This document shows, in pieces, positions 1 to 64,000 of a stretch of 64,000 nucleotides of DNA. Numbering within the stretch: position 1 is the stretch's first letter; the number at the start of each line of letters is the position of its first letter. The notes below the pieces were generated by a model, which did no database searches, was not told the DNA's origin, and was given only the letters and a program-made list of their open reading frames with translations. Source of the stretch: Flavobacteriaceae bacterium (lineage in GTDB: Bacteria; Bacteroidota; Bacteroidia; Flavobacteriales; Flavobacteriaceae); NCBI GenBank assembly GCA_024644725.1, contig JAHEHE010000003.1, positions 2,049 to 66,048 of the forward strand. The letters run 5' to 3'. The translations under genes were made by a program, and so were the position numbers.

Positions 1-18160: not shown

Positions 18161-19867
18161 TTAAACGTATAACAATGCGACTTTGATCTGATCGTAACTC
18201 AACTGGCCTTTCAAGATATCAAATATGGGCTTTAGGCTGACCGTTTCACCGTGCTTCCCGTCTTTTAAAATCTTTTTGCGCGCGTTCCTGACTTTCGCCA
18301 TTGTGCTCCGGTCTGGTTTGAAACGACTCAAATCCGTATTCGGATAGAGGGATGCTATTTTGATCAAATGGGTGCAAAGGGTTCCGATGGTAAGATCCCG
18401 CTCAATCGCAATCTCCTCCAGGGAATGGCCCTGATCGATAAGTTGCTTTGTGACCAGGTAGGTCGATTTTTTTCTGACCTTGATTCCCTTTTCAAGGTTT
18501 CGACGGTTCGCTCTGATTTCATCAACATCGACAGTACCTCCACATTTCTTGACGAAATTCTCAGCTTCGGATCGAAGCTGCTCCTCCCCGAACTCCTGCT
18601 CGGCTTCCTCTGAAAGCTCCTGGAAGCGAATATCCGCCCGCAAAGCCAGTGCGTCCACCTGCAGGGCCGTATCATTGAGCCCCAGCAGTTTCAGCCCCTC
18701 CAGGCTTTTGACACGCGAAAGGGCCACGTATCCCTGGCCCCTTTCGAAAGTCTTCCCCAGGTCCATAACCGCTGAATCCAGGGTCATGCCCTGGCTCTTG
18801 TGCACCGTTATGGCCCAGGCCAGGCGCAAAGGCACTTGGGTATAACTGACCAAAAGCTTTCCGGTTTCGTCTTCAACCCGCCATTCTTCAGGCTCCGCCT
18901 TCAGGTCCAGACCGTTGGTCAACCGAACCAGTGGTATACCTTCCCTGTCAAATCGAACCACCTCACCCATAGAGCCGTTCAGATAGCCCTTCTCGTAATT
19001 GTTCTTGACAAACATGACTTTGGCCCCTTTTTTCAATTGCAGCACCGGTGGCGCCATGATGGATTTGCTGATCGTTTCCCCCAATTTCAGGTTCCCCTTC
19101 ATCTTGGAGTCGAAAGTCTTGGTGCGTCCCTCGAGTTTTTTCAGCTGGTCCTGATTGACGCGATCCACGTCAATGTTATGTGTGTACAGCCGCGTGGATC
19201 CCTCTAAAAGTTCCTCCTGAGAAGGACCATCGGTCTTGTTTTTCCTTCTCTCGTTCAATTGATCTATGGCCTCAGACGACACACTTCCCGAACGTATTTC
19301 GTTCAAAATGTCACTGAATTCATTGTCAGATTGCCTGAACTGTTCGGTGAGATAGCATATGGTCAGTTTGGCCTCCAGCCATGATGCGCTCATAAAGCTG
19401 AACTTGTCCCGGCTGCTCTCCGTCGAATCACCGATGGGGGGCAGCTGAAAGAAATCCCCGCAAAGCACCAATTGCAGCCCGCCGAAAGGCTCCTCATTCT
19501 CCCGAAAGGATCGGATCACCTGGTTCACAAGGTCGAGCTGACGGCCATGGAGCATCGATATCTCATCGATGATAAGCACTTTGGTCTTTTCCATATGCTT
19601 CTTGAGATACTTCTTGGTCTTGAGATCCCTCAACTGTCGGGGACTGAGTGAATCTTTGATTCCGATACCCGACCAGGCGTGAATCGTCGTACCTTCGAGG
19701 TGTGTCGCTGCTATGCCTGTCGATGCCGTAATCGAAACCGGTATTCTTCTTGCTTTGAGGTAATTTATGTATTGATTCAACACGTAGGTCTTGCCCGTAC
19801 CCGCGGATCCCGTGAGAAAGGTGTTTCTGCCCGATTTCAAAATGGCGAGTGCCTGATCCTGGTCCAA
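18161..19867 (-). CDS. PIF1-like SF1B helicase with C-terminal HTH
   Basis: GSAGTGKT, IIDEISM, GDFFQLPP, FRQ, AWAITVHKSQG and YVALSRV; C-terminal SLEEIAIERDL HTH. Confidence 0.9.
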   Translation of the reverse strand: MDQDQALAILKSGRNTFLTGSAGTGKTYVLNQYINYLKARRIPVSITASTGIAATHLEGTTIHAWSGIGIKDSLSPRQLRDLKTKKYLKKHMEKTKVLIIDEISMLHGRQLDLVNQVIRSFRENEEPFGGLQLVLCGDFFQLPPIGDSTESSRDKFSFMSASWLEAKLTICYLTEQFRQSDNEFSDILNEIRSGSVSSEAIDQLNERRKNKTDGPSQEELLEGSTRLYTHNIDVDRVNQDQLKKLEGRTKTFDSKMKGNLKLGETISKSIMAPPVLQLKKGAKVMFVKNNYEKGYLNGSMGEVVRFDREGIPLVRLTNGLDLKAEPEEWRVEDETGKLLVSYTQVPLRLAWAITVHKSQGMTLDSAVMDLGKTFERGQGYVALSRVKSLEGLKLLGLNDTALQVDALALRADIRFQELSEEAEQEFGEEQLRSEAENFVKKCGGTVDVDEIRANRRNLEKGIKVRKKSTYLVTKQLIDQGHSLEEIAIERDLTIGTLCTHLIKIASLYPNTDLSRFKPDRSTMAKVRNARKKILKDGKHGETVSLKPIFDILKGQLSYDQIKVALLYV

Positions 19868-19881
19868 GTGCCGTGTGATTT

Positions 19882-20514
19882 TTAAGAAGTTAGTTTTTTG
19901 GTTTCTCCAGGAAGCTCCCCTTTGTTGCTCTTGGCGAGCAGCAGGTCCTGATAGTCGAGTGACCAGCCAATGGTTTCCACGATATTCTGAACGAGCAGCA
20001 CAGCTTCCAGGGCTTCGCTGCGGGCAGTGTCAAGCAAACCGCTTTCGGGAATCTTTTCCAATACATGATCCTTGGCCTTGGTATTCACTTCAGTGAGATC
20101 GGACGAATCAAATTTATTGAACAACCCTTCTTTTTTGTCGTAATATCTGAGATCCGTTTCGAGGCTCAGGACCTCGGGATCCGGGAAGTCTGTCAGCTTG
20201 ATGGTCTTCTTTTCTGTGATCGCCTCCATCTTGATTCTTGAGAGATCAAACCCCACGTATGCCTTGGCATTGATGAGCAACACAGCCTTCTTTTTGCTTG
20301 AAACCATGCTCATGAACCGTTCCTTGGTATTCTCGTAATGATAGATCTCGGCAAACTCGCCTTCAACGGTGATCAGCTTCCACACCTTCCTTATTTTTTT
20401 CATCAGGATGGTCGATTGAGCCTGAGTTTGATCTTTGGTTTTCTGAAGCTTCACATAGCGCATCACCCAATAGGTGACAATAGCGCCCAGAAAAAGTCCT
20501 AAAAGTGCTTCCAT
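19882..20514 (-). CDS. DUF4230 family protein
   Basis: N-terminal TM, KLITVEGEFAEI, AYVGFDLS and PDPEVLS pattern. Confidence 0.75.
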   Translation of the reverse strand: MEALLGLFLGAIVTYWVMRYVKLQKTKDQTQAQSTILMKKIRKVWKLITVEGEFAEIYHYENTKERFMSMVSSKKKAVLLINAKAYVGFDLSRIKMEAITEKKTIKLTDFPDPEVLSLETDLRYYDKKEGLFNKFDSSDLTEVNTKAKDHVLEKIPESGLLDTARSEALEAVLLVQNIVETIGWSLDYQDLLLAKSNKGELPGETKKLTS

Positions 20515-20586
20515 TTTTGATATCTTGTGTTAAAAGTAGTAAAAATCGGGGTCATTCAGAGACGGGAAGTCCATCGAGAATGTCGG

Positions 20587-21726
20587 TCATTCCAGAAAAA
20601 GATCCGAGGCTATCCCATCGATGAGAAAAAAACCGGCCTTTGTCGCACGTAACCGCCCCGATTCTATTTCCAGCAGTCCCTGGCCGAGGAAACGATCTGA
20701 TCTCTCCTTCAGCTTTTTTAAATGGCGAAGTCCGAATTGTCCCTCAAAAGATTCCAGGGAAAGGCCCCAACGGGTTCTCAGTCCGGTCATGATCATCTCA
20801 TTCATTCGGTCGGTTTCACTCAAAGTCTCAAATTCGCGATCCGGAACACCCTTCTCAATCCCTTTCAGGTATTTGGCGTTATTGGCTACATTCCAGGATC
20901 GCGTGCTTCCTGCATAGGAGTGCGCTGAAGGGCCAATTCCGAGATAGGGTTTCCCCTGCCAATAGGACGTGTTGTGCCTGGAGAAGTAACCTGTTTTGGC
21001 AAAATTAGATACCTCATAGTGGATAAAATCCTGCTTTGCCGATTCTTCCATCAAAATCTCAAAATGGATTCGTGCCTGCTCCTCATCAGGTGCCTCGCAT
21101 TTTCCTGTTCGGATGAAATGATCCAGGGCCGTTTTGGGTTCCACGGTCAGCGCGTAACTCGAAATATGCTGAATTGGGAACTCAAAGGCCCGATGCAAAT
21201 TTGTTTTCCAGGCATCCACATCCAATTCCGGGATTCCGTAAATCAGGTCAATGCTGACATTGTCAAAATAGTTGCACGCCGTTTCCAGGGATGCCAGGGC
21301 CTGGTTCTGATCATGGGCACGGTTCATGAATTCCAGGTCCTGATCCCGAAAGGATTGTATTCCCAGGCTCAACCTGTTTACGGGCGTCTTCGAAAGCTCA
21401 GCGATCCGGTCCGCCTCCAGGTCGTCCGGGTTGACCTCCAGGGTGATCTCTGCATTGGAATCGACTTCAAAATTGCCTTCAATACACGAAATCATGTGCT
21501 CTATCTCTCTCGGATTGAGAAGGGATGGCGTTCCACCCCCGAAGTAAATCGTTTGAACCGCTGTCTGTGGCTGGTCAGCCTCCGCCAATTCGTCTTTTCG
21601 CATCCGAATTTCTCTCTCCATCGCAGTCAGCATCTCCTCTTTTCGACGCATCGAGGTGGAAAAGTGAAAATCACAATAGTGACAGGCTTGTTTGCAAAAT
21701 GGGATGTGCAGGTAAATTCCGGACAT
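20587..21726 (-). CDS. hemW: Radical SAM heme chaperone HemW
   Basis: YLHIPFC followed by CKQACHYC; YFGGGTPS and YEVSNFA; no HemN N-terminal extension. Confidence 0.88.
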   Translation of the reverse strand: MSGIYLHIPFCKQACHYCDFHFSTSMRRKEEMLTAMEREIRMRKDELAEADQPQTAVQTIYFGGGTPSLLNPREIEHMISCIEGNFEVDSNAEITLEVNPDDLEADRIAELSKTPVNRLSLGIQSFRDQDLEFMNRAHDQNQALASLETACNYFDNVSIDLIYGIPELDVDAWKTNLHRAFEFPIQHISSYALTVEPKTALDHFIRTGKCEAPDEEQARIHFEILMEESAKQDFIHYEVSNFAKTGYFSRHNTSYWQGKPYLGIGPSAHSYAGSTRSWNVANNAKYLKGIEKGVPDREFETLSETDRMNEMIMTGLRTRWGLSLESFEGQFGLRHLKKLKERSDRFLGQGLLEIESGRLRATKAGFFLIDGIASDLFLE

Positions 21727-21780
21727 AGGTTATAAGAATAAATCCGGTTCAAAGATACCGTTTCACTGAGAGATTCTGAT

Positions 21781-22401
21781 TCAAAGATAGTTGTATTCAA
21801 GGATGACGGTTCCATTAACCTCGTCACCCATGTCTTTTGAGGATTCCTCGCTTTGTTCACTGCCAATGAACTTCAATGGCAGGTTGAATTTTTTGACCTC
21901 AAAGTTAACTTCGGTTCGGGAAGGATAATCCCCGGTATCATATTGATTCACCGTAGTAAAGGTCCCGTGCTTACGCGTATTCACGATCGATTCATAGATG
22001 AGCAAAGACTCCGGGTCGAACACGATGTCAGCCGTTATCCAGTCAGCCGAGGGATCGAGGGAAACCAGCTTGTAAACTTTATACTCACCTCTTTTGGACA
22101 GATAAATGGCCTGCATGGGTGTTGTGAGGAGCGTTTTGAATTGTTCCACGGTACCTCTTTTAGGCAGAAGGCTCAGACCCTTTCCCTGAACTTGTGTTTT
22201 TCCATCCTTCGAAAATTCGACGTATAACTCTTTGTCGGGAATGACCATCCCTTCAACATTGATGCGTACCCGAATTTCACATTTGAGATCGATGTCAACG
22301 TCGTATTTGGACTTCAATCGGAGAATGTCCTCATCATTGGACGTCTGACCCAGGATAAAACCGGTTATCAAAAACAATAATATGGCCAGTTGATTTTTCA
22401 T
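21781..22401 (-). CDS. Secreted beta-rich hypothetical protein (possibly LolA-like fold)
   Basis: Signal peptide and alternating beta-strand pattern; 4-nt overlap with the permease; the fold is my inference. Confidence 0.55.
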   Translation of the reverse strand: MKNQLAILLFLITGFILGQTSNDEDILRLKSKYDVDIDLKCEIRVRINVEGMVIPDKELYVEFSKDGKTQVQGKGLSLLPKRGTVEQFKTLLTTPMQAIYLSKRGEYKVYKLVSLDPSADWITADIVFDPESLLIYESIVNTRKHGTFTTVNQYDTGDYPSRTEVNFEVKKFNLPLKFIGSEQSEESSKDMGDEVNGTVILEYNYL

Positions 22402-23243
22402 TGGGTGATATTCATCTTTTTAAATTTAAAATACGAGATCAGGTACAAGATTAAAATCATTCCCAGCATGAAACCCAAAGATTCCAGAATGCTATGATAA
22501 GGGATCTCATCCATAAAGAAGAGCTGCCATTTGGAAAAATGATAGGAAAACAGGAGGGGCTGCCAGGCACTGAAAAGACCGAACACAAATTTCTGAAGAA
22601 GGGTTGACAGGATCAATACTCCCATCGACAACAAGATCGAGGTCAGAGTGTTTTTGAAAAACAGGCTGAAGATCATTCCCAAAGATGAAAAAGCAATCAT
22701 GGAAATTGTGGCAAAAGTCAGGGACAAGGCGAGTCTCTTTAAGAATGTCGCCTCCTGGATGAATTGAACACCATCGAGAAAAACCACCAAATCTCCAGTG
22801 CCAAAGAGAAGATAGGCCGGGATCAGCGCAGCGAGGACGGTCAACAACATGAAGACAAAATTGTAGACAACCATGGCCACCACCTTTGCCTGCAGCAGCC
22901 GTCCCCTCGATATGGGTTGGGTAAGCAGCAGGCGAATTGTACCAGTTTCGAATTCAACCGCAAAAATAGAAGCGGCGATGATCACAATCAGCACCGGTAT
23001 ATGGACCCACAGTGTATTCATGGCGAGATAGGTGACAAGATATCCGTTCAGGATCTCCCCATCCACAATGAAGTATTCACTTATTGATTCCAGAAGGAAG
23101 TCAAAGATTTTCTCCCCTTCCATCAACATCCCCAGGTTGATGATTAGCATGAGGGCCATCGCAATGAAAAAAGTGACATAGGTTCGGATCGAACTGAAAA
23201 GTTTGTACAATTCTATGTAGATCAGGTTTCTCAAATCAATCAA
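22398..23243 (-). CDS. ABC-2 type permease
   Basis: Six TM segments; FAVEFETGTIRLLLTQPISR motif. Confidence 0.88.
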   Translation of the reverse strand: MIDLRNLIYIELYKLFSSIRTYVTFFIAMALMLIINLGMLMEGEKIFDFLLESISEYFIVDGEILNGYLVTYLAMNTLWVHIPVLIVIIAASIFAVEFETGTIRLLLTQPISRGRLLQAKVVAMVVYNFVFMLLTVLAALIPAYLLFGTGDLVVFLDGVQFIQEATFLKRLALSLTFATISMIAFSSLGMIFSLFFKNTLTSILLSMGVLILSTLLQKFVFGLFSAWQPLLFSYHFSKWQLFFMDEIPYHSILESLGFMLGMILILYLISYFKFKKMNITQ

Positions 23244-24126
23244 GTAGGTCAGCCGTTATTTCCAAATACTTGGATTCCAATAGGTTCTGTGTTTCGACAT
23301 TAACGGGGACAGCCCCCAGGCCCACAAGGCGTTCAACTGTCGTGGCAATCTCATGGGGTTCAAGATCCAGGATCGCCGTCTGAGTCCCCTTCTCGAAAGA
23401 CCCGAATTTGGAAATCAGTTTCAGTGCATCATCCGGGGGGGTTGAATCAAACACAAATGACACCTTCTTCTTCAACTTGAGCAAATCTTTTTTTGATATG
23501 TCCAAAGCGATGCTTCCGTTGTGCAGAAGTATAAAGGCGTCTGCAAACTGTTCGAGCTCATTGAGCAGGTGAGATGATACCACAACGGTCATTCCCTCTT
23601 CATTCAATTGCCGCAGCAAAGTAATCAGGTCCTGAAATCCATTAGGATCCAGGCCGTTGAAAGGCTCGTCGAGCAGTAACAGATCGACGTCATGAATCAT
23701 GGTTTGGGCTATGGCAAGTCGTTGCTTCATCCCGGTAGAATAGTTTTTGACGCGCTTCTGTGAAAAAGGGTCCAGCCCTACGAGACGCATTAATTTCTCG
23801 AGATCCTTCTCCCTTCCCAGCACCTTGCGAATCAACTGAAGATTCTGTCGTCCCGAAAGATAGGGGTAGAAGGCAGGTGAATCGATCATGTAAGAACAGG
23901 ATTTTCTTAGATCTGAAATGTCTTCCAGGTTTTCGCCATTTTTAGTGACCACCCCTGAGTCGGGACGAACCAGTCCTGCTAAAACCTTGAAAATTGAGCT
24001 TTTACCGGCTCCATTGGGACCCAGCAACCCTGTGATCTTGCCTTTCTCAAATGAAAAGGAAACATTGTTCAGGACCCGCTGCCCACCATAATACAGGGAA
24101 AGTTCTTCGACCTTCAGCATCTGCAT
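23236..24126 (-). CDS. ABC transporter ATP-binding protein
   Basis: GPNGAGKS, YSTGMKQR, LLLDEP and SSH; start at 24126 gives a TAATG overlap with the upstream gene. Confidence 0.92.
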   Translation of the reverse strand: MQMLKVEELSLYYGGQRVLNNVSFSFEKGKITGLLGPNGAGKSSIFKVLAGLVRPDSGVVTKNGENLEDISDLRKSCSYMIDSPAFYPYLSGRQNLQLIRKVLGREKDLEKLMRLVGLDPFSQKRVKNYSTGMKQRLAIAQTMIHDVDLLLLDEPFNGLDPNGFQDLITLLRQLNEEGMTVVVSSHLLNELEQFADAFILLHNGSIALDISKKDLLKLKKKVSFVFDSTPPDDALKLISKFGSFEKGTQTAILDLEPHEIATTVERLVGLGAVPVNVETQNLLESKYLEITADLLD

Positions 24127-24674
24127 TACCAGTAAAAGTTTTTGAGCTCGTAGCGTTTGGTAAACAAAATTCGTTTCCAAAACAGGCTGTAAAAAAGGAC
24201 CAATGGGTTCTTGACAAATGCATCAGGCAGTATATGATACCACCTGTAACCCTGACTGTAGAAGTAATCTCGAATCTCAGTTTCATGCCCCAAATCATGA
24301 CCGGCCATCACTACCGCATCTCTCTGGCACTTGGAACGCATAAAAGGCTTGATCAATCTCGCATCATATCCCATTTCAAAAAGGGCATCCTTGATCTGCT
24401 TGTAATTCTGATATCTGCCATAGGCATCAAACTGCGAAAAAAACGGTATCGTAAGAGCCCAAAGAGCCACAGCACTCCAACTTATAGACTCGACAAAAAG
24501 CTCCTCGCGAAAGAATTCAAAAGCAATGCGGGTACTTATTGCCAGGATCACAAGGCTCAATAATGACATCGCGTGAAGAAATGCTCCTACCTTCAGATAA
24601 CGAAGGGCGCGTTCATAGGCAACCCGTTTAGATGAGGGCTTTTCTATTGCAGAGGGGATCTTCAACATACTCAA
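24126..24674 (-). CDS. Conserved hypothetical membrane protein (2 TM)
   Basis: Two hydrophobic segments, then RYQNYKQIKD...SKCQRDA...GYRWYHILPD; in an operon-like array. Confidence 0.7.
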   Translation of the reverse strand: MSMLKIPSAIEKPSSKRVAYERALRYLKVGAFLHAMSLLSLVILAISTRIAFEFFREELFVESISWSAVALWALTIPFFSQFDAYGRYQNYKQIKDALFEMGYDARLIKPFMRSKCQRDAVVMAGHDLGHETEIRDYFYSQGYRWYHILPDAFVKNPLVLFYSLFWKRILFTKRYELKNFYW

Positions 24675-24689
24675 ATATAAAAAAAAAAG

Positions 24690-25241
24690 TCAGCCCAGCC
24701 TCTTCTCATTGTTACGTACAAAAGAAGCCCAGCCCGAATAGCTCTTCTCGGCCTGGGGTTTTCCCGCATTGTAGAAATGACAAACTGCGGCGGCCAATCC
24801 GTCGGTTGCATCGAGATTCTTCGGCAATTGCTTCATCTTAAGCAGGCTCTGAAGCATTTTAGCCACTTGCTCCTTGGAGGCATTGCCGTTTCCGGTGATG
24901 GCCATCTTGATCTTCTTCGGAGAGTATTCCGTAATGGTGACCTGTCTCGAAAGACCAGCAGCCATGGCCACTCCCTGCGCCCTTCCAAGTTTGAGCATGG
25001 ATTGCACATTTTTCCCAAAAAATGGGGCCTCAATGGCAATTTCATCCGGGTGATACGTATCGATCAGGTGAATTGTCCGCTCAAAAATCAGTTTGAGCTT
25101 GGTGTAGGGATCATTGTACTTTTTTAGCATCAGCTCATCGATTTGCATGAACTCCATCTGTTTTTCAACCACGCGAATGAGTCCGAAACCCATAATGGTA
25201 GTTCCTGGATCTATTCCTAAAATGATTTTTTCAGTGGACAA
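24690..25241 (-). CDS. ruvC: Holliday junction resolvase RuvC
   Basis: LGIDPG, AIEAPF, LGRAQG and DATDGLA; TTG start. Confidence 0.95.
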   Translation of the reverse strand: MSTEKIILGIDPGTTIMGFGLIRVVEKQMEFMQIDELMLKKYNDPYTKLKLIFERTIHLIDTYHPDEIAIEAPFFGKNVQSMLKLGRAQGVAMAAGLSRQVTITEYSPKKIKMAITGNGNASKEQVAKMLQSLLKMKQLPKNLDATDGLAAAVCHFYNAGKPQAEKSYSGWASFVRNNEKRLG

Positions 25242-25297
25242 TTATTTTCTGATTTTCGATGAACCTCTTACGGGTTAGAATTTGTTTCTTTGTGTAA

Positions 25298-26287
25298 ATG
25301 TACAATAACATTCAAAAATACTATCCGCGGTTCCTGTTTTTTGCCAAACTGATCATTTTGGTTTTTGCCTACCGCCTCGTCAGTCAGAGAATTTTTGAAG
25401 AAGGCTCCTATGTCTTCTTTTTGGATCAGTTGTACAGTTTAAAAGCCTGGGCACCCTGGGTCATAACCTTCTTATTGGCGATGACAGGACTAAACTGGCT
25501 TTTAGAAATTTTAAAATGGCAGCGTCTGGCCGTTCTGGTTCAACCGACTTCATTCGGTCAGGCTTTGAAACAAAGTCTTTCCTCACTCACTGTTTCATTG
25601 ATCACACCGAATCGAATTGGCGAATACGGCGCCAAAGCCTTGTATTTCAGACGGAAGCACAGATCACGCGTGATTCTCTTCAACTTCATAAGTAATTTCA
25701 GCCAAATGAGCACAACAATTCTCTTTGGCTTGCTGGGATTCTGGTGGGTTTATGAGAGCTTGCCCGGGATGAATTTCAAGGAGATAAACATAATGAAAAC
25801 AGGCCTCTTCGTCCTGACTATCGCAATCGGCTTTGTCATTGTGGGTAAAATGTGGAGGGGTTTCTATTCGAAGCTTATCAAGGATCTGAAATCAGTTCGT
25901 GCCAGGACACTCATCAATGTGTTTGCCCTGTCCTTGCTGAAGTACCTTGTTTTTTCGCATCAATTCTATTTTCTACTGGTTTTATTCGGCGTTGACCTGG
26001 GCTATTTGGAATGCATGAGTCTTCTAAGTCTCAGTTACCTCATCTCGTCACTGATCCCGGGATTTGTGATTTTCGATTGGCTGGTCAAAGGATCTGTTGC
26101 TGTCGCCGTTTTCGGACGATTCGGAGTTGACGAAATCCTGGTGCTAAGCATCACCAGTGTCATGTGGCTTCTCAATTTTGGATTGCCTTCACTTGTCGGA
26201 ACCCTGTATGTCATGGCTTTCAAACCTTATACTGCGAATAGCGAAACTGCTCTTGGAGAACAAAAGAAATCCGGGGTGCAAGAATGA
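25298..26287 (+). CDS. Lysylphosphatidylglycerol-synthase TM domain (flippase-like) protein
   Basis: NWLLEILKW and TPNRIGEYG; multiple TM segments. Confidence 0.8.
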   Translation: MYNNIQKYYPRFLFFAKLIILVFAYRLVSQRIFEEGSYVFFLDQLYSLKAWAPWVITFLLAMTGLNWLLEILKWQRLAVLVQPTSFGQALKQSLSSLTVSLITPNRIGEYGAKALYFRRKHRSRVILFNFISNFSQMSTTILFGLLGFWWVYESLPGMNFKEINIMKTGLFVLTIAIGFVIVGKMWRGFYSKLIKDLKSVRARTLINVFALSLLKYLVFSHQFYFLLVLFGVDLGYLECMSLLSLSYLISSLIPGFVIFDWLVKGSVAVAVFGRFGVDEILVLSITSVMWLLNFGLPSLVGTLYVMAFKPYTANSETALGEQKKSGVQE

Positions 26288-27429
26288 TCGGGGTGCTGGC
26301 AGTCATAATGGTTCTCTACATACTGCTCATTGCTGCCTTTACCGTGGGAATGCGCCGCCTTCCTTCATTTGAACCGGTAACCGGGAAATTTTTGCATTCT
26401 TTTTCCATTCTTGTGGTCTTCAGGGACGAAAAGGACAATTTGCCCATATTGGTACAGCATCTGGAACAACTCGATTACCCAAGAGACAAATTCGAAGTGA
26501 TACTCATCGATGATGGCTCCCGGGACGGATCTCAGGATCTCGTTAAATCTTTCCACAGGGATCTTCCCGAACTAAAAATGAGATTGTATAAACTCAAAGA
26601 GTCAACTTCCTCCCCCAAAAAGGATGCCCTCGAAATGGGTGTAAAGGAAGCTGCTTTTGATTGGATCATCACAACCGACGCAGACTGTGTCTTTGGATCC
26701 GACTTTTTGAAGGCTTATGATCAGTTCCTCAATGTACATCCGGCAAAAATGGTGGCCGGACCTGTGATCTATAAGACCGGGGATTCCTTTTTGCATCGTT
26801 TTCAAGCCCTGGACTTTCTAAGTCTTCAAGGGTCGACCATGGGTGGATTTGGGGGAAAAGACTTCATTCCCTTGCTCGGTCCTTTCATGTGCAATGGAGC
26901 TAATATCTGCTATGACAAAAAGGCCTTTCTCGAGCTGGGAGGATACGAGGGTAACAGAGAAATTGCCAGTGGTGACGACGTGTTTTTGCTGGAAAGGATG
27001 CTTGAGAGTCATGAAAACGAGGTACACTTCATAAAATCGCGATCGGCCCTGGTTGAGACCTTACCCGAAGAGTCCTGGAAAGGACTTACCGAACAACGCA
27101 AAAGGTGGGCGGCCAAATCTACCTCCTATAAAAGTGTTTTCGCCAAAACGGTGGGTATTCTCGTGCTGTTGGGGAACTTTTCACTGATTCTCGGCCTCGT
27201 TCTGGGCCTGACCGGATCAATGCCCTGGTCCTATTTCGGTGTCCTTTTTGTCATGAAAATCAATGTGGACTTTCTTCTGATCTACAACACGGCATCTCTT
27301 TGGGATCAAGAGCAGGTAATGAAGTCTTTTGTGATGTCGAGCATCCTCTACCCTTTTTTTGTCGTTTGGATAGTCCTTCTATCGCTGGGCGGTGGTTATA
27401 CCTGGAAGGGGCGCAACTTTCGAAAATAA
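26284..27429 (+). CDS. GT2 glycosyltransferase with C-terminal TM segments
   Basis: IDDGS, TDAD, SGDD and QRKRW (QxxRW) motifs. Confidence 0.9.
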   Translation: MIGVLAVIMVLYILLIAAFTVGMRRLPSFEPVTGKFLHSFSILVVFRDEKDNLPILVQHLEQLDYPRDKFEVILIDDGSRDGSQDLVKSFHRDLPELKMRLYKLKESTSSPKKDALEMGVKEAAFDWIITTDADCVFGSDFLKAYDQFLNVHPAKMVAGPVIYKTGDSFLHRFQALDFLSLQGSTMGGFGGKDFIPLLGPFMCNGANICYDKKAFLELGGYEGNREIASGDDVFLLERMLESHENEVHFIKSRSALVETLPEESWKGLTEQRKRWAAKSTSYKSVFAKTVGILVLLGNFSLILGLVLGLTGSMPWSYFGVLFVMKINVDFLLIYNTASLWDQEQVMKSFVMSSILYPFFVVWIVLLSLGGGYTWKGRNFRK

Positions 27430-27433
27430 CGAT

Positions 27434-27919
27434 TTACTCGACAGTGGAGACAATCACGGGCAATTGATACATCGAACTGACCGGTATCCCTCTTTTCAAG
27501 GCGGGCTGTATCACGCTGGGAAGGGCAGCCACACTCCTATAAAGCAAACTGTCTAGCTCGACAAGTTCAGACGCTATGCCCTCAGGTCGGTGAATTTCGG
27601 AAATAGAGATCCTCCCCTCTGTGTTGACCAGGATGTCAATTTTGATCGTGTCCGCCTGAATCTCGACCGAACCGATGCTCTGCTCTTCAAAGGCTCTCTG
27701 CAGACGCCGGGCCAGTTCCATCTCGAAACACAGATTCTGTTTTTCAGAAGTGTCGCAGTTGTTGCAGTCCAGGAAAAGAGGGTAAACATCCACAGCGCTG
27801 TAATTGACGATGGTATCCGCTGCCATTTCTTTGAGAAGGGTAGTTTGTCTCCGTGTTCTGAAATCACACGAAATCGTCAATAATAGGAAGATTATGAGCG
27901 CGACAAGCCTTGAAAACAT
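27434..27919 (-). CDS. Lipoprotein with TonB C-terminal-like domain
   Basis: Lipobox LTISC; VDVYPLF..C and PALKRGIPV...LPV pattern. Confidence 0.65.
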   Translation of the reverse strand: MFSRLVALIIFLLLTISCDFRTRRQTTLLKEMAADTIVNYSAVDVYPLFLDCNNCDTSEKQNLCFEMELARRLQRAFEEQSIGSVEIQADTIKIDILVNTEGRISISEIHRPEGIASELVELDSLLYRSVAALPSVIQPALKRGIPVSSMYQLPVIVSTVE

Positions 27920-28066
27920 TGTGAACCGGTATACAAGGTGAAAGTACGAATATTTTTGACATTCAGGGGTTTTTGTACAAAACTTGGGGGAATTGTTAAT
28001 ACTTGCATGGCCAGGCTTTGTTCCCAGTTTCGGCCCGATTGATTATCTTGTCTGAAAATAGCAAAT

Positions 28067-28567
28067 ATGGATCTGTTTCTGGTCATTTTGGGCTTCGTAC
28101 TGATTCTGGTCGGCATCGCCGGATCCGTGCTTCCTGTTCTTCCCGGTCCGCTTTTGGGGTGGTTCGGGCTATTGAGCCTCTATCTGAGCTCCTGGGTGGA
28201 AATGAATTACTACGTTCTGATCATTACTTTCGTGCTGTCTTTGGGCATATTCATCCTGGATTATCTCATCCCCTCCATTGGGGCGAAAAAATTCGGAGGG
28301 AGTAAAAAAGGAGCTATGGGTGCAACCATTGGACTGGTAGTCGGACTTTTTCTTCCGATACCTCTCGGATTCGTCATTGGAGCCTTTGTCGGAGCCTTCA
28401 TCGGTGAGATCATTCACAAGAAAGATGATCTGAAAAGAGCCTGGCGATCAGCCATCGGGTCCTTTCTGGGCTTTCTCACATCCACCGGACTTAAGCTGGT
28501 GCTGAGTTTGTTTTTTTTCGGGTTTTATATCTATCTCGTTGCGTCTAACTGGCCTTCGAGTTTATGA
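28067..28567 (+). CDS. DUF456 family membrane protein
   Basis: GSVLPVLPG, KKFGGSKKG and GAFVGAFIGE. Confidence 0.85.
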   Translation: MDLFLVILGFVLILVGIAGSVLPVLPGPLLGWFGLLSLYLSSWVEMNYYVLIITFVLSLGIFILDYLIPSIGAKKFGGSKKGAMGATIGLVVGLFLPIPLGFVIGAFVGAFIGEIIHKKDDLKRAWRSAIGSFLGFLTSTGLKLVLSLFFFGFYIYLVASNWPSSL

Positions 28568-28637
28568 TTGCCGATTCTGGTATATTTTTTGATGTAAAAA
28601 AATACAAGTTTGTTCATCACATTTTAAACTTACGATC

Positions 28638-30401
28638 ATGTTGACACCCAAATCTATCCCTCTTCTGGGTCGCACGAACATGCGAATTGCACTTCTTCCT
28701 GTTCTTGTTTTATTTTTTGTCCTGCCCGCTCCGGCAAAAACAACCGCATACGATTCAAGCATAAATAGCACCTATAAAACGGATCCGAGTTCCTTTCGGG
28801 AAATCACGGGGCATGTCAGAGGTCAGGGAACCATGCTTTCTAACGTGCGCGTCGCTGTAAAAGATTCATCAAGGGAAACGCTTACAGACGATAAGGGTTT
28901 TTACTCGATAAAAGCAGCCCAGGGAGAGGTTCTGGTGTTCTCGCATTTGGGTCTGAAGAGCATGGAGATCGTCGTCGAGGATATCACGCGTGAGCTGGAT
29001 GTTTCACTTGTGAAAGACTCGAGGATGTTGGATGAAGTTAAATTGAATGCTTCCGCGAACAGCGTAGACGTACCGGATGAATTTGACACAAACTATGGGA
29101 AGGTGAACCGGAAAAAACTGGGTTACTCCTCGAATTACCTGGCGGGAGAAAATCTTAACCTGGCAGGGGTAGATCTGGTTGATGCACTTCGAGGAAAGAT
29201 ACCCGGTTACCAGGTCTATTCTTTGAACAGGGTACAAACGGCGCAACTGCGGCCAGGTGGCGGACCGCCTCTCTGGGAAATTGACGGGGTGCTCTTCCAA
29301 AACGAACCGCCTTACATCGATCTGAATACGATCGAAAGCATCAATGTTATAAAAAGTCCGGGGGGAGCCATGGCTCGTTACGGGGGGCTGGCGTCTGGAG
29401 GTGTGATCATCGTTCGAACTCTTGACAAAGCAAAGAGTCAAAGTATTCCTCAGAAAATTGATGTGTCCAGTGGGACCAATGTGAATCTCTACAAAAAAGA
29501 CGCTGTTTCTTTCGCAAATCAGTCCTATGTGAAGCCCAGTTATCACAAAACTCTTGAAGGAACAAGCAACAGTCTTGAAACACTGGAGAGCTTTGAGAAA
29601 TTTTTGCCCATATATAAGGACGATGCCACTTTTTACCTGGATTTCGCCCGGCGGCTCATGGAAAAGGAAAACAATGAAGAGGCTTCGCTCAAGGTATTGA
29701 ATGAGATGCAGGACAATTTGTTCTACGATCCGGTTGGCCTAAAATCGCTGGCCTATTTCTACCAGGAAAAAGACATGGACCTGGAGGCTTTGCGGGTCTA
29801 TCTCAGAGTTCTTTCCCTAAGACCGGAATACTCCCAATCCTACCGCGATCTGGCGAGCACCTATCGATCGATCGGCATGATTGAGAGCAGCTGGAACTAC
29901 TACATGTACTATCTGAATAAAGTAAAATCTCTTGGGGGCAGTGCCATTGGGGAGACCATCTACCATGAGATGGAAGAAATCCATTATCGCATGCCCAAGG
30001 GCTTTCGACCCAAAGAAGCTTTCGTTTCCAAGACTCCTCTGAAAGATGTGCCCAAAGACGTCCGCCTGATCTTTGAGTGGGACAACTCGGAAGCGGAATT
30101 CGAACTCGAATTTGTGAATCCGCAAGGACAGGCCTACTCCTTTATCCATACCTACGAATACAATGATGAGCAAATCAATGATGAGAAGACCCGGGGATAC
30201 TCATCCCGGGAATACATCATCGATGAGCTCAATCAAAACGGCTGGCTCGTTAATTTGATCTATTTCGGAAATAAATCCAACAAGCCCACTTATCTCAAAG
30301 TCACTGAAATCAGAAACTGGGCCCGCAAAGGCCAGAATGAGGACGTCAGTGTTCTTAAACTCGTCGAGAAGAACAAGAAATTTCAATTGGTTCGAATCTA
30401 G
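28638..30401 (+). CDS. Carboxypeptidase-regulatory-like + TonB plug + TPR + YfaP/DUF2135-like protein with no beta-barrel
   Basis: ITGHV..TDDKGFYSI, plug PLWEIDG...IESINVIK...YG..GGVIIVRT, TPR helices and DVRLIFEWD; the true start may be 28680. Confidence 0.7.
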   Translation: MLTPKSIPLLGRTNMRIALLPVLVLFFVLPAPAKTTAYDSSINSTYKTDPSSFREITGHVRGQGTMLSNVRVAVKDSSRETLTDDKGFYSIKAAQGEVLVFSHLGLKSMEIVVEDITRELDVSLVKDSRMLDEVKLNASANSVDVPDEFDTNYGKVNRKKLGYSSNYLAGENLNLAGVDLVDALRGKIPGYQVYSLNRVQTAQLRPGGGPPLWEIDGVLFQNEPPYIDLNTIESINVIKSPGGAMARYGGLASGGVIIVRTLDKAKSQSIPQKIDVSSGTNVNLYKKDAVSFANQSYVKPSYHKTLEGTSNSLETLESFEKFLPIYKDDATFYLDFARRLMEKENNEEASLKVLNEMQDNLFYDPVGLKSLAYFYQEKDMDLEALRVYLRVLSLRPEYSQSYRDLASTYRSIGMIESSWNYYMYYLNKVKSLGGSAIGETIYHEMEEIHYRMPKGFRPKEAFVSKTPLKDVPKDVRLIFEWDNSEAEFELEFVNPQGQAYSFIHTYEYNDEQINDEKTRGYSSREYIIDELNQNGWLVNLIYFGNKSNKPTYLKVTEIRNWARKGQNEDVSVLKLVEKNKKFQLVRI

Positions 30402-30457
30402 TCATGGCTTGTCGCTCAAACCTGTCATCGATCAGCTTTTGTACCTATTTTTTGTCG

Positions 30458-30465
30458 TAAGTTTG
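30458..30465 (+). promoter_or_regulatory. -7 element (TAAGTTTG) of the Ni transporter gene
   Basis: Exact TAnnTTTG 37 nt upstream of the ATG; an imperfect TGTC-N4-ATCA box lies at 30423-30434. Confidence 0.55.
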
Positions 30466-30502
30466 ATTCTGACCGCCCCGATGGCGGCCTAATCGTTTAC
30501 CC

Positions 30503-31216
30503 ATGGTTCTTGAGATCGCAGAGCAAATGACATTTCCTTTGGCTGCAGGCTGCATTGCCGCAGTTCTGCATGTCCTCATGGGCCCGGATCACCTGGCCGC
30601 CGTGGCTCCCTTCGCTATCGAATCAAAAAGAAGAGCCTGGAAAATTGGCCTTTTCTGGGGTTTGGGTCATGTCTTCGGAATGCTCCTGATCGGAAGTCTC
30701 TTTTTGGGATTCCGGGAGGTAATTCCTATCGAAAAGATTTCGAATTACAGCGAACAACTGGTCGGCCTGGTTCTCATAATGATCGGCATCTGGGCTTTCT
30801 ACAAGATTTACAAGGAGAACGGAGGTCACAGCCACCTTCACGTGCACGCGGATCAACCCATGATTCACAAGCACCCCCATTCTCATGCAGAAAGACCCAC
30901 ACATGATCACAGGCATTCAAAGACAAAAGGTCAGGGGTTTCTTACGGCGTTCTCCGTAGGTGTCTTGCACGGCCTTGCAGGGGTTGCCCATTTCATCTTG
31001 TTCCTGCCCGTAGCCTCATTTGGAGATTCTTCGGATGCTATTCTCTATATCCTTGGATTTGTTTTTGGCACCGTGCTGGCCATGACTCTTTTCGCCCTGT
31101 TGATGGGAACCGTTTCATCCTTCGCCCAGAACGGGCACAACAAAAACCTGTTTCTTGGAATTCGATTTATTGGCGGATTGCTGGCAATCCTGATCGGGAT
31201 CTACTGGATGCTTTAG
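30503..31216 (+). CDS. UreH/NiCoT-like nickel transporter
   Basis: HVLMGPDH (HX4DH-like), WGLGH, His-rich loop and GVLHGLAG; flanks the hydrogenase genes. Confidence 0.82.
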   Translation: MVLEIAEQMTFPLAAGCIAAVLHVLMGPDHLAAVAPFAIESKRRAWKIGLFWGLGHVFGMLLIGSLFLGFREVIPIEKISNYSEQLVGLVLIMIGIWAFYKIYKENGGHSHLHVHADQPMIHKHPHSHAERPTHDHRHSKTKGQGFLTAFSVGVLHGLAGVAHFILFLPVASFGDSSDAILYILGFVFGTVLAMTLFALLMGTVSSFAQNGHNKNLFLGIRFIGGLLAILIGIYWML

Positions 31217-31218
31217 TT

Positions 31219-32244
31219 TCAGCAAATCCGTGGGAGCTGCTCTCCAATTAGAGGGGTGACGATTCGCTTTCCTCCGATTTCACTGTGAAGCACAACCTTG
31301 CCCCGATGCGTCGAGGTCACTTCCCCCACTCGAGTTGCCAACTGGCCAGATGACTCGTGTCGCATCAACTCCAAAACCTCCTGCTCAATTTCGGGATCTA
31401 CAAATACCGCGAACAGTCCCTCATTCGCAACGTACAACGGATCGAGCCCCAGCATTTCGCAAGCCGCAGCCACCTGCTTTTCCAGCGGCAGCTGTTCCTC
31501 GAAGATTTCAATTCCCACTTTTGCATCGACGGCAATCTCGGAGAGCACACTGGCCAAACCACCTCGGGTAGGATCCCTTAAAAAGTGGATTTTGTCTCCA
31601 AATTCGTCGAGGAGCTTCAGGACGAGATCATTGAGATTTGTGCTGTCACTCACTATCGCCGATTCAAACTCGAGTCCCTCGCGCTCAGACATAATGGCCA
31701 TGCCGTGCTGTGCTATGGGTCCGTTTACCAGAATTTTGTCTCCTTCCCGAATGTTTTTCACAGCAATGTTGGCCCTTGGATGTACTTCTCCAAAGCCCGT
31801 TGTATTGATGAAGATCTTATCGCCTTTTCCTCGTTCTACAACCTTGGTGTCACCCGTTATGATCTGGACACCGCTTTTGTCTGCAGCTCGTTTGACCGAC
31901 TCCACAATTTCCACGAATTCTTTCATGTCGAGTCCTTCCTCCACGATAAAGGCCAGAGAAAGGTACTTCGGTACAGCTCCGCACATGGCCACATCGTTGA
32001 CCGTGCCATGAACCGCAAGCTCACCGATGTTGCCGCCTTTGAAAAATATGGGAGACACCACAAAACTGTCGGTGGACACTGCCATGGGCCCCTCGAACTG
32101 AACCACAGAACCATCGTGTTTCTTGTCCAAAAGCTCATTCCCGAGAATCCGGAAGATCACTTGGTCAAGCAGGTCGCGGGTCATGACCCCCCCACTGCCG
32201 TGTCCGAGGTTAATGGCTTCAAAACCTGAATCTGTTTTTTTCAT
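31219..32244 (-). CDS. hypE: Carbamoyl dehydratase HypE
   Basis: LGHGSGG, STDSFVV, GDTKVV, RDPTRGG and C-terminal PRIC. Confidence 0.96.
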   Translation of the reverse strand: MKKTDSGFEAINLGHGSGGVMTRDLLDQVIFRILGNELLDKKHDGSVVQFEGPMAVSTDSFVVSPIFFKGGNIGELAVHGTVNDVAMCGAVPKYLSLAFIVEEGLDMKEFVEIVESVKRAADKSGVQIITGDTKVVERGKGDKIFINTTGFGEVHPRANIAVKNIREGDKILVNGPIAQHGMAIMSEREGLEFESAIVSDSTNLNDLVLKLLDEFGDKIHFLRDPTRGGLASVLSEIAVDAKVGIEIFEEQLPLEKQVAAACEMLGLDPLYVANEGLFAVFVDPEIEQEVLELMRHESSGQLATRVGEVTSTHRGKVVLHSEIGGKRIVTPLIGEQLPRIC

Positions 32245-32300
32245 ATACAATTGTTCATGATTGATTTTTCAGTTGATCACTTTTCACAGTCTCTGGTAAA

Positions 32301-32342
32301 TCATAGCTCAGACCGACTGTATCACACCTCAGATCGACTGTA
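32301..32342 (-). repeat. 21-bp tandem duplication of the hypD 3' end
   Basis: TACAGTCGATCTGAGGTGTGA followed by TACAGTCGGTCTGAGCTATGA (18/21 identical). Confidence 0.85.
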
Positions 32343-33410
32343 ATTGTAATAAGCGCTGCAGGCTCCTTCCGAAGAGACCATTGGGGCCCCCAGCGGATTC
32401 ATGGGGGTGCAGCCTTTTCCGAATTGAGAGCAATCTTTGGGCTTTTTCAAACCCCTCAGTATTTGACCGGCTATGCAATCCGGACTTTCGGAAACCTTTA
32501 TGTGGTCGATTCCGAACTTGTTCTCGGCATCGAAATCCCTATACTTGTCCTTGATTTTGTATCCGCTGTTGGGAATCATCCCAATTCCGCGCCATTCCCG
32601 GTCTCCTACCTCAAAAACCTCCCGGATCACCTCGATGGCCTTGCGATTTCCTTCTTCCTTCACCACTCGGGTGTATTGATTCTCCACCTCGCATCTGCCC
32701 TCTTCGAGTTGTTTGACGGCCATCCAGATGCCCTGAACCAGGTCCAGGGGTTCAAACCCGGTGATCACAATAGGAATCTGATATTTCTTCACCAAAGGAT
32801 AGTATTCTCTATAGCCCATGATCGCACAAACGTGACCTGCACCCAGAAAGGCGTTGATGGTGTTGAATTCATCGTCAAGAATGGCCTCAATAGCAGGTGG
32901 CACAAGCACATGTGAGACGAGTAGCGAGTAATTATTCAACCCCTCTTTCTCGGCGTGCAACAAGGAAAGGGCATTGGCCGGTGCCGTCGTTTCGAAACCA
33001 ACGGCGAAGAAAACGACTTCTTTGTCGGGATTCTTTTTGGCCACATTCACGGCTTCCAACGGAGAATAGAGAACCCGAAGGTCACCTCCACGGGCCTTGG
33101 CTTCCAATAAACTCATTTCGGTTCCGGGTACGCGAATCATGTCGCCGAAGGAGCAAACGATCGCTCCCTGGCTCAAAAGCTCAACAGCTTTGTCGATAAG
33201 GCTGACAGGAGTCACACAAACCGGGCAACCGGGCCCATGAATCATTCGGATGTTTTCGGGCAACATGTCCAGGATCCCGTTTTTTACCAGACCATGGGTC
33301 TGTCCCCCACATACTTCCATGATGTTCCAGGTTCCGCGGCACGTATTTTCAATTTCACGCAGCACCCTTTCGGTGGCTTCCCTGTTTCGATATTCCTTGA
33401 GATACTTCAT
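32322..33410 (-). CDS. hypD: Hydrogenase maturation protein HypD
   Basis: MEVCGGQTH, GPGCPVC, GFETT, PGHV-like GAGHVC and MVSSEGACSAYY. Confidence 0.96.
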   Translation of the reverse strand: MKYLKEYRNREATERVLREIENTCRGTWNIMEVCGGQTHGLVKNGILDMLPENIRMIHGPGCPVCVTPVSLIDKAVELLSQGAIVCSFGDMIRVPGTEMSLLEAKARGGDLRVLYSPLEAVNVAKKNPDKEVVFFAVGFETTAPANALSLLHAEKEGLNNYSLLVSHVLVPPAIEAILDDEFNTINAFLGAGHVCAIMGYREYYPLVKKYQIPIVITGFEPLDLVQGIWMAVKQLEEGRCEVENQYTRVVKEEGNRKAIEVIREVFEVGDREWRGIGMIPNSGYKIKDKYRDFDAENKFGIDHIKVSESPDCIAGQILRGLKKPKDCSQFGKGCTPMNPLGAPMVSSEGACSAYYNYSRSEV

Positions 33411-33417
33411 AATTTTA

Positions 33418-35682
33418 TTATCGCACCTGGTTCAGATGGTACATAATCTGGCCATGTGCTATATTCTCATCATTAGGAGCTAAGTTAACATTAAAATACG
33501 TGTCAAACTCATCGCTCATCAATTCCCTGATCATGTCAACCAGAATTGAATTTTGGAAGACGCCTCCGCTCATTGCTACTTTCCTTACCCCTGCTCGACG
33601 TGCCATGTCTTTTACAACCCAGGCCAGGCTGAAGAGAAAATTGACGGCGAGCACCTCGGTAGATTCCCCCCGAGTCTTCTCCTCATGGATTCGGCTAATG
33701 AGATTTTTTGGAGAAAAAATCCCCTTGCTCCCAACCTCAATGAAGGATTTGCAATTTTCCAATTCATAGCTCGCCGCATGATTCTCGAGCAAAATGGCGG
33801 CCTCACCTTCATAGCTGTTCCGGTCGCATAGACCAAGAAGCGATGCTGTGGCGTCAAACAATCGGCCCACCGAAGAGGTTTTCAGGCCGTTTGATTTCAG
33901 CAGCGACAGATAAATGCGCAGCTCCTGTTTGTCGAATTTTGACGCAATCTCAGGAAGCATAGAAGAATCGATCAAAGACAGAAGTGATAATCGTGGCTCC
34001 AGGGCCATTTTATCTCCCGCAATCCAGTCAAAGTAATCCAGGTGGTTCCAGCGTTCCATGATCCGGTCGCGGTACATGAAAAACTCTCCTCCCCATATCT
34101 GCTCATCCTCTCCATAGCCTGTGCCATCCCATATGACACCGAGAACCGGATCCCCGGCCCCAAAAAGTTCGTGTTCCCCCAGGACCGACGCAAAATGCGC
34201 CTTATGATGCTGAATCTCATAACAAGAGGCCCCAAACTCGAGGGAGAGTTCCTTGCCACTTTGGGTGCTCATGTAACCGGGATGTGAATCGACGAGTATG
34301 CATTCGGGCTCCCTTTCAAAGACCCGGATAAACCTCCTGGAGGTCTGTTGAAAACGTTCGTAAACATCATAATTGTCGAGGTTGCCCAGATATTGACTTT
34401 GATAGAGATAGGTGTTCGGCAGGAAGGCCAGGGTGCTTTTCAACTGACTGCCCATTGCCATCACGGATTTTCCTTCTGGGGCCTGAAAATCGAAAAAATT
34501 CGGCGCGTATCCCCTGGACCTTCTGAACATGATCTGCTCCTGGCTTCTCGGGCTGATCTTGATGACCGAATCATCCTGGGGGTTTTCAATCTGAAGGTTG
34601 TGATGAACAAAGAAGTCTGCGACGCCTTTCAAGGTCGACATAACTTCCTTCTCCTCACTCAGGATGGGTGAGCCATGTAGGTTTCCGCTGGTCGCCACTA
34701 TGGGTCGGGAAAGTTCACGGGCCAGGAGCTCAAGCAGTCCGGAATACGGGAGCATGACTCCCAGTTGCTTCAGGCCTGGAGCTATCGACTCAAGGGCCAG
34801 TTTTCCCGAATAGCCCTCATGAGAAAGGATCAAAATCGGACGGGGTACCGAGAGTAACATATTTCTTTGCGTCTCATTGACCCTCAGCTCCGTCTCCAAC
34901 ATTTCCAGGGTCGGATACATGAGCGCAAAGGGCTTTGCGGGGCGGCGTTTTCGCTCCCGCAAGCGCATAACGGCTTTCGGGTTATCCGCATCACAACAGA
35001 GGAGATAACCTCCCGTATTCTTGATGGCCACAATCTTACCGCAGGAGATCAGGTCCGCTATTTTACTGAAAAGCTCCGAATCAGAAACTTCCATTTGACT
35101 TCCGATAGCATCGAAAAGCCCCATTGATATTCCGCAAGCGGAACAGGAATTCGTCTGGGAGTGAAACCTCCGATTGGAAGGATTTTCGTATTCCTCAGCG
35201 CATTCCGGGCACATCTTGAATTCATCGAGTGAGGTGTGCTCTCTTTCAAAGGGAAAATCCCGGGTCACTGCCCATCTTGGCCCGCAATTTACACAGGTCG
35301 TAAAAGGGTAATCGTGCCTCCGGTTTTTAGGATCGGCAATTTCTTTTTTACAGGTATCGCAAATTCCAAAATCAGGGGTGAGCTGCAGGTTGAGCGGGCC
35401 TGCTTTTTGAGAAGTTCGTATTCTAAAATCCGAACAATCCTCAGGGTCGGACGGCTCCAAAAAATGTGAGCGGATTCGCGCCAGCGGCGGCGGATTATCG
35501 ATCAGTTCACGGTAAAATTCATTTATTGCATCACTTTTCCCCTCCAGGTGAATGATCACTCCCCTTTCATCGTTGGAGACATACCCCATTATGCCAAAGC
35601 GACAAGCGAGATTGTAAACAAATGGACGAAAGCCGACACCCTGAACCTGGCCGGCAATTCGTATCTTTTGGGAAACGAGCAT
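33418..35682 (-). CDS. hypF: Carbamoyltransferase HypF
   Basis: Acylphosphatase GQVQGVGFRPF, two CxxC-x18-CxxC zinc fingers, QHHKAH and DGTGYG. Confidence 0.96.
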   Translation of the reverse strand: MLVSQKIRIAGQVQGVGFRPFVYNLACRFGIMGYVSNDERGVIIHLEGKSDAINEFYRELIDNPPPLARIRSHFLEPSDPEDCSDFRIRTSQKAGPLNLQLTPDFGICDTCKKEIADPKNRRHDYPFTTCVNCGPRWAVTRDFPFEREHTSLDEFKMCPECAEEYENPSNRRFHSQTNSCSACGISMGLFDAIGSQMEVSDSELFSKIADLISCGKIVAIKNTGGYLLCCDADNPKAVMRLRERKRRPAKPFALMYPTLEMLETELRVNETQRNMLLSVPRPILILSHEGYSGKLALESIAPGLKQLGVMLPYSGLLELLARELSRPIVATSGNLHGSPILSEEKEVMSTLKGVADFFVHHNLQIENPQDDSVIKISPRSQEQIMFRRSRGYAPNFFDFQAPEGKSVMAMGSQLKSTLAFLPNTYLYQSQYLGNLDNYDVYERFQQTSRRFIRVFEREPECILVDSHPGYMSTQSGKELSLEFGASCYEIQHHKAHFASVLGEHELFGAGDPVLGVIWDGTGYGEDEQIWGGEFFMYRDRIMERWNHLDYFDWIAGDKMALEPRLSLLSLIDSSMLPEIASKFDKQELRIYLSLLKSNGLKTSSVGRLFDATASLLGLCDRNSYEGEAAILLENHAASYELENCKSFIEVGSKGIFSPKNLISRIHEEKTRGESTEVLAVNFLFSLAWVVKDMARRAGVRKVAMSGGVFQNSILVDMIRELMSDEFDTYFNVNLAPNDENIAHGQIMYHLNQVR

Positions 35683-35712
35683 AGGTCTTTGCTGAATGGT
35701 CCGGAAACGAAG

Positions 35713-36246
35713 TTAATTATTTTCGGCGTGCATCTCAGCAGCGAGGTTGAAAACCCTTTCAATCACCTCGGGAATGGCAGATCGAACAGGTTGTGAAAGT
35801 TCCAGGCTCATCGGTGAAATATGATCGATGGAGATGGTGAAAAGGCTCATTTCCGGAGGATGCTCCATCAAGTATACGGCTTCGATCATATCCTTTAAGC
35901 CGACGTCATGAACGCTTAAAGCGGATGGGAAATCCGAGGCAAACCTGGGTCGAATCAGTCGCACATGCCCGGTATCTCTTCCGTCCATTGTGGCATCGAT
36001 GAAAATTATTTTTTCATAGGATTCAAAACAACTCAAAAGCAAGAAGCCTCCGGTTCCACCGTCCAAAATATCGAGGTAGTCCGGGAGCTCCATTTTCGAC
36101 ATTTCCTGGATGACCTGCACGCCAATTCCCTCATCTCCCATGAGATAGTTTCCAAGACCCAGCACGAGTATGCTCTGACTCTTGTCTTTCTCAAAGAAAA
36201 AGGCGTCACTGCTGACGGCTAAAGGATTATTCATAAGTTCACTCAT
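35713..36246 (-). CDS. hyaD: Hydrogenase maturation endopeptidase (HyaD/HupD type)
   Basis: VLGLGNYLMGDEGIG, DGGTGG and SVHDVG. Confidence 0.92.
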   Translation of the reverse strand: MSELMNNPLAVSSDAFFFEKDKSQSILVLGLGNYLMGDEGIGVQVIQEMSKMELPDYLDILDGGTGGFLLLSCFESYEKIIFIDATMDGRDTGHVRLIRPRFASDFPSALSVHDVGLKDMIEAVYLMEHPPEMSLFTISIDHISPMSLELSQPVRSAIPEVIERVFNLAAEMHAENN

Positions 36247-36258
36247 TCTTTACAATTT

Positions 36259-36336
36259 AAAAAAAGGACCGCCCTTAGGAGCCTGGAAATGCTTTTCAAC
36301 AGTTCATTAAAACAGTTCATAGCATCGGGCGGTCCT
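36259..36336 (-). terminator. Terminator-like long stem-loop between hyaC and hyaD
   Basis: AGGACCGCCC/GGGCGGTCCT 10-bp stem with a 52-nt structured interior, followed by a U-tract on the transcribed strand. Confidence 0.6.
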
Positions 36337-36342
36337 CAAATA

Positions 36343-37059
36343 CTAAATGGTGTCTCCTTTATCTAAGCGCTCTTTGCGCACAAACTTGTATCCACTGATC
36401 ATGGAGGAGGATTCCCCCCGTCCTTCCAACCAGTCATGGTAAAACACGAGGTACACATGAACCAGGGTGAAAATGATAAACAACCAGGTCGCTATGTGAT
36501 GCACATAGCGTGTTGTCATTTCATCCCCAAGAACATAGGGTACCCAGGAGAAAAGTTTGGGTAGCCACCAACCTGAAGTCGGAGCGTAGAGTCCAAATCC
36601 TGTGAAGATCTGAACAAGAGCCAACAGAAAGAGTACCACGTAAGAAAGAGAAGCCACGTAATTGTGCCCCACACTGTGGTTCTTCAGTACTTCTTTTTCC
36701 TCGTTCTGCAGGAGAATGTCAACTTTGAGTACGTGTTTGATATTGTCCCATTCCTTTTTTGAAAGGGGGATAAAAGCCCTCCAATTCGAGTAATAGTTTC
36801 CCATGAAGGCCCAATAAATTCGGGCTACGGCATTGATCAGGAAAATATACCCTGTAGTGAAGTGTATCATTCGAACGGTTCCAAACCAGTACGAATCCAC
36901 TGCCTCGGCACTGGACATGATCCCAGGAGGATCGGCAATGATAAACCCCGTAACAGCGAGAACTGTAATGCTGAGCACATTTACCCAATGAAATATCCTT
37001 ACGGGCAATTCCCAGACCAGCACCCTCTTAAATTCATATGTCTTATGTACGGTATCCAC
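36343..37059 (-). CDS. hyaC: Ni/Fe-hydrogenase b-type cytochrome subunit
   Basis: WELPVRIFHW, RMIHF, GHN, RYVHH and TLVHVY heme ligands; ends SSMISGYK. Confidence 0.95.
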   Translation of the reverse strand: MDTVHKTYEFKRVLVWELPVRIFHWVNVLSITVLAVTGFIIADPPGIMSSAEAVDSYWFGTVRMIHFTTGYIFLINAVARIYWAFMGNYYSNWRAFIPLSKKEWDNIKHVLKVDILLQNEEKEVLKNHSVGHNYVASLSYVVLFLLALVQIFTGFGLYAPTSGWWLPKLFSWVPYVLGDEMTTRYVHHIATWLFIIFTLVHVYLVFYHDWLEGRGESSSMISGYKFVRKERLDKGDTI

Positions 37060-37096
37060 AATTTCTCAGATTTTGATTAGACTTGAAATCTTCTGG

Positions 37097-38830
37097 CTAA
37101 ACTTCACAGCTCCCTACATTACTTACTTTGGAGATGTGATTGCCATGTTCATCGTACAGGTGAACGGCACAAGCCAGGCAGGGATCAAAAGAATGCACGG
37201 TTCTTATAATTTCGAGTGGCAGCTCAGGATCGGCAACAGGCGTATCCAAAAGCGAGGACTCATACGCGGACAACTGACCATTCGGATCTCTTGGAGAAGC
37301 ATTCCACGTTGTAGGAACCACCTGCTGATAGTTCTCCGTCTTGCCGTCCTTGATTCTTATCCAGTGGGCAAGACCACCCCTTGGTGCCTCGGTGAATCCA
37401 ACTCCCTTGCATTCCGCCGGCCATTTGGAGGGTTCCCAAAGGTCCATATTCGCCATTCGCTTGTCACCATTTTTGATATTGGCCAACAGTTGATTGTAGA
37501 ATTCAAGTGTCCAGCCGCCCACGAGTTTGCTCTCGATTCCACGGGCAGCGGTTCTTCCCAAAGTCGAGAAGAGGGCGTCCACCGGAACATCAAGGTGAGC
37601 CAGTGCCCCGTTGACGGCTTCTTGGATCTCTTCATTGCCGCGGGCGTAACCCACAAGAAGTCTTGACAATGGCCCTACCTCCATAGGTTTGCCTTGCCAT
37701 CTCGGCGTTTTCACAAAACTGTATTTGCCTTCGACATCGAGGTGGTCGAAAGGAGGTTTTGGACCCGAATACTCGATGTTGGTTTCCCCGTCCCATGGGT
37801 GTCTTCCGGTTTCTGAGCCTTCGGCATAATCCGTGTACCAGGAATTGTTCACGAACTCCTCGATGTCACCGTTGCGATGATCCACATCATGCACAGTAGA
37901 AAGGTCCCGATTCAGTATGACGCCCTGCTGGAACTTGAAGTTAGACGGATCGCCGTATCCATTGGTAGGGAAATCTCCGTAAGACATGTAGTTTCCAATT
38001 CCTTTTCCAATGGCACCCCAGTCCTTGTAGAAGGAGGCAATAGCCAAGAGGTCAGGAATGTAGACCTGATCGATAAAATCATACCCATCCTTAAGAAGCT
38101 TGCCCACATGCGCCAGTCTTTCTGCGTTGAGTCCGCCTGTACTTTCCTCATTGATGGCACAGGCCATACCGCCCACCAGGTAATTCGGGTGCGGATTCTT
38201 TCCGCCGAGGATGGTGTGTACCTTTACTATTTCCTTCTGCCATTCAAGGGCCTCAAGGTAATGCGCAACTGCCAGGAGATTTACCTCTGCAGGAAGCTTC
38301 ATTTGGCTGTGTCCCCAGTACCCGTTGGCGAAAATGCCAAGTTGGCCGCTTTCCACGAACTTCTTGATTCGGTTTTGAACGTCGCTGAAATAGCCCGGGG
38401 AGCTCTTCGGCCATTTCGAAATGCTCTGTGCAATTTGAGAGGTCCCTGCCGGATCGGCGCTCAGTGCGCTTACCACATCTACCCAGTCAAGGGCATGAAG
38501 GTGATAGAAATGAACGGCGTGGTCGTGCATGTAGAGAGCCCCCTCCATGATATTTCTGACCATCTCAGCGTTGGGAGGAATCGCTATGCCCAATGCATCT
38601 TCAACCGCTCGCACCGAGGCAATGGCATGCACCGTAGTGCATACCCCGCAGGTTCTTTGTACGAAAGCCCAGACATCCCTGGGATCTCGTCCTTTTACGA
38701 TGTTCTCCAGCCCACGCACCATAGTACTTGAACTGTAGGCATCAACGATTTTTCCGTCTTTGATTTCAGCTTCTATTCTTAAGTGTCCTTCGATCCTTGT
38801 TACCGGATCAACAACGATTCTTTGTGCCAT
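37097..38830 (-). CDS. hyaB: Group 1 (1d-like) membrane-bound [NiFe]-hydrogenase large subunit
   Basis: RIEGH, L1 QRTCGVCTTVH, HPN and L2 SFDPCLACAVH plus a cleavable tail. Confidence 0.96.
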   Translation of the reverse strand: MAQRIVVDPVTRIEGHLRIEAEIKDGKIVDAYSSSTMVRGLENIVKGRDPRDVWAFVQRTCGVCTTVHAIASVRAVEDALGIAIPPNAEMVRNIMEGALYMHDHAVHFYHLHALDWVDVVSALSADPAGTSQIAQSISKWPKSSPGYFSDVQNRIKKFVESGQLGIFANGYWGHSQMKLPAEVNLLAVAHYLEALEWQKEIVKVHTILGGKNPHPNYLVGGMACAINEESTGGLNAERLAHVGKLLKDGYDFIDQVYIPDLLAIASFYKDWGAIGKGIGNYMSYGDFPTNGYGDPSNFKFQQGVILNRDLSTVHDVDHRNGDIEEFVNNSWYTDYAEGSETGRHPWDGETNIEYSGPKPPFDHLDVEGKYSFVKTPRWQGKPMEVGPLSRLLVGYARGNEEIQEAVNGALAHLDVPVDALFSTLGRTAARGIESKLVGGWTLEFYNQLLANIKNGDKRMANMDLWEPSKWPAECKGVGFTEAPRGGLAHWIRIKDGKTENYQQVVPTTWNASPRDPNGQLSAYESSLLDTPVADPELPLEIIRTVHSFDPCLACAVHLYDEHGNHISKVSNVGSCEV

Positions 38831-38841
38831 GAGTTTTGATT

Positions 38842-39972
38842 TTATTCGTTCTTGTCGAGTTTCTCCTCATTGATACGACCTCGCGTATATCGGTTCTTGA
38901 GTTCCTTGTATTTCGATACATTTGCCGCAACGGCATGAGCGGTCAATCCGGCAACCACAGCTCCTGTGGCAACCTTGCCCACAGTGTCAGCCGTACTTTC
39001 AATACCGAATCCTGGAGTGCTGCCAAGTCGCTTGTAGAAAGGACCGTTGTCCCAGAAGTTCGCTTCACTACATCCTATGCAGCCATGACCTGATTCGATT
39101 GGGAAGCTCACGCCTCCATTCCATTTCATGCTACCGCAGGCGTTATAGGTAGTGGGCCCCTTGCATCCCAGCTTGTAGAGGCAATAGCCCTCTTTCGCAT
39201 TCTGGTCATCAAAGGTCTCGGCGAATAACCCCGCGTCGAAGTAGGGTCTCCTGTAGCAAGTATCATGCACGCGCTTTCCATAAAAAGCTTTGGGTCGGCC
39301 TGCCCGGTCGAGTTCGGGAAGCCTGTCAAAGGTCACATAATGTACGATCAGGGCTGCCATTGCTTCGCCAATAGGAGGACAACCCGGCATATTGATCACC
39401 GGTTTGTTGGTGATGATCTTATTAATAGGTGTTGCGCCCGTAGGATTGGGCTTGGCTCCCTGCACACATCCATTTGTAGCACAGCTTCCCCAGGCGATGA
39501 TTGCCTTGGCCCCCTCGGCTGCTTCTTTCAGGTGGTCGAGCGCCGTTTTACCTGCAATGGTGCAGAAAACACCATTCTCACCCATCGGCACAGATCCTTC
39601 CACACACAGGATGTACTCACCCTTGTACTTCTCCATCGTATCGTGCTTGGCCGCTTCAGCCTGGTGACCAGATGCAGCCATAAGTGTTTCGGTATAATCC
39701 AGCGAAACCGTATCGAGGATGATGTCTGCAACAATGGGGTGACTGGATCTGATGAACGACTCACTGCAACACGTGCACTCCTGATAATGCTCCCAGATGA
39801 TGGGAAGTCGGAAATTGCTCTCCATGGATTTGGCAACTTGTCCGATCAGGGTGTGGTCGAGCCCCATATAGGCGGTTATAAAAGCAGCAAACTTCATGAA
39901 ATCCCTTCTGGAATAACCTTTTCGCCTGGCGCTTTCGTAATAGGTTTCCCGTATTCCTTGTTTTGTGTCCAT
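38842..39972 (-). CDS. hyaA: Membrane-bound [NiFe]-hydrogenase small subunit (Tat signal, six-Cys proximal cluster, C-terminal anchor)
   Basis: SRRDFMK, ECTCCSES, WGSCATNGC, PGCPP, HDTCYRR, FPIESGHGCIGC and a hydrophobic tail. Confidence 0.96.
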   Translation of the reverse strand: MDTKQGIRETYYESARRKGYSRRDFMKFAAFITAYMGLDHTLIGQVAKSMESNFRLPIIWEHYQECTCCSESFIRSSHPIVADIILDTVSLDYTETLMAASGHQAEAAKHDTMEKYKGEYILCVEGSVPMGENGVFCTIAGKTALDHLKEAAEGAKAIIAWGSCATNGCVQGAKPNPTGATPINKIITNKPVINMPGCPPIGEAMAALIVHYVTFDRLPELDRAGRPKAFYGKRVHDTCYRRPYFDAGLFAETFDDQNAKEGYCLYKLGCKGPTTYNACGSMKWNGGVSFPIESGHGCIGCSEANFWDNGPFYKRLGSTPGFGIESTADTVGKVATGAVVAGLTAHAVAANVSKYKELKNRYTRGRINEEKLDKNE

Positions 39973-40076
39973 AATGTAATGATTTGGTATTTTGGAGTCC
40001 CTCCTCCGCCATCTGGCATTCCTGGATGACGGGTAAATTCAACAGCTCAATTTAATTGGAATAAATCATTGATAAC

Positions 40077-40090
40077 ATGACGATTATCAT
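40077..40090. promoter_or_regulatory. Crp/Fnr-like palindrome ATGAC-GATT-ATCAT in the hyaA/hypA divergent promoter
   Basis: TGAY-N4-RTCA with matching outer A/T bases; TAACTTTA (-7-like) at 40112-40119. Confidence 0.6.
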
Positions 40091-40150
40091 ACTTTTTGAC
40101 TTTTATTTCATTAACTTTATAGGTTAATTTCATCTTAGCCTTTTATCAGT

Positions 40151-40492
40151 ATGCACGAACTATCCGTTGCCATGGGCATCGTACGAATCGCCGAAGATGA
40201 GTTGGCGAAGTCATCTGCTCAGGGGATTGAACTGATTGAGCTTGAGATCGGTGACCTGGCCGGTATTGAGCTTGATTCGCTAGAATACGTGTGGGAAGCC
40301 GCCGTTAAAGGAACCGCGCTGGAAACGGCTGAGAAGAAAATACATCGCATAGGCGGAAGAGGAGTATGCCTGGACTGCGATGAGGAGTTTGAGCTGGAGC
40401 AACACTTTGACTCCTGTCCGAATTGCAACAGTTTTCTGAAGCAGATTCTTCAGGGAAAAGAGCTTAGAGTCAAGGCTCTGCAGGTTTTTTAA
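40151..40492 (+). CDS. hypA: Nickel metallochaperone HypA
   Basis: MHELS, CLDC...CPNC and GKELRV. Confidence 0.96.
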   Translation: MHELSVAMGIVRIAEDELAKSSAQGIELIELEIGDLAGIELDSLEYVWEAAVKGTALETAEKKIHRIGGRGVCLDCDEEFELEQHFDSCPNCNSFLKQILQGKELRVKALQVF

Positions 40493-40499
40493 ACGAACA

Positions 40500-40535
40500 A
40501 TGATCCAGATCAATTAATGCGGTGATCCTGGTCAT
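40500..40535. promoter_or_regulatory. Two tandem Crp/Fnr-like boxes upstream of hoxF
   Basis: ATGAT-CCAG-ATCAA (40500-40513) and GTGAT-CCTG-GTCAT (40522-40535), 22-bp period. Confidence 0.6.
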
Positions 40536-40588
40536 TGAACCGTCTCACGTTATTTACTTTATTGCTTGCCTACACTTAATTTTCAACT

Positions 40589-42412
40589 ATGATTGATTCC
40601 AACTATAAGGTAAGAAAGTCGTCGTTGCTTCCCGTTCTATGGGACATTCAGAGAAAAAGAAGATTTATTTCTGAAGATGACATCACAAAAATCGCCAAGG
40701 AATTTAACATGTCGAGGATCGAACTCGAAGGTGTAATTTCCTTTTATCATTTCTTTCATACCCGTCATGCAGGTCTTTACACCATTTACCTGAACAATGC
40801 GATCGTTTCGAAGCACAAGAACTTCGAACGCGTCAAGAAGGCTTTCGAACGTGAATTGGGGATCAGCGTGGGAGAGGTCACGCAAGATCGCATGTTCGGT
40901 CTGTTCGAGACTTCCTGCATCGGTTTGAGCGACCAGGAAACGGCCGCCCTGATCAATTTTTACCCTTTCACGAACCTAACCCCTGAAAAAGTCAATACAC
41001 TCATTCGGAAACTGAGAAAAGGAGAAAGTCCGGCGAGGCTGGCAGATATTCCCAAAGACAACATCAGATATTTGCCCGAGGCGGAAAAAGTTGTTTTCTT
41101 CAAAGACTACAAACCGGGTTTGGGGCTTCAAAAGGCCATCGAAATCGCACCTGGTGAAGTTATAGATTTGGTTACAGAATCCAAACTGTCCGGCAGAGGA
41201 GGCGCATTTTTCCCAACCGGACTCAAATGGGGAATATGTCGCAGCCATGATGCGGATCAGAAGTACTTGATTTGCAACGCAGATGAGGGAGAGCCTGGCA
41301 CCTTTAAAGACAGGGTACTGATGAATCAGCACCCGGGACTGCTCTTAGAGGGTATGACCATTGCCGGGTATGCCATTGGGGCGTCCAAAGGTTTCATCTA
41401 TTTAAGAGCCGAATACTACTATCTCAAGAAGAAGATTGAAGATGCGATCGAGGAGTTCAAAGAAAAGAACCTATTGGGACGGTCCATCCTTCAGAAAGAG
41501 GGCTTCAATTTTGAAATCTTTGTCTATATGGGTGCAGGGGCATATGTCTGCGGGGAGGAAACTGCGCTGATAGCATCCATGGAAGGAAAAAGGGGAGAAT
41601 CCAGCACTAAAGAGTTCTTCCCGGTTGAACGTGGATTTCTCGATAAACCTACAGTCGTAAACAATGTGGAGACCCTGTGCGCCGTCCCAAGAATTCTTGA
41701 AATGGGTGTGGATCGGTACCTGCAAATTGGTACTCCTGCCACCCCAGGTACGAAACTGATCAGCGTCTCGGGAGACTGCGAAAGGCCCGGTATTTACGAG
41801 ATTGAATGGGGCATGAAACTCCGGGATCTGCTGAACCTGATGAAGGCCGAGGATCCCTACCTGATCCTGTTCAATGGCTATGCGGGCGAGTGCCTTTCCG
41901 AAGCCGATTTTGAACGTGAAATATCAGGAGAGAATCTGCTGGGAGAGCATATCCAGTTCGAATTCGATGACCCTATCGTGTATTCACAAAAAATGAGCGC
42001 AATTGGTCTTAGAAGTGGTGGTTCCTTTATGGTTTTCAACCGGGACCGGGACTTCATGGGCATCTTAAAGAACATCGCTGACTTTTTCGTTTCGGAATCC
42101 TGTGGGATCTGCGCCCCATGCAGAACCGGCAACTTCCTGTTGAACAAAAAGCTGCGAAAGATTGAATTGTGCCATGCGGGTAACAAGGATCTCGAAGACA
42201 TTCAGAAATGGAGTACCATTATCAAACAGTCGAGCCGATGCGGCCTGGGCAAAACCTCAACGAACTGCCTACTCACGGCAATTCTGAAATTCCCGGAGGA
42301 ATTCAAAAAATGCCTCCTCGCCGAAAGCGACTACAATGAGAGTTTCATCGTTTCCGAATTGGTTCAGGATTACGACAATATTATTCACGAAATACAGCAT
42401 ACAGATGAATGA
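40589..42412 (+). CDS. hoxF: NAD-linked hydrogenase diaphorase flavoprotein HoxF (NuoE-like + NuoF-like; Cupriavidus SH type)
   Basis: SFYHFF, FETSCIGLSDQ, CNADEGEPG, YVCGEET, NNVET and SCGICAPCR...CGLG. Confidence 0.93.
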   Translation: MIDSNYKVRKSSLLPVLWDIQRKRRFISEDDITKIAKEFNMSRIELEGVISFYHFFHTRHAGLYTIYLNNAIVSKHKNFERVKKAFERELGISVGEVTQDRMFGLFETSCIGLSDQETAALINFYPFTNLTPEKVNTLIRKLRKGESPARLADIPKDNIRYLPEAEKVVFFKDYKPGLGLQKAIEIAPGEVIDLVTESKLSGRGGAFFPTGLKWGICRSHDADQKYLICNADEGEPGTFKDRVLMNQHPGLLLEGMTIAGYAIGASKGFIYLRAEYYYLKKKIEDAIEEFKEKNLLGRSILQKEGFNFEIFVYMGAGAYVCGEETALIASMEGKRGESSTKEFFPVERGFLDKPTVVNNVETLCAVPRILEMGVDRYLQIGTPATPGTKLISVSGDCERPGIYEIEWGMKLRDLLNLMKAEDPYLILFNGYAGECLSEADFEREISGENLLGEHIQFEFDDPIVYSQKMSAIGLRSGGSFMVFNRDRDFMGILKNIADFFVSESCGICAPCRTGNFLLNKKLRKIELCHAGNKDLEDIQKWSTIIKQSSRCGLGKTSTNCLLTAILKFPEEFKKCLLAESDYNESFIVSELVQDYDNIIHEIQHTDE

Positions 42413-43673
42413 GCTAGTCAAAATCGTTATCGACGGACAAGAATACAAAGTGGCAAAAGGAAAGAAAATGGTCGATGCGGCCAAGGAGAAAGGAATTTAC
42501 ATCCCTACACTCTGTCATTTCCGTGAGATCGAGAATTCATTGGGAACCTGCCGCATATGCACGGTAAAAATCAATGGAAAACTTACCACGAGTTGTACCC
42601 AGAAGGTCGAAGAAGGCATGGAGGTGGAAGTAAACACCCCTGAACTGATCGATACACGAAAGGCCATCATAGAGATGCTCTTTGCTGAAGGAAATCACTT
42701 TTGTCCCTCCTGTGAGAAGAGCGGAAACTGTGACCTGCAGAACCTGGCTTACGACATGGGAATAACCGTGTCGCGCTTCCCTCACGTGTTCAGCAACAAA
42801 TTGAAAGATTTTAACGCCTCCCGCATGATCATGGACTCCAACCGCTGTATTCTTTGCAGTCGTTGTGTGAAAGAAATTAACACCGCCGGAGGACTGGACG
42901 TCTTTTCTTTCGTGAATCGAGGCGTGAATACCCGGGTCAGAATAGATTATGAAGAGGAGGAAAAACTCTCTGAAGCAGATGCGCTTCGCGCCATGAACCT
43001 GTGCCCGGTTGGAGCAATTCTCGTCAAGGGAATGATCCATAAGGAGCCGTTTGGCGAGAGAAAATACGACATCTTCGGCAGGAGCAAGTCGACGCCGAAA
43101 ACAACAAGTTGCTCATACAAGCGTGATGATGAGAAATTCATAGTTGCCACCACTTCCCTTGCCGGATGCTTTGGCTGCCACATGTCATTGTTGGACATTG
43201 ACCTTGAGCTGATCGACATGCTCGAGATCGTTGAATTCAACAAGTCACCTTTGACCGACATCAAGAATTTCAGCAAGCGCTGTCACGTGGGCCTGATCGA
43301 AGGGGGCTGCTGCAACTCGGAGAACGTGGAGGTCCTCCGGGAATTCAGAAAGAAATGCGACATCCTCATCGTCTTCGGCGAGTGCGCAATCATGGGGGGT
43401 ATTCCTGCCATGCGAAATTTCGTTCCGCTCAAAGAATGTCTCGAAGAGTCTTATATCCATGGGATCACAAGCGAAATTGGGGCCAATGTCATTCCCAACC
43501 ACGAAGACATCCCCAAACTTCTGAACAATGTGTACCCCTGCAACGAAATCGTGAAAATTGACCATTTCATACCCGGATGCCCTCCGAGTGCCGAACATAT
43601 TTGGAAGGCGGTCAAGAGTGTTCTGCTTGGCAAGGAAATGACCATAACACATGAAGAATTCAAATACGATTAA
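42405..43673 (+). CDS. hoxUY: HoxU-HoxY fusion (diaphorase Fe-S subunit + hydrogenase small subunit), 422 aa
   Basis: HoxU motifs IPTLC, GTCRIC, HFCPSCEKSGNC, RCILCSRC and CPVG continue in frame into HoxY motifs GCFGCHMS, EGG, GECA and PGCPP. Confidence 0.88.
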   Translation: MNELVKIVIDGQEYKVAKGKKMVDAAKEKGIYIPTLCHFREIENSLGTCRICTVKINGKLTTSCTQKVEEGMEVEVNTPELIDTRKAIIEMLFAEGNHFCPSCEKSGNCDLQNLAYDMGITVSRFPHVFSNKLKDFNASRMIMDSNRCILCSRCVKEINTAGGLDVFSFVNRGVNTRVRIDYEEEEKLSEADALRAMNLCPVGAILVKGMIHKEPFGERKYDIFGRSKSTPKTTSCSYKRDDEKFIVATTSLAGCFGCHMSLLDIDLELIDMLEIVEFNKSPLTDIKNFSKRCHVGLIEGGCCNSENVEVLREFRKKCDILIVFGECAIMGGIPAMRNFVPLKECLEESYIHGITSEIGANVIPNHEDIPKLLNNVYPCNEIVKIDHFIPGCPPSAEHIWKAVKSVLLGKEMTITHEEFKYD

Positions 43674-43684
43674 AGTCAAAGAAG

Positions 43685-45142
43685 ATGCAAAACAAAATCG
43701 TCATAGACCCCGTAACCCGTGTTGAAGGTCACGGCAAGGTAACCATCCATCTGGATGAGCAAAACAAGGTCACGGATTCCTTTTTTCACATTGTCGAATT
43801 CCGTGGCTTTGAAAAATTTGTCCAGGGCCATCCGTATTGGGAAGCTCCTGTCATGGTTCAGCGCCTCTGCGGCATCTGCCCGGTGAGTCATCATTTGGCT
43901 GCTGCCAAGGCCATTGACCGCATCGTGGGTCTGGAGCCCCATGAACTGTCTATCACCGCACAAAAGATCAGAAAGCTTTTGCACTACGGACAGATTTTTC
44001 AGTCACATGCGCTACACTTCTTCTATCTGGCATCTCCGGATTTGCTCTTTGGATTCAAGTCCAGTCCTGAAATGCGAAATGTAGTGGGTGTCGCCATGGA
44101 ATACCCTGAACTGGCCAAAAAGGGGATTCTGATGCGCAAATTCGGTCAGGAGATCATCAAGATGGTTGCCGGCAAGAAAATTCACGGGATCTCAACGACT
44201 CCCGGAGGTGTCCATAAAAAGATCACGGTGCGTGAGCGGGACTACTTCCTCAACGGGAAAGACATACCGTCCATTGACACGATGATCTCATGGTCACAGG
44301 AGATCATCGACTTCATGAAATCCTACCACGGTCAAAATGCACACTGGTTGAATGAGTTTGCGACGTACCCATCCGGGCACCTGGGTCTGGTCAACGCCAA
44401 AAACGGTTACCTGGAGCTTTACGACGGACGCTTGAGAGCTATCGATTCCATGGGGCATAAGACTTTGGACGATATTGAAGACGAGGAGTACCAGCATTAC
44501 TTTTATGAAGGTGTCGAAAAATGGTCCTATCTCAAGTTCCCATATCTCAAGCACCTGGGTCGCTCAGAGGGATGGAACCGAGTTGGGCCTCTCGCTCGCT
44601 TGAACGTCTGCGAAGGAATCTCCACGCCTTTGGCGGCCTATGAAAGACTTCAGTTTCTGGATGCCAATCAAGGGAAAACCTGCAACCGAACCATGTTCTC
44701 GCATTGGGCACGCTTGATTGAGCTCTTGCATTGTGCGGAAATGATGAAAGATCTTCTGGAAGATGACGATCTATTGAGCAATGACCTGGTCCGAAGAGGA
44801 GAGCGCAGAAATGAGGGCGTAGGAATCATCGAAGCCCCAAGGGGCACACTGATCCATCATTACCAGGTGGATGAGAAAGACAGGATCACAAGATGCAACC
44901 TGATTGTCTCAACCACCCACAACAACGAGGCTATGAATCGTGCGGTCAAATGGGTGGCCGAAAATGAAATTAGTGGAAAAGCGAAAATAGGCGAAAGCCT
45001 CCTGAATAAAGTTGAAGTGGCGATTCGAGCCTACGATCCGTGCCTGAGCTGTGCAACGCATGCTCTTGGAAAAATGCCTTTAGAGGTTTCACTTCTAGAT
45101 CACAATGGGAACACAATCGATGTCAAAAGAAAGAGCGAGTAG
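43685..45142 (+). CDS. hoxH: Group 3d [NiFe]-hydrogenase large subunit HoxH
   Basis: RVEGH, L1 RLCGICPVSH and L2 AYDPCLSCATH plus a C-terminal extension. Confidence 0.95.
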   Translation: MQNKIVIDPVTRVEGHGKVTIHLDEQNKVTDSFFHIVEFRGFEKFVQGHPYWEAPVMVQRLCGICPVSHHLAAAKAIDRIVGLEPHELSITAQKIRKLLHYGQIFQSHALHFFYLASPDLLFGFKSSPEMRNVVGVAMEYPELAKKGILMRKFGQEIIKMVAGKKIHGISTTPGGVHKKITVRERDYFLNGKDIPSIDTMISWSQEIIDFMKSYHGQNAHWLNEFATYPSGHLGLVNAKNGYLELYDGRLRAIDSMGHKTLDDIEDEEYQHYFYEGVEKWSYLKFPYLKHLGRSEGWNRVGPLARLNVCEGISTPLAAYERLQFLDANQGKTCNRTMFSHWARLIELLHCAEMMKDLLEDDDLLSNDLVRRGERRNEGVGIIEAPRGTLIHHYQVDEKDRITRCNLIVSTTHNNEAMNRAVKWVAENEISGKAKIGESLLNKVEVAIRAYDPCLSCATHALGKMPLEVSLLDHNGNTIDVKRKSE

Positions 45143-45578
45143 GACCCTGGTTTTGGGCATAGGGAACTGCGGCCGCAAAGATGACGGTTTGGGCTGGAAA
45201 TTCATCGACTTTTTAAAGGAGCAGAAAATCGAAGATCTGGACCTGGATTATCGTTATCAACTTCAGATTGAGGACGCTGAACTGATCTCAAATTACGACC
45301 GTGTAATTTTTGTAGATGCCACAAAAGAGCCCACAACGGATGGCTTCTATTTAAGGCCCTGCTCCAAGGTCGGGATGACGGAAATGAACAGTCACAGTCT
45401 GCATCCAGAGACCGTTTATTCCCTGTGCTCTGCCGTCTATGACAAGAATCCGGAGTGCCTGATAATGGGTATAGAGGGAAAAGACTGGGGGCTCGAAACA
45501 GGACTGAGCTCTGAGGCCGAAAGTAACCTGGAACGTGCCAAACGTTACTTCATTGCTCATCTTTTTGTGTATCTTTGA
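45120..45578 (+). CDS. hoxW: Hydrogenase maturation protease HoxW
   Basis: VLGIGN..RKDDGLG, YQLQIE, VIFVDA and SHSLHP. Confidence 0.88.
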   Translation: MSKERASRTLVLGIGNCGRKDDGLGWKFIDFLKEQKIEDLDLDYRYQLQIEDAELISNYDRVIFVDATKEPTTDGFYLRPCSKVGMTEMNSHSLHPETVYSLCSAVYDKNPECLIMGIEGKDWGLETGLSSEAESNLERAKRYFIAHLFVYL

Positions 45579-45608
45579 GTGAACGTCTAAGTTTAAAATG
45601 TAAGAATT

Positions 45609-46505
45609 ATGTGCGGAACCTGCGGTTGCGGCTCACCCGACGGCAAAGCCGTTCTTCGTAAGCCATCTCAAAATCACGCCCATCAAGGTGATCACGAACA
45701 CGATCATAGTCACGGACACGATCATAGTCACGGACACGATCACCATCATCATCATGAGGAGGGTCACCCCCACTCCCATGGACATTCTCACGATCATGAA
45801 CATGCGCATGGACATAGTCATGGACACAGCCACCAGCATCATGATCACGATCACAAGAGTACGGTGCTCGAGGTGGAAAAGAACATACTGCTTCAGAATG
45901 ACATGCAGGCAGCACGAAACCGTGGGTATTTTGAAGCCAAGCAAATATTGGCGCTAAACCTGGTCAGCTCCCCGGGGTCAGGAAAAACTTCGATCCTGGA
46001 GCGAACTCTGAAGGACTTGAAAGAAGAGATATCTTTCACGGTGATTGAAGGCGATCAGCAGACCCTCCAGGATGCCAACCGAATTGATGCGCTTCAGATT
46101 CCCGTGATTCAGATCAACACCGGCAAAGGCTGCCACCTGGAAAGCGACATGGTCTTTGATGCTGTTAAAGAGCTGGCTCCAAAAGACGACTCTATACTGA
46201 TGATTGAGAACGTGGGCAACCTGGTCTGTCCGTCCATGTTTGACCTGGGTGAAAAACATCGAATTGTCATTCTCAGCATTACCGAAGGAGAAGACAAGCC
46301 CCTGAAATACCCGGATATGTTTCATTCCTCTGACATCTGCCTGATCAACAAAATAGATTTGCTTCCACACCTGAACTTTGACCTGGATAAACTCAAAGAA
46401 TACGCATTACAGGTGAATCCGAATCTGCAATTCTTCGAGATCTCAGCAACGACAGGTGAGGGAATGCAACACTGGTATGACTGGCTGAAAAATGCCAGAA
46501 AATAG
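45609..46505 (+). CDS. hypB: Nickel GTPase HypB with CxxCGC and a His-rich insert
   Basis: MCGTCGC, 31 His in 60 residues, SSPGSGKT, GCHL, ENVGNL and NKID. Confidence 0.96.
   Translation: MCGTCGCGSPDGKAVLRKPSQNHAHQGDHEHDHSHGHDHSHGHDHHHHHEEGHPHSHGHSHDHEHAHGHSHGHSHQHHDHDHKSTVLEVEKNILLQNDMQAARNRGYFEAKQILALNLVSSPGSGKTSILERTLKDLKEEISFTVIEGDQQTLQDANRIDALQIPVIQINTGKGCHLESDMVFDAVKELAPKDDSILMIENVGNLVCPSMFDLGEKHRIVILSITEGEDKPLKYPDMFHSSDICLINKIDLLPHLNFDLDKLKEYALQVNPNLQFFEISATTGEGMQHWYDWLKNARK
45699..45734 (+). repeat. Perfect 18-bp tandem repeat x2 (HDHSHG) in hypB
   Basis: CACGATCATAGTCACGGA twice. Confidence 0.9.
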
Positions 46506-46522
46506 ATAAAAAACTAATTGAT

Positions 46523-46786
46523 ATGTGTCTGTCGATTCCCGGAAAACTCATAGAAGTCACATCAGAGCTCGATGAAACGTTTCGACTTGGTCGGGTGTCT
46601 TTTGACGGCATTGTAAAAGAAGTCAGCCTGACCCTGGTCCCGGAGGCCAAGGTCGGTGACTATGTAATGGTCCACGTCGGAGCGGCGATCAGCCTGGTCG
46701 ACGAGGAAGAAGCCGTGAAGACTTTCGATCTGCTGAAACAACTCGGCGAACTCCACGATCTGGACGATACCGGAGAGACCGAGTAA
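46523..46786 (+). CDS. hypC: Hydrogenase chaperone HypC
   Basis: MCLSIPG and VGDYVMVHVG. Confidence 0.96.
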   Translation: MCLSIPGKLIEVTSELDETFRLGRVSFDGIVKEVSLTLVPEAKVGDYVMVHVGAAISLVDEEEAVKTFDLLKQLGELHDLDDTGETE

Positions 46787-46797
46787 TGCTAGTGCGA

Positions 46798-47889
46798 CTA
46801 GCCCTTCCCTTTTTTCGTTTCCGCGACTGCAGGAGCCGTTTCGCCCTCGAATGATACCCAGGACAAATACAAATTGTAGGCAATGGCCAATACCACAGGC
46901 CCTATGAACAACCCCAAAATCCCCTGTAACATCATGCCTCCCAGGGCACCTATTAAAATGACCAGCATCGGGGTTTCAAGACCTTTGCCCAACAAAATGG
47001 GCTTCAGGAAACTATCCGACATCGAGACAATAATGGCATATATGGAAAATATAATGGCCGGGGTTGTCTCAGCATATGAGAAAACGATAGCAATTGCCGG
47101 GATCATTGCGATTAGAGGAGGCAACTGAATGATGGCGAATATAAGGACCAACACGGCAAATACACTAGCTGCAGGCAATTGGATGACAACGAATCCTATG
47201 TACGCAAGTACCGCCTGAATAATGGCTACAAGCAGTATGCCTTTTACTACGCTCCGAATGGTACTGGTGCACATATCCATAAACTCTTCTCCTTTTCCAG
47301 GTCGGAGCCTGTTGGCAAATTGAACCCCGGCCTTGTAACCTGAGTCGGCACTTGACATGAAGACTCCCGCGATGATCAAGGCGAAAAGACCGATGGCTAC
47401 GGAGCCGAGCAAACCCGTAAAGCTTCCAAAAAACCAACTGAGGGAGCTCTCGATCTCATCCTTGTATGAAGAAATGAATCTCTCAAGATCCGTAGAGGCC
47501 TGGCTCCAAGCTGTGTAAAGCCTATCTCCAATAACCGGCCAATCCGCAACATCTTCCTTCGGGGGCGGAATCTTAAGGCTTCCTTCATCCAACTTGGCAT
47601 AAAATTCCTTTCCGGAATCAATCAGGGAAGAAGTCAGATTAACCGTTGGGGTTATGATCAGCCCTAAAAGAACGAGTATGAACAGAGAGGTGACGAGTCC
47701 TTTCTTCTTCCCTTTGGTCAACCCCAGGATTCTCAAATAGATAGGATACAGCGAAACCGCTACAATGATTGACCATACGATCAATGTGACAAAAGGCCTC
47801 ACGATCAAAAAGCTCCATGCCAGGAGCAGAGTTAGTAGCACAATATTGATGTAGGTATTGATTGGATTGTGCGTGTTTGGAGTTTTCAT
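46798..47889 (-). CDS. AI-2E family transporter
   Basis: About 8 TM segments; DSFLKPILLG and GLFIGPVVLA. Confidence 0.9.
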   Translation of the reverse strand: MKTPNTHNPINTYINIVLLTLLLAWSFLIVRPFVTLIVWSIIVAVSLYPIYLRILGLTKGKKKGLVTSLFILVLLGLIITPTVNLTSSLIDSGKEFYAKLDEGSLKIPPPKEDVADWPVIGDRLYTAWSQASTDLERFISSYKDEIESSLSWFFGSFTGLLGSVAIGLFALIIAGVFMSSADSGYKAGVQFANRLRPGKGEEFMDMCTSTIRSVVKGILLVAIIQAVLAYIGFVVIQLPAASVFAVLVLIFAIIQLPPLIAMIPAIAIVFSYAETTPAIIFSIYAIIVSMSDSFLKPILLGKGLETPMLVILIGALGGMMLQGILGLFIGPVVLAIAYNLYLSWVSFEGETAPAVAETKKGKG

Positions 47890-47905
47890 ATTGGTTATAT
47901 TTAAA

Positions 47906-49297
47906 TTAGTTCAATTCTGTTTCATTTTCAGGGTCAACGACCCATCCTCCTCCCAGGGCCTGGTACAGCGCAATAATCGACGAGACCTGATTCTTGAAGG
48001 CTTCAGAGGCATTGAGTTCCGAGGTAAACTGGGAATTCTGCAAATTCAATACCTCCAGATAGCTCGTAAGACCTCCATCATATCTGACCCAGGCCAGCTG
48101 AGAGGCTTTTATAGCCAATTCCATTTGCTCATTTCTCAATTCGTATTCGTTCTTGTAGGTTTCAACGGCGATCATTGCATCTTCAACTTCCTGAAGTGCG
48201 TTGAGGTAGGCAGCTTCATAGTTCAATAGCAATTGTTGTGTTCTTTGTTCTTCGATCTCCACATTGCGTTGCAGTTTGCCGGCATTGAAAAGAGGGCCGA
48301 GCAACTGGGCCCCTAAATCAGCAAAGAGAAATGACGGGTCGATAAACTGCGCTCCCATATCAAGTGAGAGCGTGAGAGAGGGATATTTTAAAGCCTCGGC
48401 GACACCGATTCTCAGGGTCTGTGCATGCAAATTGCGCTCAGCCTGAAGGATGTCAGGTCGTCGGTCGAGCAATTCTGAAGGAAGCCCTACCGGTATCTCT
48501 GGCAAGCTGATCTGATCGTAAAGTGCAAGCCCTCTCGGGATGGGCCGTGGTGGGGTACCGGTCAATATGCTGATCGCGTTCTCGATCTGCCTGCGGGCTC
48601 GATCAAATGTCTCAATGGCCGTCTTGGCCTGGCTCACCTGGATCTTAGCCTGGGAAAGGTCAACTTCACTGATGAAACCGGCATTATATCGGGCCTGCAT
48701 GACCTCAAGGTTATCCTGAAAATTCTCAGCAGTCTTTTCAGCTATTATCCGTCGATTATCCGCGTCTCTCAGGGCTACATAGGCATCTGCCACAGCAGAC
48801 ACAATAACAATATTCAGAGACTTGAATGCCTCTTCGGATGCCAGGTAATTCTGGAGTGCAATTTTGTTCTGGGTCTTGATTCGCTGCCAAAGGTCAACCG
48901 TATAGGACACATTGAGCCCGGCCCCCACCTGATTATTCGAGCCGGAGACCTCGCTATTGACCAAGCTGGAGCCATAGGCATTGTAACCAATCAAGGGATA
49001 GTAGTCGGCCCGAGCCACATCAATTTGCAATACGGCCTCCTGCATGCGTGAGATCGCAATCTGAATATCCTGGTTGTTTGTCAGGGCACTGTCTATGAGA
49101 TCTACAAGAATCGAGTCTTGGAAAAGTTCCCACCAGGGTATGTTTGAAATAGCACTGTCTTTCGGAAAATCCTGAGTGAAAGATTCGGGGGTCGGCATCT
49201 GCTTTCGCTCATAATCTTCACCCACTTTGCAACTTTGAATAGACATCAGAAAAGCAAAAGTCAATACCAGGGACCCTATGAAAATACGAACCTTCAT
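47906..49297 (-). CDS. Outer membrane factor lipoprotein (NodT/OprM family)
   Basis: Lipobox IQSC, WWELFQD, PSELLDRRPDI and LYQALGGGW. Confidence 0.93.
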   Translation of the reverse strand: MKVRIFIGSLVLTFAFLMSIQSCKVGEDYERKQMPTPESFTQDFPKDSAISNIPWWELFQDSILVDLIDSALTNNQDIQIAISRMQEAVLQIDVARADYYPLIGYNAYGSSLVNSEVSGSNNQVGAGLNVSYTVDLWQRIKTQNKIALQNYLASEEAFKSLNIVIVSAVADAYVALRDADNRRIIAEKTAENFQDNLEVMQARYNAGFISEVDLSQAKIQVSQAKTAIETFDRARRQIENAISILTGTPPRPIPRGLALYDQISLPEIPVGLPSELLDRRPDILQAERNLHAQTLRIGVAEALKYPSLTLSLDMGAQFIDPSFLFADLGAQLLGPLFNAGKLQRNVEIEEQRTQQLLLNYEAAYLNALQEVEDAMIAVETYKNEYELRNEQMELAIKASQLAWVRYDGGLTSYLEVLNLQNSQFTSELNASEAFKNQVSSIIALYQALGGGWVVDPENETELN

Positions 49298-50337
49298 TTT
49301 ATCGATTTTGATTTGCTTTTAGAGATACGATCCAATAATCCGAAAGTAGCAACCACATAAACAACTGCCATCGCGATCTGAATGATCCGATCCCAAACTT
49401 TGCTCCCAGCTTCGTCATCTGATGCTGTAACGGAACCGAGTATAAGAAGGAATGTGGAAAAGGCACTGCCAAATATCCCTCCGTACTTGCTATCGGAAAA
49501 CAACTTTCGTGCAAAGACAAAACCAATGAGTAGCACAAGTAGCATCATGAAGATAAAGCTGGGGGCCATTACCAGAAGCTGGTAGGCAAGTATGCCGAAG
49601 AGTCCTCCCAGTGTATTGGCTACTATCATGACAAGACCCACTTTTGGGCTGGCCAGAGCAGGACTTACAGTTAGGATAGCAACAAAAGTCAAAATCAATA
49701 CGGAAGACGACCATTGAAAGAGATAATAGAGAATGATCACGGGTGCCAGTATGCACATGATCTTCACGGCATAGACATAACGTTGTTGACTTGTCTGTTT
49801 GGGAGCCTCTGCCTTTTCTTTGAGAAATTTCTCATCCGCTTGGCTCAGAGGAAAAAGCATGAAAATCATCTGGGTGAGCGCAATGGCCATAAAGGCATTG
49901 AACACCAAGATAATTGCAATGTAAGCTCCAATCGCAGTGGAATCAATCGAAAGAAATGGGATCAGAACAATGCTTATCAAAGCAAAGAGCTTCACCATCA
50001 TCGGCAACCTGTCCGTGTAGTACAGCCATAATAGAGTCAGTAATAACAACGGAATATATACCAGCGCATATTGTTGAAATGCACTTGCGAAAAGGACAGC
50101 CAAAAGCGTCAGAATGGAAAGAATCAGAAGAAAACCTATGCCCTGCTTAAAAGTCAACGGTTTGGCCCCCGGTGCCAAATAACCCAGTCCCAAAACGGCA
50201 GTCAAGTAGGCAAGGTCATAGTTGAGCAAGGAGGAAACAGCCACAATAAATGCACTGCCCAAAACGTATCGCAGAACAGGAATGGAATCCTTCCAGTCTA
50301 TTTTAAAACTCGATATGTTTAAGACCTTATCGGACAT
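49294..50337 (-). CDS. DUF2955-like (FUSC-related) inner membrane protein
   Basis: About 10 TM segments in two halves; lies between HlyD and OMF genes with overlap and a 1-nt gap. Confidence 0.7.
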   Translation of the reverse strand: MSDKVLNISSFKIDWKDSIPVLRYVLGSAFIVAVSSLLNYDLAYLTAVLGLGYLAPGAKPLTFKQGIGFLLILSILTLLAVLFASAFQQYALVYIPLLLLTLLWLYYTDRLPMMVKLFALISIVLIPFLSIDSTAIGAYIAIILVFNAFMAIALTQMIFMLFPLSQADEKFLKEKAEAPKQTSQQRYVYAVKIMCILAPVIILYYLFQWSSSVLILTFVAILTVSPALASPKVGLVMIVANTLGGLFGILAYQLLVMAPSFIFMMLLVLLIGFVFARKLFSDSKYGGIFGSAFSTFLLILGSVTASDDEAGSKVWDRIIQIAMAVVYVVATFGLLDRISKSKSKSIK

Positions 50338-50338
50338 A

Positions 50339-51520
50339 CTATCTGACGAAAGATAAATAGGACATCAGTCGAATCTTGAATGCCGCTATTGAATTTAAAA
50401 TGAAATTGTTGCCTGTGTACACTACTACATCTACCTGCCCTCCCAATCGATAGAGGTCCAGGATGTCTGCTTCATTGCTCGAGATGATCACCGGGAATCG
50501 CTGCGGATCCTGGAGCCATCCCTTTTTCTGGGAAATGGTAGGCAGACCACCCTTATTGGTCTCGTTCGTCGAGACTCCGAAGCCCATGCTTCTCACCTTC
50601 CCTTTGAAAACCCGACCCGGTGCGATGTCAAGTATAAACTCGACCTCATCGCCAATGCTCATCTGTGACAGGTTGTTCTCCTTGAGGTTCGCCTGTATCC
50701 AAACGTCACTGGAAGAAATCAAAGTAGTCAAAGGCTGTCCGGCTGAGGCATAATAACCGAGGTCGATCTCAAAACTCTCTATGAAGCCGTTTGTCGGGGC
50801 CACAATTGTAGAGAACTCAAGGTCCAGCTGAGCCTGTTCCAGGGTTTGAACCGCCGTTCTGATCTTAGGGTTGTCTGGCCCGTCGATTCCCAGATTTTGT
50901 TGAGACCTTTCCAGGCCTGCCTCTGCAGACGCTACCTGTTCTACAGCCTGCAAATAAGCCGTTTCGGCCTGGTCCTTGTCTGCCGCGGAAAGCGCTCCCT
51001 CGTTTTCTTTCATGACCTGCTGCACACGGTTCCAATTCCTTTCGGCACGATCCAGCTGGGCCCGGGCCACCCCCAGACGGCCCGCCGATGATTTCACAGA
51101 AGCCGAGCTCGCAGCAATGGATTGCACCGCATTGTCTATACCTGCTTCTGCTTTGGATACCGCAATTTCAAACGGGCGCCGATCAAGTTGAAAAAGTGTG
51201 TCTCCGGCCCTGACCTTTGTATGTAGTTGAATTCGCACATCCGTAATAAAGCCCGAAACCCGGGGACTAACCGGGGTGATCAGACCCTGAATTCTACCCT
51301 GGTCGGTGTAAGGCGTATGACGATCTGCGCTAACATACCAAATGAAAAACAGAACTGAAATCAACAAGACGATGTAAGTCACCTTCTTGATCGATCCCCC
51401 TTTTTCAGTCTTCTTATCCAGGGAATTGCCCTGTGCCTCCTGATTTTGAGGTGCTTCCTGGTTCTTAGGCGCTTCCTGATTTTGCTGGTCTTCCAAGGTT
51501 GTATCTTTATTCTTTTCCAT
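50339..51520 (-). CDS. HlyD family periplasmic adaptor
   Basis: Single TM, DRHTPYTD, PRVSG, LFQLD, VAPTNG and WLQDPQRFPV. Confidence 0.92.
   Translation of the reverse strand: MEKNKDTTLEDQQNQEAPKNQEAPQNQEAQGNSLDKKTEKGGSIKKVTYIVLLISVLFFIWYVSADRHTPYTDQGRIQGLITPVSPRVSGFITDVRIQLHTKVRAGDTLFQLDRRPFEIAVSKAEAGIDNAVQSIAASSASVKSSAGRLGVARAQLDRAERNWNRVQQVMKENEGALSAADKDQAETAYLQAVEQVASAEAGLERSQQNLGIDGPDNPKIRTAVQTLEQAQLDLEFSTIVAPTNGFIESFEIDLGYYASAGQPLTTLISSSDVWIQANLKENNLSQMSIGDEVEFILDIAPGRVFKGKVRSMGFGVSTNETNKGGLPTISQKKGWLQDPQRFPVIISSNEADILDLYRLGGQVDVVVYTGNNFILNSIAAFKIRLMSYLSFVR
51431..51484 (-). repeat. Imperfect 18-bp repeat x3 encoding (Q/K)NQEA(P/Q) in the HlyD cytoplasmic tail
   Basis: QNQEAP-KNQEAP-QNQEAQ. 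Confidence 0.85.
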
Positions 51521-51542
51521 ATCTATCCGCAAAGATTTTCAA

Positions 51543-51992
51543 TCAATTACTCTTCTCTGGCCCAACGTCTTTTCTCAAAATTTCCTGATACACAAAAAAC
51601 ATAAAGGCCGTGGACCAGCCGATCAACATGATTCCGTTGATGGCTTCCAATCCAGCCAGAATGCGATTGGTTGAGTCAATAGTAATCTCACCGTACCCTA
51701 AAGTGGTAAAAGTCACCAAAGAAAAATAGACGGCTTTCTCAAAGCTTTGAAACTCCGTTATACCTGGCAACAACAAGTAAAGAAAGGCCCAAAGGCTGGC
51801 TTGAATCAGGTGAAGTATTATCAGAAAAAACGATGTACCTATTAGAATGCGTACCGTTCGTTTTTTGAAAGTCTCCCGGGAGAGGCGTTTCTGAACAGCT
51901 ATAAATTTTTGCAGCCAGTAATTGGTGCCTTGAGCCTGGATGACAACTGTGAGACCTATAATGAACAGGCCAAGCAGTACGTTGATTAGCAT
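51543..51992 (-). CDS. Small potassium channel family protein (pore domain only)
   Basis: AVYFSLVTFTTLGYGE filter flanked by TM helices; no RCK domain. Confidence 0.85.
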   Translation of the reverse strand: MLINVLLGLFIIGLTVVIQAQGTNYWLQKFIAVQKRLSRETFKKRTVRILIGTSFFLIILHLIQASLWAFLYLLLPGITEFQSFEKAVYFSLVTFTTLGYGEITIDSTNRILAGLEAINGIMLIGWSTAFMFFVYQEILRKDVGPEKSN

Positions 51993-52139
51993 TAGGAATT
52001 GATTAGTTAACGTATAAATTTAGATGTTTTGACCTTAAATTCCTAAAATGTAAGTCAAATTAGACAAATCCTCAGATCGGCGATACAAGAATTAAATCCT
52101 TACCTTCGCAATACATCGAATACTAAAAAAATCAAACTC

Positions 52140-53138
52140 ATGTCTATCAAAAATCTTCGAGCTGAGGTCATGCTCACATTGGAGCGAAATGTCAGCCAAT
52201 TCCTGAATGATTATCTCATTCCCCCGGAAAAAATCTGGCAACCCTCCGACTTCTTGCCTAATCCTCAGTCTGAAAACTTTATGGACGAGGTTGAGGAAAT
52301 TCGGGAAGTAGCCAAGGATCTTGGAAATGACTTTTGGGTTACCCTGGTCGGTGACATGGTTACAGAGGAAGCGCTTCCTACGTATGAATCGTGGTTGATG
52401 GATGTGGTAGGTGTAAACCAGCATGGAGAAGAAGGAGACAATGGCTGGGCCAAATGGGTCCGGATGTGGACAGCTGAAGAAAATCGTCACGGAGATGTGC
52501 TCAACAAGTATTTGTACCTGTCAGGAAGGGTCAATATGAGAGAGGTCGAAATCAGTACGCAACACCTGATTGCCGATGGGTTCGATATTGGAACGTCACG
52601 CGATCCTTATAAGAATTTCGTTTACACCAGTTTCCAGGAGTTGGCAACCTATGTCTCTCACAACAATGTCGCTAAAATTGCCCGGAAAGCAGGCTTGAAG
52701 AACCTGTCGAAAATGTGCAAGATCATAGCGGGAGATGAGATGCGACATCACAAAGCCTATACAGAATTCGTCAGACAAATCTTCGAGGTGGACCCAAGCG
52801 AGATGATGTTAGCCTATTTTGACATGATGAAGTTGAAGATTACGATGCCCGCCATGCATCTGAGGGAATCGTTTGAGGCCCAGGGCGGACTTTTTGAAAA
52901 ATTTTCTGAAGTGGCTCAGCGCATTGGCGTATATACCAGTTTTGACTATGTCGACATCTTGAGAAAATTGAATGAAGCCTGGAAGATCGACACCATGTCC
53001 GGGTTGAGTGCCGAAGCTGAAAAGGCTAGAGCCTACTTGATGAAATTACCCGAAAGGATGGAAAGGATTGCAGAGCGCATCGTGATTCCAGACACCGATT
53101 ATGAATTTAAATGGATGAACCCGCTTGTGGTGCGGTGA
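52140..53138 (+). CDS. Acyl-ACP desaturase (soluble di-iron)
   Basis: WQPSDFLP, TEEALPTY, AEENRH, FQE and DEMRH. Confidence 0.93.
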   Translation: MSIKNLRAEVMLTLERNVSQFLNDYLIPPEKIWQPSDFLPNPQSENFMDEVEEIREVAKDLGNDFWVTLVGDMVTEEALPTYESWLMDVVGVNQHGEEGDNGWAKWVRMWTAEENRHGDVLNKYLYLSGRVNMREVEISTQHLIADGFDIGTSRDPYKNFVYTSFQELATYVSHNNVAKIARKAGLKNLSKMCKIIAGDEMRHHKAYTEFVRQIFEVDPSEMMLAYFDMMKLKITMPAMHLRESFEAQGGLFEKFSEVAQRIGVYTSFDYVDILRKLNEAWKIDTMSGLSAEAEKARAYLMKLPERMERIAERIVIPDTDYEFKWMNPLVVR

Positions 53139-53165
53139 TTCCCAATTCCTGCATCGAGAAAGCCT

Positions 53166-54977
53166 ATGAGATCACACTTTTTTTCGCTGGCCCTTCTGTT
53201 TTCGACGATGGCCCTTTTTTCGCAAAAGAGCATCAATTACCAAATCAGTTTTGAAAAGGCCGTTCAACATGAAGCTGACATTGAGATCGTCTACCGGGGT
53301 CTCGAACCCGGCGAACTTCGACTTCGAATGAGCCGGAGCTCACCCGGGCGTTATGCCGTTCATGAATTTGCCAAAAATGTCTACGCATTTCAAGCTTTCA
53401 ATGAAAGCAATGAGTCCTTAAAAGTCAAGAGGCCCAACCCTCATGAATGGGTCGTTTCGGGTCATGACGGCACAGTGAAGGTAAATTATACCCTTTTTGC
53501 GAATCACGGGGATGGCACCTACGCCCAAATTGACGAGAGTCACGCTCACCTGAATATTCCGGCAACTTTTCTTTTCGCTCCTGATCATGCCATTGAGCCG
53601 ATAGAAATTGAAATTCGCACCCGCGAGGACCTGAACTGGAAAATAGCCACACAGCTCAAGTCACTCGGAGAAAATCAGTTTTATGCCCCTGATCTCCACT
53701 ATTTCATGGACAGCCCGATCGAAGTCAGCGATCACAAAATCAAAAGCTTTGAAGTAGACGGTCCTGAGGGAACGGCGACGATCAACTTTGTTCTCCACCA
53801 GGAAAACGGCTATGAAGGCTTTGATGAGTATGCAGGCATGGCAGAGAAGATCGTAAAGGAACAGATGCGCGTCTTTGGAGAGTTGCCGAAATTTGATTTT
53901 GGCGCCTACACTTTCCTCGCGTGCTATGCCCCGAACGTCGATGGAGATGGCATGGAACACAGAAACTCCACGGTTCTCACCAGCGTGAGGTCCTTGTCTG
54001 AAGGAGGGTTGAAGAGAAATATAGGTACGGTCTCCCATGAATTCTTCCATGCCTGGAACGTAGAGCGAATTCGACCTGCCTCACTCGAGCCTTTCGACTT
54101 TGAAGATTCAAATATCTCGGGAGAGCTCTGGTTTGCTGAAGGCTTCACGAGCTATTACACCAATTTAACCCTGTGCAGGGCCGGCATCATTACTCCGGAG
54201 GAATACGCCAAGCGACTGGCACCTGTGCTTAGCTATGTTGTGAATTCTCCAGGCAGGCAATATTTTGGACCCGTGGGAATGAGTTACCAGGCTCCCTTTG
54301 TGGATGCCGCCACCTCTGTGGATGAAGTGAACCGGGAAAATACCTTTATCTCCTATTATTCGTATGGCAACATCTTGGGCCTTGGCCTGGATCTTTTGTT
54401 ACGAGAGTTGGATGAAGACAAGAATCTCGACGATTTTATGAAATTGGTCTGGGTTCGACACGGCAAAAAGGAGATCCCTTACACCTTGAGAGACCTCAAA
54501 GCGATTCTCGTAGAATATAGTTCCCAAGAATTCGCCGAGTCCTATTTCTCAAACTATATTCACGGCAGCAAACTTCCCGACTTCAATTCCCACCTCGCTG
54601 CATTTGGAATCGAAATCTCAGTGGCTAACCCACAGCGTCCGCGGCTCGGGGCCCGAATTTCCCAGGAAGATCAGAATTGGCGTGTAGCCTCGAACCCAAT
54701 GGAGGGATCGGGACTTTTCGAAGCCGGTTTCAGCAAAGGAGATTTGATCCTTTCGATCAATGGGCAATCAACAGCAAAAGATCTGACGCTTGAGGCTTTT
54801 GCAGAAAAATTCAAACCGGGTGAGACCCTGGATGTGGAATATTCCAGATTTGGCAAGACGGGTAAAAAACAGGTGACACTTGGTTCGGATCAAAGCTTTA
54901 AAACCGAGTTGATGACTGAACTTGATGCGAAGACCAAAGCCCGCAGGGATGCTTGGCTCATCCACAATAAAAAATAG
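53166..54977 (+). CDS. M61 glycyl aminopeptidase family with PDZ domain
   Basis: Signal peptide, GMEH, HEFFHAWNVERIRP, LWFAEGFTSY and a C-terminal PDZ. Confidence 0.92.
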   Translation: MRSHFFSLALLFSTMALFSQKSINYQISFEKAVQHEADIEIVYRGLEPGELRLRMSRSSPGRYAVHEFAKNVYAFQAFNESNESLKVKRPNPHEWVVSGHDGTVKVNYTLFANHGDGTYAQIDESHAHLNIPATFLFAPDHAIEPIEIEIRTREDLNWKIATQLKSLGENQFYAPDLHYFMDSPIEVSDHKIKSFEVDGPEGTATINFVLHQENGYEGFDEYAGMAEKIVKEQMRVFGELPKFDFGAYTFLACYAPNVDGDGMEHRNSTVLTSVRSLSEGGLKRNIGTVSHEFFHAWNVERIRPASLEPFDFEDSNISGELWFAEGFTSYYTNLTLCRAGIITPEEYAKRLAPVLSYVVNSPGRQYFGPVGMSYQAPFVDAATSVDEVNRENTFISYYSYGNILGLGLDLLLRELDEDKNLDDFMKLVWVRHGKKEIPYTLRDLKAILVEYSSQEFAESYFSNYIHGSKLPDFNSHLAAFGIEISVANPQRPRLGARISQEDQNWRVASNPMEGSGLFEAGFSKGDLILSINGQSTAKDLTLEAFAEKFKPGETLDVEYSRFGKTGKKQVTLGSDQSFKTELMTELDAKTKARRDAWLIHNKK

Positions 54978-54992
54978 ACAAACCAGCAAGAT

Positions 54993-55550
54993 ATGACGGA
55001 AAAGGAAAAAATGCTGTCCGGTGAACTCTACAACGCAGCGGATCCGATATTGGTCAAAGAAAGGCATAAGGCCCGATTGTTGACACAAGAGATAAATTCT
55101 CTGAATGAAGATGCTAAAAAGGAGCGAAAACAGTTAATTCGCACCCTTATGCCAAAGGCCGGAAAAGGACTTTGGATAGAGCCTCCCTTCTATTGCGATT
55201 ACGGGTACAACATTCAAACCGGAAAGAATGTATTCTTCAACTTTAATTGCTGCGTACTGGACGTAATGCCTGTGAGCATTGGAAACGATGTGCTATTCGG
55301 GCCGAATGTACAAATCTATACGGCCACCCACCCCATGAAAGCCGAAGAACGAAAAACCTGGCTGGAATTTGCCAAACCCATCAGCATCGGCAATGATGTC
55401 TGGGTCGGCGGGGGAGCAATCATCTGCCCGGGAGTGACCATCGGTAACGGGGTCGTTATTGGAGCAGGTGCCGTGGTGACCAAATCGGTTCCCGACAATG
55501 TCTTTGTGGGCGGCAATCCGGCCCGCATCATCAAGGAAATAGACAATTGA
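54993..55550 (+). CDS. maa: Sugar (maltose-type) O-acetyltransferase
   Basis: EKEKMLSGELY, PPFYCDYG and hexapeptide repeats ending GNPARII. Confidence 0.9.
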   Translation: MTEKEKMLSGELYNAADPILVKERHKARLLTQEINSLNEDAKKERKQLIRTLMPKAGKGLWIEPPFYCDYGYNIQTGKNVFFNFNCCVLDVMPVSIGNDVLFGPNVQIYTATHPMKAEERKTWLEFAKPISIGNDVWVGGGAIICPGVTIGNGVVIGAGAVVTKSVPDNVFVGGNPARIIKEIDN

Positions 55551-55570
55551 TTCAATATAAAATCATAACT

Positions 55571-55578
55571 TAGCTTTG
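55571..55578 (+). promoter_or_regulatory. -7 element (TAGCTTTG) of the MMPL operon
   Basis: Exact TAnnTTTG 17 nt before GTG 55596. Confidence 0.55.
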
Positions 55579-55595
55579 CGTTATCGAGCACACCC

Positions 55596-57887
55596 GTGAA
55601 GGTCAATACAATTTCCGAAAAAATCATTGCTTTCAAATGGCCCATCATCGTATTGGTGTCGGTGCTAACCCTTGTTCTGGGTCTACAGATCCGAAACTTA
55701 AGAATTGACGCAGATGTCTTGAGCTCCCTTCCGGACTCAGACCCCGATGCACTGCTCATGCGTCAGATCGGTCAGAATTTCGGAGGAAATCGAATGGGCA
55801 TTGTCATCCTGGAGACTGACAACATTTACAGGACGGAAGTTATAGAGCATATCCGCATCCTGACCGACACCATCGAAAGGATAGACGGCATTTCCTCGGT
55901 CTCAAGTCTCAGCAATATCATCAATATAAAAGGAGGTGATTCAGGCATCGAAATCGGGCAGCTGGTAGATGAATACAAACTCCCCGAAACCGAAGAGGAA
56001 TTCAACCTGCTCCGGGAGAACATCCAGTCAAATGCCATGTACAAGGGCTCTATCGTCTCTGAGGATGAGACCTCCTGCCTGATTGTTTTCACCCTTCAGG
56101 ATGACGCCAACGTAAATGTTGTGGCTCAACAGGTCATTGATAAAACTACTGCATTGGAGTTGCCCGAAAAGCTCTACTACATCGGATCCCCGATGCTGAT
56201 CACCTACATCGCACAATTGATGAAAAAGGATTTGAGCGGCCTGCTTCCTGTGGCATTGATTCTTATTGCACTCATTCTCTTTGTGAGCTTCAGAACCTGG
56301 AACGGGGTGATTCTACCGTTGTTAACGGCCATTGTCTCGATCATCTGGACCCTGGGACTCATGGCCCTGTTGGGCTTCAGCATGTCGATGATCTCAAACA
56401 ACATACCCATGATCCTGCTGGCCGTGGGAAGCGCATACGCGATTCACGTGGTGAACCGGATACAGCTGCTGCAAAACCAGGGAAACCCCTTCCCGGTCAA
56501 AGCTGCCCTGAGCTATGTCATGATTCCTGTCATTCTCGCCGCAGTTACGACGGCCATCGGATTTGTCTCCTTCATCTTCGGAGCCTACCTGGAAATGATC
56601 AAAGAATTTGGAATTTTTACGGCTGTCGGAACCTTCGTCGCCTGCCTGCTTTCCATCTTTTTCGTCCCGGCAATTCTGGAAGTTTCCGGGAGAAAACTGA
56701 AACGCGGGGAGGTTTCGGAGAGCGCTCGGAATGAAATTTTACAGAACAAGGCCTGGTCAGACCGCTTTTTAAGACCGCTGAAATCTTTCCTGATGAAGCA
56801 TCCAAAGCAAATTCTTGTGACCTGGTGCCTTGTCATCCTGTTTAGTTTGTTTGGAATTTTCTTTATAAAGAGGAGCGTAGACATCCAGGATTATTTCAAA
56901 AAAGGAAACCCAACCCGACAGGCCGAACGCATCATGGTCGAGAAATTTGGTGGAACCAAACCCGTTTTTGTCCACTTCAGGGGAAACATGCAGGATCCCT
57001 GGGTCTTGAATACCATGATGAGAGCCAGCGCCTACATGGAGGAGAGCCCTGACATTTACACCTCCATGTCTGTGGCCAAGCTTATTGCGGAGATCAACCT
57101 GGCCATAACCGGAAATCGTGAGGTTCCTGGAGAAGAGGATATGATACAGCAATTGTGGTTCCTCCTTGACGGCAACGAGGTCATGCAACGCTTCGTAAAC
57201 GAGGATCTGACCGAAGGGATTATCATCTCCAAGTTCAAATCTCCTGACAACAAGTCAAAAAAGGAATTTGCCGCTTACATGCAAAAATTTATAGACTCGA
57301 ATTCCAAAGAAGAATGTGAGATTCAGATCACCGGAATGCCCTTTGTCGACATCACCATGGATCAGAGTCTTGTCAACAGCCAGATCGGAAGCATCAGCAT
57401 CGCCATTGTCTTTGTTATTCTGATCGTGGGTCTGATTCTTCGATCCCTTAAAAGTGGTGTTTATGCCGCATTGCCGATCATTGCCGCGATTCTCATTCTT
57501 TTCGGGCTAATGGGGCTGACCGGCATCTCACTGAATATGGCAACCGTGCTCGTTGCCAGCGTTGCTCTGGGTATTGGCATTGATTATTCGATACATGTCA
57601 TCTCCCATTTCAACCAGGCCTATGCGTACACCGAAGACCTGGATCACGCTATTGACGAAGCCGTGATCGTGAGCGGAAGGGCAATTGTCATCAATGTGAT
57701 TTCGGTCTCAGCGGGATTTCTGGTCCTGGTCTTTTCGGAAATGGTACCCCTGCAATACTTTGGCATATTGATTGCGATCAGCATGTTCAGCTCGTCATTC
57801 GGTGCCCTGACAATGCTCCCGGCCATTTTGATCCTCTCAAAAAAGAAATCCAATCCTGAAAAAAAGAAAATCAAAGAAAAATCCTGA
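55596..57887 (+). CDS. MMPL/RND family transporter
   Basis: Two repeats of TM + periplasmic domain + 5 TM; GSAYAIH and GIGIDYSIH. Confidence 0.92.
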   Translation: MKVNTISEKIIAFKWPIIVLVSVLTLVLGLQIRNLRIDADVLSSLPDSDPDALLMRQIGQNFGGNRMGIVILETDNIYRTEVIEHIRILTDTIERIDGISSVSSLSNIINIKGGDSGIEIGQLVDEYKLPETEEEFNLLRENIQSNAMYKGSIVSEDETSCLIVFTLQDDANVNVVAQQVIDKTTALELPEKLYYIGSPMLITYIAQLMKKDLSGLLPVALILIALILFVSFRTWNGVILPLLTAIVSIIWTLGLMALLGFSMSMISNNIPMILLAVGSAYAIHVVNRIQLLQNQGNPFPVKAALSYVMIPVILAAVTTAIGFVSFIFGAYLEMIKEFGIFTAVGTFVACLLSIFFVPAILEVSGRKLKRGEVSESARNEILQNKAWSDRFLRPLKSFLMKHPKQILVTWCLVILFSLFGIFFIKRSVDIQDYFKKGNPTRQAERIMVEKFGGTKPVFVHFRGNMQDPWVLNTMMRASAYMEESPDIYTSMSVAKLIAEINLAITGNREVPGEEDMIQQLWFLLDGNEVMQRFVNEDLTEGIIISKFKSPDNKSKKEFAAYMQKFIDSNSKEECEIQITGMPFVDITMDQSLVNSQIGSISIAIVFVILIVGLILRSLKSGVYAALPIIAAILILFGLMGLTGISLNMATVLVASVALGIGIDYSIHVISHFNQAYAYTEDLDHAIDEAVIVSGRAIVINVISVSAGFLVLVFSEMVPLQYFGILIAISMFSSSFGALTMLPAILILSKKKSNPEKKKIKEKS

Positions 57888-57888
57888 C

Positions 57889-58665
57889 ATGATGAATCCC
57901 ATGGTATCCGTTACGAAAAATTTTAAACCCGCTCTCTGTTTTCTGCTCTTCTTTGTCATCCTGAACCCATCAATGAAAGCCCAGAGCGCCAGTGAACTTC
58001 TCATCTCTATGGATGAACTCATGTCGGCCCCACAGGACAAAGAGGCCAAGGTCAAAATGGTTTTGACAGATAAATCCGGAAAGGAAAAGGTCCGTGAAGC
58101 CGTTTTGATTCAAAAGGGACGATACAAGAAGCTGTACAGGTACACCCAGCCCGAAAAGCAGGCCGGGATTGCCACCCTGTCTCTCCCGGACGACAAGATG
58201 TGGATGTATATGCCTGCCTTCGGAAAACCGATCAAAATCTCCTTATTGAGCAAAAGCCAGGCCTTCACCGGAACGGACTTCTCCTACGAAGACATGACGG
58301 GAACCTCCTACAGCGACAGGTTCACCCCGGGTATCGTGGAAAATCCAAATCCCGACATCGTTCAACTGGAACTGATGCCCATGTCGATGAAATCCAGGTA
58401 TTCAAAGATCATCGTCTACCTGAACCGCAAACACAGGTATCCTGAAAAAATGGAATACTTTGACGACAATAAGGAATACTTCAAATTCGCGACCTACAAA
58501 TATGTCAAGCAAGGAAAGTACTGGTATGCACAGGAAGTGATTATGACCGACATTAAAAAAGAGCATTCGACAAGCATCTTTTTAAGTGACATGAAATTCG
58601 ACCAGGGAATCTCAGACGATATTTTCACCGTAGAGAACCTGGCGGCCGGTAAGAGTTCCGAATAA
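57889..58665 (+). CDS. Outer membrane lipoprotein-sorting (LolA-like) protein
   Basis: Signal peptide, MWMYMPA, FTGTDFSYEDM and FTVENL; starts 1 nt after the MMPL stop. Confidence 0.85.
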   Translation: MMNPMVSVTKNFKPALCFLLFFVILNPSMKAQSASELLISMDELMSAPQDKEAKVKMVLTDKSGKEKVREAVLIQKGRYKKLYRYTQPEKQAGIATLSLPDDKMWMYMPAFGKPIKISLLSKSQAFTGTDFSYEDMTGTSYSDRFTPGIVENPNPDIVQLELMPMSMKSRYSKIIVYLNRKHRYPEKMEYFDDNKEYFKFATYKYVKQGKYWYAQEVIMTDIKKEHSTSIFLSDMKFDQGISDDIFTVENLAAGKSSE

Positions 58666-58671
58666 TCGAAT

Positions 58672-59358
58672 TCACCGAATGAAGTCATAGGACTTTCCCT
58701 GGTACTTCTCCTCTCCCATGGCCTCTCGAAGCCCCTGGAGGGTGTGATACGGGGTGTCCCCGGCAAACATGTTCGCCATCCAGGCAGGAATGTTTCCTCC
58801 GGGATCCATTTGCATTTGAAATGTAATCTCCAGTTTTCCGTCGTCCAAATCTCGAACAACCCATGAGCCATAGCCCTCCATTCGGACCAGGTTGTCCTTC
58901 TCGGGAATCAGGTCCTCAGGCATTTTGATTTCAACAATCAGTGTTCTTTCTTTGGCGTTCCATTTGAAATTATTGAGATAAACACCGTCCCGATTCTTAT
59001 ACGGAAAAGGAGCCTTGGCCTCTGAGTAGTATACCTGCACTGTATCGGCCTCGCGACTGATAAGAGAGGCACTTTTTACATTGTAGCCCCAGGAAGACAA
59101 ACCTTCTATGTCGTATAGAACAGAGATAAACTGATCCAGGGTGCCCTTGACGATCACGCTGGATTTGAATTCCTTGAAATTCATGCCCGGATTGCTTCGG
59201 GTGAAGACCGTGATCCCTTCCTTCTGTCGAATCTGCTTCCATTCTTGCCGGCTATTCACATCTTTTTCCTGGGAATGTGCCCCAAAGTTCATGCTGAGTA
59301 GCACGATTATAAAAACAACAAACCATTTTGGAAGCAGCAATCTCTTAGTGGCATTCAT
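58672..59358 (-). CDS. START/SRPBCC lipid-binding domain protein with signal peptide
   Basis: EGITVFTR, APFPYKNRD, VRM, DPGGNIPAWMAN; hydrophobic N-terminus. Confidence 0.85.
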   Translation of the reverse strand: MNATKRLLLPKWFVVFIIVLLSMNFGAHSQEKDVNSRQEWKQIRQKEGITVFTRSNPGMNFKEFKSSVIVKGTLDQFISVLYDIEGLSSWGYNVKSASLISREADTVQVYYSEAKAPFPYKNRDGVYLNNFKWNAKERTLIVEIKMPEDLIPEKDNLVRMEGYGSWVVRDLDDGKLEITFQMQMDPGGNIPAWMANMFAGDTPYHTLQGLREAMGEEKYQGKSYDFIR

Positions 59359-60479
59359 GAATTGTCCTTGTTTTTATATCCCCATTCGGCAAAGGCAAAG
59401 CCCCACTCCTTTTGAATCCTCTCTTGCAGTTCCGGGGCTACTTCATGCCGATTCTTCTGGTAACTTTTCATGCGATCGACATATTGCTGAAAGTAAGATT
59501 CAGCCTGCTCGTAACCTTCGAGCTCAAGGGCATTGTAAATCTCGCGGGTCACACCCATGGGATCCTTCTCCAGATCCTCAAACGATACTTCCACCAGCTG
59601 CCCCTCTGGAACAAGAGAGCGCTGTTTCAGGTAGTCCTTCATCAACATTTTGTAGATTTCAAAAATATCTTCGTTGAGCTGCTCCTGGTCAATGGTTTGT
59701 AACTGCAGGTGCGGCATCATTTTGCGAAAGAAGTTCTGTGTTGACAGGTATACCTCGACAGGATTTCTGTGGATATGGATGAATTTGGCCTCCGGGTAAG
59801 TTTCCAACAAGAACCGGATTCTTCCCGTGTTCGGTGGATTCTTTGACAGAAAGCGGTCCCCGCCCGTATCACGAATGGCCTTTGCGACAAGTAGCTTATA
59901 GTCGGAGCGCCAGGATTCCCTTCGTCCATCTGAAATACCCAACATCCTTATGCAACGATCGTAGTATTCTCGCATTCGACGCGGGAACATCCAGAAGTAG
60001 TAGTAGCAAACCGGGGTCTTGTCTCCCAGGGCAAACTCTTCCTCCTGAGGCAGGCGGGTACCCAGAGTCACATTGTCTCCCTTACGGGTTCCGGGAATCA
60101 ACAATCGAGCAAATCCCTCAAAAATGAATCGACCCAACCAGGAGAAGAGGGTGTCGGGGAAAACACTCTGGAAAGTGCTTGCATACGCCATCCTCGGGTC
60201 TTTGCAAAGAAGATTGTGCAGGTGCGTGGTCCCACTCCGCCAGTGACCCAGGATAAATATCGGAGGATGGTCCAATTCAGTTTTCGCCATTCGTGGATTG
60301 ACCACAATTCGCTCATAGATCCGGAAAGGCAGATTGACCAGGTTGATGATCAGGGTGATCAAAAGGCGCGGAATGTATCTCAAAGACACCCTGTTTCGAA
60401 TGAGGAGGGAACCCATGATGGGCAGTGAATATCCGACAGCCGGGGGTAACAGGAATCCTTTTTTTCTCTTTTCCGCCAT
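59355..60479 (-). CDS. PAPS-dependent sulfotransferase (family 3, Stf3-like)
   Basis: PPIFILGHWRSGTTHLH, PQEEEF, LSKNPP and FIHIHRNP. Confidence 0.88.
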   Translation of the reverse strand: MAEKRKKGFLLPPAVGYSLPIMGSLLIRNRVSLRYIPRLLITLIINLVNLPFRIYERIVVNPRMAKTELDHPPIFILGHWRSGTTHLHNLLCKDPRMAYASTFQSVFPDTLFSWLGRFIFEGFARLLIPGTRKGDNVTLGTRLPQEEEFALGDKTPVCYYYFWMFPRRMREYYDRCIRMLGISDGRRESWRSDYKLLVAKAIRDTGGDRFLSKNPPNTGRIRFLLETYPEAKFIHIHRNPVEVYLSTQNFFRKMMPHLQLQTIDQEQLNEDIFEIYKMLMKDYLKQRSLVPEGQLVEVSFEDLEKDPMGVTREIYNALELEGYEQAESYFQQYVDRMKSYQKNRHEVAPELQERIQKEWGFAFAEWGYKNKDNS

Positions 60480-60485
60480 CTTTCT

Positions 60486-61022
60486 CTACCAGGTGTATTC
60501 CGGCGGATCAATATTGTTCATTCTCAAATAGAGATTGGATTTAGCCCGGTGATTGGCCATGTGATCCTGAACATAGAAAAACGCAAAAGCCCTGCTAACC
60601 GTATTGCCACTGTGATACATGACACAAGTCTCGTCAAGTTGTTCTTGCTCGATGGTGTAGATCACATCGGTGGTATAATCAAAAGCTTCTTCAAGCAATG
60701 TGAGAATTTCCTGCTTGCTCATTTTAGAGGCGTCCGGAGTGTTTGGCTTGACATCCATGCCCTGGACATATCTTTGGGTCAGCAAGGGAATCGTATGTGC
60801 TATATGCACCATTTGTTCACCGAAGGTCTTACTCACCTCCGTGGGCTTGTAGGCATACTTTTCTTCCGGCATGGCTCGTGCCACATCCATGCAATGATCC
60901 CGGGCCTCGATCCATACGGGGAGGTACATCTTCGTGAAATCTGTTTCGGGCTCCTTTTCTTTCTGTGCGGTCGCTGTGAATACGGCAAGAAAAATAAGGG
61001 CAAGGGCAGTTTTGTATTTCAT
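60486..61022 (-). CDS. Secreted DinB family protein
   Basis: Signal peptide, MPEEKYAYKP, GEQMVH and DHMANHR His triad. Confidence 0.85.
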   Translation of the reverse strand: MKYKTALALIFLAVFTATAQKEKEPETDFTKMYLPVWIEARDHCMDVARAMPEEKYAYKPTEVSKTFGEQMVHIAHTIPLLTQRYVQGMDVKPNTPDASKMSKQEILTLLEEAFDYTTDVIYTIEQEQLDETCVMYHSGNTVSRAFAFFYVQDHMANHRAKSNLYLRMNNIDPPEYTW

Positions 61023-61052
61023 GTTGATTGTTGATTTTATGTGAGAAGAACC

Positions 61053-61400
61053 CTATCGCTTCACCAGCTTTTTAGTTATGTGGTGCTCGTTCGAATAGAT
61101 CTTGATCATGTAAATCCCCGAATCCAGGTCGCCGAGGTATATCCTTGAAGGATTCTTGGGAACATCCTTGAGCTTTTGTCCTAAGAGACTGAAAACCTCA
61201 ACATGTGTAATCGGAATGGAGGACTGCAGGTTGACGTAATGCTGAACCGGGTTCGGAAACATCTTCACTGCCTGGTTGAGTTTGAAACTGGTCATTTCTT
61301 CCTGCACAGACGCGGATTCCTGAAGCTCAGTCTGCGCAGAGCAAACGGCAGACAAACCAAACAAAAAGAAAAAAAGAAAGACAGTGTAATGTTTCTTCAT
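61053..61400 (-). CDS. Small protein consisting almost only of a T9SS type A C-terminal domain
   Basis: Signal peptide, then MFPNPV...FSLLGQ...LDSGIYMIKI...KKLVKR. Confidence 0.85.
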   Translation of the reverse strand: MKKHYTVFLFFFLFGLSAVCSAQTELQESASVQEEMTSFKLNQAVKMFPNPVQHYVNLQSSIPITHVEVFSLLGQKLKDVPKNPSRIYLGDLDSGIYMIKIYSNEHHITKKLVKR

Positions 61401-61425
61401 ACGTTCATCGCTTCACAACTCAAGG

Positions 61426-61433
61426 CAAAATTA
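61426..61433 (-). promoter_or_regulatory. -7 element (TAATTTTG) upstream of the T9SS-CTD/DinB/sulfotransferase/START genes
   Basis: Exact TAnnTTTG on the minus strand 25 nt before ATG 61400. Confidence 0.55.
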
Positions 61434-61522
61434 TAAAACTTCCATCTCAAATGATTCGGTGCTCAAAAGTTTTTATTAACTATTTTACAAGAGTAAGGAC
61501 TATTTCTATGACGTTAAGTTAC

Positions 61523-61553
61523 AAAAAAAATGCCAGGCTTTTAAGCCTGGCAT
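61523..61553 (-). terminator. Intrinsic terminator of the lipoprotein gene
   Basis: ATGCCAGGCTT/AAGCCTGGCAT inverted repeat with a U-tract on the minus strand. Confidence 0.85.
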
Positions 61554-61595
61554 CCTAAAGAACTTGCAGAGATTAAGTCTATTTAAACTTAGGGT

Positions 61596-62099
61596 TTAAA
61601 AGGCGCAAATCTCAATGTTGTCAATGTCATCCTGGTTGGCGAAAAGGATCACGATATTTTCTTCATCCAACTCCCCGTTCTCGTAATCCTCGTTGGTTAC
61701 CGTGAGGACATTCTGAGAAATTGTAAGCGTTACTATGGTGTATTCGTCATTGCTCTCGTCCACCCGGATTACGAGTTTGTTCTCTGTGTTTTCGAGTATT
61801 TCAGGCGTACCGTCGTCTTCAACAGACTGATAGACGTAACAGCTGTTGGCCAAAAAGGTCAACCAGAGTTCGAAGGGGTTGGCCTGCGAATCGTTTATTT
61901 TCAAATAGAGAACGGTATCGGAATTGGGATCCTGGAATTTCCATTGGGTCTCGCCGTGCTTATCCAAAAAGGAAACCATATTATCATCGTCATCATCATT
62001 ACAGGATACGACGGCAAATATCATCAATAGAGTAAAGCTGAGTACCTTCAAAGTCCGGAAGGAAGCCTCAAGTGTGTGCGGTAAGATTTTCATAGTCAA
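61596..62099 (-). CDS. Hypothetical lipoprotein, probably surface-exposed
   Basis: Lipobox VVSC followed by the acidic NDDDDD export-type signal; start uncertain. Confidence 0.75.
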   Translation of the reverse strand: MTMKILPHTLEASFRTLKVLSFTLLMIFAVVSCNDDDDDNMVSFLDKHGETQWKFQDPNSDTVLYLKINDSQANPFELWLTFLANSCYVYQSVEDDGTPEILENTENKLVIRVDESNDEYTIVTLTISQNVLTVTNEDYENGELDEENIVILFANQDDIDNIEICAF

Positions 62100-62220
62100 T
62101 TTGTTTCTACCTGTCTTAACGTTTCAAAACCCAATTAATTGTGGTTCGGAAGAAGAATTACAATTGTCTGACGAATTGTCACAGAATCAACTTTGGCCCG
62201 ATATTCGACTAAATTTACGC

Positions 62221-63957
62221 ATGAGTAAAAAAAATGTGTCCTTCGCCTGGGCTGCCAAAGAGTTCATATGGCCCCGAAAAAAAATAGTGTTCATAGGTTT
62301 GATCCTCATTGTGATGCGCAGTCTGGCAGGACTCGTGTTGCCTTATGCCACCAAAAGCCTTATAGATGAAATCATTCCGTCACAAGACATGCAAGCCCTT
62401 TGGCTCCTTCTGGCTGCCGTCTTGACTGCCATCATCATTCAGGCCGTCAGCTCTTTCTCGCTGACGCGACTTCTCAGCGTGGAGGCCCAACATCTGATCT
62501 CGTTGCTTCGGGCCAAGGTTCAAAAGAAAATCCTCACCTTACCCATTCGCTTCTTCGACAACAACAAATCCGGGGCACTGGTCTCACGCGTGATGACCGA
62601 CGTTGAAGGGGTTCGAAACATAGTGGGAACCGGTCTGGTTCAACTCATCGGCGGGTCACTGACATCGGTGATCGCTCTTGTCATTCTGATCAAGATCAAC
62701 GCGACCATGACCTTCTTCGTATTGGTTCCCGTTGCCATTTTCGCCGTGATAGCCCTAAAGGCATTTGGCTATATCCGACCGATCTTCAGGGCCCGTGGAA
62801 AGATAAATGCGGAGGTAACCGGGCGTCTTACCGAAACGCTCAACGGTATTCGCGTAATCAAAGGCTTCAATGCCGAAGAGCAGGAAAACCGAATTTTTGA
62901 AGCTGGTGTTGAGCGCCTGTTTCTCAATGTCAAAAAGAGTCTGACGGCCACTGCACTGATGACAAGCTCATCCACGTTTCTGCTGGGGCTCGCATCTACA
63001 GGTATCATGGGAATTGGAGGGTTTTTTATCATGGATGGAAAAATGACCTATGGGGAATTTGTCTCCTTCACCCTCTTCCTGGGCTTCATGATCGCTCCGA
63101 TTGTCCAGATGAGCAATATTGGCAGTCAGCTCACCGAGGCCTTGGCGGGCCTTGACAGGACGCAGGAGCTCATGGAGATGGATGAAGAAGACGATCCCGA
63201 GGTACGCGTCCAAAGAATTGAAAAAATCCATGGAGACATCGTCTTTGACAACGTCTCCTTCAGCTATGAAGAAGGCAAGGAAGTCTTGCACGACATAAAC
63301 TTTACGGCACCCTCAGGCAGCGTTACGGCTCTTGTTGGCTCCTCGGGGTCCGGTAAATCAACAATCGCAGGTCTTGCAGCGACTTTTCTCAATCCGGATT
63401 CCGGGAAGGTGTTGCTCGATCAGACAGACCTCTCGAAGGTTAACCTGAGCAGCTATCGCTCCCAACTTGGGGTTGTGCTCCAGGATGATTTCCTCTACGA
63501 GGGGAGCATTAAGGAGAATATTCTGTTTCCGAGGCCGGATGCCAGTGAGGAAGAGCTTATGGCAGCTGTTGAAGGCGCTTATGTCCATGAGTTCACGGAT
63601 CGTTTCGAAGACGGATTGGAAACCGTCATCGGGGAACGGGGCGTCAAGTTATCCGGAGGACAACGCCAGCGGATTTCGATTGCGCGTGCACTTCTTGCCA
63701 ATCCGAAGATCATTATTCTCGACGAGGCCACGTCCAATCTGGATACGGAAAGCGAGACCTTTATCCAGAAGAGTCTTCAGACGCTCATGAAGGATCGGAC
63801 CACTTTTGTCATTGCCCACCGCCTGAGCACGATTCAGAAGGCTGATCAGATTCTGGTCATTGAAAACGGCCGGATTGCAGAGCAGGGCAAACACGAAGAA
63901 TTACTCGCCCTGAAAGGACGATATTACGATCTGTACACCTATCAGAGCAGAATTTAA
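62221..63957 (+). CDS. ABC transporter, fused permease/ATPase (MsbA/MdlA-like)
   Basis: Six-TM domain, GSSGSGKS, LSGGQRQR, LDEATS and IAHRLST; start at ATG 62221. Confidence 0.93.
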   Translation: MSKKNVSFAWAAKEFIWPRKKIVFIGLILIVMRSLAGLVLPYATKSLIDEIIPSQDMQALWLLLAAVLTAIIIQAVSSFSLTRLLSVEAQHLISLLRAKVQKKILTLPIRFFDNNKSGALVSRVMTDVEGVRNIVGTGLVQLIGGSLTSVIALVILIKINATMTFFVLVPVAIFAVIALKAFGYIRPIFRARGKINAEVTGRLTETLNGIRVIKGFNAEEQENRIFEAGVERLFLNVKKSLTATALMTSSSTFLLGLASTGIMGIGGFFIMDGKMTYGEFVSFTLFLGFMIAPIVQMSNIGSQLTEALAGLDRTQELMEMDEEDDPEVRVQRIEKIHGDIVFDNVSFSYEEGKEVLHDINFTAPSGSVTALVGSSGSGKSTIAGLAATFLNPDSGKVLLDQTDLSKVNLSSYRSQLGVVLQDDFLYEGSIKENILFPRPDASEEELMAAVEGAYVHEFTDRFEDGLETVIGERGVKLSGGQRQRISIARALLANPKIIILDEATSNLDTESETFIQKSLQTLMKDRTTFVIAHRLSTIQKADQILVIENGRIAEQGKHEELLALKGRYYDLYTYQSRI

Positions 63958-64000
63958 CATTAAATCTTTGTTAAGAGCTGAAAACTAACCTTTTCTTTAA

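What the first reader, a model, noticed from the sequence alone, without database searches (positions are those of the whole stretch)
30503..46786. Dual [NiFe]-hydrogenase island in a flavobacterium: respiratory uptake enzyme back-to-back with an NAD-linked Hox
Seen: about 16 kb holding hyaABCD-hypFDE (minus), hypA-hoxF-UY-H-W-hypBC (plus) and a Ni transporter. Known: group 1d enzymes feed H2 electrons to quinones, and group 3d enzymes interconvert H2 and NADH. Inference: this heterotroph can be an H2 mixotroph, or may cycle H2 internally at low O2 (Hox disposes of NADH, Hya recaptures H2). Flavobacteriaceae are rarely studied for H2 metabolism. No carbon fixation genes are in the window.
Basis: partly seen in the sequence, partly recalled or inferred. 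Interest (0 to 1): 0.78.

Follow-up and report, generated by a model that had tools for sequence, protein, structure and literature searches.

The report
Two-hydrogenase gene island in Lutimonas
A marine flavobacterium (a Lutimonas genome from a metagenome) carries intact genes for a membrane-bound H2-oxidising enzyme and an NAD-linked reversible hydrogenase side by side. The enzyme types are known and the same cassette recurs in many relatives, so it is a solid but fairly ordinary find with a few unusual details.

Summary
Window 30503-46786 holds hypE-D-F, hyaD-C-B-A on the minus strand and hypA, hoxF, a fused hoxU-hoxY, hoxH, hoxW, hypB-C on the plus strand, plus a His-rich membrane protein. 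All frames are intact.

The host is a Lutimonas MAG (Flavobacteriaceae).

- **Uptake enzyme:** it has every functional hallmark of group 1d: Tat signal, six-cysteine proximal cluster, C-terminal anchor and an adjacent cytochrome b. Its large subunit falls in a separate Bacteroidota/Acidobacteriota/Verrucomicrobiota clade. The position of that clade relative to textbook 1d and Isp-type 1e is unresolved. The clade lacks HyaE/HyaF-type helpers.
- **Hox enzyme:** it is a Cupriavidus/Hydrogenophilus-type group 3d enzyme, and HoxU and HoxY are fused.
- **Distribution:** the island is not rare. Of 400 Flavobacteriaceae species sampled, 27 have the uptake enzyme, 19 have Hox and 14 have both. All use one hyp scaffold that carries either or both cassettes.
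- **Regulation:** a palindrome, ATGAY-N4-RTCAT, is conserved in the divergent promoter region.

No RuBisCO was found in the genome; two haem-copper oxidases are present. H2 mixotrophy is likely. Internal H2 cycling is untested. Published sediment metagenomics already links Flavobacteriaceae to these hydrogenases. First-stage notes of this scan describe Hox operons in other genomes, one next to a membrane-bound enzyme.

The parts
30503..31216 (+). 237-aa membrane protein, putative Ni/Co permease (DsbD_2 / UreH-like; His-rich central loop; HxxxGxDH in the first helix)
   Evidence: Pfam DsbD_2 31 bits, with weak RcnA and ArsG hits. Sequence. Found next to hyp genes in 15 of 18 Flavobacteriaceae loci, including Hya-only and Hox-only ones. 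Sources name its homologues variously 'nickel transporter', 'UreH domain', 'RcnA' or 'TauE/SafE'. No significant similarity to Rhizobium HupE.
31219..32250 (-). hypE
   Evidence: TIGR02124, 428 bits, over cut-off
32322..33410 (-). hypD
   Evidence: TIGR00075, 490 bits
33418..35682 (-). hypF carbamoyltransferase
   Evidence: TIGR00143, 666 bits
35713..36246 (-). hyaD, endopeptidase for the uptake large subunit
   Evidence: TIGR00072, 109 bits; Pfam HycI
36343..37059 (-). hyaC, b-type cytochrome membrane subunit
   Evidence: TIGR02125, 170 bits, over cut-off; Pfam Ni_hydr_CYTB
37097..38830 (-). hyaB, uptake [NiFe] large subunit (RIEGH...RTCGVCT; DPCLACAVH plus a 20-aa tail that is cleaved off)
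   Evidence: Sequence. PDB matches. Trees.
38842..39972 (-). hyaA, small subunit with Tat signal (SRRDFMK), six-Cys proximal cluster motif (ECTCC; GSCATNGC) and C-terminal membrane helix
   Evidence: Sequence. Residue-by-residue alignment to HoxK and HyaA. TIGR00391, 508 bits. Small-subunit tree.
39973..40150 (.). Divergent control region with the palindrome TGACGATTATCA at 40078-40089
   Evidence: A box of the form ATGAY-N4-RTCAT is present in the equivalent spacer of 16 of 17 loci, against 0.22 expected.
40151..40492 (+). hypA
   Evidence: TIGR00100, 83 bits (cut-off 88). Conserved position in all relatives.
40493..40588 (.). hypA-hoxF spacer with two further boxes (40501, 40523)
   Evidence: A box precedes hoxF in most Hox-bearing relatives.
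40589..42412 (+). hoxF, NAD/FMN diaphorase subunit whose NuoE-like N-domain lacks the 2Fe-2S cysteines
   Evidence: Pfam domains. Full-length alignment to 5XF9_A. Sequence.
42405..43673 (+). Fused hoxU-hoxY (422 aa)
   Evidence: Fused at full length in all 12 Flavobacteriaceae Hox loci examined. All 120 listed database relatives are 406-433 aa and carry both HoxU-type and HoxY-type Pfam domains.
43685..45142 (+). hoxH, [NiFe] large subunit of the NAD-linked enzyme
   Evidence: 5XF9_D 526 bits. 49% identical to Cupriavidus necator HoxH over its full length.
45105..45578 (+). hoxW, endopeptidase for HoxH
   Evidence: TIGR00072, 65 bits, over cut-off
45609..46505 (+). hypB
   Evidence: TIGR00073, 280 bits
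46523..46786 (+). hypC
   Evidence: TIGR00074, 81 bits

Best explanation
The stretch is a complete, self-contained hydrogen-metabolism island of a Lutimonas species. It has four working parts.

1. **Uptake enzyme.** HyaA-HyaB is exported by the Tat pathway, anchored by the HyaA tail and bound to the cytochrome b HyaC. It splits H2 on the outer face of the inner membrane and passes the electrons to the menaquinone pool. From there they reach the cell's haem-copper oxidases. The small subunit has the six cysteines that build the oxygen-tolerant [4Fe-3S] cluster, so the enzyme should work with some O2 present.
2. **Hox enzyme.** HoxF, fused HoxU-HoxY and HoxH form a cytoplasmic three-polypeptide enzyme. 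It couples NAD+/NADH to H2 in either direction. It would vent surplus reductant as H2 when acceptors run out, or make NADH from H2.
3. **Maturation.** One hypABCDEF set is split over the two divergent operons and matures both enzymes. Each enzyme also has its own endopeptidase.
4. **Nickel supply.** The flanking His-rich membrane protein probably supplies nickel.

The island is one variant of a family-wide modular scaffold. A conserved palindrome lies in the divergent promoter and again before hoxF, which suggests one regulator switches the whole set.

Shown here: gene identities, cofactor motifs, clade placement, synteny, operator conservation, and that no RuBisCO was found. Inferred: direction of electron flow, O2 tolerance, nickel transport, regulation, and that the cell uses H2 as a supplementary energy source while growing on organic carbon.
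For: - Family and structure matches for all 16 genes.
- The six proximal-cluster cysteines align with those of Cupriavidus HoxK and E. coli HyaA.
- Tat motif and C-terminal helix are present.
- The small-subunit tree puts this protein with the canonical 1d small subunits and apart from Isp-type ones (99/98 and 100/98 support).
- HoxH is 49% identical to Cupriavidus HoxH.
- HoxF has no extra ferredoxin domain.
- The genome has two COX1-family oxidases, and no RuBisCO was found.
- These two are the only [NiFe] large subunits in the genome.
- Synteny of the scaffold holds in 18 relatives: 9 with both cassettes, 6 with Hya only and 3 with Hox only.
- The operator is present in 16 of 17 spacers against 0.22 expected.
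- Base composition matches the flanks.
- Sediment studies link Flavobacteriaceae to group 3 hydrogenases and H2 oxidation (PMC8857189, PMC8443593).
Against: - No expression or activity data exist.
- The only flavobacterial isolate tested for H2 uptake in the literature read here (Robiginitalea biformata, a different group 1l enzyme) consumed none (PMC10305171).
- The large subunit is not inside canonical 1d.
- The HyaE/HoxO and HyaF/HoxQ helpers, which to my recollection support aerobic assembly of the proteobacterial enzymes, were found neither in the genome nor in any locus of the clade.
- The genome is a 90% complete MAG, so 'not found' does not prove absence.
- The nickel permease label has no curated family support.
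Confidence: 0.75

Rival explanations
1. The two enzymes work as one hydrogen-cycling loop at low O2. Hox turns NADH into H2 in the cytoplasm, and the periplasmic Hya enzyme re-oxidises it and feeds the quinone pool. Together they act as an alternative energy-conserving NADH:quinone route. It adds to the best explanation and does not exclude it.
For: - Both operons diverge from one 178-bp region.
- The same palindrome sits in that region and again before hoxF, in the window and in most relatives. This fits joint induction.
- 14 of 19 Hox-bearing species in the sample also have Hya, and at least 9 have the two adjacent.
Against: - The cassettes also occur singly on the same scaffold: 13 sampled species have Hya only and 5 have Hox only. 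Neither enzyme therefore needs the other.
- NADH-driven H2 formation is uphill unless H2 is kept very low (standard potentials, established knowledge).
- No transcript or flux data exist.
Confidence: 0.2
2. The uptake enzyme is really an Isp-type (group 1e) or otherwise O2-sensitive anaerobic enzyme that serves sulfur or other anaerobic respiration, not aerobic H2 oxidation.
For: - The best solved match of the large subunit is the Allochromatium vinosum enzyme 3MYR_B: 815 bits, against 632-740 for 1d enzymes.
- The best large-subunit tree joins its clade to the 1e clade, weakly (76/73).
- A sister subclade in the same family has the ordinary four-cysteine cluster.
Against: - All 1e loci examined have a four-Cys small subunit. 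Most have about 2 kb of isp genes between the subunits, and none has a HyaC-type cytochrome b.
- The window has six Cys, adjacent subunits and HyaC.
- The small-subunit tree separates it from 1e with 99/98 support.
- Grouping with canonical 1d is not rejected (AU p = 0.23).
Confidence: 0.05
3. The Hox enzyme is an electron-bifurcating NiFe-HydABCSL-type or NADP-linked (3b) hydrogenase rather than a simple NAD-linked one.
For: HoxH scores 484 bits against the bifurcating Acetomicrobium enzyme 7T2R_D, not far below the 526 bits for 5XF9_D.
Against: - HoxF has only the NuoE-like, FMN and single 4Fe-4S domains, with no C-terminal ferredoxin domain.
- Its NuoE-like part lacks the 2Fe-2S cysteines, as in the Hydrogenophilus enzyme.
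- The HoxU part is the short 240-aa form, not the long HydA form.
- The gene order hoxF-U-Y-H-W matches Cupriavidus.
Confidence: 0.04
4. The island is a recently transferred or decaying passenger with no role in this organism.
For: - Distribution in the family is patchy: 7% of species have Hya and 5% have Hox.
- One relative has a stop codon in hoxH (G362).
Against: - All 16 frames are intact with complete ligand motifs.
- GC content equals that of the flanks.
- Both other sampled species of the genus carry the island in the same order, with 88-91% HyaB identity.
- The operator is conserved while the surrounding spacer has diverged.
Confidence: 0.04

Closest known systems
Membrane-bound O2-tolerant hydrogenases of group 1d: Cupriavidus necator HoxKGZ, E. 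coli Hyd-1 HyaABC, Rhizobium leguminosarum HupSLC
   Same: - Gene order small subunit, large subunit, cytochrome b, protease.
- Tat signal.
- All six proximal-cluster cysteines, Glu in the VEG motif, and a C-terminal anchor.
- Small subunit scores 452-456 bits against HoxK and HyaA.
- The canonical small subunits nest among those of this clade.
   Different: - The large subunit is only 51-58% identical.
- It forms a separate, well-supported clade with Bacteroidota, Chlorobiota, Acidobacteriota and Verrucomicrobiota sequences (100/99).
- There are no HyaE/HoxO/HupG or HyaF/HoxQ/HupH genes, and no dedicated HoxL/HupF, HoxR, HoxT or HoxV next to it.
- There is no H2-sensing regulatory hydrogenase: only two [NiFe] large subunits are in the genome.
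Allochromatium vinosum membrane-associated hydrogenase (PDB 3MYR), Isp-type group 1e
   Same: It is the closest solved large subunit (62% identity, 815 bits).
   Different: 1e loci have a four-Cys small subunit, most have isp genes between the subunits, and none has a HyaC-type cytochrome b. The small subunit scores only 342 bits.
Soluble NAD-reducing hydrogenases of group 3d: Hydrogenophilus thermoluteolus (PDB 5XF9), Cupriavidus necator HoxFUYHWI
   Same: - Gene order hoxF-U-Y-H-W.
- HoxF has a cysteine-poor NuoE-like domain.
- FMN, NAD and Fe-S motifs are intact.
- HoxH is 49% identical to the Cupriavidus protein.
   Different: - HoxU and HoxY are one polypeptide.
- There is no hoxI.
- The hox genes are embedded between hypA and hypB of a shared maturation operon.
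Hydrogenase-bearing Flavobacteriaceae of coastal permeable sediments, and Phaeodactylibacter xiamenensis
   Same: Published genome surveys report Flavobacteriaceae (for example Eudoraea and Lutibacter) with H2-oxidising and group 3 hydrogenases. They also report a Bacteroidetes with groups 1d, 2a and 3d (PMC8443593, PMC8857189, PMC13502197, PMC5037454).
   Different: In the text I read, those papers give marker-gene calls only. The island architecture, the fusion, the shared hyp set and the operator are not described there.

Membership tests
[NiFe] hydrogenase group 1d (oxygen-tolerant, respiratory uptake) | Large subunit with the N- and C-terminal CxxC nickel-iron ligand pairs and a cleavable C-terminal tail | tested here: met
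   RTCGVCT and DPCLACAVH followed by 20 residues. Aligned with 1d structures.
[NiFe] hydrogenase group 1d (oxygen-tolerant, respiratory uptake) | Six-cysteine proximal [4Fe-3S] cluster motif in the small subunit | tested here: met
   ECTCC and GSCATNGC, then PGCPP. All align column for column with Cys17, 19, 20, 115, 120 and 149 of HoxK.
[NiFe] hydrogenase group 1d (oxygen-tolerant, respiratory uptake) | Tat signal peptide and membrane attachment through a b-type cytochrome encoded next to the large subunit | tested here: met
   SRRDFMK. hyaC matches TIGR02125 at 170 bits and starts 37 nt after hyaB.
[NiFe] hydrogenase group 1d (oxygen-tolerant, respiratory uptake) | Large subunit placed inside the 1d clade (the basis of the HydDB classification) | tested here: inconclusive
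   It forms its own clade (100/99), apart from the four canonical 1d references. The branching order of 1d, 1e and this clade is unresolved: B+C has 76/73 support, and A+C is not rejected at p = 0.23. The HydDB classifier itself was not available.
[NiFe] hydrogenase group 1d (oxygen-tolerant, respiratory uptake) | Sustained H2 oxidation in the presence of O2 | not testable with these tools
   Needs enzyme electrochemistry or whole-cell gas assays.
[NiFe] hydrogenase group 1e (Isp-type) | isp1 and isp2 genes between the small and large subunit genes, a four-Cys proximal cluster, and no HyaC-type cytochrome b | tested here: not met
   In the window the subunit genes are 11 nt apart, the cluster has six Cys, and HyaC is present. 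Of the 1e-clade loci (L011-L077, L080, L087) in which a small subunit was found, most had a gap of about 2 kb, and none had a six-Cys motif or a HyaC homologue.
[NiFe] hydrogenase group 3d (NAD-coupled, Hox/SH type) | HoxH large subunit related to known NAD-reducing enzymes | tested here: met
   5XF9_D 526 bits. 49% identity to C. necator HoxH and 44% to Acaryochloris HoxH.
[NiFe] hydrogenase group 3d (NAD-coupled, Hox/SH type) | Diaphorase module: HoxF (NuoF-like, with FMN and NADH sites and a 4Fe-4S cluster) and HoxU (NuoG-like N-terminal Fe-S domains), encoded with HoxY and HoxH | tested here: met
   Pfam Complex1_51K, NADH_4Fe-4S, Fer2_4, NADH-G_4Fe-4S_3 and Oxidored_q6. Matches to 5XF9 chains A, B and C.
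[NiFe] hydrogenase group 3d (NAD-coupled, Hox/SH type) | NAD(H)-dependent H2 turnover | not testable with these tools
   Needs an enzyme assay.
Electron-bifurcating NiFe-HydABCSL | NuoF-like subunit with an extra C-terminal ferredoxin-type domain, and a cluster-bearing NuoE-like subunit | tested here: not met
   HoxF has no Fer4 domain. The NuoE-like region keeps one of the four cysteines.
Secondary nickel/cobalt transporters (NiCoT, HupE/UreJ, UreH, RcnA) | Match to a curated family model above its cut-off | tested here: not met
   Only Pfam DsbD_2 is above its cut-off. RcnA scores 21 bits (cut-off 195) and NicO gives no hit. BLASTP against HupE is not significant. A motif of the form HxxxGxDH, a His-rich loop and synteny are the only support.

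The most novel reading that the evidence does not exclude
Flavobacteriaceae carry a plug-in hydrogenase scaffold: one hyp set, one putative nickel permease and one Crp/Fnr-like operator. An uptake cassette, a Hox cassette or both are slotted into it.

On this reading its enzymes are real variants of the textbook ones:
- a six-cysteine uptake enzyme that assembles without any HoxO/HoxQ-type helper;
- close four-cysteine sisters in the same operon frame;
- a three-polypeptide NAD-linked hydrogenase in which the diaphorase and hydrogenase halves are covalently joined.

Where both cassettes are present they would be co-induced at low O2 and run as an H2-cycling NADH-to-quinone loop.
Probability: 0.15. 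Interest if true: 0.65.

Novelty: new member of a known kind. Interest (0 to 1): 0.38.

Why it matters
Flavobacteriaceae are among the most abundant heterotrophs of coastal sediments and seawater. If this island works as read, part of that family can draw energy from H2 and also release it. This bears on how H2 is turned over in sands where oxygen comes and goes.

The survey also points to cultured species that look like natural single-cassette controls.
- Aegicerativicinus sediminis and Muriicola jejuensis: uptake enzyme only.
- Abyssalbus ytuae: Hox only.
- Lutimonas zeaxanthinifaciens and Namhaeicola litoreus: both.

The question can therefore be tested without genetics.

The six-Cys and four-Cys sister enzymes, and the lack of the usual aerobic assembly helpers, give enzymologists a compact system for asking what O2 tolerance really requires. 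The fused HoxU-HoxY may be useful for building more stable NADH-regenerating hydrogenases.

Tried and rejected
- **Representative-library search with HyaB.** Clusters at 50% identity merge the subgroups, and the best hit was only 46% identical. It was of no use for subgroup assignment.
- **First AU test.** It failed on a row-name mismatch and silently dropped two rows. I repeated it correctly.
- **Membrane protein against Rhizobium HupE.** Not significant. Searches of the genome for NiCoT found nothing. A HupE/UreJ search gave one weak hit elsewhere, on contig C110, which I did not follow up.
- **Group 1e assignment.** I considered this because 3MYR_B is the top structure hit. I rejected it on operon content, cysteine pattern and the small-subunit tree.
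- **Bifurcating HydABCSL and group 3b/3c readings of Hox.** NCBIfam's best hit for HoxH was VhuA, but at half its cut-off. I rejected these readings on partner subunits.
- **Neighbouring genes.** The TonB-receptor-like gene upstream (28638-30401) has no counterpart in any relative's locus, and the AI-2E transporter downstream (46798-47889) only in the two other Lutimonas species. I left both out of the island.
- **Clade II NosZ and cytochrome bd.** Neither was found in the genome.
- **Literature.** I found no paper describing a natural HoxU-HoxY fusion. I found none on Lutimonas hydrogenases.

Full report
**What is there**

- Minus strand: hypE (31219-32250), hypD (32322-33410), hypF (33418-35682), a HyaD-type endopeptidase (35713-36246), a hydrogenase b-type cytochrome (36343-37059), the large subunit (37097-38830) and the small subunit (38842-39972).
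- Plus strand, after a 178-bp spacer: hypA (40151-40492), hoxF (40589-42412), one frame containing hoxU and hoxY (42405-43673), hoxH (43685-45142), a second endopeptidase (45105-45578), hypB (45609-46505) and hypC (46523-46786).
- At the left edge: a 237-aa membrane protein (30503-31216).

All frames are open, and GC content does not differ from the flanks. The window is contig 65 of a 2.83-Mb, 161-contig assembly that is 90% complete. These two are its only [NiFe] large subunits. HyaB is 98% identical to a protein named 'MAG: Lutimonas sp.' and 91% identical to that of Lutimonas zeaxanthinifaciens. The host is therefore a Lutimonas species, Flavobacteriaceae.

**The uptake enzyme**

The small subunit starts with a twin-arginine signal (SRRDFMK) and ends with a hydrophobic helix. 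Aligned to Cupriavidus HoxK and E. coli HyaA (456 and 452 bits), it keeps all six cysteines of the [4Fe-3S] proximal cluster (ECTCC, GSCATNGC, PGCPP). This includes the two extra cysteines that ordinary hydrogenases replace by glycine. The Allochromatium small subunit scores only 342 bits.

The large subunit behaves differently. Its best solved match is the Allochromatium vinosum enzyme 3MYR_B (815 bits, 62% identity). This is ahead of Salmonella Hyd-5 (740), E. coli Hyd-1 (685) and Cupriavidus MBH (632). To my knowledge HydDB files 3MYR under the Isp-type group 1e.

To resolve this I fetched 80 named genome loci ranked by likeness to 3MYR_B. I added reference loci from E. coli, Cupriavidus, Rhizobium, Afipia, Alteromonas, Parabacteroides, Salmonella (Hyb) and Sulfurimonas. 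I scored each for three traits: the small-subunit cysteine pattern, the distance between the subunit genes, and a HyaC homologue. The traits sort cleanly.

- Proteobacterial loci 66-81% identical to 3MYR_B have four-Cys small subunits (ECTGC), no HyaC, and in most cases about 2 kb of isp genes between the subunit genes.
- Loci from Chlorobiota, Verrucomicrobiota, Acidobacteriota, Bacteroidales and Cyclobacteriaceae have six Cys and HyaC, and in all but one (L078) the subunit genes are adjacent. They are 65-81% identical to the Lutimonas HyaB.

Maximum-likelihood trees of the large subunit give three well-supported groups:
- canonical proteobacterial 1d (100/99);
- Isp-type 1e (98/97);
- a third clade holding the window and the six-Cys loci above (100/99).

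Their branching order is not resolved. The best tree joins the third clade to 1e at 76/73. Joining it to 1d costs 5.2 log-likelihood units (AU p = 0.23). Joining 1d to 1e gives p = 0.069.

The small-subunit tree is clearer. The canonical 1d small subunits nest among those of the third clade. That joint group is separated from the Isp-type small subunits by branches with 99/98 and 100/98 support.

My reading is that the enzyme is of the 1d kind in every feature that defines how it works. It belongs, however, to a lineage distinct from the textbook enzymes. HydDB's own paper calls the enzymes of a Bacteroidetes (Phaeodactylibacter) and of Kryptonia group 1d (PMC5037454). That suggests the classifier would say 1d here too, but I could not run it.

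One more difference from the textbook enzymes concerns the helper genes. Homologues of HyaE/HoxO/HupG occur only in the four canonical 1d loci. Homologues of HyaF/HupH occur only in 1d and 1e loci. None occurs in any locus of the third clade, and whole-genome searches of the window's assembly find neither.

**The Hox enzyme**

- HoxH matches the Hydrogenophilus NAD-reducing hydrogenase best (5XF9_D, 526 bits). It is 49% identical over its whole length to Cupriavidus HoxH and 44% to a cyanobacterial HoxH.
- HoxF aligns over nearly its whole length (residues 26-582 of 607) with 5XF9_A. Like it, HoxF has a NuoE-like N-domain without the 2Fe-2S cysteines. The FMN, NADH and 4Fe-4S motifs are intact, and there is no additional ferredoxin domain. 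This argues against the bifurcating HydABCSL type, whose large subunit was the second-best hit.
- The 422-aa frame after hoxF matches HoxU with residues 9-222 and HoxY with residues 242-422, so it is a true fusion. The joint is no longer than the two termini it replaces.
- The fusion is full length in all 12 Flavobacteriaceae Hox loci examined. All 120 listed database relatives are 406-433 aa long and carry both HoxU-type and HoxY-type Pfam domains.
- I found no paper describing a natural fusion of this kind.
- Group 3d membership is met on every sequence-level criterion.

**Distribution and architecture**

In an even sample of 400 Flavobacteriaceae species:
- 27 (24 of 302 genera, counting the window's own) have a close HyaB (71-91% identity);
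- 19 have HoxH;
- 14 have both.

I cut out 18 loci and mapped the island's proteins onto them. The result is a single scaffold. The membrane protein comes first, then hypE-D-F, reading away from a spacer. On the other side of the spacer lie hypA ... hypB-C.

- The hyaD-C-B-A cassette sits between hypF and the spacer.
- The hoxF-UY-H-W cassette sits between hypA and hypB.
- Nine loci have both cassettes, six have the uptake cassette only (hypA-B-C then contiguous), and three have the Hox cassette only.
- The membrane protein is next to hyp genes in 15 of the 18 loci, whichever cassette is present.

This synteny is the best argument that the membrane protein serves hydrogenase maturation. Its sequence has an HxxxGxDH motif in the first helix and a loop with 11 histidines. 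It reaches only Pfam DsbD_2, and sources name its homologues inconsistently. Nickel import is therefore an inference.

Beyond the family, HyaB homologues at 57-72% identity occur in 25 of 180 sampled genera of the phylum.

**Regulation**

The spacers are otherwise too diverged to align. Even so, 16 of them carry one box with the extended form ATGAY-N4-RTCAT, against 0.22 expected from shuffled spacers. A second box lies just upstream of hoxF in most Hox-bearing loci.

In the window the boxes are at 40078, 40501 and 40523. The inner half-sites resemble the FNR-type consensus, which I cite from memory. Which protein binds is unknown. Related genomes are not independent samples, so the count overstates the statistics. 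Still, conservation within diverged spacers is real evidence for a shared operator.

**Physiology**

- No RuBisCO large subunit was found in the genome.
- It has two COX1-family oxidases, one with a 720-aa frame and one with 591 aa.
- No cytochrome bd and no clade II NosZ was found.

H2 would therefore supplement organotrophic growth through the quinone pool and O2 respiration. Hox would balance NAD(H).

Published sediment work fits this reading:
- Eudoraea MAGs were inferred to use hydrogen and to switch between respiration and fermentation (PMC8443593).
- Lutibacter isolates carry 3b or 3d enzymes (PMC13502197).
- Groups 1d, 1e and 3d are the most abundant hydrogenase reads in those sands (supplement of PMC8443593).

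Against optimism, the one flavobacterial isolate tested for uptake (Robiginitalea, group 1l) consumed no H2 (PMC10305171).

Internal H2 cycling remains a hypothesis. Co-regulation would fit it, but either cassette occurs alone on the same scaffold, so neither enzyme depends on the other.

**Verdict**

It is somewhat too confident on the 1d label and on novelty, and untested on physiology.
- This is a new member of known enzyme kinds, in a family where such genes have already been reported by marker-gene surveys.
- The parts worth a specialist's attention are the distinct six-Cys clade without the usual assembly helpers, the four-Cys sisters in the same operon frame, the HoxU-HoxY fusion, the modular hyp scaffold and the conserved operator.
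- First-stage notes of this scan describe Hox operons in other genomes, one of them next to a membrane-bound enzyme. The general arrangement is therefore not unique to this window.

Noticed in passing
L097 (G343), L110 (G265), L111 (G276), L112 (G301); compare window 38842-39972: A subclade of Flavobacteriaceae uptake hydrogenases has the same operon and cytochrome b, and HyaB is 70-74% identical. Its small subunit has the ordinary four-cysteine motifs (ECTGC, GSCSSWGGVQ) instead of six. It is nested in the six-Cys clade on the large-subunit tree but sister to all six-Cys sequences on the small-subunit tree. This is a natural pair for studying O2 tolerance.
   Followed up: partly
window 40078-40089, 40501-40512, 40523-40534; spacers of L095-L112: The palindrome ATGAY-N4-RTCAT is conserved in the divergent promoter region of 16 of 17 related islands (0.22 expected) and again before hoxF. 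It is probably the operator of an unidentified Crp/Fnr-like regulator.
   Followed up: partly
L078-L090 and L095-L112; whole genome G000: No HyaE/HoxO/HupG or HyaF/HoxQ/HupH homologue lies near any six-Cys enzyme of the Bacteroidota/Acidobacteriota/Verrucomicrobiota clade. They are present at the canonical 1d loci, and HyaF/HupH also at 1e loci.
   Followed up: partly
A hypD copy lies about 1.5 Mb away on the same chromosome.
   Followed up: partly
L103 (G069:C262) and G069 contigs C311, C17: One MAG has three HoxH matches and a second hoxF-like gene after hoxH. Its contamination estimate is 6%, so it may be a mixed bin or may hold a real second Hox operon.
   Followed up: no
G362:C196:6490-7941: A HoxH match 77% identical has one in-frame TAA. 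It is a possible pseudogene or a sequencing error.
   Followed up: no
L078 (uncultured Chlorobi bacterium): The six-Cys small subunit lies 4.9 kb from the large subunit, although a cytochrome b follows the large subunit. Something is inserted between the subunit genes.
   Followed up: no
phylum sample, family code f24: One family of small (2-3 Mb) genomes in another class of the phylum has a HyaB homologue (about 64% identity) in 76 of 87 species. That is far denser than in Flavobacteriaceae. A few of these matches contain in-frame stops.
   Followed up: no
window 28638-30401: A short (587 aa) TonB-receptor-like protein with CarboxypepD_reg and Plug domains lies just upstream of the membrane protein. 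It has no counterpart beside the island in relatives, so I did not count it as part of the island.
   Followed up: partly
L006 (Parabacteroides distasonis record NZ_OY725764.1): A gut anaerobe carries a member of the same clade (62% HyaB identity) with ECTCC in the small subunit, a cytochrome b and a full hyp set. The six-Cys signature is therefore not confined to aerobes.
   Followed up: no

What the first reader, a model, noticed from the sequence alone, without database searches (positions are those of the whole stretch)
42405..43673. HoxU-HoxY fusion covalently joins the diaphorase and hydrogenase modules
Seen: one stop-free 422-aa frame with complete HoxU Fe-S motifs, a short linker (about 43070-43135, GRSKSTPKTTSCSYKRDDEK) and then HoxY. 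Known: in Cupriavidus, cyanobacteria and Thiocapsa these are separate subunits, and the HoxFU and HoxYH modules can dissociate. Inference: a three-subunit, non-dissociable NAD-reducing hydrogenase, useful for cofactor-regeneration engineering. I know of no characterised example.
Basis: partly seen in the sequence, partly recalled or inferred. Interest (0 to 1): 0.72.

Follow-up and report, generated by a model that had tools for sequence, protein, structure and literature searches.

The report
Natural HoxU-HoxY fusion in NAD-linked hydrogenase
One gene in this flavobacterium really does encode both the iron-sulfur subunit of the NADH-handling half and the small subunit of the hydrogen-splitting half of a soluble [NiFe] hydrogenase; this is a conserved and widespread but apparently undescribed three-gene variant of a well-known enzyme, not a sequencing error.

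Summary
Window 42405-43673 (+) is one 422-aa ORF. Residues 1-222 are a complete HoxU, residues 223-243 are a linker, and residues 244-422 are a complete HoxY. It sits in a hypA-hoxF-hoxUY-hoxH-hoxW-hypB-hypC operon.

All four structural parts match the Hydrogenophilus thermoluteolus NAD+-reducing hydrogenase (PDB 5XF9, chains A-D) best. All 16 Fe-S ligands are invariant across diverse fused homologues.

It is not an indel artefact:
- Four independent assemblies and the Lutimonas halocynthiae isolate align without gaps across the junction.
- The top 120 database homologues are all fused.
- The genome has no separate hoxU or hoxY.

On a HoxH tree, 43 fused operons form one clade (support 100/99). 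It spans Flavobacteriaceae, Chitinophagaceae, Saprospiraceae, Cyclobacteriaceae, Hymenobacteraceae and Balneolaceae. Its sister clade has split genes (Bacteroidales, Aminicenantes, Spirochaetota). A second, independent fusion occurs in Woeseiaceae and Psychromonas.

The linker is constrained in length (19-27 aa) but free in sequence.

Six full-text searches found no paper describing a natural fusion. Non-dissociability remains an inference.

Verdict: real, a new variant of a known kind, of moderate interest.

The parts
40151..40492 (+). hypA, nickel metallochaperone; first gene of the plus-strand operon
   Evidence: TIGR00100 hypA, E 1.3e-23 (83.2 bits, just below the 88.1-bit curated cut-off); ORF
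40589..42412 (+). hoxF, 607 aa. NuoE-like N-terminal domain that lacks the [2Fe-2S] cysteines, followed by a NuoF-like FMN/NAD(H) module with a [4Fe-4S] site
   Evidence: Pfam 2Fe-2S_thioredx 4-142, Complex1_51K 195-368, NADH_4Fe-4S 492-574. Best PDB match 5XF9_A over residues 26-582. Only one Cys (TSCIGLSDQ) where NuoE has its cluster motif, as in 5XF9_A (TACAGLSDQ)
42405..43673 (+). hoxUY, a single 422-aa ORF (the finding)
42405..43070 (+). HoxU module, residues 1-222: one [2Fe-2S] and two [4Fe-4S] sites
   Evidence: Aligns to 5XF9_B 15-228. The AF2 model matches 5XF9_B with TM 0.80, normalised to the target. Ligands are invariant
43071..43133 (+). Linker, residues 223-243 (IFGRSKSTPKTTSCSYKRDDE). 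Hydrophilic, K/P/E/S/N-rich across relatives, variable in sequence and constrained in length
   Evidence: The commonest residue per column averages 0.27 of sequences, against 0.72-0.84 in the domains. Length is 19-27 aa in the main clade, mode 21-22. Lowest pLDDT of the model away from the C-terminus: 58 for residues 231-240. No in-frame ATG, GTG or TTG between residue 223 and M260
43134..43673 (+). HoxY module, residues 244-422 plus stop: small subunit with the proximal [4Fe-4S] site only
   Evidence: Aligns to 5XF9_C 11-189. The AF2 model matches 5XF9_C with TM 0.92 and rmsd 1.9. C255, C258, C327 and C392 are invariant
43685..45142 (+). hoxH, [NiFe] large subunit, 485 aa, with RLCGICPVSH and DPCLSCATH motifs and a C-terminal extension
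   Evidence: Best PDB match 5XF9_D, 526 bits. Pfam NiFeSe_Hases. PF27537 HoxH is on record for the gene in this position in the assemblies whose HoxUY is 95% identical
45105..45578 (+). hoxW, the maturation endopeptidase specific to the large subunit; overlaps hoxH by 38 nt
   Evidence: TIGR00072 hydrogenase maturation protease, 64.9 bits, above its cut-off. A gene in this position is conserved in nearly all related operons
45609..46505 (+). hypB, with a long His-rich N-terminal tract
   Evidence: TIGR00073, 279.8 bits
46523..46786 (+). hypC
   Evidence: TIGR00074, 81 bits

Best explanation
hoxUY is a genuine, selectively maintained fusion of the formerly adjacent hoxU and hoxY genes of a soluble, NAD(P)-linked group 3d-type [NiFe] hydrogenase.

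The enzyme is built from three polypeptides instead of four: HoxF, HoxUY and HoxH. The inferred electron path is unchanged from the known enzyme: NAD(P)H/FMN and a [4Fe-4S] cluster in HoxF, then the [4Fe-4S] clusters of the HoxU module (with its [2Fe-2S] beside them), then the proximal [4Fe-4S] of the HoxY module, then the Ni-Fe site of HoxH.

The fusion most likely arose by loss of the hoxU stop codon and read-through of the short spacer. The ~21-residue flexible linker replaces the HoxU C-terminal tail, the spacer and the HoxY N-terminus.

Its inferred effect is to tether the diaphorase and hydrogenase modules covalently at the interface where they are known to separate in the four-subunit enzymes. 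It also fixes a 1:1 stoichiometry of the U and Y modules.

Shown here: the gene architecture, the cofactor ligands, conservation, phylogenetic distribution and fold. Inferred: that the polypeptide stays uncleaved, that the modules do not dissociate, the cofactor specificity and the physiological direction of the reaction.
For: - The ORF and its domains are confirmed.
- End-to-end homology to HoxU and HoxY of 5XF9 leaves 19 unaligned residues here (223-241), where the split enzyme has 14 unaligned residues at the HoxU end plus 10 at the HoxY start.
- HoxH and HoxF match 5XF9_D and 5XF9_A best.
- All 16 cluster ligands are invariant in fused homologues down to 32% identity.
- The 120 best homologues are all 406-433 aa and carry both domain sets.
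- 20 of 401 Flavobacteriaceae genomes carry a strong hit in one open frame with no stops. The window's own genome has no separate hoxU or hoxY.
- The junction DNA aligns without gaps in four independent assemblies and one isolate.
- On the HoxH tree the 43 fused operons form one clade with support 100/99. Exactly 2 state changes are needed in every bootstrap tree.
- The sister split operons have hoxU-hoxY gaps of 4 to 73 nt, or a 4-nt overlap (a gap value of -3 in the script's count, which runs one high).
- Linker length is conserved while its sequence is free.
- The AF2 model built on a 135-row alignment has pLDDT 84 and pTM 0.80, with a dip at the linker. Its halves match 5XF9_B and 5XF9_C.
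- HydDB classes the Phaeodactylibacter xiamenensis enzyme as group 3d (PMC5037454). MAGs of that genus lie in the fused clade.
Against: - There is no protein-level evidence. The linker is lysine-rich and of low model confidence, so it could be cut by proteases to give an ordinary four-chain enzyme.
- I could not superpose the model on chains B and C of 5XF9 together. The relative placement of the domains therefore rests on pTM alone.
- NAD versus NADP specificity and O2 tolerance are unknown.
Confidence: 0.85

Rival explanations
1. The gene is fused, but the mature enzyme is not. The linker is cleaved after translation, giving ordinary HoxU and HoxY chains. The fusion would then serve only co-translation, stoichiometry or assembly.
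For: The linker is hydrophilic and K/R-rich. Its sequence is poorly conserved (commonest-residue fraction 0.27). It is the least confident internal part of the model (pLDDT 58).
Against: No conserved cleavage motif exists in the linker. Its length is held to 19-27 aa over a clade reaching down to about 50% identity, which fits a spacer with a geometric role. No dedicated protease gene lies in the operon apart from hoxW, whose known substrate is the C-terminus of the large subunit (established knowledge).
Confidence: 0.12
2. The fusion is an assembly or sequencing artefact: an indel at the junction merged two genes.
For: The genome is a draft of 161 contigs. Reads could not be inspected.
Against: The junction aligns without gaps in ENA and Logan assemblies from different samples and in an isolate genome. 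The same frame is seen in the 120 best homologues and in 43 tree rows. In the split relatives a stop codon separates the two reading frames and each carries its own start codon; the frames lie 4-73 nt apart or overlap by 4 nt. None of this is seen here.
Confidence: 0.01
3. The operon is not a simple NAD-linked hydrogenase. It is instead an electron-bifurcating NiFe-HydABCSL-type enzyme or an Mvh-type (group 3c) enzyme.
For: The second-best PDB matches are the Acetomicrobium mobile HydABCSL chains: 7T2R_D at 484 bits, plus 7T2R_E and 7T2R_A. NCBIfam's top hit for HoxH is VhuA, but far below its cut-off (401 against 800 bits).
Against: - All four parts match 5XF9 chains better.
- The HoxU module is 222 aa, not a ~690-aa HydA.
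- HoxF ends 33 residues after its NADH_4Fe-4S domain, with no extra ferredoxin domains.
- The NuoE-like domain lacks its [2Fe-2S] cysteines.
- No heterodisulfide reductase or separate HydC gene lies in the operon.
Confidence: 0.03

Closest known systems
Hydrogenophilus thermoluteolus NAD+-reducing soluble [NiFe] hydrogenase, HoxFUYH (PDB 5XF9/5XFA)
   Same: It is the best PDB match for every part: HoxF 308.6 bits, HoxU 146 bits, HoxY 170 bits and HoxH 526 bits. It has the same cluster-ligand motifs and the same cluster-less NuoE-like N-terminus in HoxF. The model's halves superpose on chains B and C at TM 0.80 and 0.92.
   Different: There HoxU (242 aa) and HoxY (189 aa) are separate chains. 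Here they are one 422-aa chain joined by a 21-aa linker. Sequence identity is only about 36-46%.
Cupriavidus necator soluble hydrogenase (HoxFUYHI2) and cyanobacterial/Thiocapsa HoxEFUYH
   Same: Same enzyme class (group 3d), with the same modular logic of a diaphorase module plus a hydrogenase module. Those modules can be isolated separately (PMC3189943 and PMC7363133, abstracts seen).
   Different: They have separate hoxU and hoxY genes. They carry extra subunits (HoxI or HoxE) that are not seen in this operon.
Split-gene hoxFUYHW operons of Bacteroidales, Marinilabiliales, Aminicenantes and Spirochaetota (loci L001-L005, L051-L088)
   Same: They form the sister clade on the HoxH tree. Gene order is the same. 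Identity to the window is 55-61% for HoxH, 40-51% for HoxU and 48-63% for HoxY.
   Different: hoxU and hoxY are two ORFs lying 4 to 73 nt apart, or overlapping by 4 nt.
Other fusions in the complex I / hydrogenase superfamily: the NuoG N-terminus, the HoxU-like N-terminus of [FeFe] HydA, and NiFe-HydABCSL HydA
   Same: The same HoxU-like Fe-S module (Fer2_4 + NADH-G_4Fe-4S_3 + Fer4) is found covalently joined to another redox module.
   Different: In those proteins the partner is a molybdopterin-like domain or an H-cluster domain. It is never the NuoB-like [NiFe] small subunit.

Membership tests
Group 3d NAD(P)-linked soluble [NiFe] hydrogenase (Hox/SH) | Large subunit HoxH with the N-terminal RxCGxCxxxH and C-terminal DPCxxCxxH Ni-Fe ligand motifs, closest to known 3d enzymes | tested here: met
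   RLCGICPVSH and DPCLSCATH are present in the translation. Best PDB match is 5XF9_D at 526 bits. PF27537 HoxH is on record for the 485-aa gene in this position in the assemblies whose HoxUY is 95% identical. The Phaeodactylibacter enzyme is classed as 3d by HydDB.
Group 3d NAD(P)-linked soluble [NiFe] hydrogenase (Hox/SH) | Short small subunit (~180 aa) that binds only the proximal [4Fe-4S] cluster | tested here: met
   Residues 244-422 align to all of 5XF9_C. C255, C258, C327 and C392 are invariant. No medial or distal cluster region is present.
Group 3d NAD(P)-linked soluble [NiFe] hydrogenase (Hox/SH) | HoxU: a NuoG-N-terminus-like subunit with one [2Fe-2S] and two [4Fe-4S] sites | tested here: met
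   Pfam and NCBIfam HoxU match over residues 5-214. All 12 ligands are invariant.
Group 3d NAD(P)-linked soluble [NiFe] hydrogenase (Hox/SH) | HoxF: a NuoF-like FMN- and NAD(H)-binding subunit encoded in the same operon | tested here: met
   Complex1_51K and NADH_4Fe-4S domains. Match to 5XF9_A over residues 26-582.
Group 3d NAD(P)-linked soluble [NiFe] hydrogenase (Hox/SH) | Dedicated HoxW endopeptidase | tested here: met
   TIGR00072 at 64.9 bits, above the 47.45-bit cut-off.
Group 3d NAD(P)-linked soluble [NiFe] hydrogenase (Hox/SH) | Canonical subunit composition: HoxU and HoxY as separate polypeptides | tested here: not met
   They are a single ORF, with no internal start codon before the first two cluster cysteines. 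This is what makes it a variant.
Group 3d NAD(P)-linked soluble [NiFe] hydrogenase (Hox/SH) | H2:NAD(P)+ oxidoreductase activity | not testable with these tools
   This needs an enzyme assay.
Electron-bifurcating NiFe-HydABCSL | A long HydA (~690 aa), a separate HydC carrying a [2Fe-2S] cluster, and a HydB with extra ferredoxin-type clusters | tested here: not met
   The HoxU module is 222 aa. The NuoE-like domain is fused to HoxF and lacks its cluster cysteines. HoxF has no extra Fe-S domains.

The most novel reading that the evidence does not exclude
The fused clade is a mechanistically distinct subclass of soluble hydrogenase, in which HoxF-HoxUY acts as one covalently coherent electron-transfer cassette that docks onto HoxH. 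In some genomes two different hoxF-hoxUY cassettes precede a single hoxH: Winogradskyella alexanderae (L047), and probably G309 (L012), where the contig ends before the first hoxF. There the cassettes would be interchangeable, giving one catalytic subunit two cofactor couplings or two redox tunings. The tether would also make the enzyme more resistant to module loss than the Cupriavidus enzyme.
Probability: 0.15. Interest if true: 0.7.

Novelty: new variant of a known kind. Interest (0 to 1): 0.45.

Why it matters
Soluble NAD-reducing hydrogenases are studied as H2-driven systems for regenerating NADH. The abstract of PMC12809855 (seen) names the low stability of the best-studied enzyme as a practical limit. 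The diaphorase module has also been studied in isolation (PMC3189943, PMC7363133; abstracts seen).

Nature has built a tethered version and kept it across a large clade, and has built it at least twice. The clade includes cultured isolates: Lutimonas halocynthiae, Lutibacter citreus, Winogradskyella alexanderae and Botryobacter ruber. This gives ready-made sequences, and a natural linker design of 19-27 hydrophilic residues, for testing whether tethering improves stability.

It also matters for annotation. These proteins are currently named '2Fe-2S iron-sulfur cluster-binding protein', 'NADH-quinone oxidoreductase subunit B family protein' or 'diaphorase moiety small subunit'. Surveys that require a separate hoxY or hoxU gene may therefore miscount Hox operons in Bacteroidota.

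Tried and rejected
- **Read-level check.** I substituted independent assemblies.
- **First AF2 run.** A shallow alignment of 18 closely related rows gave pLDDT 50 and pTM 0.36, which was unusable. It was replaced by a 135-row alignment that mixes fused and split relatives.
- **The search for related loci coverage.** It reported 'query residues 1-422' for all 80 loci. That looked like universal fusion, but ORF-level checking showed 37 of the 80 are split adjacent genes.
- **Suspected long-linker fusions.** In one search, G683 and G660 showed an open frame of 460 aa for both halves. ORF analysis showed they are split.
- **Literature.** Six full-text searches found no description of a natural fusion. 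I read the context in four papers. The hits concern engineered PSI-Hox fusions or unrelated uses of the words.
- **TGATGATG as a vestige.** I considered whether it is a leftover stop/start overlap. I rejected this because it is absent in 95%-identical relatives.
Full report
**Observation.** The frame is as described. An ATG at 42405 overlaps the hoxF stop (ATGAATGA), and the frame runs without a stop to the TAA at 43671-43673, giving 422 aa. Pfam places Fer2_4 (4-78), NADH-G_4Fe-4S_3 (85-124) and Fer4_Nqo3 (143-205) in the first half and Oxidored_q6 (255-404) in the second. NCBIfam's HoxU model covers residues 5-214, and its [NiFe] small-subunit models cover 244-415.

Against solved structures, residues 9-222 align to HoxU 15-228 of 242 (5XF9_B), and residues 242-422 align to HoxY 11-189 of 189 (5XF9_C). 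Both belong to the Hydrogenophilus thermoluteolus NAD+-reducing hydrogenase. The join is therefore essentially end to end. The 19 residues left unaligned (223-241) stand where the split enzyme has 14 unaligned C-terminal residues of HoxU and 10 unaligned N-terminal residues of HoxY.

**Context.** The gene lies in the operon hypA (40151), hoxF (40589), hoxUY, hoxH (43685), hoxW (45105), hypB (45609) and hypC (46523).
- HoxH carries the RLCGICPVSH and DPCLSCATH motifs and matches 5XF9_D best, at 526 bits.
- HoxF matches 5XF9_A over residues 26-582. This includes a NuoE-like N-terminal domain that, as in that structure, keeps only one cysteine where NuoE binds its [2Fe-2S] cluster.
- There are no extra ferredoxin domains, no long HydA and no separate HydC. 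A bifurcating HydABCSL-type enzyme is therefore not supported.

- The 120 best database homologues (70-98% identity) are all 406-433 aa and have both domain sets. They include isolates of Lutimonas, Seonamhaeicola, Namhaeicola and Abyssalbus.
- In 401 Flavobacteriaceae genomes, 20 have a strong hit (E below 1e-100). Every such hit lies in one open frame without stops. Most span the whole query, and a few are cut by contig ends. The window's own genome has no separate hoxU or hoxY.
- Contigs from different ENA and Logan samples encode proteins 95-98% identical and of the same 422 aa. Their DNA, and that of the Lutimonas halocynthiae isolate, aligns to window 43030-43170 without a single gap.
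- The out-of-frame TGATGATG is not conserved in these sequences.
- There is no in-frame ATG, GTG or TTG between residue 223 and M260. A separate HoxY that keeps its first two cluster cysteines therefore cannot be translated from an internal start.

**Distribution and origin.** A scan of species-representative genomes returned 80 loci. ORF-level inspection showed 43 fused and 37 split; the tool's '1-422' coverage had hidden this. I added loci from the phylum search and built a HoxH tree of 94 operons.

In the careful IQ-TREE run, the 43 fused operons that include the window form one clade with support 100/99. The fused/split character needs exactly two changes in every bootstrap tree.
- **Fused clade:** Flavobacteriaceae, Chitinophagaceae, Saprospiraceae, Haliscomenobacteraceae, Lewinellaceae, Cyclobacteriaceae, Hymenobacteraceae, Balneolaceae, one Chlorobiota MAG, and two MAGs labelled Gammaproteobacteria and Lysobacterales.
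- **Sister clade, all split apart from the fused pair below:** Bacteroidales, Marinilabiliales, Lentimicrobiaceae, Aminicenantes, Spirochaetota, Thermodesulfobacteriota and others. Their hoxU-hoxY gaps range from 4 to 73 nt, with one 4-nt overlap.
- **Second fusion:** a Woeseiaceae plus Psychromonas pair is nested inside the split clade (support 99 in the quick tree).
- **More distant fused proteins:** these include a 412-aa protein of Anaeromyxobacter diazotrophicus at 31-32% identity.

With the distant split operons as outgroup, parsimony reads both events as gains. This direction is an inference.

**Anatomy of the join.** Across 61 fused sequences, 59 of them from the main clade, the linker is 19-27 residues (mode 21-22); the one exception is 33 residues in Psychromonas. 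It is rich in K, P, E, S and N. The commonest residue per column averages 0.27 of sequences, against 0.72-0.84 in the two domains. All 16 Fe-S ligands are invariant in fused proteins down to 32% identity.

An AlphaFold2 model built on a 135-row alignment reached pLDDT 84 and pTM 0.80, with its lowest internal confidence in the linker (58 for residues 231-240). Its two halves match 5XF9_B (TM 0.80) and 5XF9_C (TM 0.92, rmsd 1.9 Å). I could not superpose both chains at once, so the claim that the domains sit as they do in the four-subunit enzyme rests on pTM only.

**Mechanism.** The cofactor wire is that of the known soluble hydrogenase. The only change is a covalent tether between the last diaphorase subunit and the hydrogenase small subunit. 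That is the interface at which the HoxFU/HoxEFU and HoxYH modules are known to separate (PMC3189943 and PMC7363133, abstracts). The likely consequences are an obligatory 1:1 stoichiometry and resistance to loss of a module. This is inferred, not shown. The main live rival is cleavage in the linker, at about 0.12.

**Novelty.** Six full-text searches found no description of a natural HoxU-HoxY fusion. Subscription journals are not covered by the library. HydDB lists a Phaeodactylibacter enzyme, of a genus with members in the fused clade, simply as group 3d. A 2026 MAG paper lists hoxF, hoxU, hoxY and hoxH for a Cyclobacteriaceae MAG without comment. Database names do not reflect the fusion.

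I rate it a new variant of a known kind: real, widespread, easily testable and of practical interest to people who engineer hydrogenases. Fusion of adjacent subunit genes is a common evolutionary event, and nothing suggests new chemistry. Interest is 0.45.

Noticed in passing
L047:484-7568 (Winogradskyella alexanderae D23) and L012:1380-7951 (G309:C127): In L047 the operon reads hoxF1-hoxUY1-hoxF2-hoxUY2-hoxH. In L012 it reads hoxUY1-hoxF2-hoxUY2-hoxH-hoxW, and the contig ends before any hoxF1. UY1 is about 70-73% identical to the window protein and UY2 about 55-57%. So two diaphorase-plus-fused-small-subunit cassettes (complete in L047) sit in front of one large-subunit gene. They may be alternative electron-transfer modules for one catalytic subunit.
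   Followed up: partly
L090:1518-2783 (Woeseiaceae MAG), L092:3049-4365 (Psychromonas MAG), P0134 (Anaeromyxobacter diazotrophicus WP_176064234.1): The same two genes are fused independently outside the Bacteroidota clade. The first two are nested among split operons on the HoxH tree. The Anaeromyxobacter protein is only 31-32% identical to the window protein. Psychromonas has a 33-aa linker.
   Followed up: partly
L029 and L049: Two MAGs labelled Gammaproteobacteria and Lysobacterales carry fused operons that sit deep inside the Bacteroidota fused clade, next to Phaeodactylibacter. This is either horizontal transfer or a binning error.
   Followed up: no
window 36343-39972 (-): A respiratory-type uptake [NiFe] hydrogenase lies divergently upstream of the hox operon. 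It comprises a small subunit (376 aa), a large subunit (577 aa) and a cytochrome b (238 aa). The organism therefore has both a membrane-linked and a soluble enzyme.
   Followed up: no
window 45609-45860 (+): HypB begins with a tract of about 70 residues that is very rich in His, Asp and Gly (HDHSHGHDHSHGHDHHHHHEEGHPHSHGHSH...). It is probably a nickel-storing region.
   Followed up: no
window 42405-42412 and 45105-45142: The gene junctions are tight. hoxF and hoxUY overlap by 8 nt, and hoxH and hoxW by 38 nt. This is consistent with co-translation of the whole set.
   Followed up: no
tool behaviour: the search for related loci reported full query coverage (1-422) for loci in which hoxU and hoxY are separate adjacent ORFs. 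Coverage from that tool cannot be read as evidence of fusion.
   Followed up: yes

Follow-up and report, generated by a model that had tools for sequence, protein, structure and literature searches.

A mini K+ channel and an AI-2E transporter appear as co-conserved partners of a putative DUF2955-type tripartite exporter in Flavobacteriaceae and beyond

Why should a set of genes for export across the cell envelope include a K+ channel and an AI-2E family transporter? The question arises from five minus-strand open reading frames, spanning positions 46798-51992 by ORF calling, in the 64,000-nucleotide stretch of DNA from a marine Flavobacteriaceae bacterium that we analysed (hereafter the window). 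The locus is best explained, as read from its sequence, as an envelope-spanning exporter accompanied by two dedicated partner genes. Its genes are closely packed (Table 1). The initial annotation gave gaps of 22, 1, -4 and 16 nt, the negative value being a 4-nt overlap, and the ORF coordinates bear these out; the first gap, between K+ channel and adaptor, is 22 nt with the adaptor ATG and 10 nt with an alternative TTG at 51532. The reported distance of 11 nt between the AI-2E stop codon and that of the convergent hypC (46523-46786) is also correct.

Table 1. Genes and intergenic features of the locus, in window coordinates
Feature	Position	Strand	Basis
Mini K+ channel, 149 aa	51543..51992	-	Pfam Ion_trans_2
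Periplasmic adaptor (membrane fusion protein), EmrA/MdtN type, 393 aa from ATG at 51520	50339..51520	-	HlyD_D23, HlyD_3
DUF2955-family inner-membrane protein, 347 aa	49294..50337	-	PF11168 matches of relatives, AF2 model
Outer-membrane factor (OMF), NodT-type lipoprotein, 463 aa	47906..49297	-	OEP, TIGR01845
AI-2E family transporter, YdiK-like, 363 aa	46798..47889	-	PF01594
Intergenic region, 147 nt, common to the operon and the divergent acyl-ACP desaturase gene	51993..52139	.	Sequence reading
Short palindrome GCTAGTGCGACTAGC between the convergent hypC and AI-2E stops	46788..46802	.	Terminator-like scan

The intergenic region ahead of the channel gene is the sole gap large enough for a promoter and, going by its position, would hold that of the presumed operon. 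The Bacteroidota -7 box TANNTTTG has no exact minus-strand match there or inside the operon, and a sigma-70 scan performed no better than on shuffled sequence. At the other end, the palindrome GCTAGTGCGACTAGC is a possible, weak candidate for a two-way terminator; overall, terminator-like sites are about as numerous in the region as shuffling predicts.

The five genes had been described as an uncharacterised unit, and their co-conservation is borne out by 11 loci, 201 genomes and other phyla. All 11 loci fetched from related Flavobacteriaceae and near relatives keep the order Kch-HlyD-DUF2955-OMF, even at the lowest DUF2955 identity, 27%. Among 201 sampled Flavobacteriaceae genomes, 10 carry the pump. 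Every one of these carriers has a channel orthologue, compared with 3 of the 191 non-carriers, and every one has a strong AI-2E orthologue, compared with 5 of the 191 (Fisher tests, p ~1e-14 and ~1e-13, respectively; relatedness among the genomes inflates this significance). In three genomes (G023, G167 and G130) the AI-2E gene was not found beside the pump; in the last of these the pump contig stops just past the OMF gene.

The association extends to other phyla in varying arrangements. AI-2E genes adjoin HlyD-DUF2955 in proteobacterial and metagenome loci: the order is HlyD-DUF2955-AI-2E-Kch in Vibrio sp. THAF190c, AI-2E-OMF-HlyD-DUF2955 in Paraburkholderia and Kch-AI-2E-HlyD-DUF2955 in a metagenome locus (L019). 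In Ensifer, a Kch-AI-2E pair is divergent from HlyD-DUF2955 and its channel is of the same 150-aa type (33% identity). In this comparison of gene neighbourhoods, a channel gene and an AI-2E gene have been inherited along with the pump in Bacteroidota as well as in Alpha-, Beta- and Gammaproteobacteria. Because the five genes recur together in several phyla, the K+ channel seems to work in partnership with the export pump. The channel is not obligatory, since a number of proteobacterial HlyD-DUF2955 pairs (L036, L037, L038, L041 and L042) lack a K+ channel gene in their vicinity.

The first gene encodes a predicted K+ channel of minimal design. Its Ion_trans_2 match (PF07885) scores 44.5 bits against a gathering score of 22.5, that of the Ensifer homologue 47.3 bits, and its best Foldseek and PDB-sequence matches are K+ channels throughout. 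An N-terminal helix, TM0, is followed by an outer helix (residues 46-74), a pore helix (84-97), the filter TTLGYGE and an inner helix (107-143; AF2 model, pLDDT 90). The initial annotation called the channel pore-only; indeed it has no gating domain, but the AF2 model adds one N-terminal transmembrane helix. All 15 channel orthologues retain the filter FT[TS]LGYG[DE], with L98, G99, Y100 and G101 invariant. Three channel orthologues stand without a pump (L015, L016 and L017), and solo copies retain the filter too. The pore is built like those of the minimal prokaryotic channels KcsA, KirBac, Lmo2059 and MlotiK, and has their T-x-G-Y-G-[DE] filter. Unlike these, the channel here has the additional N-terminal helix, lacks a cytoplasmic gating domain and is genetically tied to an efflux operon, a link between mini K+ channels and efflux for which we found no paper in the searchable literature.

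The adaptor and the outer-membrane factor belong to well-known families. The adaptor matches HlyD_D23 (70.3 bits against a cut-off of 30) and HlyD_3 (44.8 against 22.2) in Pfam. Its best NCBIfam models are MdtN (NF007785, E 5.6e-50) and EmrA/EmrK (NF011715, E 1.8e-49), with AaeA weaker, and it falls below the equivalog cut-offs of both (170 against 376 bits for MdtN; 119 against 563 bits for EmrA); judged by sequence, it is a relative rather than an orthologue of MdtN and EmrA. A low-complexity QNQEAP tail precedes its membrane anchor at the N terminus. The outer-membrane factor matches OEP (138 bits) and the NodT model TIGR01845 (296.5 bits against a cut-off of 210); its signal peptide ends in SIQSC, with an N-terminal lipoprotein cysteine in a non-canonical lipobox.

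The last gene encodes a full-length AI-2E protein (PF01594 over residues 17-344, 115.5 bits against 34.3). YdiK (NF008216) is its best NCBIfam model, at 181 bits below the 305-bit equivalog cut-off. PF01594 is common to this protein, E. coli YdiK, TqsA and the Halobacillus UPF0118 Na+(Li+)/H+ antiporter, and at least two activities have been reported within the family, AI-2 export and Na+/H+ antiport (PMC9475539, PMC7221264). The AI-2E protein here differs from those members in being genomically coupled to HlyD-DUF2955, and in some genomes to RND pumps; we found neither coupling described for any characterised AI-2E member.

The remaining component, the DUF2955 protein, is the presumed translocator. 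It gave no PF11168 match at E <= 0.01 (gathering score 25.5), nor did a genome search with that model find it. The label DUF2955-like, used in the initial annotation, is nevertheless fair: close homologues at 72-74% identity carry PF11168, and remote relatives exceed its cut-off (55.5, 36, 32.8 and 26.8 bits in P0127, P0216, P0245 and P0125). Proteobacterial homologues are annotated DUF2955. Among Pfam FUSC profiles, FUSC_2 (PF13515) reached only 18.2 bits against 25.6 (E 0.0029) and FUSC (PF04632) gave no match; in relatives DUF2955 lies on the N-terminal half and FUSC or FUSC_2 on the C-terminal half, just below cut-offs in P0125 and P0127. The AF2 model (pLDDT 93) has 12 helices in two six-helix blocks and no soluble domain. 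The two halves of the protein align with each other (hhalign E 3.4e-4), and two arginines, R23 and R317, do not vary among 107 family members.

Plant ALMT channels lead the structural matches. VIA-align matched residues 4-165 to the six-helix transmembrane domains of AtALMT1 (7VOJ), AtALMT9 (8HIW) and GmALMT12/QUAC1 (7W6K) with Z scores of 9.5, 8.2 and 7.3 (ranks 1, 3 and 10), modest values for an all-helical protein, where anything below ~13 can arise by chance, and covering the N-terminal half only. Foldseek returned no match for the model. We presume the protein to be a remote relative in the FUSC/ALMT clan and the translocator of the system; in agreement with the initial annotation, it is not a pump of the RND, MFS or ABC kind. 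It shares a Pfam clan, and conserved arginines in the membrane domain, with the ALMT channels and with the bacterial FUSC-domain protein Rv2571c, all of which transport organic anions; Rv2571c has been proposed to be an ALMT-like anion channel exporting alpha-ketoglutarate (bioRxiv 10.64898/2026.03.10.710584). ALMT and Rv2571c are homodimers that work alone, each subunit with six transmembrane helices and a cytoplasmic helical domain. By contrast, the DUF2955 protein unites two six-helix blocks in a single chain without a cytoplasmic domain, and it is coupled to adaptor and outer-membrane duct.

The closest parallels in gene content are E. coli MdtNOP (ytcA-mdtN-mdtO-mdtP) and AaeXAB and the Burkholderia and Stenotrophomonas fusaric-acid pumps FusA(Bucl8)-FusCDE and FuaABC. 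In common with the locus here they have an EmrA/MdtN/AaeA-type adaptor immediately followed by a FUSC-clan protein, a NodT-type outer-membrane factor and carboxylic acids as likely substrates. Moreover, their operons contain a small extra membrane gene, as this one does (PMC7682875). The DUF2955 gene occupies the FUSC-type position after the adaptor, 1 nt downstream of it and overlapping the OMF gene, and follows the adaptor gene directly in every related locus where that side is present. However, the slot of AaeX, YtcA and FusD is here filled by a K+ channel, and an AI-2E gene is part of the set. FUSC/ArAE exporters are about 650-700 aa long, with two six-helix membrane blocks and a cytoplasmic domain after each. 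A known FUSC aromatic-acid exporter, the identity against which the initial annotation had set its proposal, is not what we find: orthology with AaeB, MdtO or FusC was rejected on length (half of theirs; AaeB has 655 aa and MdtO 683 aa), on the lack of cytoplasmic domains and on weak hhalign matches (E 0.0087 to MdtO, 0.057 to AaeB).

We propose that the DUF2955 protein, adaptor and outer-membrane factor perform electrogenic anion export, with the K+ channel carrying the counter-current and the AI-2E protein as a partner, an account to which we give slightly less than an even chance. The DUF2955 protein would be the single-chain equivalent of a dimeric FUSC/ALMT transmembrane domain and, powered by the membrane potential or proton-motive force, would expel from the cytoplasm a metabolite or toxin that is anionic and probably a carboxylate, before handing it to the adaptor and OMF duct. 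Such transport would be electrogenic and depolarising. The K+ channel may supply the compensating current and thereby allow export to go on, either through efflux of K+ or by keeping the membrane potential close to the K+ equilibrium value; at membrane potentials more negative than that equilibrium an open channel would pass inward current. The AI-2E protein might rebalance cations or protons, or deliver substrate to the periplasm. The electrical-partner role of the channel is one that we purely infer.

A second type of small K+ channel is found with a different pump. In 19 of 20 flavobacterial loci examined it is encoded by the last gene of an OMF-MFP-RND operon, and 19 of its 20 members keep the selectivity filter. 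Four genomes (G007, G023, G180 and G198) contain an operon of either type, and in each of them the two operons have separate channel paralogues. An AI-2E gene is missing from most RND-Kch operons; in G170 one follows the OMF-MFP-RND-Kch operon on the same strand. Small K+ channels might thus be dedicated electrical partners of tripartite efflux pumps, whether DUF2955/FUSC or RND, each pump having its own channel, possibly in physical contact with it, for a K+ counter-current that acts as a 'potassium battery' or voltage clamp. This generalization is possible, though we regard it as doubtful. If it is true, the counter-current would keep electrogenic export running under conditions that would otherwise abolish the membrane potential, mini K+ channels in Gram-negative bacteria would have a general physiological role, and efflux-pump energetics would gain a new component.

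Other readings give the partners different work. Export could proceed in two steps, the AI-2E protein moving a small metabolite to the periplasm and the DUF2955-adaptor-OMF assembly (elsewhere an RND assembly) taking it across the outer membrane, with the K+ channel balancing charge or acting as a regulator. Outside Flavobacteriaceae, no partner stays next to HlyD-DUF2955 as widely as the AI-2E gene, the G170 arrangement fits, and the family member TqsA is an exporter (PMC9475539). Yet some HlyD-DUF2955 pairs have no AI-2E gene nearby (L036, L037 and L041), nor do most RND-Kch operons, and the invariant overlapping or abutting pair is adaptor and DUF2955, as in AaeAB and MdtNO. Since these two are invariably paired, the DUF2955 protein is taken to be the membrane partner of the adaptor, and we consider two-step export unlikely.

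The resemblance of the translocator to ALMT channels also suits an osmotic or ionic release valve, through which K+ and an organic counter-anion (such as glutamate or a different carboxylate) would leave the cell when solute pools have to be lowered; the DUF2955 protein would then be the anion channel and the K+ channel its cation partner, much as ALMT12/QUAC1 and K+ channels act together in plant guard cells. Genes for MscS-family mechanosensitive channels adjoin HlyD-DUF2955 in Agrobacterium and Vibrio alfacsensis, a BCCT osmoprotectant transporter is encoded near one further locus (L029), and the carriers are marine or soil bacteria. Such neighbours are few, however, and small hydrophilic ions cross the outer membrane without an adaptor or OMF duct, which makes a valve distinctly unlikely.

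Alternatively, the channel-like protein might conduct nothing and serve as a structural subunit in the slot of AaeX, YtcA, FusD or AcrZ, stabilising or regulating the inner-membrane component. Its gene lies upstream of the adaptor gene, like aaeX and ytcA, and the separate paralogues in genomes with both operons suggest specific contact. But the filter is kept in both channel types, even in the solo copies of the type found here, which would be difficult to account for if the protein passed no ions; a non-conducting subunit is very unlikely. Improbable too, and already disfavoured, is an ordinary aromatic-carboxylate or drug efflux pump of AaeAB/MdtNOP/FusC type with incidental K+ channel and AI-2E neighbours: it would account for the gene order shared with ytcA-mdtNOP and aaeXAB, for the ranking of adaptor models and for the NCBI label 'FUSC family protein' on one relative, but not for co-occurrence across the 201 genomes, for identical partners in several phyla despite shuffled gene order, or for a membrane protein so reduced.

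The initial annotation suggested ion/pH homeostasis or organic-acid export, possibly tied to low-O2 metabolism, and noted that the operon abuts the Hox genes. Organic-anion export with an ion-balancing side is still the best reading; a tie to the Hox/Hyp genes or to low-O2 metabolism is not upheld. Only in L002-L004, at the level of Lutimonas, does the operon lie between hypB and hypC on one side and the desaturase and M61 genes on the other; none of the remaining loci compared has these genes at its flanks. Proximity to the hydrogenase genes is no more than local synteny within Lutimonas, and the maturation genes are unrelated to the exporter.

The five genes form a genuine module that recurs widely: a new variety of FUSC-type tripartite efflux pump with its own K+ channel and an AI-2E partner. 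The initial annotation had placed a five-gene operon here; both the ORF listing and a reading of the DNA bear out the five genes, on the minus strand. In 5' to 3' order the genes are separated by 22 nt, 1 nt, a 4-nt overlap and 16 nt; an alternative TTG start for the adaptor, 12 nt upstream of its ATG, would shorten the first gap to 10 nt. The AI-2E stop codon lies 11 nt from that of the convergent hypC. Promoter and terminator scans of the operon, and a search for the Bacteroidota -7 box, gave nothing better than shuffled sequence. The low-complexity tail that opens the adaptor is variable or missing among orthologues. Among the open-access and bioRxiv papers searched, we found no description of the module itself or of a link between a K+ channel, an efflux pump and an AI-2E protein.

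Features with coordinates in the window and in fetched loci
Sequence	Feature	Coordinates	Strand	Basis or context
Window	K+ channel, 149 aa	51543-51992	-	ORF listing and DNA reading; Pfam Ion_trans_2
Window	HlyD-family adaptor, 393 aa from ATG	50339-51520	-	Pfam/NCBIfam; best models MdtN and EmrA
Window	Adaptor N-terminus	51420-51500	-	Low-complexity cytoplasmic tail with QNQEAP-like repeats, then membrane anchor
Window	DUF2955-family protein, 347 aa	49294-50337	-	FUSC_2 match below threshold, no other
Window	NodT-type outer-membrane factor (OMF), 463 aa	47906-49297	-	Above TIGR01845 cut-off
Window	AI-2E transporter, closest to YdiK, 363 aa	46798-47889	-	Pfam/NCBIfam
Window	hypC	46523-46786		ORF listing; convergent with operon
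Window	Soluble acyl-ACP desaturase (FA_desaturase_2, E 1.9e-134) and M61 glycyl aminopeptidase with PDZ domain	52140-54977	+	Divergent from operon
L016	Solo K+ channel	7872-8554		Followed by frameshifted adaptor-gene fragments; no DUF2955 or OMF
L023 (metagenome, 60% GC)	Pentameric ligand-gated ion channel (Neur_chan LBD and membrane domain)	2183-3520	-	Adjoins AI-2E-HlyD-DUF2955
L024 (metagenome)	Alkyl-sulfatase gene	1613-2962		Downstream of DUF2955
L027 (metagenome)	Lipoprotein of unknown family	742-1854		Ahead of AI-2E-OMF-HlyD-DUF2955
L029 (metagenome)	As in L027	596-1675		As in L027
L030 (metagenome)	As in L027	597-1676		As in L027

The inner-membrane component belongs to a small family, with 411 representatives among 1.84 billion clusters at 50% identity. 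Homologues with 72-74% identity to the 347-aa protein carry PF11168, and in remote family members the N halves score above the DUF2955 cut-off and the C halves near the FUSC cut-offs. An AlphaFold2 model built with 107 family members (pLDDT 93, pTM 0.89) predicts two six-helix blocks, 12 helices in all, and no soluble domain. No solved structure was matched when the family profile was compared by sequence with the PDB, and Foldseek against the PDB returned only spurious MFS matches (TM scores ∼0.2). A Foldseek-independent aligner ranked AtALMT1 first (Z 9.5, 157 residues), with AtALMT9 (Z 8.2) and GmALMT12/QUAC1 (Z 7.3) within the top ten. All three matches cover a single six-helix block, residues 4-165. 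Z scores of this size are modest for helical proteins; nevertheless, three members of one family, which belongs to the same Pfam clan as FUSC and DUF2955, appear to constitute a coherent signal. The two halves of the protein also align in register with each other (hhalign E 3.4e-4), and weak alignments pair the C half with MdtO's second membrane block (E 0.0087) and the N half with AaeB's first (E 0.057). R23 and R317 are invariant across the family. In our reading, the FUSC/ALMT membrane domain is present here as a pseudo-dimer within one chain.

The operon layout resembles those of known FUSC pumps. E. coli ytcA-mdtNOP and aaeXAB likewise combine a small gene, an adaptor and a FUSC protein, with an OMF in mdtNOP, and the FusCDE/Bucl8 pumps have the same layout as the window operon (PMC7682875). 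By contrast, AaeB (655 aa) and MdtO (683 aa) are about twice the size of the window protein and have cytoplasmic domains that it lacks. The compact single-chain form would be a handy structural target within a poorly understood class of transporters. A search of open-access papers and bioRxiv found nothing on DUF2955 function. Another bacterial member of the clan, the mycobacterial FUSC-domain protein Rv2571c, has been argued to be an ALMT-like anion channel through which alpha-ketoglutarate leaves the cell (preprint 10.64898/2026.03.10.710584), which supports channel-like, potential-driven anion movement in such proteins.

The 149-aa protein has the hallmarks of a minimal K+ channel. Its confident model (pLDDT 90) shows a long N-terminal helix followed by outer, pore and inner helices, with the filter between the last two, and its leading Foldseek and PDB-profile matches are K+ channels throughout. 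It lacks RCK, cyclic-nucleotide and voltage-sensor domains. The filter motif T[TS]LGYG[DE] is kept in 15 orthologues, including three encoded outside the module. Longer, fused homologues were not found by search, which is weak evidence, and an apparent fusion of channel and adaptor in locus L009 was rejected when a TGA stop was found between the two genes in the DNA.

Are the five genes inherited together? The 347-aa protein is patchily distributed, occurring in 9 of 200 other Flavobacteriaceae genera. A family profile (alignment A1) matched nothing in 400 Bacteroidota genomes besides genome G000; a search of the same sample with the PF11168 model missed even G000 and so says nothing on the family's absence. 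Searching genome contigs with the single 347-aa protein yielded two related loci. We compared 11 loci, nine flavobacterial and two from further relatives. The order channel-adaptor-DUF2955-OMF is kept in every one of them, even at 27% DUF2955 identity, and the AI-2E gene comes next in seven (L002, L004, L005, L008, L010-L012). Two of the remaining contigs end before its position, and two genomes (G023, G167) have no adjoining AI-2E gene. In both of these, and in G130, where the pump contig stops just past the OMF gene, an AI-2E gene is found elsewhere in the genome.

Genome-wide searches of 201 related genomes from this one family, 10 with the pump and 191 without, support the association. A K+ channel orthologue (E ≤ 1e-29) is present in 10/10 carriers versus 3/191 non-carriers, and an AI-2E orthologue (E ≤ 1e-60) in 10/10 versus 5/191; Fisher tests give p ∼1e-14 and ∼1e-13, respectively, values that are overstated since the genomes are related. 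In an initial check of five pump-free genomes, no AI-2E homologue turned up even at E ≤ 1e-10. One of the three solo channels adjoins an ABC/MacB-like set (L015) and another an IS66 element (L017); the third (L016) appears to be what is left of a decayed operon.

The module also recurs, rearranged, far beyond this family, in contexts that we compared across a few dozen loci. A metagenome scan with a narrower, distant-subfamily alignment (A2, 28-30% identity to the window protein) gave 18 loci on contigs of 42-72% GC. The adaptor precedes DUF2955 in all 18, and AI-2E, alone or together with an OMF gene, stands ahead of the adaptor in six; in L019 a 223-aa Ion_trans_2 channel is followed by AI-2E-HlyD-DUF2955. 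A tblastn search of PLSDB placed DUF2955 genes on large replicons of Agrobacterium, Ensifer, Rhizobium, Sinorhizobium, Vibrio, Photobacterium, Paraburkholderia and Cupriavidus. Ensifer adhaerens (L040) encodes a 151-aa channel of the window's type (33% identity, filter FTSLGYGD) together with AI-2E, divergent from HlyD-DUF2955. The order in Vibrio sp. THAF190c (L039) is HlyD-DUF2955-AI-2E-channel, the channel being of a 221-aa type, and Paraburkholderia phymatum (L042) has AI-2E-OMF-HlyD-DUF2955. Photobacterium (L037) and one Rhizobium (L041) have the HlyD-DUF2955 pair only. The invariant core is the adaptor and the DUF2955 protein, and the recurrent partners are AI-2E, the OMF and the K+ channel. 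A neighbourhood of partners that outlasts the shuffling of gene order across phyla is a classic signature of functional linkage.

Other neighbours vary. In Vibrio alfacsensis (pYa108, L038), genes for an alpha/beta hydrolase and an MscS-family channel come after AI-2E-HlyD-DUF2955, and in Agrobacterium (pAspH13-3a, L036) MscS and hydrolase genes are divergent from a 94-aa ORF-HlyD-DUF2955; these two loci, one gamma- and one alphaproteobacterial, both also have a MarC-family gene beside HlyD-DUF2955. The lipoproteins of L027, L029 and L030 are 359-370 aa long, and in the same loci short ORFs of 92-134 aa overlap the DUF2955 stop. The alkyl-sulfatase gene of L024 has a counterpart in E. coli (L014), where the alkylsulfatase gene yjcS adjoins ytcA-mdtNOP; the resemblance may be due to chance, or may point to sulfated or alkyl-acid substrates. 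One 816-aa protein (P0127, from a 5-kb ENA contig) joins DUF2955 to an OMF domain. A fusion of inner- to outer-membrane protein is implausible; read-through across the usual 4-nt overlap, or else an error in sequencing, probably accounts for it.

A second kind of efflux operon has a K+ channel of its own. Two of the five pump-free genomes with an AI-2E orthologue show this arrangement: G170 has, on one strand, OMF-MFP (periplasmic adaptor)-RND (AcrB type)-K+ channel (229 aa)-135-aa ORF-226-aa lipoprotein-AI-2E, and G142 has an RND gene and a channel near AI-2E. Channels of this second type, which are also encoded in L044 and L045, are 220-230 aa long, with four N-terminal helices, a pore and the filter TIGYG[DE]. 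Strong homologues of the 229-aa channel occur in 44/201 sampled genomes (about a fifth of the Flavobacteriaceae genera sampled), and in 19 of 20 fetched loci (L050-L069) it closes an OMF-MFP-RND (AcrB type) operon, usually no more than 20 nt from the RND gene. Moreover, four genomes (G007, G023, G180, G198) have both operon types, with a separate channel paralogue in each. Tripartite efflux operons of two kinds, with unrelated transporters in the inner membrane, thus come with K+ channel genes. Whenever the YdiK-like AI-2E gene lies outside a DUF2955 operon (L043, L044, L046, L047), it is directly adjoined by the gene of a 226-229-aa lipoprotein that has a Tyr/Gly/Ser-rich stretch and no Pfam or NCBIfam match.

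Few bacterial K+ channels are known to have a defined role in the cell, and we found nothing on their general role in the open-access literature or bioRxiv; nor do we know of a resolved account of how FUSC-type pumps are energized. From the anatomy, co-conservation and intact filter, which we observed directly, we infer a possible mechanism. The DUF2955-adaptor-OMF assembly would export an anionic compound, probably a carboxylate. Export by an RND proton antiporter and by an ALMT/FUSC-like anion translocator would both be electrogenic and depolarizing, and the K+ channel would carry the compensating current, or keep the membrane potential close to K+ equilibrium. Because depolarizing export would be common to both pump types, and a K+ channel would be its simplest compensator, we propose that the channel provides electrical support. 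AI-2E might rebalance cations and protons (PMC7221264) or export the substrate into the periplasm (PMC9475539).

A rival scheme is two-step export centred on AI-2E itself. Alternatively, the module could be an osmotic release valve for K+ salts, as MscS and BCCT neighbour genes suggest. A plain aromatic-acid pump would make its neighbours incidental, a reading to be weighed against their persistence across phyla. A non-conducting, structural role for the channel is the last alternative, to be set beside its intact filter. Electrical support of export is nonetheless the reading that we propose, and the co-inheritance of a filter-intact K+ channel with an export pump across phyla makes both the role of such channels and the energization of FUSC pumps testable. 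Cultured carriers include Ensifer adhaerens, Vibrio sp. THAF190c, Lutimonas saemankumensis and Mangrovimonas.

The operon had also been noted to abut the hydrogenase genes and to be possibly tied to low-O2 metabolism. A link to hydrogenase metabolism is not supported and we reject it: among the fetched flavobacterial and related loci, hyp genes flank the operon only at the Lutimonas level (L002-L004), namely in L002 and L004, and the adjacency is therefore incidental. As neighbours on the other side, the desaturase and M61 peptidase genes are confined to L002-L004, where the pair is syntenic.

Follow-up and report, generated by a model that had tools for sequence, protein, structure and literature searches.

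Does a sulfotransferase gene whose operon runs head-on into that of a predicted lipid pump belong to the same pathway as the pump, and which lipid would such a pathway sulfate? The question arises from a 64,000-nucleotide stretch of DNA (the window) from a marine flavobacterium (Lutimonas), which carries the following features.

55596-57887, plus strand: MMPL gene (763 aa, GTG start; Pfam MMPL, 154.9 bits)
57889-58665, plus strand: LolA-like gene (Pfam LolA_like PF17131, 139 bits)
58672-59358, minus strand: START gene with signal peptide (Pfam START, 45 bits, cut-off 22)
59355-60479, minus strand: sulfotransferase (SULT) gene (Pfam Sulfotransfer_3, 124.8 bits, cut-off 27)
60486-61022, minus strand: DinB-family gene, secreted product (Pfam DinB, 37.9 bits)
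61053-61400, minus strand: Por_Secre_tail gene, a small T9SS-tail protein (Pfam, 41.9 bits)
61527-61556, minus strand: terminator-like hairpin, 13-bp stem and T-run (consensus scan, pattern match only)

The coordinates and family calls of the first five genes are those of an earlier, sequence-only reading, and Pfam agrees with them. As that reading also noted, the MMPL/LolA-like pair ends 6 nt from the minus-strand DinB-SULT-START run; in the sequence, the convergent LolA-like and START stops (58665 and 58672) are separated by this distance. The MMPL/LolA-like junction reads TGAcATG, with a 1-nt gap. On the other strand, 6 nt separate the DinB stop from the SULT ATG, and SULT and START share an ATGA overlap, by which the two are predicted to be translationally coupled. 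Judged by eye, the START, LolA-like and DinB proteins carry cleavable signal peptides that lack a lipobox cysteine. The hairpin likely closes the upstream minus-strand gene and marks the upstream boundary of a Por-DinB-SULT-START transcription unit.

The sequence-only reading had treated the two convergent operons as one functional unit, to be given up if they proved unlinked in other genomes; their neighbourhoods there uphold the unit. The order SULT, START and, converging on them, LolA-like and MMPL is kept amid unrelated flanks in 26 of 31 informative non-Lutimonas loci; the complete START/LolA-like/MMPL set is missing in 5 of the 31 and in 2 of 12 loci with Lutimonas-type flanks. Examples with this convergent layout and unrelated flanks come from Formosa maritima, a JGI contig and a Bacteroidales MAG, the last with a toxin-antitoxin pair inserted in the module. 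All non-Lutimonas loci with the layout fall within one SULT clade of the tree (support 99/92). START directly follows SULT in 37/43 loci with enough sequence, and MMPL orthologues (58-94% identity) adjoin the LolA-like gene in 37 of the 43 SULT loci whose downstream sequence spans 5 kb or more. Many of the 31 non-Lutimonas loci also contain a steroid-5-alpha-reductase (SRD5A) homologue (21) and a 3-beta-HSD-type short-chain dehydrogenase (SDR; 23).

Presence and absence follow the same pattern. Among 25 Lutimonas genomes (24 plus the window's own), SULT and LolA-like orthologues occur in an identical set of 14, and SRD5A in 13 of these and one other; the 99% complete genome G001 was searched for SULT, LolA-like and SRD5A orthologues and yielded none. 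Among 301 Flavobacteriaceae (300 high-quality genomes from 266 genera plus the window's own), SULT and LolA-like orthologues share the same 8 genomes, and SRD5A is found in those 8 and 2 more, although the carrier genomes are related to one another and such counts overstate independence. Module carriers thus make up about 2-3% of sampled Flavobacteriaceae genomes. The Lutimonas genome G016 retains the local backbone (Mac ... DinB ... Por) without MMPL, LolA-like, START and SULT, so the four genes behave as a single insertion/deletion block. Because the linkage is conserved and the phyletic pattern is identical in other genera, the arrangement is far beyond chance. It is well supported that these four genes form the core of a conserved accessory module, patchy across Bacteroidota, whose full form has six genes: the core four, an SRD5A-type reductase homologue and a 3-beta-HSD/HpnA/SdmB-like SDR. 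We found no published description of this module in the literature.

These data also bear on whether two unrelated functions merely travel together, SULT and START modifying a lipid or xenobiotic and the MMPL/LolA-like pair exporting an unrelated envelope lipid. The pairs lie on opposite strands and are separately transcribed, a few loci have SULT alone, and one MAG (G013) has diverged SULT-START and diverged MMPL-LolA-like pairs on different contigs. In Cytophagales, SULT and START stand beside another pump, an AcrB-like tripartite system; the use of a different RND exporter there, however, argues for a need for export. Set against the convergent layout amid differing flanks, the identical SULT/LolA-like distribution in both genome samples and the block loss in G016, we regard independent functions as very unlikely.

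DinB shares the operon here but does not belong to the conserved module, contrary to the earlier reading. No non-Lutimonas locus carries it (0/26); among SULT carriers it is confined to the three closest genomes, and it is present in two Lutimonas genomes without the four-gene module, G016 and G021. The Por_Secre_tail gene is similarly a flank shared at genus level: it occupies position -1 or -2, upstream of SULT, in loci with Lutimonas-type flanks and in no others.

The SULT protein has a hydrophobic N-terminal segment. In an 8-sequence alignment the motifs GHWRSGTT (G78-T85), RNP..E....S (with R238, P240, E242 and S246) and PQEEEFA are invariant; we take the first to be the 5'-PSB and the second the 3'-PB motif for PAPS. 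Over almost its full length SULT matches proteins of Bacteroides faecis (P0246; 39% identity, E 2e-79) and Parabacteroides goldsteinii (P0302; 41%, E 3e-82), which are same-species proteins or close relatives of those assayed in PMC13696130, under other accessions. Sterols are sulfated by both PgSult and BtSult (PMC13696130), and among steroids BtSULT favours flat ones, 5-alpha or 5-ene (PMC13449962). The window SULT and the BtSULT (BT_0416) and PmSult/PgSult group belong to the Sulfotransfer_3 family, are of about equal length and have the motifs GHWRSGTT, PQEEEFAL and NPP.TGR in common; partners with a PCMD domain turn up repeatedly in either group. PAPS genes are also present in both settings, as BT_0411-0415 in the BtSULT system and, in the window's genome, as an operon of APS kinase (cysC), cysD and cysN on contig C15, away from SULT. 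The reported BT_0411-0416 layout, CysQ-transporter-CysC-CysD-CysN-SULT (PMC9417993), was found in the gut clade to which the B. faecis and P. goldsteinii proteins belong. This PAPS-linked clade, monophyletic with support 100/100, is on the opposite side of the tree from that of the window SULT. Because the window SULT thus falls in a clade other than that of the characterised gut enzymes, its specificity may be different. It further differs in being coupled to START, LolA-like, MMPL and the 5-alpha-reductase-SDR pair instead of standing beside PAPS genes, and the module carriers identified to date are for the most part marine isolates or environmental MAGs rather than gut strains. We predict that the protein is a PAPS-dependent sulfotransferase whose group is sister to the BtSULT-type sterol sulfotransferases. 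The enzyme by which gut Bacteroides form cholesterol sulfate has, in this protein, a relative in a marine flavobacterium. We infer the acceptor lipid solely from such homologues.

The earlier reading had named mycobacterial Stf3 as the closest relative. This is not supported: the solved chains 2zq5 and 2z6v, presumably mycobacterial Stf1 and Stf9, match at only E about 1e-7, against about 1e-80 for the BtSULT group, in a comparison whose mycobacterial sequences were these two chains. Mycobacterium tuberculosis makes S881, a sulfated menaquinone, and by analogy a menaquinone (MK-6 in flavobacteria) that has been hydroxylated and partly saturated might here be sulfated and exported by MMPL. Both systems have the Sulfotransfer_3 fold and the logic of sulfating a lipid and then exporting it through an MMPL pump, whose gene adjoins SULT and START here; 2zq5 and 2z6v are, distant as they are, the nearest solved structures, and saturation of an isoprene unit would be within reach of the module's membrane reductase. 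One JGI record even names a 58%-identical SULT homologue 'omega-hydroxy-beta-dihydromenaquinone-9 sulfotransferase', but this looks like an automatic best-hit label. Neither a Cyp128-like P450 nor a MenJ-type reductase was found among the annotated neighbours in the window, in three outside loci or among the annotated conserved neighbour families; polyketide synthases and acyltransferases are likewise absent from the annotated neighbours. The setting also differs, being a Gram-negative envelope with periplasmic carriers. Sulfation of a menaquinone is the least likely of the readings considered here, and the modified host sterol, also among the earlier proposals, is now favoured.

Steroid chemistry is suggested by the reductase-SDR pair. 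In the window's genome it lies on another contig than the module (G000:C34:28067-29820), as two adjoining genes with a 4-nt overlap (28067-28816 and 28813-29820), and the adjacency recurs in at least 20 other loci. The pair had been missed by the sequence-only reading; it travels with the module but sits outside the window. The reductase (Pfam Steroid_dh, 167 bits) has strong matches in PbSRD5A (7c83; E 7.5e-61) and human SRD5A2 (7bw1; E 5.8e-43) but reaches only E 2.9e-13 with TECR, and so, within this comparison of PbSRD5A, SRD5A2 and TECR, appears nearer the SRD5A1/2 type than TECR. The SDR scores best against the NCBIfam models HpnA and SdmB (258 and 195 bits), in both cases under the cut-off. 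In gut Bacteroidales, adjacent 5-alpha-reductase (5AR) and 3-beta-HSDH genes act in the formation of 3-oxoallo-LCA and isoalloLCA, the latter a 5-alpha-3-beta-ol (PMC10942478), which is the product class that BtSULT sulfates (PMC13449962). Compared with that pair, no 5-beta-reductase partner is seen here, and in most carriers the genes adjoin the transporter and sulfotransferase. Some observations count against a steroid substrate. SRD5A-family and extended-SDR enzymes also work on substrates other than steroids, polyprenols and enoyl-CoA among them, and the pair is unlinked to the module in Lutimonas, where one genome (G023) has it without a detected SULT.

The acceptor might instead be the bacterium's own isoprenoid alcohol, a hydroxy-carotenoid such as zeaxanthin or a polyprenol, which the same module would sulfate and export to the outer membrane. 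The SDR and SRD5A-like pair would then act like DHRSX and SRD5A3 in dolichol synthesis, saturating a neighbouring double bond. The 3-hydroxyl of zeaxanthin is homoallylic, as in a sterol. A phytoene/squalene-synthase (SQS_PSY) homologue is encoded in all five further carrier genomes tested, which counts for such an acceptor, and the genus includes a species named zeaxanthinifaciens. No SQHop_cyclase (squalene/oxidosqualene cyclase) was found in the window's genome or in five other carriers, two of them 100% complete. In the window's genome the pair follows a PMT_2/ArnT-like glycosyltransferase, which would use polyprenyl-phosphate sugars, but the two do not adjoin in Lutimonas G018. Aryl-polyene and flexirubin pigment clusters also have adjacent MMPL/RND and LolA-like genes, thought to carry lipid to the outer membrane; here, however, polyketide-type genes are absent, and the pair is instead accompanied by a sulfotransferase and enzymes of steroid type. 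Since carotenoid genes are presumably common in Flavobacteriaceae and the module occurs in about 2-3%, its phyletic pattern does not track pigment synthesis. The similarity of the reductase to SRD5A1/2, the sterol specificity of the characterised SULT relatives (PMC13696130, PMC13449962) and the presence of uptake-type genes in some variants (see below) also weigh against an endogenous isoprenoid, which we consider a possible but unlikely acceptor.

The product of 55596-57887 is predicted to be an MMPL/HAE3-type RND inner-membrane lipid transporter. The MMPL profile matches residues 57-369 and about 600-752, with additional Pfam Sterol-sensing and Patched SSD matches. The TIGR00921 HAE3 model scores 310.5 bits, under its cut-off of 351.9, and the HpnN model and the BstA equivalog model remain far below theirs (121 against 752 and 50.1 against 1400 bits, respectively). 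MMPL/HAE3 pumps such as HpnN, MmpL3 and BstA move lipids outward, and by analogy we assume the same direction here. For the LolA-like protein (PF17131) the top solved structure is 3bk5 (E 6e-21), consistent with a periplasmic lipid carrier. The START protein resembles the bacterial START structure 3qsz (E 1.9e-28) more closely than PCTP (E 2.9e-10) and is predicted to be a soluble, lipid-binding periplasmic protein; START also partners more distant SULT paralogues (L034, L111 and L121). BstABC of Methylococcus capsulatus and HpnN similarly handle a polycyclic triterpenoid by means of an RND inner-membrane transporter and lipid-binding proteins of the periplasm (PMC10942540). The periplasmic partners here have LolA-like and START folds, and sterol/hopanoid cyclases were not found in the six carriers searched.

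Taken together, we favour the reading that the module handles an acquired steroid-like lipid, which would be 5-alpha-reduced, 3-O-sulfated with PAPS and exported; we hold this at slightly better than even confidence, and we infer both substrate and direction of transport. From homology and context, the steps would be as follows. The starting lipid, steroid-like and with an A ring of the 3-hydroxy-delta5 or 3-oxo-delta4 type, would enter the inner membrane, most likely from a eukaryotic source because the carriers searched are without squalene and oxidosqualene cyclases. The SDR and the membrane 5-alpha-reductase would turn it into a flat 5-alpha-3-beta-ol, whose 3-hydroxyl the membrane-associated sulfotransferase would sulfate on the cytoplasmic side, using PAPS supplied through the cysC-cysD-cysN operon. 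The proton-driven MMPL pump would pull the sulfate ester from the membrane and pass it on in the periplasm to the LolA-like and START proteins, which would carry it to the outer membrane or out of the cell. The module's products fit the earlier proposal that a lipid is sulfated via PAPS and passed across the periplasm.

The genes upstream of SULT bear on traffic at the outer membrane. In Bacteroidales-type variants a TonB-dependent receptor and a PCMD protein are encoded directly upstream, which suggests uptake. The module could accordingly be catabolic or detoxifying, a steroid being brought in and sulfated to solubilise it or to neutralise its disturbance of the membrane, with no envelope lipid or signal produced. 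That sterol synthesis genes were not found in the carriers searched, and that gut BtSULT works on host and dietary sterols (PMC9417993, PMC13696130), is compatible with this. We nevertheless find it rather doubtful: known MMPL/HAE3 pumps move lipids outward, and steroid ring-degradation genes were not seen among the annotated neighbours in the window, in three outside loci or among the annotated conserved neighbour families. Uptake overlaps with sulfation and export of an acquired steroid, from which it differs in purpose and direction alone.

For the outer-membrane step, the earlier suggestion that START replaces a barrel lacking from the system is not supported. START is predicted to be soluble and periplasmic, and in 8/26 non-Lutimonas loci an outer-membrane beta-barrel gene lies directly upstream of SULT with START also present. 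The window's genome has a 37%-identical barrel gene on contig C42.

Pfam bore out the families of all five open reading frames that the sequence-only reading had assigned to a lipid sulfation and export system, and the frames lie where that reading had placed them:

55596-57887, + strand: MMPL, also matching Sterol-sensing and Patched (Pfam, 154.9 bits)
57889-58665, + strand: LolA_like, PF17131 (Pfam, 139 bits)
58672-59358, - strand: START (Pfam, 45 bits; cut-off 22)
59355-60479, - strand: Sulfotransfer_3, hereafter SULT (Pfam, 124.8 bits)
60486-61022, - strand: DinB (Pfam, 37.9 bits)

Reading of the junctions in the sequence confirmed the 1-nt gap between the MMPL and LolA-like genes, the 6 nt separating the convergent stops of the LolA-like and START genes, and the ATGA overlap between SULT and START; the spacing between DinB and SULT is 6 nt. 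No NCBIfam model matched SULT, START or DinB. Judged by sequence matches to solved structures, the START and LolA-like folds can be taken as already fixed, and the fold alone leaves the ligand undecided. Pfam further identified an acyl-ACP desaturase, an M61 peptidase and a maltose-acetyltransferase-like gene upstream, and a small protein with a T9SS tail and an ABC transporter downstream. The desaturase (FA_desaturase_2, 448 bits; window positions 52140-53138, + strand, 2.5 kb upstream) is of the soluble type, a family that is to our knowledge uncommon in bacteria; it is syntenic in the genus, and outside the genus it showed no link to the module.

Going by named homologues, the organism belongs to Lutimonas (family Flavobacteriaceae). 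Synteny within this genus is uninformative as evidence that the two operons belong together, since all genes from the desaturase through the ABC transporter are colinear in 13 Lutimonas genomes. We therefore used other genera and patterns of gene loss instead. Eighty loci carrying SULT relatives were fetched, on contigs from one genome per species, and partner absences were rechecked with tblastn, which removed some that stemmed from ORF calling. Outside Lutimonas, 31 loci had 5 kb or more of downstream sequence, and all three partners (START, LolA-like and MMPL) were present in 26 of them. Directly after MMPL stood an SRD5A-type reductase, a steroid-5-alpha-reductase homologue, in 21 of these 31 loci and an SDR, a 3-beta-HSD-type dehydrogenase, in 23. 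The convergent order SULT, START, LolA-like, MMPL occurs amid unrelated neighbours in Formosa maritima, a Bacteroidales MAG and a JGI contig; the module's two halves are separated in the MAG by an inserted HepT/MNT pair. The linked loci all fall within one SULT clade of the tree (support 99/92).

The distributions of the SULT and LolA-like orthologues were compared in two genome sets, each with the window's own genome added. With 24 Lutimonas genomes, both were found in an identical set of 14; with 300 Flavobacteriaceae genomes of 90% completeness or more, representing 266 genera, both were found in an identical set of 8 that spans 6 genera. The Lutimonas-set genome G016 keeps the Mac, DinB and Por-tail genes and lacks the four core genes as a block; their position is taken by a gluconate-2-dehydrogenase-subunit-3-like gene and a GMC oxidoreductase. 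Because the 26 of 31 loci have foreign flanks, the phyletic patterns match and the genes were lost as a block, the proposed linkage of the two operons holds in other genomes, and the four-gene module itself is well supported. DinB, which had been counted as part of the minus-strand operon, does not belong to the module: it was absent from all 26 non-Lutimonas loci, and of the 13 SULT carriers among the genus loci examined it occurs in just the 2 that are most closely related to the window. G016 and a second genome of the set, G021, carry DinB without the module.

Against solved structures SULT gave weak matches (E about 1e-7) to 2zq5 and 2z6v, which we take to be mycobacterial Stf1 and Stf9. 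A menaquinone acceptor in an Stf3-like system, the closest parallel in the sequence-only reading, has little support. Distant homologues in Rikenellaceae and other Bacteroidales (38-44% identity) stand in a row CysQ-sulfate transporter-CysC-CysD-CysN-SULT-PCMD, and the same layout up to SULT has been described for BT_0411-BT_0416 (PMC9417993), BT_0416 being BtSULT, the sterol sulfotransferase of gut Bacteroides. One of these distant homologues, that of locus L128, shares 65-69% identity with proteins named from Bacteroides, Parabacteroides/Tannerellaceae, Coprobacter and Odoribacter, a cluster whose members include B. faecis and P. goldsteinii. With these two named members standing in for BT_0416, the window SULT is 39% identical to the B. 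faecis protein and 41% to that of P. goldsteinii over almost the full length, and it has the PQEEEFAL and PAPS-binding motifs in common with the gut proteins. In the tree it is a sister group of the gut clade, not a member. BtSult and its Parabacteroides counterpart PgSult sulfate cholesterol and phytosterols (PMC13696130), and BtSULT prefers flat 5-alpha or 5-ene A/B rings (PMC13449962). Whereas the gut BtSULT system is a single enzyme beside genes for the sulfate donor PAPS, the window SULT is joined to a pump and two periplasmic carriers. PAPS synthesis is possible in the window's genome, which has cysC-cysD-cysN on contig C15.

The window's genome also has the two genes that elsewhere come after MMPL: its contig C34 encodes a Steroid_dh protein of 249 aa and an SDR of 335 aa, in genes that overlap by 4 nt. 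The reductase matched 7c83, a bacterial steroid 5-alpha-reductase structure, at E 7.5e-61 and human SRD5A2 at 5.8e-43, as against only 2.9e-13 for enoyl-CoA reductase. The SDR matched Pfam 3Beta_HSD, and its best curated models, HpnA and SdmB (a sterol-demethylase partner), were both below cut-offs. The distribution of SRD5A follows that of the module: it is present in 13 of 14 Lutimonas module carriers and one other genome, and in all 8 Flavobacteriaceae carriers and 2 more genomes. From the gut SULT clade, four genomes (Rikenellaceae or Bacteroidales) yielded no homologue. Since the six-gene form, with reductase and SDR, occupies the deepest branches of the clade in the tree (L098, L082), the separation of the pair from the module in Lutimonas looks secondary. 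Adjacent 5AR and 3-beta-HSDH genes of gut Bacteroidales produce a 5-alpha-3-beta-ol (PMC10942478), exactly the flat 5-alpha steroid type that BtSULT prefers.

The pair on C34 (26058-31246, outside the window) is preceded by a PMT_2/ArnT-like glycosyltransferase cut by the contig end, and followed by genes for a DUF4174 protein, an FAD/BBE-type oxidase and a 437-aa protein that are syntenic in Lutimonas G018. The acceptor may be a carotenoid or a polyprenol instead of a steroid. The glycosyltransferase would be a clue to a polyprenol, but its adjacency is not kept in G018. Exclusion of carotenoids by phyletic pattern failed because an SQS_PSY gene is present in all five carrier genomes tested.

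Neither the window's genome, which is 90% complete, nor any of five further carriers, among them two 100%-complete Lutimonas genomes, yielded a squalene/oxidosqualene cyclase (SQHop_cyclase_C), and on this basis sterol or hopanoid synthesis of their own was rejected for these six. In the steroid model that we propose, an acquired steroid-like lipid would be 5-alpha-reduced and 3-O-sulfated at the inner membrane, and the MMPL pump would hand the sulfated lipid to the LolA-like and START carriers for outward delivery; we infer which lipid is the substrate, in what order the steps run and which way transport goes. A more specific version, which we consider rather unlikely, would have marine Bacteroidota turn algal or invertebrate sterols, entering in some lineages via a TonB receptor and PCMD, into 5-alpha-stanol 3-sulfates and export them actively through a dedicated steroid conveyor of MMPL, LolA-like protein, START and an outer-membrane barrel.

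In Bacteroidales-type variants of the module the genes immediately upstream of SULT encode a PCMD protein and a TonB-dependent receptor, and in the gut clade (Rikenellaceae, Bacteroidales) a PCMD protein follows the BtSULT-like gene; PCMD may be a steroid-binding surface partner. The pair, its PCMD protein bearing a T9SS tail, is seen at L127:6531-9958 and also in L080, L075, L098 and L037, all from Bacteroidales and Lentimicrobiaceae-type MAGs. In Flavobacteriaceae variants the upstream genes are often those for an OMP beta-barrel and a DUF1295 membrane protein. Two loci from Cytophagales and Cyclobacteriaceae (L111:2-7115, L121:2-8505) combine a 39%-identical SULT and START with DUF1295, an AcrB-like RND/HlyD/OEP tripartite pump replacing MMPL and the LolA-like protein; this may be an independent answer to the same export need.

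Characterised bacterial steroid sulfation has so far been only the single enzyme beside PAPS genes in gut Bacteroides/Parabacteroides, and bacterial 5-alpha-reduction of steroids is already known as a separate gene pair. Full-text literature searches returned both of these gut systems and no published description of the combined module. The module described here, distributed patchily across marine and environmental Bacteroidota, combines sulfation and 5-alpha-reduction with a pump of the inner membrane and a pair of periplasmic lipid carriers. Sterol sulfates are active in immunity and metabolism in animals. According to work cited in PMC13696130, they signal death to Skeletonema marinoi, a diatom that forms blooms. 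Should the substrate be a sterol, bacteria would count among the marine producers of sterol sulfates, and the module would give a first genetic handle on the passage of steroid conjugates through the Gram-negative envelope and point to what bacterial SRD5A homologues and START proteins natively do. The more specific version, if true, would be the first case of a Gram-negative envelope system that transports a steroid conjugate. The idea is directly testable because several carriers are in culture, among them Lutimonas zeaxanthinifaciens, L. saemankumensis, Formosa maritima, Bizionia arctica and Xanthomarina spongicola.

Diverged and reduced copies were also seen. One MAG placed in the same genus, G013, has two much more diverged pairs on separate contigs (L034 on C10, L044 on C109), at 33% identity for SULT, 32% for START, 44% for MMPL and 42% for the LolA-like protein; they may represent a further version gained by horizontal transfer, or else an artefact of binning. 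At L059:10001-11498 and L057:10001-11351, which have Lutimonas-type flanks, SULT is kept, START is only a 50-70-residue remnant and no LolA-like or MMPL gene was found; the module appears to be decaying there. In L127 a fragmented SULT adjoins intact LolA-like, MMPL, SRD5A and SDR genes. Three loci from Chitinophaga and Sphingobacteriales (L110, L113, L115) form a separate SULT subclade at about 40% identity, with SULT flanked on one side by a giant protein (>2000 aa) and on the other by a secretory lipase with a T9SS tail and an acyl-CoA dehydrogenase, and this subclade may have another lipid acceptor.
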